Assembly: GCA_964016885.1 (NCBI GenBank)
Contig: OZ024740.1
Coordinates: 21,080,001-21,144,000 of the forward strand
DNA: 64,000 bases
Source of the DNA: Eledone cirrhosa
Lineage: Eukaryota
Direction: 5' to 3'
In this document: piece by piece, positions 1 to 64,000 of the stretch
How the letters are laid out: each line of letters starts with the position of its first letter
Numbering within the stretch: the first letter of the stretch is position 1
Program-made: the position numbers and the translations under genes
Notes under the pieces: model-generated
What the model saw: the letters and a program-made list of their open reading frames with translations, nothing else
What the model was told of the DNA's origin: nothing
Databases searched by the model: none

Positions 1-2508
1 TCCTTCTTTCAATGTGATATTATCAGACAGTATATCTTGGACTGCATTAGACAATGTACCATTCCTTCGTTCAAGGTGATATTATCAGACAGTATATCTT
101 GGACTACACTAGACAATGTACCATTCCTTCTTTCAAGGTGATATTATCAGACAGTATATCTTGGACTAAATTAGACAATGTACCATTCCTTCTTTCAATG
201 TCATATTATCAAACAGTATATCTTGGACTTCATTAGACAATATACCATTCCTTCTTTCAATGTGATATTATCAGACAGTATATCTTGGACTACATTAGAC
301 ATTGTACCATTCCTTCTTTCAAGGTGATATTAACAGACAGTATATCTTGGACTACATTAGACAATGTACCATTCCTTCTTTCAAGGTGATATTATCAGAC
401 AGTATATCTTGGACTACATTAGACAATGTACCATTCCTTCTTTCAAGGTGATATTATCAGACAGTATATCTTGGACTACATTAGACAATGTACCATTCCT
501 TCTTTCAATGTTATATTATCAGACAGTATATCTTCAACTACATTAGACAATATACCATTCCTTCTTTCAATGTGATATTATCAGACAGTATATCTTGGAC
601 AACATTAGACAATGTACCATTCTTTCTTTCAAGGTGATATTATCAGACATTATATCTTGGACTACAATAGACAATGTACCATTCCTACTTTCAATGTGAT
701 ATTATCAGACAGTATATCTTTGACTACATTAGACAATGCACCATTCCTTCTTTCAATGTGATATTATCAGACAGTATATCATGGACTACATTATAAAATG
801 TACCATTCCTTCTTTCAATGTTATATTATCAGACTGTATATCTTGGACTACATTAGACAATATACCATTCCTTCTTTCAATGTGATATTATCAGACAGTA
901 TATCTTGGACTACATTAGACAATGTACCATTCCTTCTTTCAATGTGATATTATCAGACAGTATATCTTGGACTACATTATACAATGTACCATTCCTTCTT
1001 TCAATGTTATATTATCAGACTGTATATCTTGGACTACATTAGACAATATACCATTCCTTCTTTCAATGTGATATTATCAGACAGTATATCTTGGACTACA
1101 TTAGACAATGTATCGTTCCTTCTTTCAATGTGATATTATCAGACAGTATACCTTGCACTACATTAGACAATGTACCATTCTTTCTTTCAAGGTGATATTA
1201 TCAGACAGTATATCTTGGACTACATTAGACAATGTACCATTCCTTCTTTCAATGTGATATTATCAGACAGTATAACTTTGACTACATTAGACAAAGTACC
1301 GTTCCTTCTTTCAATGTGATATTATCAGACAGTATATCTTGGACTACATTAGACAATGTACCATTCCTTCTTTCAAGGTGATATTATCAGACAGTATATC
1401 TTGGACTACATTAGACGATGTACCGTTCCTTCTTTCAATGTGATATTATCAGACAGTATATCTTGGACAACATTAGACAATGTACCATTCTTTCTTTCAA
1501 GGTGATATTATCATACAGTATATCTTGGACTACAATAGACAATGTACCATTCCTACTTTCAATGTGATATTATCAGACAGTATATCTTGGACTACATTAG
1601 AGATTGTACCATTCCTTCTTTCCATGTGATATTATCAGACAGTATATCATGGACTACATTATACAATGTACCATTCCTTCTTTCAATGTTATAATATCAG
1701 ACTGTATATCTTGGCCTACAGTAGACAATATACCATTCCTTCTTTCAATGTGATATTATCAGACAGTATATCTTGGACTACATTAGACAATGTACCATTC
1801 CTTCTTTCAATGTGATATTATCAGACAGTATATCTTGGACTACATTAGACAATGTACCATTCCTTCTTTCAATGGGATATTATCAGACAGTATATCTTGG
1901 ACTACATTAAACAATGTACCATTCCTTCTTTCAAGGTGATATTATCAGACAGTATATCTTGGACTACATTAGACAATGTACCATTCCTTCTTTCAACGTC
2001 ATATTATCAGACAGTATATCTTCGACTACGTTAGACAATGTACCATTCCTTCTTTCAATGTGATATTATCAGACAGTATATCATGGACTACATTATACAA
2101 TGTACCATTCCTTCTTTCAATGTTATATTATCAGACTGTATATCTTGGACTACATTAGACAATATACCATTCCTTCTTTCAATGTGATATTATCAGACAG
2201 TATATCTTGGACTACATTAGACAATGTACCATTCCTTCTTTCAATGTGATATTATCAGACAGTATATTTTGGACTACATTAGACAATGTACCATTCCTTC
2301 TTTCAATGGGATATTATCAGACTGTATATCTTGGACTACATTAGACAATGTACTATTCCTTCTTTCAAGGTGATATTATCAGACAGTATATCTTGGACTA
2401 CATTAGGCAATGTACCATTCCTTCTTTCAATGTGATATTATCAGACAGTGTATCTTGGACTACATTAGACAATGTACCATTCCTTCTGTCAATGTGATAT
2501 TATCAGAC

Positions 2509-2595
2509 TGTCTAATGTAGTCCAAGATATACTGTCTGATAATATCACATTGAAAGAAGGAATGGTACATTGTCTAATGTAGTCCAAGATATACT
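2509..2595 (-). repeat. 87-bp inverted satellite segment #1 (TGTCT junction)
   Basis: TGTCTAATGTAGTCCAAGATATACTGTCTGATAATATCACATTGAAAGAAGGAATGGTACATTGTCTAATGTAGTCCAAGATATACT is the exact reverse complement of monomer positions 38-62 plus 1-62. Confidence 0.98.
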
Positions 2596-4802
2596 ATGTA
2601 CCATTCCTTCTTTCAATGTCATATTATCAGACAGTATATCTTCGACTACATTAGACAATGTACCATTCCTTCTTTCAATGTGATATTATCAAACAGTATA
2701 TCTTGGACTACATTAGACAATGTACCATTCCTTCTTTCAAGGTGATATTATCAGACAGTATATCTTGGACTACATTAGACAATGTACCATTCCTTCTTTC
2801 AATGTTATATTATCAGACAGTATATCTTCAACTACATTAGACAATATACCATTCCTTCTTTCAATGTGATATTATCAGACAGTATATCTTGGACAACATT
2901 AGACAATGTACCATTCTTTCTTTCAAGGTGATATTATCAGACATTATATCTTGGACTACAATAGACAATGTACCATTCCTACTTTCAATGTGATATTATC
3001 AGACAGTATATCTTTGACTACATTAGACAATGCACCATTCCTTCTTTCAATGTGATATTATCAGACAGTATATCATGGACTACATTATAAAATGTACCAT
3101 TCCTTCTTTCAATGTTATATTATCAGACTGTATATCTTGGACTACATTAGACAATATACCATTCCTTCTTTCAATGTGATATTATCAGACAGTATATCTT
3201 GGACTACATTAGACAATGTACCATTCCTTCTTTCAATGTGATATTATCAGACAGTATATCTTGGACTACATTATACAATGTACCATTCCTTCTTTCAATG
3301 TTATATTATCAGACTGTATATCTTGGACTACATTAGACAATATACCATTCCTTCTTTCAATGTGATATTATCAGACAGTATATCTTGGACTACATTAGAC
3401 AATGTATCGTTCCTTCTTTCAATGTGATATTATCAGACAGTATACCTTGCACTACATTAGACAATGTACCATTCTTTCTTTCAAGGTGATATTATCAGAC
3501 AGTATATCTTGGACTACATTAGACAATGTACCATTCCTTCTTTCAATGTGATATTATCAGACAGTATAACTTTGACTACATTAGACAAAGTACCGTTCCT
3601 TCTTTCAATGTGATATTATCAGACAGTATATCTTGGACTACATTAGACAATGTACCATTCCTTCTTTCAAGGTGATATTATCAGACAGTATATCTTGGAC
3701 TACATTAGACGATGTACCGTTCCTTCTTTCAATGTGATATTATCAGACAGTATATCTTGGACAACATTAGACAATGTACCATTCTTTCTTTCAAGGTGAT
3801 ATTATCATACAGTATATCTTGGACTACAATAGACAATGTACCATTCCTACTTTCAATGTGATATTATCAGACAGTATATCTTGGACTACATTAGAGATTG
3901 TACCATTCCTTCTTTCCATGTGATATTATCAGACAGTATATCATGGACTACATTATACAATGTACCATTCCTTCTTTCAATGTTATAATATCAGACTGTA
4001 TATCTTGGACTACAGTAGACAATATACCATTCCTTCTTTCAATGTGATATTATCAGACAGTATATCTTGGACTACTTTAGACAATGTACCATTCCTTCTT
4101 TCAATGTGATATTATCAGACAGTATATCTTGGACTACATTAGACAATGTACCATTCCTTCTTTCAATGGGATATTATCAGACAGTATATCTTGGACTACA
4201 TTAAACAATGTACCATTCCTTCTTTCAAGGTGATATTATCAGACAGTATATCTTGGACTACATTAGACAATGTACCATTCCTTCTTTCAACGTCATATTA
4301 TCAGACAGTATATCTTCGACTACGTTAGACAATGTACCATTCCTTCTTTCAATGTGATATTATCAGACAGTATATCATGGACTACATTATACAATGTACC
4401 ATTCCTTCTTTCAATGTTATATTATCAGACTGTATATCTTGGACTACATTAGACAATATACCATTCCTTCTTTCAATGTGATATTATCAGACAGTATATC
4501 TTGGACTACATTAGACAATGTACCATTCCTTCTTTCAATGTGATATTATCAGACAGTATATTTTGGACTACATTAGACAATGTACCATTCCTTCTTTCAA
4601 TGGGATATTATCAGACTGTATATCTTGGACTACATTAGACAATGTACTATTCCTTCTTTCAAGGTGATATTATCAGACAGTATATCTTGGACTACATTAG
4701 GCAATGTACCATTCCTTCTTTCAATGTGATATTATCAGACAGTGTATCTTGGACTACATTAGACAATGTACCATTCCTTCTGTCAATGTGATATTATCAG
4801 AC

Positions 4803-4889
4803 TGTCTAATGTAGTCCAAGATATACTGTCTGATAATATCACATTGAAAGAAGGAATGGTACATTGTCTAATGTAGTCCAAGATATACT
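4803..4889 (-). repeat. 87-bp inverted segment #2 (TGTCT)
   Basis: Same reverse-complement segment and breakpoints as #1. Confidence 0.97.
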
Positions 4890-7096
4890 ATGTACCATTC
4901 CTTCTTTCAATGTCATATTATCAGACAGTATATCTTCGACTACATTAGACAATGTACCATTCCTTCTTTCAATGTGATATTATCAAACAGTATATCTTGG
5001 ACTACATTAGACAATGTACCATTCCTTCTTTCAAGGTGATATTATCAGACAGTATATCTTGGACTACATTAGACAATGTACCATTCCTTCTTTCAATGTT
5101 ATATTATCAGACAGTATATCTTCAACTACATTAGACAATATACCATTCCTTCTTTCAATGTGATATTATCAGACAGTATATCTTGGACAACATTAGACAA
5201 TGTACCATTCTTTCTTTCAAGGTGATATTATCAGACATTATATCTTGGACTACAATAGACAATGTACCATTCCTACTTTCAATGTGATATTATCAGACAG
5301 TATATCTTTGACTACATTAGACAATGCACCATTCCTTCTTTCAATGTGATATTATCAGACAGTATATCATGGACTACATTATAAAATGTACCATTCCTTC
5401 TTTCAATGTTATATTATCAGACTGTATATCTTGGACTACATTAGACAATATACCATTCCTTCTTTCAATGTGATATTATCAGACAGTATATCTTGGACTA
5501 CATTAGACAATGTACCATTCCTTCTTTCAATGTGATATTATCAGACAGTATATCTTGGACTACATTATACAATGTACCATTCCTTCTTTCAATGTTATAT
5601 TATCAGACTGTATATCTTGGACTACATTAGACAATATACCATTCCTTCTTTCAATGTGATATTATCAGACAGTATATCTTGGACTACATTAGACAATGTA
5701 TCGTTCCTTCTTTCAATGTGATATTATCAGACAGTATACCTTGCACTACATTAGACAATGTACCATTCTTTCTTTCAAGGTGATATTATCAGACAGTATA
5801 TCTTGGACTACATTAGACAATGTACCATTCCTTCTTTCAATGTGATATTATCAGACAGTATAACTTTGACTACATTAGACAAAGTACCGTTCCTTCTTTC
5901 AATGTGATATTATCAGACAGTATATCTTGGACTACATTAGACAATGTACCATTCCTTCTTTCAAGGTGATATTATCAGACAGTATATCTTGGACTACATT
6001 AGACGATGTACCGTTCCTTCTTTCAATGTGATATTATCAGACAGTATATCTTGGACAACATTAGACAATGTACCATTCTTTCTTTCAAGGTGATATTATC
6101 ATACAGTATATCTTGGACTACAATAGACAATGTACCATTCCTACTTTCAATGTGATATTATCAGACAGTATATCTTGGACTACATTAGAGATTGTACCAT
6201 TCCTTCTTTCCATGTGATATTATCAGACAGTATATCATGGACTACATTATACAATGTACCATTCCTTCTTTCAATGTTATAATATCAGACTGTATATCTT
6301 GGACTACAGTAGACAATATACCATCCCTTCTTTCAATGTGATATTATCAGACAGTATATCTTGGACTACATTAGACAATGTACCATTCCTTCTTTCAATG
6401 TGATATTATCAGACAGTATATCTTGGACTACATTAGACAATGTACCATTCCTTCTTTCAATGGGATATTATCAGACAGTATATCTTGGACTACATTAAAC
6501 AATGTACCATTCCTTCTTTCAAGGTGATATTATCAGACAGTATATCTTGGACTACATTAGACAATGTACCATTCCTTCTTTCAACGTCATATTATCAGAC
6601 AGTATATCTTCGACTACGTTAGACAATGTACCATTCCTTCTTTCAATGTGATATTATCAGACAGTATATCATGGACTACATTATACAATGTACCATTCCT
6701 TCTTTCAATGTTATATTATCAGACTGTATATCTTGGACTACATTAGACAATATACCATTCCTTCTTTCAATGTGATATTATCAGACAGTATATCTTGGAC
6801 TACATTAGACAATGTACCATTCCTTCTTTCAATGTGATATTATCAGACAGTATATTTTGGACTACATTAGACAATGTACCATTCCTTCTTTCAATGGGAT
6901 ATTATCAGACTGTATATCTTGGACTACATTAGACAATGTACTATTCCTTCTTTCAAGGTGATATTATCAGACAGTATATCTTGGACTACATTAGGCAATG
7001 TACCATTCCTTCTTTCAATGTGATATTATCAGACAGTGTATCTTGGACTACATTAGACAATGTACCATTCCTTCTGTCAATGTGATATTATCAGAC

Positions 7097-7183
7097 TGTC
7101 TAATGTAGTCCAAGATATACTGTCTGATAATATCACATTGAAAGAAGGAATGGTACATTGTCTAATGTAGTCCAAGATATACT
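7097..7183 (-). repeat. 87-bp inverted segment #3 (TGTCT)
   Basis: Same as #1. Confidence 0.97.
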
Positions 7184-9700
7184 ATGTACCATTCCTTCTT
7201 TCAATGTCATATTATCAGACAGTATATCTTCGACTACATTAGACAATGTACCATTCCTTCTTTCAATGTGATATTATCAAACAGTATATCTTGGACTACA
7301 TTAGACAATGTATCGTTCCTTCTTTCAATGTGATATTATCAGACAGTATACCTTGGACTACATTAGACAATGTACCATTCCTTCTTTCAATGTGATATTA
7401 TCAGACAGTATATCTTGGACTGCATTAGACAATGTACCTTTCCTTCGTTCAAGGTGATATTATCAGACAGTATATCTTGGACTACACTAGACAATGTACC
7501 ATTCCTTCTTTCAAGGTGATATTATCAAACAGTATATCTTGGACTAAATTAGACAATGTACCATTCCTTCTTTCAATGTCATATTATCAAACAGTATATC
7601 TTGGACTTCATTAGACAATATACCATTCCTTCTTTCAATGTGATATTATCAGACAGTATATCTCGGACTACCTTAGACAATGTACCATTCCTACTTTCAA
7701 TGTGATATTATCAGACAGTATATCTTGGACTACATTAGACAATGTACCATTCCTTCTTTCAAGGTGATATTATCAGACAGTATATCTTGGACTACATTAG
7801 ACAATGTATCGTTCCTTCTTTTAATGTGATATTATCAGACAGTATATCTTGGACTACATTAGACAATGTACCATTCCTTCTTTCAATGTGATATTATCAG
7901 ACAGTATATCTTGGACTACATTAGACAATGTACCATTCCTTCTTTCAATGGGATATTAGCAGACAGTATATCTTGGACTACATTAGACAATATACCATTC
8001 CTTCTTTCAATATGATATTATCAGACAGTATATCTTGGACTACATTAGACAATGTACCATTCCTTCTTTCAATCGGATATTATCAGACAGTATATCTTGG
8101 ACTACATTAGACAATATACCATTCCTTCTTTCAATGTGATATTATCAGACAATATATCTTGGACTACATTAGACAATGTACCATTTCTTCCTTCAATGTT
8201 ATATTATCAGACAGTATATCTTGGACTACATTAGACAATGTTCCATTCCTTCTTTCAATGTGATATTATCAGACAGTATATCTTGGACTACATTAGACAA
8301 TGTACCATTCCTTCTTTCAAGGTGATATTATCAGACAGTATATCTTGGACTACATTAGACAATGTACCATTCCTTCTTTCAATGTTATATTATCAGACAG
8401 TATATCTTCGACTACATTAGACAATATACCATTCCTTCTTTCAATGTGATATTATCAGACAGTATATCTTGGACAACATTAGACAATGTACCATTCTTTC
8501 TTTCAAGGTGATATTATCAGACAGTATATCTTGGACTACAATAGACAATGTACCATTCCTACTTTCAATGTGATATTATCAGACAGTACATCTTTGACTA
8601 CATTAGACAATGTACCATTCCTTCTTTCAATGTGATATTATCAGACAGTATATCATGGACTACATTATAAAATGTACCATTCCTTCTTTCAATGTTATAT
8701 TATCAGACTGTATATCTTGGACTACATTAGACAATATACCATTCCTTCTTTCAATTTGATATTATCAGACAGTATATCTTGGACTACATTAGACAATGTA
8801 TCGTTCCTTCTTTCAATGTGATATTATCAGACAGTATACCTTGGACTACATTAGACAATGTACCATTCTTTCTTTCAAGGTGATATTATCAGACAGTATA
8901 TCTTGGACTACATTAGACAATGTACCATTCCTTCTTTCAATGTGATATTATCGGACAGTATAACTTTGACTACATTAGACAAAGTACCATTCCTTCTTTC
9001 AATGTGATATTATCAGACAGTATATCTTGGACTACATTAGACAATGTACCATTCCTTCTTTCAATGGGATATTATCAGACAGTATATCTTGGACTACATT
9101 AAACAATGTACCATTCCTTCTTTCAAGGTGATATTATCAGACAGTATATCTTGGACTACATTGGACAATGTACCATTCCTTCTTTCAACGTCATATTATC
9201 AGACAGTATATCTTCGACTACGTTAGACAATGTACCATTCCTTCTTTCAATGTGATATTATCAGACAGTATATCATGGACTACATTATACAATGTACCAT
9301 TCCTTCTTTCAATGTTATATTATCAGACTGTATATCTTGGACTACATTAGACAATATACCATTCCTTCTTTCAATGTGATATTATCAGACAGTATATCTT
9401 GGACTACATTAGACAATGTACCATTCCTTCTTTCAATGTGATATTATCAGACAGTATATTTTGGACTACATTAGACAATGTACCATTCCTTCTTTCAATG
9501 GGATATTATCAGACAGTATATCTTGGACTACATTAGACAATGTACTATTCCTTCTTTCAAGGTGATATTATCAGACAGTATATCTTGGACTACATTAGAC
9601 AATGTACCATTCCTTCTTTCAATGTGATATTATCAGACAGTGTATCTTGGACTACGTTAGACAATGTACCATTCCTTCTGTCAATGTGATATTATCAGAC

Positions 9701-9787
9701 TGTCTAATGTAGTCCACGATATACTGTCTGATAATATCACATTGATAGAAGGAATGGTACATTGTCTAATGTAGTCCAAGATATACT
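9701..9787 (-). repeat. 87-bp inverted segment #4 (TGTCT; internal variants CCACGAT, ATTGATAG)
   Basis: Same breakpoints, two internal substitutions. Confidence 0.97.
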
Positions 9788-11374
9788 ATGTACCATTCTT
9801 TCTTTCAATGTCATATTATCAGACAGTATATCTTCGACTACATTAGACAATGTACCATTCCTTCTTTCAATGTGATATTATCAAACAGTATATCTTGGAC
9901 TACATTAGACAATGTATCGTTCCTTCTTTCAATGTGATATTATCAGACAGTATACCTTGGACTACATTAGACACTGTACCATTCCTTCTTTCAATGTGAT
10001 ATTATCAGACAGTATATCTTGGACTGCATTAGACAATGTACCTTTCCTTCGTTCAAGGTGATATTATCAGACAGTATATCTTGGACTACACTAGACAATG
10101 TACCATTCCTTCTTTCAAGGTGATATTATCAAACAGTATATCTTGGACTAAATTAGACAATGTTCCATTCCTTCTTTCAATGTCATATTATCAGACAGTA
10201 TATCTTGGACTTCATTAGACAATATACCATTCCTTCTTTCAATGTGATATTATCAGACAGTATATCTTGGACTACCTTAGACAATGTACCATTCCTTCTT
10301 TCATGGTGATATTATCAGACAGTATATCTTGGACTACATTAGACAATGTACCATTCCTTCTTTCAAGGTGATATTATCAGACAGTATATCTTGGACTACA
10401 TTAGACAATGTATCGTTCCTTCTTTTAATGTGATATTATCAGACAGTATATCTTGGACTACATTAGACAATGTACCATTCCTTCTTTCAATGTGATATTA
10501 TCAGACAGTATATCTTGGACTACATTAGACAATGTACCATTCCTTCTTTCAATGGGATATTAGCAGACAGTATATCTTGGACTACATTAGACAATATACC
10601 ATTCCTTCTTTCAATATGATATTATCAGACAGTATATCTTGGACTACATTAGACAATGTACCATTCCTTCTTTCAATCGGATATTATCAGACAGTATATC
10701 TTGGACTACATTAGACAATATACCATTCCTTCTTTCAATGTGATATTATCAGACAATATATCTTGGACTACATTAGACAATGTACCATTTCTTCTTTCAA
10801 TGGGATATTAGCAGACAGTATATCTTGGACTACATTAGACAATATACCATTCCTTCTTTCAATATGATATTATCAGACAGTATATCTTGGACTACATTAG
10901 ACAATGTACCATTCCTTCTTTCAATCGGATATTATCAGACAGTATATCTTGGACTACATTAGACAATATACCATTCCTTCTTTCAATGTGATATTATCAG
11001 ACAATATATCTTGGACTACATTAGACAATGTACCATTTCTTCTTTCAATGTTATATTATCAGACAGTATATCTTGGACTACATTAGACAATGTTCCATTC
11101 CTTCTTTCAATGTGATATTATCAGACAGTATATATTGGACTACATTAGACAATGTACCATTCCTTCTTTCAATGGGATATTATCAGACAGTATATCTTGG
11201 ACTACATTAGACAATGTACCATTCCTTCTTTCAAGGTGATATTATCAGACAGTATATCTTGGACTACATTAGACAATGTACCATTCCTTCTTTCAATGTG
11301 ATATTATCAGACAGTGTATCTTGGACTCCATTAGACAATGTACCATTCCTTCTATCAATGTGATATTATCAGAC

Positions 11375-11461
11375 TGTCTAATGTAGTCCAAGATATACTG
11401 TCTGATAATATCACATTGAAAGAAGGAATGGTACATTGTCTAATGTAGTCCAAGTTATACT
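11375..11461 (-). repeat. 87-bp inverted segment #5 (TGTCT; CAAGTTATAC variant)
   Basis: Same breakpoints. Confidence 0.97.
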
Positions 11462-12862
11462 ATGTACCATTCCTTCTTTCAATGTCATATTATCAGACAG
11501 TATATCTTCGACTACATTAGACAATGTACCATTCCTTCTTTCAATGTGATATTATCAAACAGTATATCTTGGACTACATTAGACAATGTATCGTTCCTTC
11601 TTTCAATGTGATATTATCAGACAGTATATCTTGGACTACATTAGACAATGTACCATTTCTTCTTTCAATGTGATATTATCAGACAGTATATCTTGGACTG
11701 CATTAGACAATGTACCATTCCTTCCTTCAAGGTGATATTATCAGACAGTATATCTTGAACTACACTAGACAATGAACCATTCCTTCTTTCAAGGTGATAT
11801 TATCAGACAGTATATCTTGGACTAAATTAGACAATGTACCATTCCTTCTTTCAATGTCATATTATCAGACAGTATATCTTGGACTTCATTAGACAATATA
11901 CCATTCCTTCTTTCAATGTGATATTATCAGACAGTATATCTTGGACTACATTAGACAATGTACCATTCCTTCTTTCAAGGTGATATTATCAGACAGTATA
12001 TCTTGGACTACATTAGACAATGTACCATTCCTTCTTTCAAGGTGATATTATCAGACAGTATATCTTGGACTACATTAGACAATGTACCATTCCTTATTTC
12101 AAGGTGATATTATCAGACAGTATATCTTGGACTACATTAGACAATGTACCATTCCTTCTTTCAATGTTATATTATCAGAGAGTATATCTTCGACTACATT
12201 AGACAATATACCATTCCTTCTTTCAATGTGATATTATCAGACAGCATATCTTGGACAACATTCGACAATGTACCATTCTTTCTTTCAAGGTGATATTATC
12301 AGACAGTATATCTTGGACTACAATAGACAATGTACCATTCCTACTTTCAATGTGATATTAACAGACAGTATATCTTGGACTACATTAGACAATGTACCAT
12401 TCCTTCTTTCAATGTGATATTATCAGACAGTATATCATGGACTACATTATACAATGTACCATTCCTTCTTTCAATGTTATATTATCAGACTGTATATCTT
12501 GGACTACATTAGACAATATACCATTCCTTCTTTCAATGTGATATTATCAGACAGTATATCTTGGACTACATTAGACAATGTACCATTCCTTCTTTCAATG
12601 TGATATTATCAGACAGTATATCTTGGAATACATTAGACAATGTACCATTCCTTCTTTCAATGTGATATTATCAGACAGTATATCTTGGACTACATTAGAC
12701 AATGTACCATTCCTTCTTTCAATGGGATATTATCAGACAGTATATCTTGGAATACATTAGACAATGTACCATTTCTTCTTTCAAGTTGATATTATCAGAC
12801 AGTATATCTTGGACTACATTAGACAATGTACCATTCCTTCTGTCAATGTGATATTATCAGAC

Positions 12863-12949
12863 TGCCTAATGTAGTCCAAGATATACTGTCTGATAATATC
12901 ACATTGAAAGAAGGAATGGTACATTGTCTAATGTAGTCCAAGATATACT
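12863..12949 (-). repeat. 87-bp inverted segment #6 (TGCCT)
   Basis: Same breakpoints, junction allele TGCCT. Confidence 0.97.
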
Positions 12950-14846
12950 ATGTACCATTCCTTCTTTCAATGTCATATTATCAGACAGTATATCTTCGAC
13001 TACAATAGACAATGTACCATTCCTACTTTCAATGTGATATTAACAGACAGTATATCTTGGACTACATTAGACAATGTACCATTCCTTCTTTCAATGTGAT
13101 ATTATCAGACAGTATATCATGGACTACATTATACAATGTACCATTCCTTCTTTCAATGTTATATTATCAGACTGTATATCTTGGACTACATTAGACAATA
13201 TACCATTCCTTCTTTCAATGTGATATTATCAGACAGTATATCTTGGACTACATTAGACAATGTACCATTCCTTCTTTCAATGTGATATTATCAGACAGTA
13301 TATCTTGGACTACATTATACAATGTACCATTCCTTCTTTCAATGTTATATTATCAGACTGTATATCTTGGACTACATTAGACAATATACCATTCCTTCTT
13401 TCAATGTGATATTATCAGACAGTATATCTTGGACTACATTAGACAATGTATCGTTCCTTCTTTCAATGTGATATTATCAGACAGTATACCTTGCACTACA
13501 TTAGACAATGTACCATTCTTTCTTTCAAGGTGATATTATCAGACAGTATATCTTGGACTACATTAGACAATGTACCATTCCTTCTTTCAATGTGATATTA
13601 TCAGACAGTATAACTTTGACTACATTAGACAAAGTACCGTTCCTTCTTTCAATGTGATATTATCAGACAGTATATCTTGGACTACATTAGACAATGTACC
13701 ATTCCTTCTTTCAAGGTGATATTATCAGACAGTATATCTTGGACTACATTAGACGATGTACCGTTCCTTCTTTCAATGTGATATTATCAGACAGTATATC
13801 TTGGACAACATTAGACAATGTACCATTCTTTCTTTCAAGGTGATATTATCATACAGTATATCTTGGACTACAATAGACAATGTACCATTCCTACTTTCAA
13901 TGTGATATTATCAGACAGTATATCTTGGACTACATTAGAGATTGTACCATTCCTTCTTTCCATGTGATATTATCAGACAGTATATCATGGACTACATTAT
14001 ACAATGTACCATTCCTTCTTTCAATGTTATAATATCAGACTGTATATCTTGGACTACAGTAGACAATATACCATTCCTTCTTTCAATGTGATATTATCAG
14101 ACAGTATATCTTGGACTACATTAGACAATGTACCATTCCTTCTTTCAATGTGATATTATCAGACAGTATATCTTGGACTACATTAGACAATGTACCATTC
14201 CTTCTTTCAATGGGATATTATCAGACAGTATATCTTGGACTACATTAAACAATGTACCATTCCTTCTTTCAAGGTGATATTATCAGACAGTATATCTTGG
14301 ACTACATTAGACAATGTACCATTCCTTCTTTCAACGTCATATTATCAGACAGTATATCTTCGACTACGTTAGACAATGTACCATTCCTTCTTTCAATGTG
14401 ATATTATCAGACAGTATATCATGGACTACATTATACAATGTACCATTCCTTCTTTCAATGTTATATTATCAGACTGTATATCTTGGACTACATTAGACAA
14501 TATACCATTCCTTCTTTCAATGTGATATTATCAGACAGTATATCTTGGACTACATTAGACAATGTACCATTCCTTCTTTCAATGTGATATTATCAGACAG
14601 TATATTTTGGACTACATTAGACAATGTACCATTCCTTCTTTCAATGGGATATTATCAGACTGTATATCTTGGACTACATTAGACAATGTACTATTCCTTC
14701 TTTCAAGGTGATATTATCAGACAGTATATCTTGGACTACATTAGGCAATGTACCATTCCTTCTTTCAATGTGATATTATCAGACAGTGTATCTTGGACTA
14801 CATTAGACAATGTACCATTCCTTCTGTCAATGTGATATTATCAGAC

Positions 14847-14933
14847 TGTCTAATGTAGTCCAAGATATACTGTCTGATAATATCACATTGAAAGAAGGAA
14901 TGGTACATTGTCTAATGTAGTCCAAGATATACT
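14847..14933 (-). repeat. 87-bp inverted segment #7 (TGTCT)
   Basis: Same as #1. Confidence 0.97.
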
Positions 14934-17140
14934 ATGTACCATTCCTTCTTTCAATGTCATATTATCAGACAGTATATCTTCGACTACATTAGACAATGTA
15001 CCATTCCTTCTTTCAATGTGATATTATCAAACAGTATATCTTGGACTACATTAGACAATGTACCATTCCTTCTTTCAAGGTGATATTATCAGACAGTATA
15101 TCTTGGACTACATTAGACAATGTACCATTCCTTCTTTCAATGTTATATTATCAGACAGTATATCTTCAACTACATTAGACAATATACCATTCCTTCTTTC
15201 AATGTGATATTATCAGACAGTATATCTTGGACAACATTAGACAATGTACCATTCTTTCTTTCAAGGTGATATTATCAGACATTATATCTTGGACTACAAT
15301 AGACAATGTACCATTCCTACTTTCAATGTGATATTATCAGACAGTATATCTTTGACTACATTAGACAATGCACCATTCCTTCTTTCAATGTGATATTATC
15401 AGACAGTATATCATGGACTACATTATAAAATGTACCATTCCTTCTTTCAATGTTATATTATCAGACTGTATATCTTGGACTACATTAGACAATATACCAT
15501 TCCTTCTTTCAATGTGATATTATCAGACAGTATATCTTGGACTACATTAGACAATGTACCATTCCTTCTTTCAATGTGATATTATCAGACAGTATATCTT
15601 GGACTACATTATACAATGTACCATTCCTTCTTTCAATGTTATATTATCAGACTGTATATCTTGGACTACATTAGACAATATACCATTCCTTCTTTCAATG
15701 TGATATTATCAGACAGTATATCTTGGACTACATTAGACAATGTATCGTTCCTTCTTTCAATGTGACATTATCAGACAGTATACCTTGCACTACATTAGAC
15801 AATGTACCATTCTTTCTTTCAAGGTGATATTATCAGACAGTATATCTTGGACTACATTAGACAATGTACCATTCCTTCTTTCAATGTGATATTATCAGAC
15901 AGTATAACTTTGACTACATTAGACAAAGTACCGTTCCTTCTTTCAATGTGATATTATCAGACAGTATATCTTGGACTACATTAGACAATGTACCATTCCT
16001 TCTTTCAAGGTGATATTATCAGACAGTATATCTTGGACTACATTAGACGATGTACCGTTCCTTCTTTCAATGTGATATTATCAGACAGTATATCTTGGAC
16101 AACATTAGACAATGTACCATTCTTTCTTTCAAGGTGATATTATCATACAGTATATCTTGGACTACAATAGACAATGTACCATTCCTACTTTCAATGTGAT
16201 ATTATCAGACAGTATATCTTGGACTACATTAGAGATTGTACCATTCCTTCTTTCCATGTGATATTATCAGACAGTATATCATGGACTACATTATACAATG
16301 TACCATTCCTTCTTTCAATGTTATAATATCAGACTGTATATCTTGGACTACAGTAGACAATATACCATCCCTTCTTTCAATGTGATATTATCAGACAGTA
16401 TATCTTGGACTACATTAGACAATGTACCATTCCTTCTTTCAATGTGATATTATCAGACAGTATATCTTGGACTACATTAGACAATGTACCATTCCTTCTT
16501 TCAATGGGATATTATCAGACAGTATATCTTGGACTACATTAAACAATGTACCATTCCTTCTTTCAAGGTGATATTATCAGACAGTATATCTTGGACTACA
16601 TTAGACAATGTACCATTCCTTCTTTCAACGTCATATTATCAGACAGTATATCTTCGACTACGTTAGACAATGTACCATTCCTTCTTTCAATGTGATATTA
16701 TCAGACAGTATATCATGGACTACATTATACAATGTACCATTCCTTCTTTCAATGTTATATTATCAGACTGTATATCTTGGACTACATTAGACAATATACC
16801 ATTCCTTCTTTCAATGTGATATTATCAGACAGTATATCTTGGACTACATTAGACAATGTACCATTCCTTCTTTCAATGTGATATTATCAGACAGTATATT
16901 TTGGACTACATTAGACAATGTACCATTCCTTCTTTCAATGGGATATTATCAGACTGTATATCTTGGACTACATTAGACAATGTACTATTCCTTCTTTCAA
17001 GGTGATATTATCAGACAGTATATCTTGGACTACATTAGGCAATGTACCATTCCTTCTTTCAATGTGATATTATCAGACAGTGTATCTTGGACTACATTAG
17101 ACAATGTACCATTCCTTCTGTCAATGTGATATTATCAGAC

Positions 17141-17227
17141 TGTCTAATGTAGTCCAAGATATACTGTCTGATAATATCACATTGAAAGAAGGAATGGTAC
17201 ATTGTCTAATGTAGTCCAAGATATACT
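17141..17227 (-). repeat. 87-bp inverted segment #8 (TGTCT)
   Basis: Same as #1. Confidence 0.97.
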
Positions 17228-19744
17228 ATGTACCATTCCTTCTTTCAATGTCATATTATCAGACAGTATATCTTCGACTACATTAGACAATGTACCATTC
17301 CTTCTTTCAATGTGATATTATCAAACAGTATATCTTGGACTACATTAGACAATGTATCGTTCCTTCTTTCAATGTGATATTATCAGACAGTATACCTTGG
17401 ACTACATTAGACAATGTACCATTCCTTCTTTCAATGTGATATTATCAGACAGTATATCTTGGACTGCATTAGACAATGTACCTTTCCTTCGTTCAAGGTG
17501 ATATTATCAGACAGTATATCTTGGACTACACTAGACAATGTACCATTCCTTCTTTCAAGGTGATATTATCAAACAGTATATCTTGGACTAAATTAGACAA
17601 TGTACCATTCCTTCTTTCAATGTCATATTATCAAACAGTATATCTTGGACTTCATTAGACAATATACCATTCCTTCTTTCAATGTGATATTATCAGACAG
17701 TATATCTCGGACTACCTTAGACAATGTACCATTCCTACTTTCAATGTGATATTATCAGACAGTATATCTTGGACTACATTAGACAATGTACCATTCCTTC
17801 TTTCAAGGTGATATTATCAGACAGTATATCTTGGACTACATTAGACAATGTATCGTTCCTTCTTTTAATGTGATATTATCAGACAGTATATCTTGGACTA
17901 CATTAGACAATGTACCATTCCTTCTTTCAATGTGATATTATCAGACAGTATATCTTGGACTACATTAGACAATGTACCATTCCTTCTTTCAATGGGATAT
18001 TAGCAGACAGTATATCTTGGACTACATTAGACAATATACCATTCCTTCTTTCAATATGATATTATCAGACAGTATATCTTGGACTACATTAGACAATGTA
18101 CCATTCCTTCTTTCAATCGGATATTATCAGACAGTATATCTTGGACTACATTAGACAATATACCATTCCTTCTTTCAATGTGATATTATCAGACAATATA
18201 TCTTGGACTACATTAGACAATGTACCATTTCTTCCTTCAATGTTATATTATCAGACAGTATAACTTGGACTACATTAGACAATGTTCCATTCCTTCTTTC
18301 AATGTGATATTATCAGACAGTATATCTTGGACTACATTAGACAATGTACCATTCCTTCTTTCAAGGTGATATTATCAGACAGTATATCTTGGACTACATT
18401 AGACAATGTACCATTCCTTCTTTCAATGTTATATTATCAGACAGTATATCTTCGACTACATTAGACAATATACCATTCCTTCTTTCAATGTGATATTATC
18501 AGACAGTATATCTTGGACAACATTAGACAATGTACCATTCTTTCTTTCAAGGTGATATTATCAGACAGTATATCTTGGACTACAATAGACAATGTACCAT
18601 TCCTACTTTCAATGTGATATTATCAGACAGTACATCTTTGACTACATTAGACAATGTACCATTCCTTCTTTCAATGTGATATTATCAGACAGTATATCAT
18701 GGACTACATTATAAAATGTACCATTCCTTCTTTCAATGTTATATTATCAGACTGTATATCTTGGACTACATTAGACAATATACCATTCCTTCTTTCAATT
18801 TGATATTATCAGACAGTATATCTTGGACTACATTAGACAATGTATCGTTCCTTCTTTCAATGTGATATTATCAGACAGTATACCTTGGACTACATTAGAC
18901 AATGTACCATTCTTTCTTTCAAGGTGATATTATCAGACAGTATATCTTGGACTACATTAGACAATGTACCATTCCTTCTTTCAATGTGATATTATCGGAC
19001 AGTATAACTTTGACTACATTAGACAAAGTACCATTCCTTCTTTCAATGTGATATTATCAGACAGTATATCTTGGACTACATTAGACAATGTACCATTCCT
19101 TCTTTCAATGGGATATTATCAGACAGTATATCTTGGACTACATTAAACAATGTACCATTCCTTCTTTCAAGGTGATATTATCAGACAGTATATCTTGGAC
19201 TACATTGGACAATGTACCATTCCTTCTTTCAACGTCATATTATCAGACAGTATATCTTCGACTACGTTAGACAATGTACCATTCCTTCTTTCAATGTGAT
19301 ATTATCAGACAGTATATCATGGACTACATTATACAATGTACCATTCCTTCTTTCAATGTTATATTATCAGACTGTATATCTTGGACTACATTAGACAATA
19401 TACCATTCCTTCTTTCAATGTGATATTATCAGACAGTATATCTTGGACTACATTAGACAATGTACCATTCCTTCTTTCAATGTGATATTATCAGACAGTA
19501 TATTTTGGACTACATTAGACAATGTACCATTCCTTCTTTCAATGGGATATTATCAGACAGTATATCTTGGACTACATTAGACAATGTACTATTCCTTCTT
19601 TCAAGGTGATATTATCAGACAGTATATCTTGGACTACATTAGACAATGTACCATTCCTTCTTTCAATGTGATATTATCAGACAGTGTATCTTGGACTACA
19701 TTAGACAATGTACCATTCCTTCTGTCAATGTGATATTATCAGAC

Positions 19745-19831
19745 TGTCTAATGTAGTCCACGATATACTGTCTGATAATATCACATTGATAGAAGGAATG
19801 GTACATTGTCTAATGTAGTCCAAGATATACT
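19745..19831 (-). repeat. 87-bp inverted segment #9 (TGTCT; CCACGAT, ATTGATAG)
   Basis: Duplicate of #4 at +10,044. Confidence 0.97.
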
Positions 19832-21418
19832 ATGTACCATTCTTTCTTTCAATGTCATATTATCAGACAGTATATCTTCGACTACATTAGACAATGTACC
19901 ATTCCTTCTTTCAATGTGATATTATCAAACAGTATATCTTGGACTACATTAGACAATGTATCGTTCCTTCTTTCAATGTGATATTATCAGACAGTATACC
20001 TTGGACTACATTAGACAATGTACCATTCCTTCTTTCAATGTGATATTATCAGACAGTATATCTTGGACTGCATTAGACAATGTACCTTTCCTTCGTTCAA
20101 GGTGATATTATCAGACAGTATATCTTGGACTACACTAGACAATGTACCATTCCTTCTTTCAAGGTGATATTATCAAACAGTATATCTTGGACTAAATTAG
20201 ACAATGTTCCATTCCTTCTTTCAATGTCATATTATCAGACAGTATATCTTGGACTTCATTAGACAATATACCATTCCTTCTTTCAATGTGATATTATCAG
20301 ACAGTATATCTTGGACTACCTTAGACAATGTACCATTCCTTCTTTCATGGTGATATTATCAGACAGTATATCTTGGACTACATTAGACAATGTACCATTC
20401 CTTCTTTCAAGGTGATATTATCAGACAGTATATCTTGGACTACATTAGACAATGTATCGTTCCTTCTTTTAATGTGATATTATCAGACAGTATATCTTGG
20501 ACTACATTAGACAATGTACCATTCCTTCTTTCAATGTGATATTATCAGACAGTATATCTTGGACTACATTAGACAATGTACCATTCCTTCTTTCAATGGG
20601 ATATTAGCAGACAGTATATCTTGGACTACATTAGACAATATACCATTCCTTCTTTCAATATGATATTATCAGACAGTATATCTTGGACTACATTAGACAA
20701 TGTACCATTCCTTCTTTCAATCGGATATTATCAGACAGTATATCTTGGACTACATTAGACAATATACCATTCCTTCTTTCAATGTGATATTATCAGACAA
20801 TATATCTTGGACTACATTAGACAATGTACCATTTCTTCTTTCAATGGGATATTAGCAGACAGTATATCTTGGACTACATTAGACAATATACCATTCCTTC
20901 TTTCAATATGATATTATCAGACAGTATATCTTGGACTACATTAGACAATGTACCATTCCTTCTTTCAATCGGATATTATCAGACAGTATATCTTGGACTA
21001 CATTAGACAATATACCATTCCTTCTTTCAATGTGATATTATCAGACAATATATCTTGGACTACATTAGACAATGTACCATTTCTTCTTTCAATGTTATAT
21101 TATCAGACAGTATATCTTGGACTACATTAGACAATGTTCCATTCCTTCTTTCAATGTGATATTATCAGACAGTATATATTGGACTACATTAGACAATGTA
21201 CCATTCCTTCTTTCAATGGGATATTATCAGACAGTATATCTTGGACTACATTAGACAATGTACCATTCCTTCTTTCAAGGTGATATTATCAGACAGTATA
21301 TCTTGGACTACATTAGACAATGTACCATTCCTTCTTTCAATGTGATATTATCAGACAGTGTATCTTGGACTCCATTAGACAATGTACCATTCCTTCTATC
21401 AATGTGATATTATCAGAC

Positions 21419-21505
21419 TGTCTAATGTAGTCCAAGATATACTGTCTGATAATATCACATTGAAAGAAGGAATGGTACATTGTCTAATGTAGTCCAAGTT
21501 ATACT
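21419..21505 (-). repeat. 87-bp inverted segment #10 (TGTCT; CAAGTTATAC)
   Basis: Duplicate of #5 at +10,044. Confidence 0.97.
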
Positions 21506-22906
21506 ATGTACCATTCCTTCTTTCAATGTCATATTATCAGACAGTATATCTTCGACTACATTAGACAATGTACCATTCCTTCTTTCAATGTGATATTATC
21601 AAACAGTATATCTTGGACTACATTAGACAATGTATCGTTCCTTCTTTCAATGTGATATTATCAGACAGTATATCTTGGACTACATTAGACAATGTACCAT
21701 TTCTTCTTTCAATGTGATATTATCAGACAGTATATCTTGGACTGCATTAGACAATGTACCATTCCTTCCTTCAAGGTGATATTATCAGACAGTATATCTT
21801 GAACTACACTAGACAATGAACCATTCCTTCTTTCAAGGTGATATTATCAGACAGTATATCTTGGACTAAATTAGACAATGTACCATTCCTTCTTTCAATG
21901 TCATATTATCAGACAGTATATCTTGGACTTCATTAGACAATATACCATTCCTTCTTTCAATGTGATATTATCAGACAGTATATCTTGGACTACATTAGAC
22001 AATGTACCATTCCTTCTTTCAAGGTGATATTATCAGACAGTATATCTTGGACTACATTAGACAATGTACCATTCCTTCTTTCAAGGTGATATTATCAGAC
22101 AGTATATCTTGGACTACATTAGACAATGTACCATTCCTTATTTCAAGGTGATATTATCAGACAGTATATCTTGGACTACATTAGACAATGTACCATTCCT
22201 TCTTTCAATGTTATATTATCAGAGAGTATATCTTCGACTACATTAGACAATATACCATTCCTTCTTTCAATGTGATATTATCAGACAGTATATCTTGGAC
22301 AACATTCGACAATGTACCATTCTTTCTTTCAAGGTGATATTATCAGACAGTATATCTTGGACTACAATAGACAATGTACCATTCCTACTTTCAATGTGAT
22401 ATTAACAGACAGTATATCTTGGACTACATTAGACAATGTACCATTCCTTTTTTCAATGTGATATTATCAGACAGTATATCATGGACTACATTATACAATG
22501 TACCATTCCTTCTTTCAATGTTATATTATCAGACTGTATATCTTGGACTACATTAGACAATATACCATTCCTTCTTTCAATGTGATATTATCAGACAGTA
22601 TATCTTGGACTACATTAGACAATGTACCATTCCTTCTTTCAATGTGATATTATCAGACAGTATATCTTGGACTACATTAGACAATGTACCATTCCTTCTT
22701 TCAATGTGATATTATCAGACAGTATATCTTGGACTACATTAGACAATGTACCATTCCTTCTTTCAATGGGATATTATCAGACAGTATATCTTGGAATACA
22801 TTAGACAATGTACCATTTCTTCTTTCAAGTTGATATTATCAGACAGTATATCTTGGACTACATTAGACAATGTACCATTCCTTCTGTCAATGTGATATTA
22901 TCAGAC

Positions 22907-22993
22907 TGCCTAATGTAGTCCAAGATATACTGTCTGATAATATCACATTGAAAGAAGGAATGGTACATTGTCTAATGTAGTCCAAGATATACT
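22907..22993 (-). repeat. 87-bp inverted segment #11 (TGCCT)
   Basis: Duplicate of #6 at +10,044. Confidence 0.97.
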
Positions 22994-23365
22994 ATGTACC
23001 ATTCCTTCTTTCAATGTCATATTATCAGACAGTATATCTTCGACTACAATAGACAATGTACCATTCCTACTTTCAATGTGATATTAACAGACAGTATATC
23101 TTGGACTACATTAGACAATGTACCATTCCTTCTTTCAATGTGATATTATCAGACAGTATATCATGGACTACATTATACAATGTACCATTCCTTCTTTCAA
23201 TGTTATATTATCAGACTGTATATCTTGGACTACATTAGACAATATACCATTCCTTCTTTCAATGTGATATTATCAGACAGTATATCTTGGACTACATTAG
23301 ACAATGTACCATTCCTTCTTTCAATGTGATATTATCAGACAGTATATCTTGGACTTCATTAGACA

Positions 23366-26300
23366 ATGTACCATTCCTTCGTTCAAGGTGATATTATCAG
23401 ACAGTATATCTTGGACTACACTAGACAATGTACCATTCCTTCTTTCAAGGTGATATTATCAGACAGTATATCTTGGACTAAATTAGACAATGTACCATTC
23501 CTTCTTTCAATGTCATATTATCAGACAGTATATCTTGGACTTCATTTGACAATATACCATTCCTTCTTTCAATGTGATATTATCAGACAGTATATCTTGG
23601 ACTACATTAGACAATGTACCATTCCTTCTTTCAAGGTGATATTATCAGACAGTATATCTTGGACTACATTAGGCAATGTACCATTCCTTCTTTCAAGGTG
23701 ATATTATCAGACAGTATATCTTGGACTACATTAGACAATGTACCATTCCTTCTTTCAAGGTGATATTATCAGACAGTATATCTTGGACTACATTAGACAA
23801 TGTACCATTCCTTCTTTCAATGTTATATTATCAGACAGTATAAATTCGACTACATTAGACAATATACCATTCCTTCTTTCAATGTGATATTATCAGACAG
23901 TATATCTTGGACAACATTAGACAATGTACCATTCTTTCTTTCAAGGTGATATTATCAGACAGTATATCTTGGACTACAATAGACAATGTACCATTCCTAC
24001 TTTCAATGTGATATTATCAGACAGTATATCTTGGACTACATTAGACAATGTACCATTCCTTCTTTCAATGTGATATTATCAGACAGTATATCATGGACTA
24101 CATTATACAATGTACCATTCCTTCTTTCAATGTTATATTATCAGACTGTATATCTTGGACTACATTAGACAATATACCATTCCTTCTTTCAATGTGATAT
24201 TATCAGACAGTATATCATGGACTACATTAGACAATGTAGCATTCCTTCTTTCAATGTGATATTATCAGACAGTATATCTTGGACTACATTATACAATGTA
24301 CCATTCCTTCTTTCAATGTTATATTATCAGACTGTATATCTTGGACTACATTAGACAATATACCATTCCTTCTTTCAATGTGATATTATCAGACAGTATA
24401 TCTTGGACTACATTAGAAAATGTATCGTTCCTTCTTTCAATGTGATATTATCAGACAGTATACCTTGGACTACATTAGACAATATACCATTCCTTCTTTC
24501 AATGTGATATTATCAGACAGTATATATTGGACTACATTAGACAATGTACCATTCCTTCTTTCAAGGTGATATTATCAGACAGTATATCTTGGACTACATT
24601 AGACAATGTACCATTCCTTCTATCAAAGTGATATTATCAGACAGTATATCTTGGACTACATTAGACAATGTACCATTCCTTCTTTCAAGGTGATATTATC
24701 AGACAGTATATCTTGGACTACATTAGACAATGTACCATTCCTTCTTTCAATGTTATATTATCAGACAGTATATCTTCGACTACATTAGACAATATACCAT
24801 TCCTTCTTTCAATGTGATATTATCAGACAGTATATCTTGGACAACATTCGACAATGTACCATTCTTTCTTTCAAGGTGATATTATCAGACAGTATATCTT
24901 GGACTACAATAGACAATGTACCATTCCTACTTTCAATGTGATATTAACAGACAGTATATCTTGGACTACATTAGACAATGTACCATTCCTTCTTTCAATG
25001 TGATATTATCAGACAGTATATCATGGACTACATTATACAATGTACCATTCCTTCTTTCAATGTTATATTATCAGACTGTATATCTTGGACTACATTAGAC
25101 AATATACCATTCCTTCTTTCAATGTGATATTATCAGACAGTATATCTTGGACTACATTAGACAATGTACCATTCCTTCTTTCAATGTGATATTATCAGAC
25201 AGTATATCTTGGACTACATTAGACAATGTACCATTCCTTCTTTCAATGTGATATTATCAGACAGTATATCTTGGACTACATTAGACAATGTACCATTCCT
25301 TCTTTCAATGAGATATTATCAGACAGTATATCTTGGAATACATTAGACAATGTACCATTTCTTCTTTCAAGTTGATATTATCAGACAGTATATCTTGGAC
25401 TACATTAGACAATGTACCATTCCTTCTGTCAATGTGATATTATCAGACTGCCTAATGTAGTCCAAGATATACTGTCTGATAATATCACATTGAAAGAAGG
25501 AATGGTACATTGTCTAATGTAGTCCAAGATATACTATGTACCATTCCTTCTTTCAATGTCATATTATCAGACAGTATATCTTCGACTACAATAGACAATG
25601 TACCATTCCTACTTTCAATGTTATATTATCAGACTGTATATCTTGGACTACATTAGACAATATACCATTCCTTCTTTCAATGTGATATTATCAGACAGTA
25701 TATCTTGGACTACATTAGACAATGTACCATTCCTTCTTTCAATGTGATATTATCAGACAGTATATCTTGGACTTCATTAGACAATGTACCATTCCTTCGT
25801 TCAAGGTGATATTATCAGACAGTATATCTTGGACTACACTAGACAATGTACCATTCCTTCTTTCAAGGTGATATTATCAGACAGTATATCTTGGACTAAA
25901 TTAGACAATGTACCATTCCTTCTTTCAATGTCATATTATCAGACAGTATATCTTGGACTTCATTTGACAATATACCATTCCTTCTTTCAATGTGATATTA
26001 TCAGACAGTATATCTTGGACTACATTAGACAATGTACCATTCCTTCTTTCAAGGTGATATTATCAGACAGTATATCTTGGACTACATTAGGCAATGTACC
26101 ATTCCTTCTTTCAAGGTGATATTATCAGACAGTATATCTTGGACTACATTAGACAATGTACCATTCCTTCTTTCAAGGTGATATTATCAGACAGTATATC
26201 TTGGACTACATTAGACAATGTACCATTCCTTCTTTCAATGTTATATTATCAGACAGTATAAATTCGACTACATTAGACAATATACCATTCCTTCTTTCAA

Positions 26301-27330
26301 TGTGATATTATCAGACAGTATATCTTGGACAACATTAGACAATGTACCATTCTTTCTTTCAAGTTGATATTATCAGACAGTATATCTTGGACTACAATAG
26401 ACAATGTACCATTCCTACTTTCAATGTGATATTATCAGACAGTATATCTTGGACTACATTAGACAATGTACCATTCCTTCTTTCAATGTGATATTATCAG
26501 ACAGTATATCATGGACTACATTATACAATGTACCATTCCTTCTTTCAATGTTATATTATCAGACTGTATATCTTGGACTACATTAGACAATATACCATTC
26601 CTTCTTTCAATGTGATATTATCAGACAGTATATCATGGACTACATTAGACAATGTAGCATTCCTTCTTTCAATGTGATATTATCAGACAGTATATCTTGG
26701 ACTACATTATACAATGTACCATTCCTTCTTTCAATGTTATATTATCAGACTGTATATCTTGGACTACATTAGACAATATACCATTCCTTCTTTCAATGTG
26801 ATATTATCAGACAGTATATCTTGGACTACATTAGAAAATGTATCGTTCCTTCTTTCAATGTGATATTATCAGACAGTATACCTTGGACTACATTAGACAA
26901 TATACCATTCCTTCTTTCAATGTGATATTATCAGACAGTATATATTGGACTACATTAGACAATGTACCATTCCTTCTTTCAAGGTGATATTATCAGACAG
27001 TATATCTTGGACTACATTAGACAATGTACCATTCCTTCTATCAAAGTGATATTATCAGACAGTATATCTTGGACTACATTAGACAATGTACCATTCCTTC
27101 TTTCAAGGTGATATTATCAGACAGTATATCTTGGACTACATTAGACAATGTACCATTCCTTCTTTCAATGTTATATTATCAGACAGTATATCTTCGACTA
27201 CATTAGACAATATACCATTCCTTCTTTCAATGTGATATTATCAGACAGTATATCTTGGACAACATTAGACAATGTACCATTCTTTCTTTCAAGGTGATAT
27301 TATCAGACAGTATATCTTGGACTACAATAG
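23366..27330 (+). repeat. Higher-order duplication, 39-monomer (2,418 bp) offset
   Basis: Variant series repeats 23366/25784, 23986/26404, 24606/27024 (CATTTGAC, TAAATTCGAC, GTAGCATT, TAGAAAATG). Boundaries approximate. Confidence 0.85.
25449..25535 (-). repeat. 87-bp inverted segment #12 (TGCCT)
   Basis: Same breakpoints. Confidence 0.97.
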
Positions 27331-27865
27331 ACAATGTACCATTCCTACTTATATGTGATATTAACAGACAGTATATCTTGGACTACATTAGACAATGTAC
27401 CATTCCTTCTTTCAATGTGATATTATCAGACAGTATATCTTGGACTACATTAGACAATGTACCATTCCTTCTTTCAATGTGATATTATCAGACAGTATAT
27501 CATGGACTACATTATACAATGTACCATTCCTTCTTTCAATGTTATATTATCAGACTGTATATCTTGGACTACATTAGACAATATACCATTCCTTCTTTCA
27601 ATGTGATATTATCAGACAGTATATCTTGGACTACATTAGACAATGTACCATTCCTTCTTTCAATGTGATATTATCAGACAGTATATCTTGGACTACATTA
27701 GACAATGTACCATTCCTTCTTTCAATGGGATATTATCAGACAGTATAACTTGGACTACATTAGACAATGTACCATTTCTTCTTTCAAGTTGATATTATCA
27801 GACAGTATATCTTGGACTACATTAGACAATGTACCATTCCTTCTTTCAATGTGATATTATCAGAC

Positions 27866-27952
27866 TGCGTAATGTAGTCCAAGATATACTGTCTGATAAT
27901 ATCACATTGAAAGAAGGAATGGTACATTGTCTAATGTAGTCCAAGATATACT
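27866..27952 (-). repeat. 87-bp inverted segment #13 (TGCGT)
   Basis: Same breakpoints, first TGCGT allele in the window. Confidence 0.97.
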
Positions 27953-29477
27953 ATGTACCATTCCTTCTTTCAATGTCATATTATCAGACAGTATATCTTC
28001 GACTACAATAGACAATGTACCATTCCTACTTTCAATGTGATATTAACAGACAGTATATCTTGGACTACATTAGACAATGTACCATTCCTTCTTTCAATGT
28101 GATATTATCAGACAGTATATCATGGACTACATTATACAATGTACCATTCCTTCTTTCAATGTTATATTATCAGACTGTATATCTTGGACTACATTAGACA
28201 ATATACCATTCCTTCTTTCAACGTGATATTATCAGACAGTATATCTTGGACTACATTAGACAATGTACCATTCCTTCTTTCAATGTGATATTATCAGACA
28301 GTATATCTTGGACTGCATTAGACAATGTACCATTCCTTCGTTCAAGGTGATATTATCAGACAGTATATCTTGGACTACACTAGACAATGTACCATTCCTT
28401 CTTTCAAGGTGATATTATCAGACAGTATATCTTGGACTAAATTAGACAATGTACCATTCCTTCTTTCAATGTCATATTATCAGACAGTATATCTTGGACT
28501 TCATTAGACAATATACCATTCCTTCTTTCAATGTGATATTATCAGACAGTATATCTTGGACTACATTAGACAATGTACCATTCCTTCTTTCAAGGTGATA
28601 TTATCAGACAGTATATCTTGGACTACATTAGACAATGTACCATTCCTTCTTTCAAGGTGATATTATCAGACAGTATATCTTGGACTACATTAGACAATGT
28701 ACCATTCCTTCTTTCAAGGTGATATTATCAGAGAGTATATCTTGGACTACATTAGACAATGTACCATTCCTTCTTTCAATGTTATATTATCAGACAGTAT
28801 ATCTTCGACTACATTAGACAATATACCATTCCTTCTTTCAATGTGATATTATCAGACAGTATATCTTGGACAACATTAGACAATGTACCATTCTTTCTTT
28901 CAAGGTGATATTATCAGACAGTATATCTTGGACTACAATAGACAATGTACCATTCCTACTTTCAATGTGATATTATCAGACAGTATATCTTTGACTACAT
29001 TAGACAATGTACCATTCCTTCTTTCAATGTGATATTATCAGATAGTATATCATGGACTACATTATACAATGTACCATTCCTTCTTTCAATGTTATATTAT
29101 CAGACTGTATATCTTGGACTACATTAGACAATATACCATTCCTTCTTTCAATGTGATATTATCAGACAGTATATCTTGGACTACATTAGACAATGTACCA
29201 TTCCTTCTTTCAATGTGATATTATCAGACAGTATATCTTGGACTACATTAGACAATGTACCATTCCTTCTTTCAATGTGATATTATCAGACAGTATATCT
29301 TGGACTACATTAGACAATGTACCATTCCTTCTTTCAATGGGATATTATCAGACAGTATAACTTGGACTACATTAGACAATGTACCATTTCTTCTTTCAAG
29401 TTGATATTATCAGACAGTATATCTTGGACTACATTAGACAATGTACCATTCCTTCTTTCAATGTGATATTATCAGAC

Positions 29478-29564
29478 TGCGTAATGTAGTCCAAGATATA
29501 CTGTCTGATAATATCACATTGAAAGAAGGAATGGTACATTGTCTAATGTAGTCCAAGATATACT
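29478..29564 (-). repeat. 87-bp inverted segment #14 (TGCGT)
   Basis: Same breakpoints. Confidence 0.97.
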
Positions 29565-31151
29565 ATGTACCATTCCTTCTTTCAATGTCATATTATCAGA
29601 CAGTATATCTTCGACTACAATAGACAATGTACCATTCCTACTTTCAATGTGATATTAACAGACAGTATATCTTGGACTACATTAGACAATGTACCATTCC
29701 TTCTTTCAATGTGATATTATCAGACAGTATATCATGGACTACATTATACAATGTACCATTCCTTCTTTCAATGTTATATTATCAGACTGTATATCTTGGA
29801 CTACATTAGACAATATACCATTCCTTCTTTCAACGTGATATTATCAGACAGTATATCTTGGACTACATTAGACAATGTACCATTCCTTCTTTCAATGTGA
29901 TATTATCAGACAGTATATCTTGGACTGCATTAGACAATGTACCATTCCTTCGTTCAAGGTGATATTATCAGACAGTATATCTTGGACTACACTAGACAAT
30001 GTACCATTCCTTCTTTCAAGGTGATATTATCAGACAGTATATCTTGGACTAAATTAGACAATGTACCATTCCTTCTTTCAATGTCATATTATCAGACAGT
30101 ATATCTTGGACTTCATTAGACAATATACCATTCCTTCTTTCAATGTGATATTATCAGACAGTATATCTTGGACTACATTAGACAATGTACCATTCCTTCT
30201 TTCAAGGTGATATTATCAGACAGTATATCTTGGACTACATTAGACAATGTACCATTCCTTCTTTCAAGGTGATATTATCAGACAGTATATCTTGGACTAC
30301 ATTAGACAATGTACCATTCCTTCTTTCAAGGTGATATTATCAGAGAGTATATCTTGGACTACATTAGACAATGTACCATTCCTTCTTTCAATGTTATATT
30401 ATCAGACAGTATATCTTCGACTACATTAGACAATATACCATTCCTTCTTTCAATGTGATATTATCAGACAGTATATCTTGGACAACATTAGACAATGTAC
30501 CATTCTTTCTTTCAAGGTGATATTATCAGACAGTATATCTTGGACTACAATAGACAATGTACCATTCCTACTTTCAATGTGATATTATCAGACAGTATAT
30601 CTTTGACTACATTAGACAATGTACCATTCCTTCTTTCAATGTGATATTATCAGATAGTATATCATGGACTACATTATACAATGTACCATTCCTTCTTTCA
30701 ATGTTATATTATCAGACTGTATATCTTGGACTACATTAGACAATATACCATTCCTTCTTTCAATGTGATATTATCAGACAGTATATCTTGGACTACATTA
30801 GACAATGTACCATTCCTTCTTTCAATGTGATATTATCAGACAGTATATCTTGGACTACATTATACAATGTACCATTCCTTCTTTCAATGTTATATTATCA
30901 GACTGTATATCCTGGACTACATTAGACAATATACCATTCCTTCTTTCAATGTGATATTATCAGACAGTATATCTTGGACTACATTAGACAATGTATCGTT
31001 CCTTCTTTCAATGTGATATTATCAGACAGTATATCTTGGACTACATTAGACAATGTTCCATTCCTTCTTTCAATGTGATATTATCAGACAGTGTATCTTG
31101 GACTACATTAGACAATGTACCATTCCTTCTGTCAATGTGATATTATCAGAC

Positions 31152-31238
31152 TGTCTAATGTAGTCCAAGATATACTGTCTGATAATATCACATTGAAAGA
31201 AGGAATGGTACATTGTCTAATGTAGTCCAAGTTATACT
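31152..31238 (-). repeat. 87-bp inverted segment #15 (TGTCT; CAAGTTATAC)
   Basis: Same breakpoints. Confidence 0.97.
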
Positions 31239-32453
31239 ATGTACCATTCCTTCTTTCAATGTCATATTATCAGACAGTATATCTTCGACTACATTAGACA
31301 ATGTACCATTCCTTCTTTCAATGTGATATTATCAAACAGTATATCTTGGACTACATTAGACAATGTATCGTTCCTTCTTTCAATGTGATATTATCAGACA
31401 GTATATCTTGGACTACATTAGACAATGTACCATTTCTTCTTTCAATGTGATATTATCAGACAGTATATCTTGGACTGCATTAGACAATGTACCATTCCTT
31501 CTTTCAAGGTGATATTATCAGACAGTATATCTTGGACTACACTAGACAATGAACCATTCCTTCTTTCAAGGTGATATTATCAGACAGTATATCTTGGACT
31601 AAATTAGACAATGTACCATTCCTTCTTTCAATGTCAAATTATCAGACAGTATATCTTGGACTTCATTAGACAATATACCATTCCTTCTCTCAATGTGATA
31701 TTATCAGACAGTATATCTTGGACTACATTAGACAATGTACCATTCCTTCTTTCAAGGTGATATTATCAGACAGTATATCTTGGACTACATAAGACAATGT
31801 ACCATTCCTTCTTTCAATGTTATATTATCAGAGAGTATATCTTCGACTACATTAGACAATATACCATTCCTTCTTTCAATGTGATATTATCAGACAGTAT
31901 ATCTTGGACAACATTCGACAATGTACCATTCTTTCTTTCAAGGTGATATTATCAGACAGTATATCTTGGACTACAATGGACAATGTACCATTCCTACTTT
32001 CAATGTGATATTAACAGACAGTATATCTTGGACTACATTAGACAATGTACCATTCCTTCTTTCAATGTGATATTATCAGACAGTATATCATGGACTACAT
32101 TATACAATGTACCATTCCTTCTTTCAATGTTATATTATCAGACTGTATATCTTGGACTACATTAGACAATATACCATTCCTTCTTTCAATGTGATATTAT
32201 CAGACAGTATATCTTGGACTACATTAGACAATGTACCATTCCTTCTTTCAATGTGATATTATCAGACAGTATATCTTGGACTACATTAGACAATGTACCA
32301 TTCCTTCTTTCAATGGGATATTATCAGACAGTATATCTTGGACTACATTAGACAATGTACCATTTCTTCTTTCAAGTTGATATTATCAGACAGTATATCT
32401 TGCACTACATTAGACAATGTACCATTCCTTCTGTCAATGTGATATTATCAGAC

Positions 32454-32540
32454 TGCCTAATGTAGTCCAAGATATACTGTCTGATAATATCACATTGAAA
32501 GAAGGAATGGTACATTGTCTAATGTAGTCCAAGATATACT
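32454..32540 (-). repeat. 87-bp inverted segment #16 (TGCCT)
   Basis: Same breakpoints. Confidence 0.97.
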
Positions 32541-33445
32541 ATGTACCATTCCTTCTTTCAATGTCATATTATCAGAAAGTATATCTTCGACTACAATAGA
32601 CAATGTACCATTCCTACTTTCAATGTGATATTAACAGACAGTATAACTTGGACTACATTAGACAATGTACCATTCCTTCTTTCAATGTGATATTATCAGA
32701 CAGTATATCATGGACTACATTATACAATGTACCATTCCTTCTTTCAATGTTATATTATCAGACTGTATATCTTGGACTACATTAGACAATATACCATTCC
32801 TTCTTTCAATGTGATATTATCAGACAGTATATCTTGGACTACATTAGACAATGTACCATTCCTTCTTTCAATGTGATATTATCAGACAGTATATCTTGGA
32901 CTGCATTAGACAATGTACCATTCCTTCGTTCAAGGTGATATTATCAGACAGTATATCTTGCACTACACTAGACAATGTACCATTCCTTCTTTCAAGGTGA
33001 TATTATCAGACAGTATATCTTGGACTAAATTAGACAATGTACCATTCCTTCTTTCAATGTCATATTATCAGACTGTATATCTTGGACTACATTAGACAAT
33101 ATACCATTCCTTCTTTCAATGTGATATTATCAGACAGTATATCTTGGACTACATTAGACAATGTACCATTCCTTCTTTCAATGTGATATTATCAGACAGT
33201 ATATCTTGGACTACATTAGACAATGTACCATTCCTTCTTTCAATGTGATATTATCAGACAGTATATCTTGGACTACATTAGACAATGTACCATTCCTTCT
33301 TTCAATGGGATATTATCAGACAGTATATCTTGGAATACATTAGACAATGTACCATTTCTTCTTTCAAGTTGATATTATCAGACAGTATATCTTGGACTAC
33401 ATTAGACAATGTACCATTCCTTCTGTCAATGTGATATTATCAGAC

Positions 33446-33532
33446 TGCCTAATGTAGTCCAAGATATACTGTCTGATAATATCACATTGAAAGAAGGAAT
33501 GGTACATTGTCTAATGTAGTCCAAGATATACT
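33446..33532 (-). repeat. 87-bp inverted segment #17 (TGCCT)
   Basis: Same breakpoints. Confidence 0.97.
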
Positions 33533-35986
33533 ATGTACCATTCCTTCTTTCAATGTCATATTATCAGACAGTATATCTTCGACTACAATAGACAATGTAC
33601 CATTCCTACTTTCAATGTGATATTAACAGACAGTATATCTTGGACTACATTAGACAATGTACCATTCCTTCTTTCAATGTGATATTATCAGACAGTATAT
33701 CATGGACTACATTATACAATGTACCATTCCTTCTTTCAATGTTATATTATCAGACTGTATATCTTGGACTACATTAGACAATATACCATTCCTTCTTTCA
33801 ATGTGATATTATCAGACAGTATATCTTGGACTACATTAGACAATGTACCATTCCTTCTTTCAATGTGATATTATCAGACAGTATATCTTGGACTTCATTA
33901 GACAATGTACCATTCCTTCGTTCAAGGTGATATTATCAGACAGTATATCTTGGACTACACTAGACAATGTACCATTCCTTCTTTCAAGGTGATATTATCA
34001 GACAGTATATCTTGGACTAAATTAGACAATGTACCATTCCTTCTTTCAATGTCATATTATCAGACAGTATATCTTGGACTTCATTTGACAATATACCATT
34101 CCTTCTTTCAATGTGATATTATCAGACAGTATATCTTGGACTACATTAGACAATGTACCATTCCTTCTTTCAAGGTGATATTATCAGACAGTATATCTTG
34201 GACTACATTAGGCAATGTACCATTCCTTCTTTCAAGGTGATATTATCAGACAGTATATCTTGGACTACATTAGACAATGTACCATTCCTTCTTTCAAGGT
34301 GATATTATCAGACAGTATATCTTGGACTACATTAGACAATGTACCATTCCTTCTTTCAATGTTATATTATCAGACAGTATAAATTCGACTACATTAGACA
34401 ATATACCATTCCTTCTTTCAATGTGATATTATCAGACAGTATATCTTGGACAACATTAGACAATGTACCATTCTTTCTTTCAAGGTGATATTATCAGACA
34501 GTATATCTTGGACTACAATAGACAATGTACCATTCCTACTTTCAATGTGATATTATCAGACAGTATATCTTGGACTACATTAGACAATGTACCATTCCTT
34601 CTTTCAATGTGATATTATCAGACAGTATATCATGGACTACATTATACAATGTACCATTCCTTCTTTCAATGTTATATTATCAGACTGTATATCTTGGACT
34701 ACATTAGACAATATACCATTCCTTCTTTCAATGTGATATTATCAGACAGTATATCATGGACTACATTAGACAATGTAGCATTCCTTCTTTCAATGTGATA
34801 TTATCAGACAGTATATCTTGGACTACATTATACAATGTACCATTCCTTCTTTCAATGTTATATTATCAGACTGTATATCTTGGACTACATTAGACAATAT
34901 ACCATTCCTTCTTTCAATGTGATATTATCAGACAGTATATCTTGGACTACATTAGAAAATGTATCGTTCCTTCTTTCAATGTGATATTATCAGACAGTAT
35001 ACCTTGGACTACATTAGACAATATACCATTCCTTCTTTCAATGTGATATTATCAGACAGTATATATTGGACTACATTAGACAATGTACCATTCCTTCTTT
35101 CAAGGTGATATTATCAGACAGTATATCTTGGACTACATTAGACAATGTACCATTCCTTCTATCAAAGTGATATTATCAGACAGTATATCTTGGACTACAT
35201 TAGACAATGTACCATTCCTTCTTTCAAGGTGATATTATCAGACAGTATATCTTGGACTACATTAGACAATGTACCATTCCTTCTTTCAATGTTATATTAT
35301 CAGACAGTATATCTTCGACTACATTAGACAATATACCATTCCTTCTTTCAATGTGATATTATCAGACAGTATATCTTGGACAACATTAGACAATGTACCA
35401 TTCTTTCTTTCAAGGTGATATTATCAGACAGTATATCTTGGACTACAATAGACAATGTACCATTCCTACTTATATGTGATATTAACAGACAGTATATCTT
35501 GGACTACATTAGACAATGTACCATTCCTTCTTTCAATGTGATATTATCAGACAGTATATCTTGGACTACATTAGACAATGTACCATTCCTTCTTTCAATG
35601 TGATATTATCAGACAGTATATCATGGACTACATTATACAATGTACCATTCCTTCTTTCAATGTTATATTATCAGACTGTATATCTTGGACTACATTAGAC
35701 AATATACCATTCCTTCTTTCAATGTGATATTATCAGACAGTATATCTTGGACTACATTAGACAATGTACCATTCCTTCTTTCAATGTGATATTATCAGAC
35801 AGTATATCTTGGACTACATTAGACAATGTACCATTCCTTCTTTCAATGGGATATTATCAGACAGTATAACTTGGACTACATTAGACAATGTACCATTTCT
35901 TCTTTCAAGTTGATATTATCAGACAGTATATCTTGGACTACATTAGACAATGTACCATTCCTTCTTTCAATGTGATATTATCAGAC

Positions 35987-36073
35987 TGCGTAATGTAGTC
36001 CAAGATATACTGTCTGATAATATCACATTGAAAGAAGGAATGGTACATTGTCTAATGTAGTCCAAGATATACT
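35987..36073 (-). repeat. 87-bp inverted segment #18 (TGCGT)
   Basis: Same breakpoints. Confidence 0.97.
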
Positions 36074-37907
36074 ATGTACCATTCCTTCTTTCAATGTCAT
36101 ATTATCAGACAGTATATCTTCGACTACAATAGACAATGTACCATTCCTACTTTCAATGTGATATTAACAGACAGTATATCTTGGACTACATTAGACAATG
36201 TACCATTCCTTCTTTCAATGTGATATTATCAGACAGTATATCATGGACTACATTATACAATGTACCATTCCTTCTTTCAATGTTATATTATCAGACTGTA
36301 TATCTTGGACTACATTAGACAATATACCATTCCTTCTTTCAACGTGATATTATCAGACAGTATATCTTGGACTACATTAGACAATGTACCATTCCTTCTT
36401 TCAATGTGATATTATCAGACAGTATATCTTGGACAACATTAGACAATGTACCATTCTTTCTTTCAAGGTGATATTATCAGACAGTATATCTTGGACTACA
36501 ATAGACAATGTACCATTCCTACTTTCAATGTGATATTATCAGACAGTATATCTTGGACTACATTAGACAATGTACCATTCCTTCTTTCAATGTGATATTA
36601 TCAGACAGTATATCATGGACTACATTATACAATGTACCATTCCTTCTTTCAATGTTATATTATCAGACTGTATATCTTGGACTACATTAGACAATATACC
36701 ATTCCTTCTTTCAATGTGATATTATCAGACAGTATATCATGGACTACATTAGACAATGTAGCATTCCTTCTTTCAATGTGATATTATCAGACAGTATATC
36801 TTGGACTACATTATACAATGTACCATTCCTTCTTTCAATGTTATATTATCAGACTGTATATCTTGGACTACATTAGACAATATACCATTCCTTCTTTCAA
36901 TGTGATATTATCAGACAGTATATCTTGGACTACATTAGAAAATGTATCGTTCCTTCTTTCAATGTGATATTATCAGACAGTATACCTTGGACTACATTAG
37001 ACAATATACCATTCCTTCTTTCAATGTGATATTATCAGACAGTATATATTGGACTACATTAGACAATGTACCATTCCTTCTTTCAAGGTGATATTATCAG
37101 ACAGTATATCTTGGACTACATTAGACAATGTACCATTCCTTCTATCAAAGTGATATTATCAGACAGTATATCTTGGACTACATTAGACAATGTACCATTC
37201 CTTCTTTCAAGGTGATATTATCAGACAGTATATCTTGGACTACATTAGACAATGTACCATTCCTTCTTTCAATGTTATATTATCAGACAGTATATCTTCG
37301 ACTACATTAGACAATATACCATTCCTTCTTTCAATGTGATATTATCAGACAGTATATCTTGGACAACATTAGACAATGTACCATTCTTTCTTTCAAGGTG
37401 ATATTATCAGACAGTATATCTTGGACTACAATAGACAATGTACCATTCCTACTTATATGTGATATTAACAGACAGTATATCTTGGACTACATTAGACAAT
37501 GTACCATTCCTTCTTTCAATGTGATATTATCAGACAGTATATCTTGGACTACATTAGACAATGTACCATTCCTTCTTTCAATGTGATATTATCAGACAGT
37601 ATATCATGGACTACATTATACAATGTACCATTCCTTCTTTCAATGTTATATTATCAGACTGTATATCTTGGACTACATTAGACAATATACCATTCCTTCT
37701 TTCAATGTGATATTATCAGACAGTATATCTTGGACTACATTAGACAATGTACCATTCCTTCTTTCAATGGGATATTATCAGACAGTATAACTTGGACTAC
37801 ATTAGACAATGTACCATTTCTTCTTTCAAGTTGATATTATCAGACAGTATATCTTGGACTACATTAGACAATGTACCATTCCTTCTTTCAATGTGATATT
37901 ATCAGAC

Positions 37908-37994
37908 TGCGTAATGTAGTCCAAGATATACTGTCTGATAATATCACATTGAAAGAAGGAATGGTACATTGTCTAATGTAGTCCAAGATATACT
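37908..37994 (-). repeat. 87-bp inverted segment #19 (TGCGT)
   Basis: Same breakpoints. Confidence 0.97.
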
Positions 37995-39581
37995 ATGTAC
38001 CATTCCTTCTTTCAATGTCATATTATCAGACAGTATATCTTCGACTACAATAGACAATGTACCATTCCTACTTTCAATGTGATATTAACAGACAGTATAT
38101 CTTGGACTACATTAGACAATGTACCATTCCTTCTTTCAATGTGATATTATCAGACAGTATATCATGGACTACATTATACAATGTACCATTCCTTCTTTCA
38201 ATGTTATATTATCAGACTGTATATCTTGGACTACATTAGACAATATACCATTCCTTCTTTCAACGTGATATTATCAGACAGTATATCTTGGACTACATTA
38301 GACAATGTACCATTCCTTCTTTCAATGTGATATTATCAGACAGTATATCTTGGACTGCATTAGACAATGTACCATTCCTTCGTTCAAGGTGATATTATCA
38401 GACAGTATATCTTGGACTACACTAGACAATGTACCATTCCTTCTTTCAAGGTGATATTATCAGACAGTATATCTTGGACTAAATTAGACAATGTACCATT
38501 CCTTCTTTCAATGTCATATTATCAGACAGTATATCTTGGACTTCATTAGACAATATACCATTCCTTCTTTCAATGTGATATTATCAGACAGTATATCTTG
38601 GACTACATTAGACAATGTACCATTCCTTCTTTCAAGGTGATATTATCAGACAGTATATCTTGGACTACATTAGACAATGTACCATTCCTTCTTTCAAGGT
38701 GATATTATCAGACAGTATATCTTGGACTACATTAGACAATGTACCATTCCTTCTTTCAAGGTGATATTATCAGAGAGTATATCTTGGACTACATTAGACA
38801 ATGTACCATTCCTTCTTTCAATGTTATATTATCAGACAGTATATCTTCGACTACATTAGACAATATACCATTCCTTCTTTCAATGTGATATTATCAGACA
38901 GTATATCTTGGACAACATTAGACAATGTACCATTCTTTCTTTCAAGGTGATATTATCAGACAGTATATCTTGGACTACAATAGACAATGTACCATTCCTA
39001 CTTTCAATGTGATATTATCAGACAGTATATCTTTGACTACATTAGACAATGTACCATTCCTTCTTTCAATGTGATATTATCAGATAGTATATCATGGACT
39101 ACATTATACAATGTACCATTCCTTCTTTCAATGTTATATTATCAGACTGTATATCTTGGACTACATTAGACAATATACCATTCCTTCTTTCAATGTGATA
39201 TTATCAGACAGTATATCTTGGACTACATTAGACAATGTACCATTCCTTCTTTCAATGTGATATTATCAGACAGTATATCTTGGACTACATTATACAATGT
39301 ACCATTCCTTCTTTCAATGTTATATTATCAGACTGTATATCCTGGACTACATTAGACAATATACCATTCCTTCTTTCAATGTGATATTATCAGACAGTAT
39401 ATCTTGGACTACATTAGACAATGTATCGTTCCTTCTTTCAATGTGATATTATCAGACAGTATATCTTGGACTACATTAGACAATGTTCCATTCCTTCTTT
39501 CAATGTGATATTATCAGACAGTGTATCTTGGACTACATTAGACAATGTACCATTCCTTCTGTCAATGTGATATTATCAGAC

Positions 39582-39668
39582 TGTCTAATGTAGTCCAAGA
39601 TATACTGTCTGATAATATCACATTGAAAGAAGGAATGGTACATTGTCTAATGTAGTCCAAGTTATACT
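39582..39668 (-). repeat. 87-bp inverted segment #20 (TGTCT; CAAGTTATAC)
   Basis: Same breakpoints, last TGTCT allele in the window. Confidence 0.97.
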
Positions 39669-41007
39669 ATGTACCATTCCTTCTTTCAATGTCATATTAT
39701 CAGACAGTATATCTTCGACTACATTAGACAATGTACCATTCCTTCTTTCAATGTGATATTATCAAACAGTATATCTTGGACTACATTAGACAATGTATCG
39801 TTCCTTCTTTCAATGTGATATTATCAGACAGTATATCTTGGACTACATTAGACAATGTACCATTTCTTCTTTCAATGTGATATTATCAGACAGTATATCT
39901 TGGACTGCATTAGACAATGTACCATTCCTTCTTTCAAGGTGATATTATCAGACAGTATATCTTGGACTACACTAGACAATGAACCATTCCTTCTTTCAAG
40001 GTGATATTATCAGACAGTATATCTTGGACTAAATTAGACAATGTACCATTCCTTCTTTCAATGTCATATTATCAGACAGTATATCTTGGACTTCATTAGA
40101 CAATATACCATTCCTTCTCTCAATGTGATATTATCAGACAGTATATCTTGGACTACATTAGACAATGTACCATTCCTTCTTTCAAGGTGATATTATCAGA
40201 CAGTATATCTTGGACTACATTAGACAATGTACCATTCCTTCTTTCAAGGTGATATTATCAGACAGTATATCTTGGACTACATTAGACAATGTACCATTCC
40301 TTATTTCAAGGTGATATTATCAGACAGTATATCTTGGACTACATAAGACAATGTACCATTCCTTCTTTCAATGTTATATTATCAGAGAGTATATCTTCGA
40401 CTACATTAGACAATATACCATTCCTTCTTTCAATGTGATATTATCAGACAGTATATCTTGGACAACATTCGACAATGTACCATTCTTTCTTTCAAGGTGA
40501 TATTATCAGACAGTATATCTTGGACTACAATGGACAATGTACCATTCCTACTTTCAATGTGATATTAACAGACAGTATATCTTGGACTACATTAGACAAT
40601 GTACCATTCCTTCTTTCAATGTGATATTATCAGACAGTATATCATGGACTACATTATACAATGTACCATTCCTTCTTTCAATGTTATATTATCAGACTGT
40701 ATATCTTGGACTACATTAGACAATATACCATTCCTTCTTTCAATGTGATATTATCAGACAGTATATCTTGGACTACATTAGACAATGTACCATTCCTTCT
40801 TTCAATGTGATATTATCAGACAGTATATCTTGGACTACATTAGACAATGTACCATTCCTTCTTTCAATGGGATATTATCAGACAGTATATCTTGGACTAC
40901 ATTAGACAATGTACCATTTCTTCTTTCAAGTTGATATTATCAGACAGTATATCTTGCACTACATTAGACAATGTACCATTCCTTCTGTCAATGTGATATT
41001 ATCAGAC

Positions 41008-41094
41008 TGCCTAATGTAGTCCAAGATATACTGTCTGATAATATCACATTGAAAGAAGGAATGGTACATTGTCTAATGTAGTCCAAGATATACT
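41008..41094 (-). repeat. 87-bp inverted segment #21 (TGCCT)
   Basis: Same breakpoints. Confidence 0.97.
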
Positions 41095-43425
41095 ATGTAC
41101 CATTCCTTCTTTCAATGTCATATTATCAGAAAGTATATCTTCGACTACAATAGACAATGTACCATTCCTACTTTCAATGTGATATTAACAGACAGTATAA
41201 CTTGGACTACATTAGACCATGTACCATTCCTTCTTTCAATGTGATATTATCAGACAGTATATCATGGACTACATTATACAATGTACCATTCCTTCTTTCA
41301 ATGTTATATTATCAGACTGTATATCTTGGACTACATTAGACAATATACCATTCCTTCTTTCAATGTGATATTATCAGACAGTATATCTTGGACTACATTA
41401 GACAATGTACCATTCCTTCTTTCAATGTGATATTATCAGACAGTATATCTTGGACTGCATTAGACAATGTACCATTCCTTCGTTCAAGGTGATATTATCA
41501 GACAGTATATCTTGGACTACACTAGACAATGTACCATTCCTTCTTTCAAGGTGATATTATCAGACAGTATATCTTGGACTAAATTAGACAATGTACCATT
41601 CCTTCTTTCAATGTCATATTATCAGACAGTATATCTTGGACTTCATTAGACAATATACCATTCCTTCTTTCAATGTGATATTATCAGACAGTATATCTTG
41701 GACTACATTAGACAATGTACCATTCCTTCTTTCAAGGTGATATTATCAGACAGTATATCTTGGACTACATTAGACAATGTACCATTCCTTCTTTCACGGT
41801 GATATTATCAGACAGTATATCTTGGACTACATTAGACAATGTACCATTCCTTCTTTCAAGGTGATATTATCAGACAGTATATCTTGGACTACATTAGACA
41901 ATGTACCATTCCTTCTTTCAATGTTATATTATCAGACAGTATATCTTCGACTACATTAGACAATATACCATTCCTTCTTTCAATGTGATATTATCAGACA
42001 GTATATCTTGGACAACATTAGACAATGTACCATTCTTTCTTTCAAGGTGATATTATCAGACAGTATATCTTGGACTACAATAGACAATGTACCATTCCTA
42101 CTTTCAATGTGATATTATCAGACAGTATATCTTGGACTACATTAGACAATGTACCATTCCTTCTTTCAATGTGATATTATAAGACAGTATATCATGGACT
42201 ACATTATACAATGTACCATTCCTTCTTTCAATGTTATATTATCAGACTGTATATCTTGGACTACATTAGACAATATACCATTCCTTCTTTCAATGTGATA
42301 TTATCAGACAGTATATCTTGGACTACATTAGACAATGTAGCATTCCTTCTTTCAATGTGATATTATCAGACAGTATATCTTGGACTACATTATACAATGT
42401 ACCATTCCTTCTTTCAATGTTATATTATCAGACAGTATATCTTGGACTACATTAGTCAATATACCATTCCTTCTTTCAATGTGATATTATCAGACAGTAT
42501 ATCTTGGACTACATTAGACAATGTATCGTTCCTTCTTTCAATGTGATATTATCAGACAGTATATCTTGGACTACAATAGACAATGTACCATTCCTACTTT
42601 CAATGTGATATTAACAGACAGTATATCTTGGACTACATTAGACAATGTACCATTCCTTCTTTCAATGTGATATTATCAGACAGTATATCTTGGACTACAT
42701 TTGACAATGTACCATTCCTTCTTTCAATGTTATATTATCAGACAGTATATCTTCGACTACATTAGACAATATACCATTCCTTCTTTCAATGTGATATTAT
42801 CAGACAGTATATATTGGACAACATTCGACAATGTACCATTCTTTCTTTCAAGGTGATACTAACAGACAGTATATCTTGGACTACAATAGACAATGTACCA
42901 TTCCTACTTTCAATGTGATATTAACAGACAGTATATCTTGGACTACATTAGACAATGTACCATTCCTTCTTTCAATGTGATATTATCAGACAGTATATCT
43001 TGGACTACATTAGACAATGTACCATTCCTTCTTTCAATGTGATATTATCAGACAGTATATCATGGACTACATTATACAATGTACCATTCCTTCTTTCAAT
43101 GTTATATTATCAGACTGTATATCTTGGACTACATTTGACAATATACCATTCCTTCTTTCAATGTGATATTATCAGACAGTATATCTTGGACTACATTAGA
43201 CAATGTACCATTCCTTCTTTCAATGTGATATTATCAGACAGTATATCTTGGACTACATTAGACAATGTTCCATTCCTTCTTTCAATGGGATATTATCAGA
43301 CAGTATATCTTGGACTACATTAGACAATGTACCATTTCTTCTTTCAAGTTGATATTATCAGACAGTATATCTTGGACTACATTAGACAATGTACCATTCC
43401 TTCTTTCAATGTGATATTATCAGAC

Positions 43426-43512
43426 TGCGTAATGTAGTCCAAGATATACTGTCTGATAATATCACATTGAAAGAAGGAATGGTACATTGTCTAATGTAGT
43501 CCAAGATATACT
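43426..43512 (-). repeat. 87-bp inverted segment #22 (TGCGT)
   Basis: Same breakpoints. Confidence 0.97.
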
Positions 43513-44107
43513 ATGTACCATTCCTTCTTTCAATGTCATATTATCAGACAGTATATCTTCGACTACAATAGACAATGTACCATTCCTACTTTCAATATGA
43601 TATTAACAGACAGTATATCTTGGACTACATTAGACAATGTACCATTCCTTCCTTCAATGTGATATTATCAGACAGTATATCATGGACTACATTATACAAT
43701 GTACCATTCCTTCTTTCAATGTTATATTATCAGACTGTATATCTTGGACTACATTAGACAATATACCATTCCTTCTTTCAATGTGATATTATCAGACAGT
43801 ATATCTTGGACTACATTAGACAATGTACCATTCCTTCTTTCAATGTGATATTATCAGACGGTATATCTTGGACTGCATTAGACAATGTACCATTCCTTCG
43901 TTCAAGGTGATATTATCAGACAGTATATCTTGGACTACACTAGACAATGTACCATTCCTTCTTTCAAGGTGATATTATCAGACAGTATATCTTGGACTAC
44001 ATTAGACAATGTACCATTCCTTCTTTCAATGTGATATTATCAGACAGTGTATCTTGCACTACATTAGACAATGTACCATTCCTTCTGTCAATGTGATATT
44101 ATCAGAC

Positions 44108-44194
44108 TGCCTAATGTAGTCCAAGATATACTGTCTGATAATATCACATTGAAAGAAGGAATGGTACATTGTCTAATGTAGTCCAAGATATACA
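44108..44194 (-). repeat. 87-bp inverted segment #23 (TGCCT; right end GATATACA)
   Basis: Same left breakpoint, altered right junction. Confidence 0.96.
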
Positions 44195-46463
44195 ATGTAC
44201 CATTCTTTCTTTCAATGTTATATTATCAGACTGTATATCTTGGACTACATTAGACAATATACCATTCCTTCTTTCAATGTGATATTATCAGACAGTATAT
44301 CTTGGACTACATTAGACAATGTACCATTCCTTCTTTCAATGTGATATTATCAGACAGTATATCTTGGACTGCATTAGACAATGTACCATTCCTTCGTTCA
44401 AGGTGATATTATCAGACAGTATATCTTGGACTACACTAGACAATGTACCATTCCTTCCTTCAAGGTGATATTATCAGACAGTATATCTTGGACTAAATTA
44501 GACAATGTACCATTCCTTCTTTCAATGTCATATTATCAGACAGTATATCTTGGACTACATTAGACAATATACCATTCCTTCTTTCAATGTGATATTATCA
44601 GACAGTATATCTTGGACTACATTAGACAATGTACCATTCCTTCTTTCAAGGTGATATTATCAGACAGTATATCTTGGACTACATTAGACAATGTACCATT
44701 CCTTCTTTCAAGGTGATATTATCAGACAGTATATCTTGGACTACATTAGACAATGTACCATTCCTTCTTTCAAGGTGATATTATCAGACAGTATATCTTG
44801 GACTACATTAGACAATGTACCATTCCTTCTTTCAATGTTATATTATCAGACAGTATATCTTCGACTACATTAGACAATATACCATTCCTTCTTTCAATGT
44901 GATATTATCAGACAGTATATCTTGGACAACATTAGACAATGTACCATTCTTTCTTTCAAGGTGATATTATCAGACAGTATATCTTGGACTACAATAGACA
45001 ATGTACCATTCCTACTTTCAATGTGATATTATCAGACAGTATATCTTTGACTACATTAGACAATGTACCATAACTTCTTTCAATGTGATATTATCAGACA
45101 GTATATCATGGACTACATTATACAATGTACCATTCCTTCTTTCTATGTTATATTATCAGACTGTATATCTTGGACTACATTAGACAATATACCATTCCTT
45201 CTTTCAATGTGATATTATCAGACAGTATATCTTGGACTACATTAGACAATGTAGCATTCCTTCTTTCAATGTGATATTATCAGACAGTATATCTTGGACT
45301 ACATTATACAATGTACCATTCCTTCTTTCAATGTTATATTATCAGACTGTATATCTTGGACTACATTAGACAATATACCATTCCTTCTTTCAATGTGATA
45401 TTATCAGACAGTATATCTTGGACTACATTAGACAATGTATCGTTCCTTCTTTCAATGTGATATTATCAGACAGTATACCTTGGACAACATTAGACAATAT
45501 ACCATTCCTTCTTTCAATGTGATATTATCAGACAGTATATATTGGACTACATTAGACAATGTGCCATTCCTTCTTTCAAGGTGATATTATCAGACAGTAT
45601 ATCTTGGACTACATTAGACAATGTACCATTCCTTCTATCAAAGTGATATTATCAGACAGTATATCTTGGACTACATTAGACAATGTACCATTCCTTCTTT
45701 CAAGGTGATATTATCAGACAGTATATCTTGGACTACATTAGACAATGTACCATTCCTTCTTTCAATGTTATATTATCAGACAGTATATCTTCGACTACAT
45801 TAGACAATATACCATTCCTTCTTTCAATGTGATATTATCAGACAGTATATCTTGGACAACATTCGACAATGTACCAATCTTTCTTTCAAGGTGATATTAT
45901 CAGACAGTATATCTTGGACTACAATAGACAATGTACCATTCCTACTTTCAATGTGATATTAACAGACAGTATATCTTGGACTACATTAGACAATGTACCA
46001 TTCCTTCTTTCAATGTGATATTATCAGACAGTATATCTTGGACTACATTAGACAATGTACCATTCCTTCTTTCAATGTGATATTATCAGACAGTATATCA
46101 TGGACTACATTATACAATGTACCATTCCTTCTTTCAATGTTATATTATCAGACTGTATATCTTGGACTGCATTAGACAATATACCATTCCTTCTTTCAAT
46201 GTGATATTATCAGACAGTATATCTTGGACTACATTAGACAATGTACCATTCCTTCTTTCAATGTGATATTATCAGACAGTATATCTTGGACTACATTAGA
46301 CAATGTTCCATTCCTTCTTTCAATGGGATATTATCAGAGAGTATATCTTGGACTACATTAGACAATGTACCATTTCTTCTTTCAAGTTGATATTATCAGA
46401 CAGTATATCTTGGACTACATTAGACAATGTACCATTCCTTCTTTCAATGTGATATTATCAGAC

Positions 46464-46550
46464 TGCGTAATGTAGTCCAAGATATACTGTCTGATAATAT
46501 CACATTGAAAGAAGGAATGGTACATTGTCTAATGTAGTCCAAGATATACA
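46464..46550 (-). repeat. 87-bp inverted segment #24 (TGCGT; right end GATATACA)
   Basis: Same left breakpoint, altered right junction. Confidence 0.96.
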
Positions 46551-48137
46551 ATGTACCATTCCTTCTTTCAATGTTATATTATCAGACAGTATATCTTGGA
46601 CTACATTAGTCAATATACCATTCCTTCTTTCAATGTGATATTATCAGACAGTATATCTTGGACTACATTAGACAATGTACCATTCCTTCTTTCAATGTGA
46701 TATTATCAGACAGTATATCTTGGACTGCATTAGACAATGTACCATTCCTTCGTTCAAGGTGATATTATCAGACAGTATATCTTGGACTACACTAGACAAT
46801 GTACCATTCCTTCTTTCAAGGTGATATTATCAGACAGTATATCTTGGACTAAATTAGACAATGTACCATTCCTTCTTTCAATGTCATATTATCAGACAGT
46901 ATATCTTGGACTTCATTAGACAATATACCGTTCCTTCTTTCAATGTGATATTATCAGACAGTATATCTTGGACTACATTAGACAATGTACCATTCCTTCT
47001 TTCAAGGTGATATTATCAGACAGTATATCTTGGACTACATTAGACAATGTACCATTCCTTCTTTCAAGGTGATATTATCAGACAGTATATCTTGGACTAC
47101 ATTAGACAATGTACCATTCCTTCTTTCAAGGTGATATTATCAGACAGTATATCTTGGACTACATTAGACAATGTACCATTCCTTCTTTCAATGTTATATT
47201 ATCAGACAGTATATCTTCGACTACATTAGACAATATACCATTCCTTCTTTCAATGTGATATTATCAGACAGTATATCTTGGACAACATTAGACAATGTAC
47301 CATTCTTTCTTTCAAGGTGATATTATCAGACAGTATATCTTGGACTACAATAGACAATGTACCATTCCTACTTTCAATGTGATATTATCAGACAGTATAT
47401 CTTGGACTACATTAGACAATGTACCATTCCTTCTTTCAATGTGATATTATAAGACAGTATATCATGGACTACATTATACAATGTACCATTCCTTCTTTCA
47501 ATGTTATATTATCAGACTGTATATCTTGGACTACATTAGACAATATACCATTCCTTCTTTCAATGTGATATTATCAGACAGTATATCTTGGACTACATTA
47601 GACAATGTAGCATTCCTTCTTTCAATGTGATATTATCAGACAGTATATCTTGGACTACATTATACAATGTACCATTCCTTCTTTCAATGTTATATTATCA
47701 GACAGTATATCTTGGACTACATTAGTCAATATACCATTCCTTCTTTCAATGTGATATTATCAGACAGTATATCTTGGACTACATTAGACAATGTATCGTT
47801 CCTTCTTTCAATGTCATATTATCAGACAGTATATCTTCGACTACATTAGACAATGTACCATTCCTTCTTTCAATGTGATATTATCAGACGGTATATCTTG
47901 GACTGCATTAGACAATGTACCATTCCTTCGTTCAAGGTGATATTATCAGACAGTATATCTTGGACTACACTAGACAATGTACCATTCCTTCTTTCAAGGT
48001 GATATTATCAGACAGTATATCTTGGACTACATTAGACAATGTAACATTCCTTCTTTCAATGTGATATTATCAGACAGTGTATCTTGCACTACATTAGACA
48101 ATGTACCTTTCCTTCTGTCAATGTGATATTATCAGAC

Positions 48138-48224
48138 TGCCTAATGTAGTCCAAGATATACTGTCTGATAATATCACATTGAAAGAAGGAATGGTACATT
48201 GTCTAATGTAGTCCAAGATATACA
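48138..48224 (-). repeat. 87-bp inverted segment #25 (TGCCT; right end GATATACA)
   Basis: As #23. Confidence 0.96.
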
Positions 48225-50493
48225 ATGTACCATTCCTTCTTTCAATGTTATATTATCAGACTGTATATCTTGGACTACATTAGACAATATACCATTCCTT
48301 CTTTCAATGTGATATTATCAGACAGTATATCTTGGACTACATTAGACAATGTACCATTCCTTCTTTCAATGTGATATTATCAGACAGTATATCTTGGACT
48401 GCATTAGACAATGTACCATTCCTTCGTTCAAGGTGATATTATCAGACAGTATATCTTGGACTACACTAGACAATGTACCATTCCTTCTTTCAAGGTGATA
48501 TTATCAGACAGTATATCTTGGACTAAATTAGACAATGTACCATTCCTTCTTTCAATGTCATATTATCAGACAGTATATCTTGGACTTCATTAGACAATAT
48601 ACCATTCCTTCTTTCAATGTGATATTATCAGACAGTATATCTTGGACTACATTAGACAATGTACCATTCCTTCTTTCAAGGTGATATTATCAGACAGTAT
48701 ATCTTGGACTAGATTAGACAATGTACCATTCCTTCTTTCAAGGTGATATTATCAGACAGTATATCTTGGACTACATTAGACAATGTACCATTCCTTCTTT
48801 CAAGGTGATATTATCAGACAGTATATCTTGGACTACATTAGACAATGTACCATTCCTTCTTTCAATGTTATATTATCAGACAGTATATCTTCGACTACAT
48901 TAGACAATATACCATTCCTTCTTTCAATGTGATATTATCAGACAGTATATCTTGGACAACATTAGACAATGTACCATTCTTTCTTTCAAGGTGATATTAT
49001 CAGACAGTATATCTTGGACTACAATAGATAATGTACCATTCCTACTTTCAATGTGATATTATCAGACAGTATATCTTTGACTACATTAGACAATGTACCA
49101 TAACTTCTTTCAATGTGATATTATCAGACAGTATATCATGGACTACATTATACAATGTACCATTCCTTCTTTCTATGTTATATTATCAGACTGTATATCT
49201 TGGACTACATTAGACAATATACCATTCCTTCTTTCAATGTGATATTATCAGACAGTATATCTTGGACTACATTAGACAATGTAGCATTCCTTCTTTCAAT
49301 GTGATATTATCAGACAGTATATCTTGGACTACATTATACAATGTACCATTCCTTCTTTCAATGTTATATTATCAGACTGTATATCTTGGACTACATTAGA
49401 CAATATACCATTCCTTCTTTCAATGTGATATTACCAGACAGTATATCTTGGACTAAATTAGACAATGTATCGTTCCTTCTTTCAATGTGATATTATCAGA
49501 CAGTATACCTTGGACAACATTAGACAATATACCATTCCTTCTTTCAATGTGATATTATCAGACAGTATATATTGGACTACATTAGACAATGTACCATTCC
49601 TTCTTTCAAGGTTATATTATCAGACAGTATATCTTGGACTACATTAGACAATGTACCATTCCTTCTATCAAAGTGATATTATCAGACAGTATATCTTGGA
49701 CTACATTAGACAATGTACCATTCCTTCTTTCAAGTTGATATTATCAGACAGTATATCTTGGACTACATTAGACAATGTACCATTCCTTCTTTCAATGTTA
49801 TATTATCAGACAGTATATCTTCGACTACATTAGACAATATACCATTCCTTCTTTCAATGTGATATTATCAGACAGTATATCTTGGACAACATTCGACAAT
49901 GTACCATTCTTTCTTTCAAGGTGATATTATCAGACAGTATATCTTGGACTACAATAGACAATGTACCATTCCTACTTTCAATGTGATATTAACAGACAGT
50001 ATATCTTGGACTACATTAGACAATGTACCATTCCTTCTTTCAATGTGATATTATCAGACAGTATATCTTGGACTACATTAGACAATGTACCATTCCTTCT
50101 TTCAATGTGATATTATCAGACAGTATATCATGGACTACATTATACAATGTACCATTCCTTCTTTCAATGTTATATTATCAGACTGTATATCTTGGACTAC
50201 ATTAGACAATATACCATTCCTTCTTTCAATGTGATATTATCAGACAGTATATCTTGGACTACATTAGACAATGTACCATTCCTTCTTTCAATGTGATATT
50301 ATCAGACAGTATATCTTGGACTACATTAGACAATGTTCCATTCCTTCTTTCAATGGGATATTATCAGACAGTATATCTTGGACTACATTAGACAATGTAC
50401 CATTTCTTCTTTCAAGTTGATATTATCAGACAGTATATCTTGGACTACATTAGACAATGTACCATTCCTTCTTTCAATGTGATATTATCAGAC

Positions 50494-50580
50494 TGCGTAA
50501 TGTAGTCCAAGATATACTGTCTGATAATATCACATTGAAAGAAGGAATGGTACATTGTCTAATGTAGTCCAAGATATACT
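50494..50580 (-). repeat. 87-bp inverted segment #26 (TGCGT)
   Basis: Same breakpoints. Confidence 0.97.
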
Positions 50581-51733
50581 ATGTACCATTCCTTCTTTCA
50601 ATGTCATATTATCAGACAGTATATCTTCGACTACAATAGACAATGTACCATTCCTACTTTCAATGTGATATTAACAGACAGTATATCTTGGACTACATTA
50701 GACAATGTACCATTCCTTCCTTCAATGTGATATTATCAGACAGTATATCATGGACTACATTAGACAATGTACCATTCCTTCTTTCAATGTTATATTATCA
50801 GACAGTATATCTTCGACTACATTAGACAATATACCATTCCTTCTTTCAATGTGATATTATCAGACAGTATATCTTGGACAACATTAGACAATGTACCATT
50901 CTTTCTTTCAAGGTGATATTATCAGACAGTATATCTTGGACTACAATAGACAATGTACCATTCCTACTTTCAATGTGATATTATCAGACAGTATATCTTG
51001 GACTACATTAGACAATGTACCATTCCTTCTTTCAATGTGATATTATAAGACAGTATATCATGGACTACATTATACAATGTACCATTCCTTCTTTCAATGT
51101 TATATTATCAGACTGTATATCTTGGACTACATTAGACAATATACCATTCCTTCTTTCAATGTGATATTATCAGACAGTATATCTTGGACTACATTAGACA
51201 ATGTAGCATTCCTTCTTTCAATGTGATATTATCAGACAGTATATCTTGGACTACATTATACAATGTACCATTCCTTCTTTCAATGTTATATTATCAGACA
51301 GTATATCTTGGACTACATTAGTCAATATACCATTCCTTCTTTCAATGTGATATTATCAGACAGTATATCTTGGACTACATTAGACAATGTATCGTTCCTT
51401 CTTTCAATGTCATATTATCAGACAGTATATCTTCGACTACATTAGACAATGTACCATTCCTTCTTTCAATGTGATATTATCAGACGGTATATCTTGGACT
51501 GCATTAGACAATGTACCATTCCTTCGTTTAAGGTGATATTATCAGACAGTATATCTTGGACTACACTAGACAATGTACCATTCCTTCTTTCAAGGTGATA
51601 TTATCAGACAGTATATCTTGGACTACATTAGACAATGTACCATTCCTTCTTTCAATGTGATATTATCAGACAGTGTATCTTGCACTACATTAGACAATGT
51701 ACCATTCCTTCTGTCAATGTGATATTATCAGAC

Positions 51734-51820
51734 TGCCTAATGTAGTCCAAGATATACTGTCTGATAATATCACATTGAAAGAAGGAATGGTACATTGTCT
51801 AATGTAGTCCAAGATATACA
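51734..51820 (-). repeat. 87-bp inverted segment #27 (TGCCT; right end GATATACA)
   Basis: As #23 and #25. Confidence 0.96.
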
Positions 51821-54089
51821 ATGTACCATTCCTTCTTTCAATGTTATATTATCAGACTGTATATCTTGGACTACATTAGACAATATACCATTCCTTCTTT
51901 CAATGTGATATTATCAGACAGTATATCTTGGACTACATTAGACAATGTACCATTCCTTCTTTCAATGTGATATTATCAGACAGTATATCTTGGACTGCAT
52001 TAGACAATGTACCATTCCTTCGTTCAAGGTGATATTATCAGACAGTATATCTTGGACTACACTAGACAATGTACCATTCCTTCTTTCAAGGTGATATTAT
52101 CAGACAGTATATCTTGGACTAAATTAGACAATGTACCATTCCTTCTTTCAATGTCATATTATCAGACAGTATATCTTGGACTTCATTAGACAATATACCA
52201 TTCCTTCTTTCAATGTGATATTATCAGACAGTATATCTTGGACTACATTAGACAATGTACCATTCCTTCTTTCAAGGTGATATTATCAGACAGTATATCT
52301 TGGACTAGATTAGACAATGTACCATTCCTTCTTTCAAGGTGATATTATCAGACAGTATATCTTGGACTACATTAGACAATGTACCATTCCTTCTTTCAAG
52401 GTGATATTATCAGACAGTATATCTTGGACTACATTAGACAATGTACCATTCCTTCTTTCAATGTTATATTATCAGACAGTATATCTTCGACTACATTAGA
52501 CAATATACCATTCCTTCTTTCAATGTGATATTATCAGACAGTATATCTTGGACAACATTAGACAATGTACCATTCTTTCTTTCAAGGTGATATTATCAGA
52601 CAGTATATCTTGGACTACAATAGATAATGTACCATTCCTACTTTCAATGTGATATTATCAGACAGTATATCTTTGACTACATTAGACAATGTACCATAAC
52701 TTCTTTCAATGTGATATTATCAGACAGTATATCATGGACTACATTATACAATGTACCATTCCTTCTTTCTATGTTATATTATCAGACTGTATATCTTGGA
52801 CTACATTAGACAATATACCATTCCTTCTTTCAATGTGATATTATCAGACAGTATATCTTGGACTACATTAGACAATGTAGCATTCCTTCTTTCAATGTGA
52901 TATTATCAGACAGTATATCTTGGACTACATTATACAATGTACCATTCCTTCTTTCAATGTTATATTATCAGACTGTATATCTTGGACTACATTAGACAAT
53001 ATACCATTCCTTCTTTCAATGTGATATTACCAGACAGTATATCTTGGACTAAATTAGACAATGTATCGTTCCTTCTTTCAATGTGATATTATCAGACAGT
53101 ATACCTTGGACAACATTAGACAATATACCATTCCTTCTTTCAATGTGATATTATCAGACAGTATATATTGGACTACATTAGACAATGTACCATTCCTTCT
53201 TTCAAGGTTATATTATCAGACAGTATATCTTGGACTACATTAGACAATGTACCATTCCTTCTATCAAAGTGATATTATCAGACAGTATATCTTGGACTAC
53301 ATTAGACAATGTACCATTCCTTCTTTCAAGGTGATATTATCAGACAGTATATCTTGGACTACATTAGACAATGTACCATTCCTTCTTTCAATGTTATATT
53401 ATCAGACAGTATATCTTCGACTACATTAGACAATATACCATTCCTTCTTTCAATGTGATATTATCAGACAGTATATCTTGGACAACATTCGACAATGTAC
53501 CATTCTTTCTTTCAAGGTGATATTATCAGACAGTATATCTTGGACTACAATAGACAATGTACCATTCCTACTTTCAATGTGATATTAACAGACAGTATAT
53601 CTTGGACTACATTAGACAATGTACCATTCCTTCTTTCAATGTGATATTATCAGACAGTATATCTTGGACTACATTAGACAATGTACCATTCCTTCTTTCA
53701 ATGTGATATTATCAGACAGTATATCATGGACTACATTATACAATGTACCATTCCTTCTTTCAATGTTATATTATCAGACTGTATATCTTGGACTACATTA
53801 GACAATATACCATTCCTTCTTTCAATGTGATATTATCAGACAGTATATCTTGGACTACATTAGACAATGTACCATTCCTTCTTTGAATGTGATATTATCA
53901 GACAGTATATCTTGGACTACATTAGACAATGTTCCATTCCTTCTTTCAATGGGATATTATCAGACAGTATATCTTGGACTACATTAGACAATGTACCATT
54001 TCTTCTTTCAAGTTGATATTATCAGACAGTATATCTTGGACTACATTAGACAATGTACCATTCCTTCTTTCAATGTGATATTATCAGAC

Positions 54090-54176
54090 TGCGTAATGTA
54101 GTCCAAGATATACTGTCTGATAATATCACATTGAAAGAAGGAATGGTACATTGTCTAATGTAGTCCAAGATATACT
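54090..54176 (-). repeat. 87-bp inverted segment #28 (TGCGT)
   Basis: Same breakpoints. Confidence 0.97.
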
Positions 54177-54771
54177 ATGTACCATTCCTTCTTTCAATGT
54201 CATATTATCAGACAGTATATCTTCGACTACAATAGACAATGTACCATTCCTACTTTCAATGTGATATTAACAGACAGTATATCTTGGACTACATTAGACA
54301 ATGTACCATTCCTTCCTTCAATGTGATATTATCAGACAGTATATCATGGACTACATTATACAATGTACCATTCCTTCTTTCAATGTTATATTATCAGACT
54401 GTATATCTTGGACTACATTAGACAATATACCATTCCTTCTTTCAATGTGATATTATCAGACAGTATATCTTGGACTACATTAGACAATGTACCATTCCTT
54501 CTTTCAATGTGATATTATCAGACGGTATATCTTGGACTGCATTAGACAATGTACCATTCCTTCGTTCAAGGTGATATTATCAGACAGTATATCTTGGACT
54601 ACACTAGACAATGTACCATTCCTTCTTTCAAGGTGATATTATCAGACAGTATATCTTGGACTACATTAGACAATGTACCATTCCTTCTTTCAATGTGATA
54701 TTATCAGACAGTGTATCTTGCACTACATTAGACAATGTACCATTCCTTCTGTCAATGTGATATTATCAGAC

Positions 54772-54858
54772 TGCCTAATGTAGTCCAAGATATACTGTCT
54801 GATAATATCACATTGAAAGAAGGAATGGTACATTGTCTAATGTAGTCCAAGATATACT
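54772..54858 (-). repeat. 87-bp inverted segment #29 (TGCCT)
   Basis: Same breakpoints. Confidence 0.97.
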
Positions 54859-56196
54859 ATGTACCATTCCTTCTTTCAATGTCATATTATCAGACAGTAT
54901 ATCTTCGACTACAATAGACAATGTACCATTCCTACTTTCAATGTGATATTAACAGACATTATATCTTGGACTACATTAGACAATGTACCATTCCTTCTTT
55001 CAATGTGATATTATCAGACAGTATATCATGGACTACATTATACAATGTACCATTCCTTCTTTCAATGTTATATTATCAGACTGTATATCTTGGACTACAT
55101 TAGACAATATACCATTCATCTTTCAATGTGATATTATCAGACAGTATATATTGGACTACATTAGACAATGTACCATTCCTTCTTTCAATGTGATATTATC
55201 AGACAGTATATCTTGGACTGCATTAGACAATGTACCAGTCCTTCGTTCAAGGTGATATTATCAGACAGTATATCTTGGACTACACTAGACAATGTACCAT
55301 TCCTTCTTTCAAGGTGATATTATCAGACAGTATATCTTGGACTAAATTAGACAATGTACCATTCCTTCTTTCAATGTCATATTATCAGACAGTATATCTT
55401 GGACTTCATTAGACAATATACCATTCCTTCTTTCAATGTGATATTATCAGACAGTATATCTTGGACTACATTAGACAATGTACCATTCCTTCTTTCAAGG
55501 TGATATTATCAGACAGTATATCTTGGACTACATTAGACAATGTACCATTCCTTCTTTCAAGGTGATATTATCAGACAGTATATCTTGGACTACATTAGAC
55601 AATCTACCATTCCTTCTTTCAAGGTGATATTATCAGACAGTATATCTTGGACTACATTAGACAATGTACCATTCCTTCTTTCAATGTTATATTATCAGAC
55701 AGTATATCTTCGACTACATTAGACAATATACCATTCCTTCTTTCAATGTGATATTATCAGACAGTATATCTTGGACTACATTAGACAATGTACCATTCCC
55801 TCTTTCAATGTGATATTATCAGACAGTATATCATGGACTACATTATACAATGTACCATTCCTTCTTTCAATGTTATATTATCAGACTGTATATCTTGGAC
55901 TACATTAGACAATATACCATTCCTTCTTTCAATGTGATATTATCAGACAGTATATCTTGGACTACATTAGACAATGTACCATTCCTTCTTTCAATGTGAT
56001 ATTATCAGACAGTATATCTTGGACTACATTAGACAATGTTCCATTCCTTCTTTCAATGGGATATTATCAGACAGTATATCTTGGACTACATTAGACAATG
56101 TACCATTTCTTCTTTCAAGTTGATATTATCAGACAGTATATCTTGGACTACATTAGACAATGTACCATTCCTTCTTTCAATGTGATATTATCAGAC

Positions 56197-56283
56197 TGCG
56201 TAGTGTAGTCCAAGATATACTGTCTGATAATATCACATTGAAAGAAGGAATGGTACATTGTCTAATGTAGTCCAAGATATACT
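56197..56283 (-). repeat. 87-bp inverted segment #30 (TGCGTAGTG variant)
   Basis: Same breakpoints, one extra substitution near the junction. Confidence 0.97.
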
Positions 56284-56816
56284 ATGTACCATTCCTTCTT
56301 TCAATGTCATATTATCAGACAGTATATCTTCGACTACAATAGACAATGTACCATTCCTACTTTCAATGTGATATTAACAGACAGTATATCTTGGACTACA
56401 TTAGACAATGTACCATTCCTTCCTTCAATGTGATATTATCAGACAGTATATCATGGACTACATTATACAATGTACCATTCCTTCTTTCAATGTTATATTA
56501 TCAGACTGTATATCTTGGACTACATTAGACAATATACCATTCCTTCTTTCAATGTGATATTATCAGACAGTATATCTTGGACTACATTAGACAATGTACC
56601 ATTCCTTCTTTCAATGTGATATTATCAGACGGTATATCTTGGACTGCATTAGACAATGTACCATTCCTTCGTTCAAGGTGATATTATCAGACAGTATATC
56701 TTGGACTACACTAGACAATGTACCATTCCTTCTTTCAATGTGATATTATCAGACAGTGTATCTTGCACTACATTAGACAATGTACCATTCCTTCTGTCAA
56801 TGTGATATTATCAGAC

Positions 56817-56903
56817 TGCCTAATGTAGTCCAAGATATACTGTCTGATAATATCACATTGAAAGAAGGAATGGTACATTGTCTAATGTAGTCCAAGATAT
56901 ACT
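56817..56903 (-). repeat. 87-bp inverted segment #31 (TGCCT)
   Basis: Same breakpoints. Confidence 0.97.
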
Positions 56904-59483
56904 ATGTACCATTCCTTCTTTCAATGTCATATTATCAGACAGTATATCTTCGACTACAATAGACAATGTACCATTCCTACTTTCAATGTGATATTAACAG
57001 ACATTATATCTTGGACTACATTAGACAATGTACCATTCCTTCTTTCAATGTGATATTATCAGACAGTATATCATGGACTACATTATACAATGTACCATTC
57101 CTTCTTTCAATGTTATATTATCAGACTGTATATCTTGGACTACATTAGACAATATACCATTCCTTCTTTCAATGTGATATTATCAGACAGTATATATTGG
57201 ACTACATTAGACAATGTACCATTCCTTCTTTCAATGTGATATTATCAGACAGTATATCTTGGACTGCATTAGACAATGTACCAGTCCTTCGTTCAAGGTG
57301 ATATTATCAGACAGTATATCTTGGACTACACTAGACAATGTACCATTCCTTCTTTCAAGGTGATATTATCAGACAGTATATCTTGGACTAAATTAGACAA
57401 TGTACCATTCCTTCTTTCAATGTCATATTATCAGACAGTATATCTTGGACTTCATTAGACAATATACCATTCCTTCCTTCAATGTGATATTATCAGACAG
57501 TATATCTTGGACTACATTAGACAATGTACCATTCCTTCTTTCAAGGTGATATTATCAGACAGTATATCTTGGACTACATTAGACAATGTACCATTCCTTC
57601 TTTCAAGGTGATATTATCAGACAGTATATCTTGGACTACATTAGACAATGTACCATTCCTTCTTTCAAGGTGATATTATCAGACAGTATATCTTGGACTA
57701 CATTAGACAATGTACCATTCCTTCTTTCAATGTTATATTATCAGACAGTATATCTTCGACTACATTAGACAATATACCATTCCTTCTTTCAATGTGATAT
57801 TATCAGACAGTATATCTTGGACAACATTAGACAATGTACCATTCTTTCTTTCAAGGTGATATTATCAGACAGTATATCTTGGACTACAATAGACAATGTA
57901 CCATTCCTACTTTCAATGTGATATTATCAGACAGTATATCTTTGACTACATTAGACAATGTACCATCACTTCTTTCAATGTGATATTATCAGACAGTATA
58001 TCATGGACTACATTATACAATGTACCATTCCTTCTTTCTATGTTATATTATCACACTGTATATCTTGGACTACATTAGACAATATACCATTCCTTCTTTC
58101 AATGTGATATTATCAGACAGTATATCTTGGACTACATTAGACAATGTAGCATTCCTTCTTTCAATGTGATATTATCAGACAGTATATCTTGGACTACATT
58201 AGACAATGTACCATTCCTTCTTTCAATGTTATATTATCAGACTGTATATCTTGGACTACATTAGACAATATACCATTCCTTCTTTCAATGTGATATTATC
58301 AGACAGTATATCTTGGACTACATTAGACAATGTATCGTTCCTTCTTTCAATGTGATATTATCAGACAGTATACCTTGGACAACATTAGACAATATACCAT
58401 TCCTTCTTTCAATGTGATATTATCAGACAGTATATATTGGACTACATTATACAATGTACCATTCCTTCTTTCAAGGTGATATTATCAGACAGTATATCTT
58501 GGACTACATTAGACAATGTACCATTCCTTCTATCAAAGTGATATTATCAGACAGTATATCTTGGACTACATTAGACAATGTACCATTCCTTCTTTCAAGG
58601 TGATATTATCAGACAGTATATCTTGGACTACATTAGACAATGTACCATTCCTTCTTTCAATGTGATATTACCAGACAGTATATCTTGGACTACATTAGAC
58701 AATGTATCGTTCCTTCTTTCAATGTGATATTATCAGACAGTATACCTTGGACAACATTAGACAATATACCATTCCTTCTTTCAATGTGATATTATCAGAC
58801 AGTATATATTGGACTACATTAGACAATGTACCATTCCTTCTTTCAAGGTGATATTATCAGACAGTATATCTTGGACTACATTAGACAATGTACCATTCCT
58901 TCTATCAAAGTGATATTATCAGACAGTATATCTTGTGACTACATTAGACAATGTACCATTCCTTCTTTCAATGTTATATTATCAGACAGTATATCTTCGA
59001 CTACATTAGACAATATACCATTCCTTCTTTCAATGTGATATTATCAGACAGTATATCTTGGACAACATTCGACAATGTACCATTCTTTCTTTCAAGGTGA
59101 TATTATCAGACAGTATATCTTGGACTACAATAGACAATGTACCATTCCTACTTTCAATGTGATATTAACAGACAGTATATCTTGGACTACATTAGACAAT
59201 GTACCATTCCTTCTTTCAATGTGATATTATCAGACAGTATATCTTGGACTACATTAGACAATGTACCATTCCTTCTTTCAATGTGATATTATCAGACAGT
59301 ATATCTTGGACTACATTAGACAATGTACCATTCCTTCTTTCAATGGGATATTATCAGACAGTATATCCTGGACTACATTAGACAATGTACCATTTCTTCT
59401 TTCAAGTTGATATTATCAGACAGTATATCTTGGACTACATTAGACAATGTACCATTCCTTCTTTCAATGTGATATTATCAGAC

Positions 59484-59570
59484 TGCGTAATGTAGTCCAA
59501 GATATACTGTCTGATAATATCACATTGAAAGAAGGAATGGTACATTGTCTAATGTAGTCCAAGATATACT
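59484..59570 (-). repeat. 87-bp inverted segment #32 (TGCGT)
   Basis: Same breakpoints. Confidence 0.97.
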
Positions 59571-60723
59571 ATGTACCATTCCTTCTTTCAATGTCATATT
59601 ATCAGACAGTATATCTTCGACTACAATAGACAATGTACCATTCCTACTTTCAATGTGATATTAACAGACAGTATATCTTGGACTACATTAGACAATGTAC
59701 CATTCCTTCTTTCAATGTGATATTATCAGACAGTATATCATGGACTACATTATACAATGTACCATTCCTTCTTTCAATGTTATATTATCAGACTGTATAT
59801 CTTGGACTACATTAGACAATATACCATTCCTTCTTTCAATGTGATATTATCAGACAGTATATCTTGGACTACATTAGACAATGTACCATTCCTTCTTTCA
59901 ATGTGATATTATCAGACAGTATACCTTGGACTGCATTAGACAATGTACCATTCCTTCGTTCAAGGTGATATTATCAGACAGTATATCTTGGACTACACTA
60001 GACAATGTACCATTCCTTCTTTCAAGGTGATATTATCAGACAGTATATCTTGGACTAAATTAGACAATGTACCAGTCCTTCTTTCAATGTCATATTATCA
60101 GACAGTATATCTTGGACTTCATTAGACAATATACCATTCCTTCTTTCAATGTGATATTATCAGACAGTATATCTTGGACTACATTAGACAATGTACCATT
60201 CCTTCTTTCAAGGTGATATTATCAGACAGTATATCTTGGACTACATTAGACAATGTACCATTCCTTCTTTCAATGTTATATTATCAGACAGTATATCTTG
60301 GACTACAATAGACAATGTACCATTCCTACTTTCAATGTGATATTATCAGACAGTATATCTTTGACTACATTAGACAATGTACCATTCCTTCTTTCAATGT
60401 GATATTATCAGACAGTATATCATGGACTACATTATACAATGTACCATTCCTTCTTTCAATGTTATATTATCAGACTGTATATCTTGGACTACATTAGACG
60501 ATATACCATTCCTTCTTTCAATGTGATATTATCAGACAGTATATCTTGGACTACATTAGACAATGTACCATTCCTTCTTTCAAGGTGATATTATCAGACA
60601 GTATATCTTGGACTACATTAGACAATGTACCATTTCTTCTTTCAAGTTGATATTATCAGACAGTATATCTTGGACTACATTAGACAATGTACCATTCCTT
60701 CTTTCAATGTGATATTATCAGAC

Positions 60724-60810
60724 TGCGTAATGTAGTCCAAGATATACTGTCTGATAATATCACATTGAAAGAAGGAATGGTACATTGTCTAATGTAGTCC
60801 AAGATATACT
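60724..60810 (-). repeat. 87-bp inverted segment #33 (TGCGT)
   Basis: Same breakpoints. Confidence 0.97.
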
Positions 60811-63800
60811 ATGTACCATTCCTTCTTTCAATGTCATATTATCAGACAGTATATCTTCGACTACAATAGACAATGTACCATTCCTACTTTCAATGTGATA
60901 TTAACAGACAGTATATCTTGGACTACATTAGACAATGTACCATTCCTTCTTTCAATGTGATATTATCAGACAGTATATCATGGACTACATTATACAATGT
61001 ACCATTCCTTCTTTCAATGTTATATTATCAGACTGTATATCTTGGACTACATTAGACAATATACCATTCCTTCTTTCAATGTGATATTATCAGACAGTAT
61101 ATCTTGGACTACATTAGACAATGTACCATTCCTTCTTTCAATGTGATATTATCAGACAGTATACCTTGGACTGCATTAGACAATGTACCATTCCTTCGTT
61201 CAAGGTGATATTATCAGACAGTATATCTTGGACTACACTAGACAATGTACCATTCCTTCTTTCAAGGTGATATTATCAGACAGTATATCTTGGACTAAAT
61301 TAGACAATGTACCAGTCCTTCTTTCAATGTCATATTATCAGACAGTATATCTTGGACTTCATTAGACAATATACCATTCCTTCTTTCAATGTGATATTAT
61401 CAGACAGTATATCTTGGACTACATTAGACAATGTACCATTCCTTCTCTCAAGGTGATATTATCAGACAGTATAACTTGGACTACATTAGACAATGTACCA
61501 TTCCTTCTTTCAATGTTATATTATCAGACAGTATATCTTGGACTACAATAGACAATGTACCATTCCTACTTTCAATGTGATATTATCAGACAGTATATCT
61601 TTGACTACATTAGACAATGTACCATTCCTTCTTTCAATGTGATATTATCAGACAGTATATCATGGACTACATTATACAATGTACCATTCCTTCTTTCAAT
61701 GTTATATTATCAGACTGTATATCTTGGACTACATTAGACAATATACCATTCCTTCTTTCAATGTGATATTATCAGACAGTATATCTTGGACTACATTAGA
61801 CAATGTACCATTCCTTCTTTCAAGGTGATATTATCAGACAGTATATCTTGGACTACATTAGACAATGTACCATTCCTTCTTTCAAGGTGATATTATCAGA
61901 CAGTATATCTTGGACTACATTAGACAATGTACTATTCCTTCTTTCAAGGTGATATTATCAGACAGTATATCTTGGACTACATTAGACAATGTACCATTCC
62001 TTCTTTCAATGTTATATTATCAGACAGTATATCTTCGACTACATTAGACAATATACCATTCCTTCTTTCAATGTGATATTATCAGACAGTATATCTTGGA
62101 CAACATTCGACAATGTACCATTCTTTCTTTCAAGGTGATATTATCAGACAGTATATCTTGGACTACAATAGACAATGTACCATTCCTACTTTCAATGTGA
62201 TATTAACAGACAGTATATCTTGGACAACATTAGACAATGTACCATTCCTTCTTTCAATGTGATATTATCAGACAGTATATCATGGACTACATTATACAAT
62301 GTACCATTCCTTCTTTCAATGTTATATTATCAGACTGTATATCTTGGACTACATTAGACAATATACCATTCCTTCTTTCAATGTGATATTATCAGACAGT
62401 ATATCTTGGACAACATTAGACAATGTACCATTCTTTCTTTCAAGGTGATATTATCAGACAGTATATCTTGGACTACAATAGACAATGTACCATTCCTACT
62501 TTCAATGTGATATTATCAGACAGTATATCTTTGACTACATTAGACAATGTACCATCACTTCTTTCAATGTGATATTATCAGACAGTATATCATGGACTAC
62601 ATTATACAATGTACCATTCCTTCTTTCTATGTTATATTATCAGACTGTATATCTTGGACTACATTAGACAATATACCATTCCTTCTTTCAATGTGATATT
62701 ATCAGACAGTATATCTTGGACTACATTAGACAATGTAGCATTCCTTCTTTCAATGTGATATTATCAGACAGTATATCTTGGACTACATTATACAATGTAC
62801 CATTCCTTCTTTCAATGTTATATTATCAGACTGTATATCTTGGACTACATTAGACAATATACCATTCCTTCTTTCAATGTGATATTATCAGACAGTATAT
62901 CTTGGACTACATTAGACAATGTATCGTTCCTTCTTTCAATGTGATATTATCAGACAGTATACCTTGGACAACATTAGACAATATACCATTCCTTCTTTCA
63001 ATGTGATATTATCAGACAGTATATATTGGACTACATTAGACAATGTACCATTCCTTCTTTCAAGGTGATATTATCAGACAGTATATCTTGGACTACATTA
63101 GACAATGTACCATTCCTTCTATCAAAGTGATATTATCAGACAGTATATCTTGGACTACATTAGACAATGTACCATTCCTTCTTTCAATGTTATATTATCA
63201 GACAGTATATCTTCGACTACATTAGACAATATACCATTCCTTCTTTCAATGTGATATTATCAGACAGTATATCTTGGACAACATTCGACAATGTACCATT
63301 CTTTCTTTCAAGGTGATATTATCAGACAGTATATCTTGGACTACAATAGACAATGTACCATTCCTACTTTCAATGTGATATTAACAGACAGTATATCTTG
63401 GACTACATTAGACAATGTACCATTGCTTCTTTCAATGTGATATTATCAGACAGTATATCTTGGACTACATTAGACAATGTACCATTCCTTCTTTCAATGT
63501 GATATTATCAGACAGTATATCATGGACTACATTATACAATGTACCATTCCTTCTTTCAATGTTATATTATCAGACTGTATATCTTGGACTACATTAGACA
63601 ATATACCATTCCTTCTTTCAATGTGATATTATCAGACAGTATATCTTGGACTACATTAGACAATGTACCATTCCTTCTTTCAATGTGATATTATCAGACA
63701 GTATATCTTGGACTACATTAGACAATGTACCATTCCTTCTTTCAATGGGATATTATCAGACAGTATATCTTGGACTACATTAGACAATGTACCATTTCTT

Positions 63801-63885
63801 CTTTCAAGTTGATATTATCAGACAGTATATCTTGGACTACATTAGACAATGTACCATTCCTTCTTTCAATGTGATATTATCAGAC

Positions 63886-63972
63886 TGCGTAATGTAGTCC
63901 AAGATATACTGTCTGATAATATCACATTGAAAGAAGGAATGGTACATTGTCTAATGTAGTCCAAGATATACT
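63886..63972 (-). repeat. 87-bp inverted segment #34 (TGCGT)
   Basis: Same breakpoints. Confidence 0.97.
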
Positions 63973-64000
63973 ATGTACCATTCCTTCTTTCAATGTCATA

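Follow-up and report, generated by a model that had tools for sequence, protein, structure and literature searches.

An 87-bp in-place inversion in 120 copies along one 62-bp satellite array, a probable passenger of block duplication

The satellite array and its inverted segment

The window, which is the whole 64,000-bp stretch of DNA analysed here, lies within a head-to-tail satellite with a 62-bp period and contains 1,030 monomer copies, differing from the consensus by 2.2 mismatches each. The whole array extends over 352,808 bp (~5,690 monomers) at one locus, G000:C1:20932175-21284983. Monomers are numbered so that position 1 corresponds to position 2472 of the window, where the following features were found.

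1..64000, + strand: 62-bp tandem satellite, 32% GC, a segment of the larger array
2385..2471, + strand: upstream 87-bp arm of ordinary forward monomers, with 2 mismatches, both G-U pairs in + strand RNA
2472..2508, + strand: upstream 37-nt loop, monomer positions 1-37, with the marker 17G at 2488; inner end of an alternative 62-bp stem
2509..2595, - strand: in-place inversion of 87 bp that agrees with the consensus (0 mismatches) when read as the reverse complement of monomer positions 38-62 plus 1-62; includes a 25-bp direct repeat
2596..2632, + strand: downstream 37-nt loop, monomer positions 1-37, with the marker 25C at 2620; inner end of an alternative 62-bp stem
2633..2719, + strand: downstream 87-bp arm of ordinary forward monomers, with 2 mismatches
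2509..4802, + strand: higher-order unit of 2,294 bp (37 monomers) with one inversion inside, 99.9% identical to the next unit, 4803-7096
4803..24890, + strand: tandem duplication of 10,044 bp (162 monomers), halves 98.9% identical, five inversions per half
Within 4803..63972, - strand: 33 further inversion copies with 0-3 substitutions each, starting at 4803, 7097, 9701, 11375, 12863, 14847, 17141, 19745, 21419, 22907, 25449, 27866, 29478, 31152, 32454, 33446, 35987, 37908, 39582, 41008, 43426, 44108, 46464, 48138, 50494, 51734, 54090, 54772, 56197, 56817, 59484, 60724 and 63886

The multi-monomer blocks are more alike than single monomers, which confirms a higher-order repeat. Centromeric satellites are understood here as those that bind CENP-A and usually occur on many chromosomes. 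All 1,341 exact matches to a 43-mer of the satellite fall in this array, so that in this exact form it is not a genome-wide centromere repeat; diverged arrays may lie elsewhere. No account of this satellite was found among the papers listed by a literature search that covered few subscription journals. Each of four runs labelled as four other organisms (X3, X4, X5 and X7) yielded one 92-base contig of plain forward monomer at a depth of 6-24; these contigs contain no inversion junction, and none would be expected at this depth if the junction occurs in ~1% of monomers. The monomer in these runs may be library carry-over or a conserved low-copy relative, which the contigs do not distinguish. 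The RAD runs X13-X15, from other samples with the species label of run X1, gave 6, 6 and 4 reads, with 17G in none, too few for inference.

The inverted segment is an exact reverse complement placed with no net gain or loss, and the phase of the array does not change across 2509-2595 or across any of the 120 copies found in the array; a gain or loss of whole monomers at the inversion may also be compatible with this unchanged phase. The complementarity originally proposed between 2509-2595 and both 2385-2471 and 2633-2719 is borne out, 85 of the 87 positions pairing with either arm across loops of monomer positions 1-37. The same proposal spoke of two mutually exclusive hairpins, but there are actually four nearest ones, since 62-bp stems with 25-nt loops can also form between 2447-2508 and 2534-2595 and between 2509-2570 and 2596-2657, and branched forms that pair with both sides are possible as well. 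The symmetry of the geometry is real in that the two loops are equal. It carries no information, however, because the array period forces the loop to be 124 - 87, and equal loops were obtained in 6,510 of 6,510 simulated in-place inversions. Symmetry was thus rejected as a sign of design, being the arithmetic of any inversion of this kind. A short-read contig from run X1 matches the junction at 2478-2538 with 0 differences, so that the junction is not peculiar to the assembly; this contig extends 31 letters to one side of the junction and 30 to the other, which misses the bridging rule by one letter, and X1 is possibly the assembly's own source sample.

Distribution and descent of the inverted copies

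Of 122 reverse segments called, 120 stand in the same phase relation and have identical breakpoints, the other two being a separate patch of 29 bp and, beyond the array, a chance match of 12 bp. No reverse segment in the array is longer than 87 bp; there are no lengths of 87 + 62n and no mirror-type breakpoints. All 120 copies lie to the right of the first 83,044 bp, which have none and account for 83 of its 353 kb, or nearly a quarter. The inversion-bearing right part (~270 kb, or three quarters of the array) has copies in ten of ten 27-kb bins and is inverted over 3.9% of its length. The expected recurrence about every 1.9 kb agrees with the mean spacing of the 34 inversions in the window, 1,860 bp, but the spacing is irregular, ranging over 620-3,162 bp in the window and 558-8,802 bp in the array, and the interval does not apply to the inversion-free part. 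Across the array the coefficient of variation (CV) of the spacing is 0.68 and the minimum is 9 monomers. All 24 SNP-pair markers are less even (CV 0.79-2.46), and the inversion is also more evenly spaced than 26 of 27 single variants, the exception being the linked 25C.

The variants in and around the inversion point to common descent. Of the 119 full-length copies, 89 carry 17G in the upstream loop and 7 carry 17A there (96 of 119 together); among forward monomers 17G is found in only 10 of 5,378, whose neighbours are unrelated, and none of these ten represents an uninverted ancestral haplotype. In the downstream monomer, 25C accompanies 114 of 119 inversions, as against 281 of 5,259 forward monomers, and the variants inside the inverted segment are nested (none in 31 copies, 3C in 38, 3C+4G in 17 and 81T in 11; n = 119). 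Because these private variants are linked and the breakpoints identical, the 120 inversions are likely copies of one ancestral flip. The outside flanks of the breakpoints match at 4 of 12 positions and the terminal base inside is unmatched, so that they are not of the inverted-repeat-flanked type (PMC8755829); a 3-bp flank match would need the 38T variant, present in 5.7% of monomers, and misfits the right junction in 115 of 119 copies. The flip would have involved two breaks 87 bp apart and rejoining without loss or gain, in an end-joining-like manner, a step that we infer and that falls outside the usual micro-inversion models because the breakpoints have no flanking inverted repeats. Both breakpoints adjoin the 3' side of the monomer's only two AGAC motifs, as was noticed after the fact; a native 6-bp hairpin has one of these motifs as its loop.

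The AGAC motifs would also suit a site-specific process in which the same 87 bp flips repeatedly, and the 17G/A marker is indeed absent from 23 of 119 copies. Yet 25C is common to nearly all copies, and exchange beside an existing inversion would account for most of the 23, in which either the derived inner variants 3C+4G or the usual downstream haplotype is present. The lack of any inversion in 83 kb of the same monomer, as well as the missing lengths and mirror-type breakpoints, also argues against recurrence, which we regard as very improbable. Fold-back chimeras arising in sequencing or assembly are more improbable still. Satellite arrays are hard to assemble, and the copy number and order given here are those of the assembly, but chimeras would neither keep phase nor carry nested private variants. 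Moreover, the X1 junction contig has a depth of 365 against a summed 30,000-74,000 (0.5-1.2%); summed contig depth is a rough measure, and this share is close to that of 38 exact copies in ~5,690 monomers (0.7%).

It is quite probable that one 87-bp in-place flip gave rise to all 120 copies and spread as a neutral passenger of block duplication; the predicted hairpins would then be a by-product. Blocks of ~25-230 monomers would have been duplicated across the right-hand 270 kb, either through unequal exchange or through tandem duplication linked to replication. The array contains 227 exact duplicated runs of at least 500 bp, with lags of 26-228 monomers (5-95%). Three SNP-pair markers are confined to the same 270 kb, 25T48C with 126 copies, 12T22G with 184 and 3A52A with 106, each with 0 in the left part; their copy number is similar to that of the inversion and they are unlinked to it, only 3-6% lying within 5 monomers of one. 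In neutral duplication models with a mean block of 80-160 monomers, 26-94% of markers had a CV no higher than 0.68, as against only 0-3% with mean blocks of 10-30 monomers. The CV and the minimum spacing were reproduced jointly in 3-46% of cases even with long blocks. In these simulations the parameters were chosen by us and gene conversion was not included. The evenness is one point for a role of the hairpins, but it also arises in neutral models if the duplications are long.

Predicted folding and possible roles of the hairpins

Folded computationally as RNA, 2385-2719 is predicted to form a strong hairpin (-164.2 kcal/mol, z = -17.4, with 0 of 100 shuffles as good), while three inversion-free 335-nt pieces reach only -44 to -50 kcal/mol. 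The individual hairpins are predicted at -135 to -148 kcal/mol as RNA on both strands and at -86 to -89 kcal/mol as DNA. The array thus has the extended inverted repeat of a hairpin RNA, foldable by computation on one strand, and the suggestion that read-through would give hairpins with no need for antisense transcription is backed by this folding, in which either strand is predicted to form stems of ~87 bp that are ~95% paired. If read through, the right-hand 270 kb would yield about one 87-bp duplex per 2.3 kb, a predicted and incidental substrate of Dicer or ADAR. Loops of 25-37 nt disfavour cruciform extrusion, and because of this loop length cruciforms are less likely than single-strand hairpins. 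A search of two loci (L006 and L035) against Rfam returned 25 matches, every one to a miRNA family whose gathering score it did not reach; the L035 matches fall on the array's last inversion hairpin.

Selection on the stems was sought in several ways. The stems average 3.62 mismatches with the upstream arm and 4.44 with the downstream arm (n = 117 for each) as against 3.92 for random in-phase arms, so that arms better paired than the background were not found, and there is no trend over eight registers. One possible compensatory change, 87A with 38T in 3 of 4 copies, is probably one event. Private substitutions number 19 in the inverted segments plus arms (23.3 expected, P = 0.22) and 4 in the inverted segments alone (7.8 expected, P = 0.11), and the latter shortfall disappears when the context is defined more strictly (0.39 versus 0.37 per kb). 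The power of these tests is low, and they are blind to selection on the mere presence of a hairpin. No mutational footprint of the hairpins was seen in loops, arms or indels, and indels are not enriched close to inversions (3 of 44 versus 14.7% expected, P = 0.20).

Under one alternative, the array would be transcribed, its fold-backs diced, and the resulting small RNAs would silence the satellite and favour inversion-bearing blocks. The strong duplexes on both strands, a stem spanning the entire monomer, the occurrence in every right-hand bin as the most evenly spaced marker, and the absence of AATAAA from the + strand of the array would fit such a locus, and in flies tandem hairpin-RNA loci are known and arise de novo (PMC12697358). 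Against it stand the single origin, the lack of stem perfecting, the 83 kb free of inversions and the equally wide spread of unlinked SNP markers. Nor was a transcription unit identified in the flanks by Pfam and tRNA scans, which could miss short exons: of 543 ORFs in ~110 kb of flank, the 71 longest complex ones were scanned with Pfam and gave only non-LTR retrotransposon domains, and ARAGORN found 0 tRNA genes in four flank loci. The array may lie within an intron. A selected hairpin-RNA locus is thus improbable, and we give as little credence to the broader proposal that a chance micro-inversion made the satellite its own hairpin-RNA source. In that proposal the fold-back RNA, whether diced or ADAR-edited, would silence or stabilise the array, and inversion-bearing blocks would for this reason have been retained at a fairly even ~1 per 2.3 kb across 270 kb. 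Were this true, the 83 kb without inversions would serve as an internal control. A role at the level of DNA structure appears unlikely as well, though a shade less so; here hairpins or cruciforms would favour loading of centromere or heterochromatin proteins, or fork stalling would have expanded the right-hand 270 kb. The predicted DNA hairpins and the three-quarter share of the inversion-bearing part are in its favour, but the loop length, the confinement of the 43-mer to one locus and the lack of an excess of indels near inversions, or of substitutions in loops, are not. Satellite dyads have been proposed to act in this way in Tribolium, although the authors call their structures unproven (PMC13081366). 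The label of a self-encoded silencing-trigger design is not supported, given the arithmetic of the loops, the single event, the lack of stem perfecting and the inversion-free 83 of 353 kb, and the array by itself does not show a new silencing design.

Relation to known systems

The neutral passenger reading would make this a micro-inversion carried in a satellite higher-order repeat, with predicted hairpin potential. It offers a clean, traceable case of one structural mutation spreading through a satellite array, and the inversion is a marker that point mutation can hardly erase, useful for reconstructing array growth. The 83 kb without and the 270 kb with ~120 predicted hairpins form a natural experiment, as the roles proposed for satellite dyads, whether in small RNA, editing, chromatin or fragility, are open to testing at one locus. 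Among the papers listed by the literature search, which covered few subscription journals, none was found to describe one in-place micro-inversion that became amplified within a higher-order repeat.

Inverted segments inside satellites are described for Trichogramma brassicae (385 bp, with 80-bp inverted repeats), Tribolium brevicornis (1,061 bp) and Tribolium madens, whose TmSat2 has conserved inversion sites (PMC13081366). As here, an inverted piece was amplified within a larger unit, near-identical breakpoints recur in many copies, and the hairpins, with stems of 58-98 bp in those satellites, are predicted but unproven. Unlike them, the present inversion covers only 1.4 monomers exactly in place and affects ~1 of 36 monomers at a single locus, where the higher-order repeat is variable. 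Whole multi-kilobase subarrays switch direction on all chromosomes of T. madens (PMC13081366), which is not so here; this array, with no reverse segment above 87 bp, does not show the macro-dyad symmetry of the Tribolium type. The pericentromeric satellite of Hieracium alpinum, in which stochastic micro-inversions and block-type arrays of forward and reverse monomers are reported, likewise has both orientations in one array and repeated blocks holding both, but its monomers are of 21 bp, its blocks of ~650 bp include unrelated linkers, and the events were many (PMC11566620), whereas here there is no linker and one traceable event. The centromere elements of cichlids (PMC13652916) were set aside as a comparison, being 15-kb elements on another scale.

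In being short, exactly copied and the source of new inverted repeats and predicted stable hairpins as a by-product of mutation, the inverted segment resembles micro-inversions and short-range template switches; the 59 human-chimpanzee micro-inversions, however, are 17-33 nt long and all flanked by inverted repeats (PMC8755829, PMC7954356), and the present one is 87 bp, unflanked and later amplified. The array also resembles Drosophila hp-CG4068, with its 20 tandem hairpins, in having tandem inverted-repeat copies that could fold on a single-stranded transcript, yet the fly hpRNAs are defined by a primary transcript plus abundant 20-22-nt arm reads (PMC12697358), while the hairpins described here are predicted from the DNA sequence. 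Across animals, ADAR usually acts on long, near-perfect fold-backs that neighbouring inverted repeats form within one pre-mRNA, and octopods are a group with high hyper-editing (PMC5625713). The flanks of the present array may resemble an octopod genome in their SINEs. In its predicted fold-back form the array is like such substrates, and editing would, given transcription, be a rival fate to dicing.

The inversion and its predicted hairpins

The 62-bp satellite fills the entire window (1,030 copies, 32% GC). Counting monomer position 1 from window 2472, the segment 2509-2595 reverse-complements consensus positions 38-62 plus 1-62 without a mismatch, and the phase of the array is unchanged downstream. 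The inverted segment has two arms in the window:

2385-2471: upstream arm, pairing with 2509-2595 (2 mismatches, 37-nt loop)
2633-2719: downstream arm, pairing with 2509-2595 (2 mismatches, 37-nt loop)

The 87-bp complementarity across 37 nt on both sides, as put forward in the original prediction, is confirmed. The predicted RNA fold of the 335-nt region 2385-2719 reaches -164.2 kcal/mol (z -17.4), against -44 to -50 kcal/mol for three inversion-free comparison pieces. Four hairpins are nearest to this inversion: the two already claimed, with 87-bp stems and 37-nt loops (predicted at -148 and -135 as + strand RNA), and two that had been overlooked, with 62-bp stems and 25-nt loops (-101 and -92). 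Minus-strand scores resemble these values, and the same hairpins as DNA are predicted at -86 to -89 and -57 to -61. The claimed spacing of about 1.9 kb holds as a mean (1,860 bp for the 34 copies in the window) but needs correction for its spread of 620-3,162 bp.

A junction-spanning short-read contig of sequencing run X1, which may be the source sample, matches 2478-2538 exactly, with 31 and 30 letters flanking the junction, one below the bridging rule; it accounts for 0.5-1.2% of the summed depth, near the 0.7% that the assembly predicts. Runs X3, X4, X5 and X7, labelled as four other organisms, contain a 92-base plain-monomer contig of 95-99% likeness, either a conserved low-copy relative or carry-over.

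Extent of the array and origin of its inversions

The array was mapped from the window, at G000:C1:21080001-21144000, plus 200 kb fetched on each side, in a 443-Mb contig of the 3.0-Gb genome:

G000:C1:20,932,175-21,284,983 (contig OZ024740.1): satellite array, holding the whole window

All 1,341 exact genome matches to a satellite 43-mer lie inside it, none on the reverse strand, which makes it the single locus for this sequence, although diverged relatives may exist. No inversions were found in its first 83,044 bp; the remaining 269,764 bp carry 120 of identical geometry (119 of 87 bp, one of 25 bp), amounting to 3.9% of that part, with a mean spacing of 2,265 bp (range 558-8,802). The left 83 kb (20932175-21015218, loci L006-L014) has a different variant set and more indels (50 phase shifts, or 6.0 per 10 kb, versus 44, or 1.6 per 10 kb, on the right), so the array consists of two layers of different age.

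Judged from their variants, the inversion copies likely share one origin. The upstream loop carries 17G in 89 of 119 copies and 17A in 7; among 5,378 forward monomers only 10 have 17G, and their contexts are unrelated. The monomer after the inversion has 25C in 114/119 cases versus 281/5,259 elsewhere. Inner variants are nested (none in 31 of 119 copies, 3C in 38, 3C+4G in 17, 81T in 11, plus rarer ones), and the 31 copies lacking them occur at both ends of the inversion-bearing region. A 37-monomer unit and a 162-monomer block are duplicated in the window at 99.9% and 98.9% identity, respectively, and there are 227 exact duplicated runs of at least 500 bp, with lags of 26-228 monomers. SNP-pair markers unlinked to the inversion number 126, 184 and 106 copies in the right 270 kb and 0 in the left part. 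These unlinked markers thus stay within the inversion-bearing 270 kb, at copy numbers similar to that of the inversion, and the right part likely grew from a founder block, whose expansion would have carried an inversion present there by chance.

The flip itself probably arose through two breaks, inversion of the piece and clean rejoining. Both junctions connect formerly adjacent bases, in phase, to the inverted piece; two independent template switches, the rival explanation, would be expected to hit such junctions about once in 62 x 62, and we infer that the break model is simpler. No inverted repeats flank the breakpoints (4/12 matches), unlike the 59 micro-inversions in PMC8755829, all of which are so flanked. 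The monomer has two AGAC motifs, and each breakpoint falls at the 3' side of one of them, a post hoc association based on one event; the right-hand AGAC forms the loop in a native 6-bp hairpin.

Several copies depart from the common form. At G000:C1:21238929-21238953 (locus L030) the inversion measures 25 bp instead of 87, having lost exactly one period between its internal 25-bp direct repeats. At locus L034, a separate 29-30-bp inverted patch (G000:C1:21275586-21275614), with other breakpoints, a phase shift and small duplications around it, is a second, unamplified event, and in the copy at G000:C1:21277771-21277857 a cluster of some nine changes takes the place of positions 74-84, perhaps through a short template switch. 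Copies starting at window 44108, 46464, 48138 and 51734 end in A rather than T, with altered downstream context; 3/4 have 38T in the downstream monomer, the would-be pairing base in the downstream hairpin. This is probably one event, either an exchange that overran the junction by a single base or repair on a paired stem.

Symmetry, spacing and selection

Equal loops arose in 6,510/6,510 simulated inversions (lengths 20-124, every phase), because a period-62 array places the nearest full-length partners whole periods away on both sides, so that both loops equal 62k - L. The symmetry is not a design: any in-place inversion yields it.

The tests for selection (mismatches, substitutions, indels, spacing) all have low power. 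Random in-phase arms average 3.92 mismatches; those adjacent to an inversion carry 3.62 (upstream) and 4.44 (downstream), and the eight registers compared show no trend. Private substitutions number 19 versus 23.3 expected in inverted segments plus arms (P = 0.22) and 4 versus 7.8 in inverted segments alone (P = 0.11), where rates are equal under stricter context; indels were not found to cluster near inversions (3/44 versus 14.7% expected). What counts against a passenger is even spacing: no marker is spaced as evenly as the inversion, whose CV is 0.68, against 0.79-2.46 for 24 SNP-pair markers. An inversion, unlike a SNP, would not be erased by a short conversion tract. Neutral models with mean blocks of 80-160 monomers give CV <=0.68 in 26-94% of markers, and those with blocks of 10-30 monomers in 0-3%. 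As the median smallest lag observed among duplicated runs is 85 monomers, the even spacing is probably no evidence of selection. The most likely reading is that the micro-inversion is a passenger in a higher-order repeat, and we hold it with considerable confidence; the proposed self-encoded silencing trigger is unsupported, given the arithmetic of the symmetry, the likely single origin and arms no better matched than random.

Surroundings, possible function and known relatives

Flank ORFs showed only non-LTR retrotransposon domains (71/543 ORFs scanned). Such ORFs, with reverse transcriptase and some with endonuclease or zf-RVT, lie in loci L001, L002, L005, L035 and L038 (<=1,152 codons, <=60 kb from the array), and one on the + strand terminates about 9 kb upstream of the array. 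A short + strand element (L006, about 1875-2175), roughly 100 bp ahead of the first monomer, presumably resembles the tRNA-derived SINEs of octopods; neither ARAGORN nor Rfam found a tRNA in it.

Loops of 25-37 nt disfavour cruciform extrusion, and single-strand hairpins in exposed DNA seem more plausible than cruciforms; no mutational trace of hairpins was found in this array. If the array were read through, an 87-bp duplex roughly every 2.3 kb is predicted from either strand. In animals, ADAR usually acts on long fold-back duplexes of this sort (PMC5625713), and in flies Dicer acts on those of hpRNAs (PMC12697358). Stable hairpins are known as by-products of template switches (PMC7954356). 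A literature search on satellites with inversions found no description of this satellite. Amplified internal inversions are already known: they occur in a Hieracium satellite (PMC11566620) and, with conserved inversion sites, in Tribolium and Trichogramma satellites (PMC13081366).

Follow-up and report, generated by a model that had tools for sequence, protein, structure and literature searches.

An 87-bp in-register inversion, probably of single origin, carried in about 120 copies through a one-locus satellite array of Eledone cirrhosa

The window, a stretch of 64,000 nucleotides from the Eledone cirrhosa assembly (1..64000, plus strand), consists of a head-to-tail satellite with a 62-bp monomer of 32% GC. 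It is part of one array (G000:C1:20932170-21285013) that extends over 353 kb and comprises 5,692 monomers. A 25-base word of the monomer gave 2,985 exact matches genome-wide, all of them within this array; the satellite family is a single locus and accounts for 0.012% of the assembly. As it is confined to one locus, the satellite is not a repeat of all centromeres. It arose within a single copy of a dispersed repeat that is old, short and unclassified. This resembles the Ogre-derived satellites of Lathyrus, which, in the available text of PMC7004042, grew out of a short segment of a dispersed repeat, although here the host repeat is of another kind and the expansion took place at one location. 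A poly(A)-tailed retrocopy was considered as the nature of the dispersed repeat and rejected, as the exact A-tail pattern matched the array only (11 matches) and the A-run is internal, with copies of the repeat extending past it. No RNA sample was among the listed holders of the satellite sequence.

The window was aligned on two strands to its commonest monomer and reverse segments were called. This yielded 34 segments and no further strand switch, in agreement with all 34 of the reverse 87-bp segments claimed by the sequence-only reading. Each lies on the minus strand and is 87 bases long, differing at 0-3 positions from the monomer in reverse complement. Segment 1 (2509..2595) is of the founder type, equal to the commonest monomer. 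It is preceded on the plus strand by its left flank (2472..2508, monomer positions 1-37), which bears the private marker T17G and is the predicted loop of a left hairpin. The right flank monomer (2596..2657, plus strand) has the markers G25C and G48C, and its positions 1-37 would form the loop of a right hairpin. A tandem duplication of a 162-monomer block with five inversions occupies 3092..23303 (plus strand), the second copy starting at about 13136. Segments 2 to 5 are located at 4803..4889, 7097..7183, 9701..9787 and 11375..11461, and segment 6 (12863..12949) belongs to an A60G lineage. Segments 7 to 12 follow at 14847..14933, 17141..17227, 19745..19831, 21419..21505, 22907..22993 and 25449..25535, with segment 13 (27866..27952) representing a G59C+A60G lineage. 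Segments 14 to 22 are found at 29478..29564, 31152..31238, 32454..32540, 33446..33532, 35987..36073, 37908..37994, 39582..39668, 41008..41094 and 43426..43512. Segment 23 (44108..44194) has a TACA right junction with a likely recombinant right flank, and segment 24 (46464..46550) has TACA on the G59C lineage, likely through a second exchange between two inverted copies. Segments 25 (48138..48224) and 27 (51734..51820) also have the TACA junction, with segment 26 between them at 50494..50580. The remaining segments, 28 to 34, reside at 54090..54176, 54772..54858, 56197..56283, 56817..56903, 59484..59570, 60724..60810 and 63886..63972.

The left junction of all 34 falls at monomer position 37|62 (CAGAC|TG). 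The right junction is TACT|ATG in 30 of the 34 and TACA|ATG in the four starting at 44108, 46464, 48138 and 51734. Both breakpoints are as first described, and the earlier list of 33 spacings, with a mean of 30 monomers, was reproduced exactly from the start coordinates. Tandem Repeats Finder, run on the window, returned positions 1-63885 as a single array with 0% indels, which bears out the claim of a preserved 62-bp register; in a tandem array, the register kept across the inversions shows that they are in place only modulo 62. Across the whole array, 121 reverse segments were found, the longest of 87-89 bp, and one family comprises 120 inversion copies. Both junction positions are kept in 119 of these 120, the exception having been shortened by one monomer (62 bp) to 25 bp. 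Among the 119, four show the one-base TACA change, one has a point change at a junction and one carries a cluster of 14 bases. A junction pattern gave 118 matches genome-wide, all within the satellite array, and a control pattern gave none. Chance is excluded by these counts together with the 0-3 differences over 87 bases. Reverse words were absent from the neighbouring arrays used as controls, namely two 32-bp arrays (23 kb and 1.3 kb), a 45-bp array (2.3 kb) and the 18 kb examined of a 29-bp array.

Palindromic DNA can produce read artefacts, and fold-back chimeras in long reads could in principle generate such segments during sequencing or assembly. This origin is very unlikely. The copies bear nested, place-specific variant lineages, and a short-read contig from sample X1, possibly the source sample, spans the left junction without a difference. 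In raw reads, where the junctions were to be sought, the left junction is apparently crossed by one read each in X8 and X10, which are other samples from another study in which the single read lies below the listing threshold. In sample X9, none of the six reads examined extends to the left flank. Samples X4-X7, from other organisms, each gave a 92-base tandem contig of the monomer (depth 6-24) with no junction; as contigs drop rare forms and cross-contamination is possible, these date nothing.

The flanks of the inversion point to one origin. The private marker T17G adjoins 89 of the 119 full copies (T17A adjoins seven more), as against 10 of 5,453 other monomers, and G25C follows the inversion in 114 of the 119. 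The unchanged founder type is represented by 31 copies and is present at both ends of the inverted domain. It is therefore probable that the roughly 120 copies descend from one accidental in-place flip, which was then carried, likely passively, inside multi-monomer blocks that were duplicated and deleted as the array grew. The single ancestral event followed by amplification that had been proposed from the window is thus supported by the shared junctions and the flank markers. The identity of the junctions in 119 copies could also be expected if the same 87 bp had undergone repeated independent flips, at a hot spot set by the sequence or through a site-specific enzyme. The private markers common to the copies largely refute this, and several other observations leave it with hardly any likelihood: there is no inverted repeat at the junctions (at least 3 nt at the edges, judged against the commonest monomer), the common variants, which separate flips would be expected to pick up, are missing from the inverted monomers, the founder type makes up only 110 of 5,153 forward 87-mers, and no inversion occurs in the 1,337 monomers of the left domain. 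The segments also differ from site-specific invertons in that no inverted recombination sites were found and the copies share a single ancestry.

With regard to how the ancestral flip arose, the inverted segment is the reverse complement of nearby sequence, as in a template-switch micro-inversion. The template switch named in the sequence-only reading is possible; as a specific mechanism it is not established, because in comparison with the commonest monomer neither junction has any microhomology (0 bases) and cut-and-flip repair yields the same product. An inter-strand template switch would be slightly favoured, a double cut with blunt re-joining would be a serious second candidate, and fold-back would be improbable. 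The flip would have occurred in place, because only about one fold-back copy in 62 would be expected to preserve the 62-bp register. Ten un-flipped monomers with T17G exist in the array and none is in a matching context, so "in place" depends on this register argument. The flip probably happened once, part-way through the history of the array, because inverted copies differ by 1.1 per 87 bp, compared with 3.0 in forward stretches. A TGT/ACA microhomology within a monomer bearing A38T was considered as the place of origin, with TACA as the ancestral junction, and rejected because the four TACA copies lie in one 8-kb patch and have a different right flank.

Following the flip, the copies have been carried in blocks. 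There were 35 tandem duplications detected, with block sizes of 7-162 monomers, and 20 of the 35 hold one to five inversions. The proposal that the inversion became part of a higher-order unit applies in a loose sense only: a fixed unit is absent, and nested local block duplications of 7-162 monomers are found instead. Later exchange would have been collinear, reshuffling the flanks, trimming one copy to 25 bp and altering the right junction in four. On their right, the TACA copies are flanked by G25T,A38T followed by G3A. A G59T monomer is succeeded by this block in 263 of 271 instances, and the G59T monomer has five bases in common with the end of the inversion. Such exchange appears not to have brought the commonest forward variants into the inverted copies. 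None of 119 inverted whole monomers carries any of ten common forward variants, including T22G (24%), G3A (17%) and G25T (13%), with P = 0.0004 if all 15 changes were imports. Seven of the 15 changes within inverted copies are frequent among forward monomers as well, against an expected share of 0.19 (P = 0.014); this may reflect some import or shared mutation hot spots. Hairpin-templated copying between the arms was rejected, as no variant is common to an inverted copy and its facing arm, except A38T in three of the four TACA copies.

It was held from the window that selection and neutral hitch-hiking cannot be told apart. The whole array does bear on this, as copy number and mutation rate look neutral, with the spacing somewhat more even than in neutral models as the point on the other side. 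As to copy number, 17 of 169 point-variant types in the inverted domain have at least 119 copies. The inversions span about three quarters of the array and are absent from its first 83 kb (1,337 monomers); C12T, A53T, G48T and C54A are likewise almost missing from the left domain. As to rate, inverted copies gather changes at the rate of their flank, with 15 distinct substitutions on the 87-bp inverted segment and 12 on the 62-bp right flank. Under selection, the inversions might be kept as sites of hairpin or cruciform extrusion, 87 bp each and about 2 kb apart, which would organise chromatin or bind a protein. The predicted fold of -101 kcal/mol (z = -18), compared with -26 (z = -0.9) for an uninverted stretch, and the steady density of 7-12 inversions per 20 kb across 200 kb are in keeping with this, as is the structural role proposed for conserved inversion sites in Tribolium in the accessible part of PMC13081366. 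Nonetheless, selection of this kind is improbable. Any inverted monomer is expected to fold alike, so fold energy is no evidence of use; the hairpin is a predicted fold, and conservation of the inverted segment is not above that of the flank, the two changing equally fast. In addition, there is no compensatory sharing between the arms, inversions number zero in the first 83 kb and few in the last 60 kb, and the array is at a single locus. Loops of 37 nt also make extrusion from duplex DNA less likely. The flip needs no function.

The density in the window, a mean of one inversion per 30 monomers, had been expected to hold for the array; the figure for the window stands, whereas the whole array has 120 in 5,692 monomers, or 1 in 47. 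The spacings have a coefficient of variation (CV) of 0.68 and a minimum of nine monomers, with none of the 119 gaps under nine. Unlinked real markers in the array have CVs of 0.79-1.94, all above that of the inversion. The suggested comparison with neutral duplication-deletion simulations gave P(CV<=0.68) = 0.00-0.16 and P(min>=9) = 0.00-0.06, by settings, so that the spacing is somewhat more even than neutral on statistics that are post hoc.

This evenness would fit a flip that limits the homology needed for exchange, and is only suggestive of it. Under this tentative reading, the origin is single and the inversion is not passive: an 87-bp block of non-homology would limit misaligned pairing and hence phase the higher-order structure of its own satellite without selection. 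The copies would act as pairing walls, with growth and shrinkage only through exchanges having at least about 470 bp of homology between walls. Exchanges that place two inversions closer than about 450-600 bp would be rare, and inversion-to-inversion units would tend to be copied whole. For an event that makes a spacing of s monomers, the homology available where it breaks would not exceed s x 62 - 87 bp. The smallest spacing of nine leaves 471 bp, near the minimal efficient processing segments in humans quoted as 300-500 bp in the available part of PMC4195946. With a homology threshold of 7-10 monomers, simulations had minima with a median of 8-11, and P(CV<=0.68) was 0.08-0.5; without a threshold the minima were 3-5 monomers. 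Furthermore, 114 of 119 copies show agreement between A60G and the flank variant T56A, which are separated by about 140 bp across the inversion, and one exchange, that of the TACA copies, ended exactly at the junction. Against this, the statistic is post hoc with a free parameter, and a count of independent events that create short spacings yields no more than P = 0.06-0.13. C54A/G25C (n = 78), a block of plain point variants, is also without a gap under 12, a mere 25 bp of homology sufficed for one copy to lose 62 bp, and the data come from one haplotype only. The decay of the flanks of the inversion falls inside the range seen for other markers, which also led to the rejection of the inversion as a breakage hot spot.

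The nearest known systems are the conserved inversion segments of Tribolium freemani TfSat01 and T. madens TmSat1/TmSat2 (10.1101/2024.12.02.626372; PMC13081366). In the accessible text of these sources, as here, a few junctions composed solely of truncated monomers without foreign sequence occur in many near-identical copies, each hairpin-capable. At each Tribolium junction the orientation of a sub-array several kb long changes, and those repeats occupy many chromosomes, probably at centromeres; in contrast, two junctions 87 bp apart regain the strand in register at one locus here. Of the macro-dyad symmetry of the Tribolium type, the array thus shares conserved, amplified junctions without foreign sequence, while its longest reverse segment is 87-89 bp and the repeat is restricted to one array rather than being major on many chromosomes. 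The four-point model of short-range template switching, with inter-strand switches inferred, has an in-place type (1-3-2-4) in which a short segment is likewise replaced by its own reverse complement; in the portion of 10.1101/038380 drawn on, these are single events in unique DNA, whereas here one event is amplified 120-fold and the mechanism is not readable from the product. Human-chimpanzee microinversions are similarly clean and in place, with no base gained or lost. Those in the available text of PMC8755829 are 17-33 nt with flanking inverted repeats of at least 3 nt in 59 of 59, compared with 87 nt and 0 shared bases here. Strand switches within head-to-tail arrays are also reported for mouse major and minor satellites, where they are rare (0.85% and 1.92% of arrays in reads), and the accessible part of PMC10880262 describes no amplified flip-and-return.

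Satellite units with inverted subunits include the 1061-bp unit of T. brevicornis (470-bp arms), T. madens TmSat2 and a 385-bp unit of Trichogramma in the excerpted text of PMC13081366, and PMC12470241 names the chicken partially inverted repeat PIR. As in these, an inversion has been fixed into a tandem array through amplification. Here it is carried by 1 monomer in 36 at variable spacings of 9 to 142 monomers, not as a fixed partially inverted unit. In the T. brevicornis satellite (TBREV) and TmSat2, as far as the excerpt goes, the inversion is in every unit with a fixed period, and PIR reportedly has the same structure. By analogy, the present array may be an earlier stage on the same path. 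The literature searched, which was largely without subscription papers, yielded no account of this satellite and none of a monomer-scale inversion that had been amplified; the Tribolium supplements may list short inverted sub-arrays. The flip is a small-scale variant of amplified inversion junctions already known from Tribolium satellites, and not a new kind of element.

An old question is whether satellites are homogenised by unequal exchange and break-induced block copying or by short gene conversion. Point variants are poor tracers of this because they recur and revert. An inversion of single origin can neither arise again nor be overwritten through conversion by a forward monomer, and the 120 copies therefore provide a clean genealogy of a 270-kb expansion, making the flip a useful built-in tracer of satellite growth. 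If the copies do act as pairing walls, they would serve as a natural measure of the least homology that satellite turnover requires in a living animal, and homogenisation would proceed through the collinear copying of blocks rather than through short patch conversion. A spacing floor that recurred in further haplotypes would give the length of homology on which array turnover depends. Conserved junctions with a predicted capacity to form hairpins can reach high copy number and yet act like neutral markers, which is a caution for functional readings of similar junctions elsewhere.

The window consists purely of the 62-bp satellite. Alignment of both strands to the commonest monomer places 34 reverse segments in it, all of which enter at monomer position 37|62, with a right junction of TACT|ATG in 30/34 and TACA|ATG in 4/34. 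Their start positions return the same spacings as those listed by the sequence-only reading. The window lies on a 443-Mb contig of the 3.0-Gb assembly (G000:C1:21080001-21144000), and the 564 kb surrounding it were analysed. The array spans C1 20,932,170-21,285,013 and holds 5,692 monomers. In the whole genome, a 25-base monomer word occurs without mismatch 2,869 times on the forward and 116 times on the reverse strand, and the junction pattern matches 118 times, all of them inside the array. The 121 reverse segments of the whole array comprise 119 of the 87-bp type, a 25-bp copy and an unrelated 27-bp event. The 87-bp type is plain in 113 cases; four are TACA copies, in one the left junction carries a point change, and one has a 14-base cluster at its right end. 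The first 1,337 monomers (83 kb) contain zero reverse segments. This left part (G000:C1:20932170-21015000) shows 2.4-2.7 differences per monomer versus ~2.0 elsewhere and more indels; it is an older layer next to a younger expansion.

Variants are named by monomer position counted from ATGTACC, relative to the commonest base. The inverted copies fall into nested lineages grouped by location (A60G in 66, G59C in 19, T44A in 13), a pattern that a read artefact would not produce. Sequencing runs were aligned to a 147-base stretch spanning both junctions. In run X1, possibly the source sample itself, a contig matches 2479-2538 without difference, with low depth past the right junction. In the raw reads of X8 and X10 (other samples, from another study; 9 and 5 aligned reads), a depth of 1 continues out of the left flank and across into the inverted segment. 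Judging by depth and partial fits, one read in each of the two runs appears to cross the left junction, below the tool threshold. In X9, 0/6 aligned reads reach the left flank.

The proposal of a single ancestral event is supported by the flanks. T17G, which lies 20 bases to the left of the junction, stands beside 89/119 copies (T17A beside 7 more) and in 10/5,453 other monomers, and G25C follows the inversion in 114/119. The founder type corresponds to the commonest monomer, and only 110/5,153 forward 87-mers equal it. Independent flips would sample common variants, yet ten tested common forward variants (including T22G, G3A and G25T) are carried by 0/119 inverted whole monomers, which counts toward one origin. 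Inverted copies differ on average by 1.1 per 87 bp versus 3.0 for forward stretches, suggesting that, in relative terms, the flip postdates much of the array's diversity.

At both junctions, 0 bases are common with the alternative path. In a human-chimpanzee study, inverted repeats flank every one of 59 microinversions (PMC8755829), so the satellite flip is not a classical microinversion. A four-point template-switch model covers in-place inversion and favours inter-strand switches (10.1101/038380). The template switch put forward by the sequence-only reading is possible, but two cuts followed by blunt re-joining yield an identical product. In a tandem array the inversion could also stem from two fold-backs, each leaving a 37-nt loop, but two such loops would match in length only 1 time in 62 by chance, and inversion in place is therefore preferred. 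No un-flipped progenitor was found among the array monomers. The 27-bp inverted insert (G000:C1:21275586-21275612) is a single copy with microhomology of 3 and 2 bases and 18 bp net loss; as an independent event, it indicates that small inversions in this array arose more than once. It sits within a patch of small deletions.

The inversion is carried by block duplication. There are 35 detected tandem duplications of 7-162 monomers, and 20/35 hold 1-5 inversions; a 162-monomer block was duplicated one time in the window. The suggested higher-order unit holds only loosely, as carriage in blocks; a fixed unit is absent. Among point-variant types in the inverted domain, 17/169 are as frequent as the inversion or more. 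The inverted segment shows no conservation, with 15 distinct substitutions on its 87 bp versus 12 on the 62-bp right flank. Were all 15 imported from forward monomers, 41% would be expected among the nine commonest variants; 0 were observed (P = 0.0004). Against this, 7/15 are variants that reach a frequency of 1.4% or more among forward monomers (P = 0.014), leaving room for mutation hot spots or some import, either of which may contribute. The right flank of the TACA copies (window 44108, 46464, 48138, 51734) is the block normally following a G59T monomer, and that monomer and the inversion end have five bases in common. One TACA copy carries its left half from another lineage, likely through exchange between two inverted copies. 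The 25-bp copy (G000:C1:21238929-21238953; 87 minus 62), whose flanks match two 87-bp neighbours, is the loss of one internal monomer length; the reciprocal 149-bp form is absent among the 121 reverse segments. The 14-base same-length mutation cluster (G000:C1:21277844-21277857) is possibly a further short template switch.

Each copy could fold into either of two alternative 87-bp stems, which exclude each other and would each have a 37-nt loop; the predicted energy is -101 kcal/mol versus -26 for an uninverted stretch. Such predicted stability would follow from any inverted monomer. The only variant common to both arms is A38T, in 3 TACA copies, and nothing in the predicted folds indicates that hairpins form or matter.

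Gaps between inversions have a mean of 36.5 monomers, a CV of 0.68 and a minimum of 9 (0/119 are shorter). The CV is higher (0.72-3.0) for every one of the 30 point markers and 23 marker pairs that are about as abundant, and also for unlinked single-origin-like clusters (0.79-1.94). In neutral duplication-deletion simulations, P(CV<=0.68) is 0.00-0.15 and P(min>=9) 0.00-0.06 over 24 settings; conditioning on span (24 settings) gives 0.00-0.02 and 0.00-0.06, and a small founder unit (4 settings) 0.04-0.16 and 0.00-0.05. In the comparison with neutral simulation proposed earlier, the spacing is thus more even than in most runs, but the statistic was picked after inspection and the models are simple. 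A homology threshold between inversions could set the floor: in the simulations, a threshold of 7-10 monomers brings the minimum gap to 8-11, and a 9-monomer gap leaves 471 bp of homology, close to the length of minimal processing segments in humans, for which PMC4195946 quotes 300-500 bp. However, P is only 0.06-0.13 when independent events with a short gap are counted, one ordinary marker block likewise lacks gaps under 12, and one deletion needed just 25 bp of homology. The threshold is thus suggestive, and the spacing floor is the sole lead deserving more data.

With 2 mismatches allowed at most, a 22-base monomer word matches the genome 5,482 and 237 times; 5,392 and 120 of these matches fall within the 564-kb stretch and 207 outside it, both strands together. 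A pattern excluding the array finds 26 dispersed loci on 12 contigs versus 1 control match. When 12 of these loci were aligned with the array ends (G000:C1:20932050-20932230 and 21284940-21285160; L056, L035), both ends, as judged by eye, ran on into the flanking parts of the dispersed repeat, an old element of ~200 or more copies. From this continuity, one copy of the repeat was likely the birthplace of the array, which would have expanded from a 62-bp piece of it. The flanks may be akin to octopus-type repeats. Four other organisms (X4-X7) yield a 92-base tandem contig at least 99% like the monomer at low depth, which may be a shared short array or cross-contamination; two of them contain many diverged dispersed pieces.

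Unrelated arrays of 32 bp (G000:C1:21290830-21313945, 23 kb), 45 bp (G000:C1:21334684-21336960, 2.3 kb) and 29 bp (G000:C1:21405738-21424000 and beyond, at least 18 kb) have no reverse segments in their analysed parts. Long LINE-like open frames, of endonuclease/reverse transcriptase type by eye, occur on both flanks (G000:C1:20880290-20883745, 20920484-20923516, 21390842-21394231 and others), and the 353-kb array contains no retroelement insertion. A 436-aa open frame (L044:5532-6839, + strand) has a feature likeness of 0.94-0.95 to DUF6589-type clusters, a weak resemblance of low recognition value.

Satellites with fixed, partly inverted units are known (PMC13081366, PMC12470241). In Tribolium satellites, amplified and conserved inversion junctions switch sub-arrays of several kb (PMC13081366; 10.1101/2024.12.02.626372), whereas the flip in E. 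cirrhosa is monomer-scale and returns. In a literature search of incomplete coverage, no account was found of an array dotted with flip-and-return inversions on the monomer scale. The inversion is real, cleanly documented and accounted for by known processes, and it is useful as a tracer.
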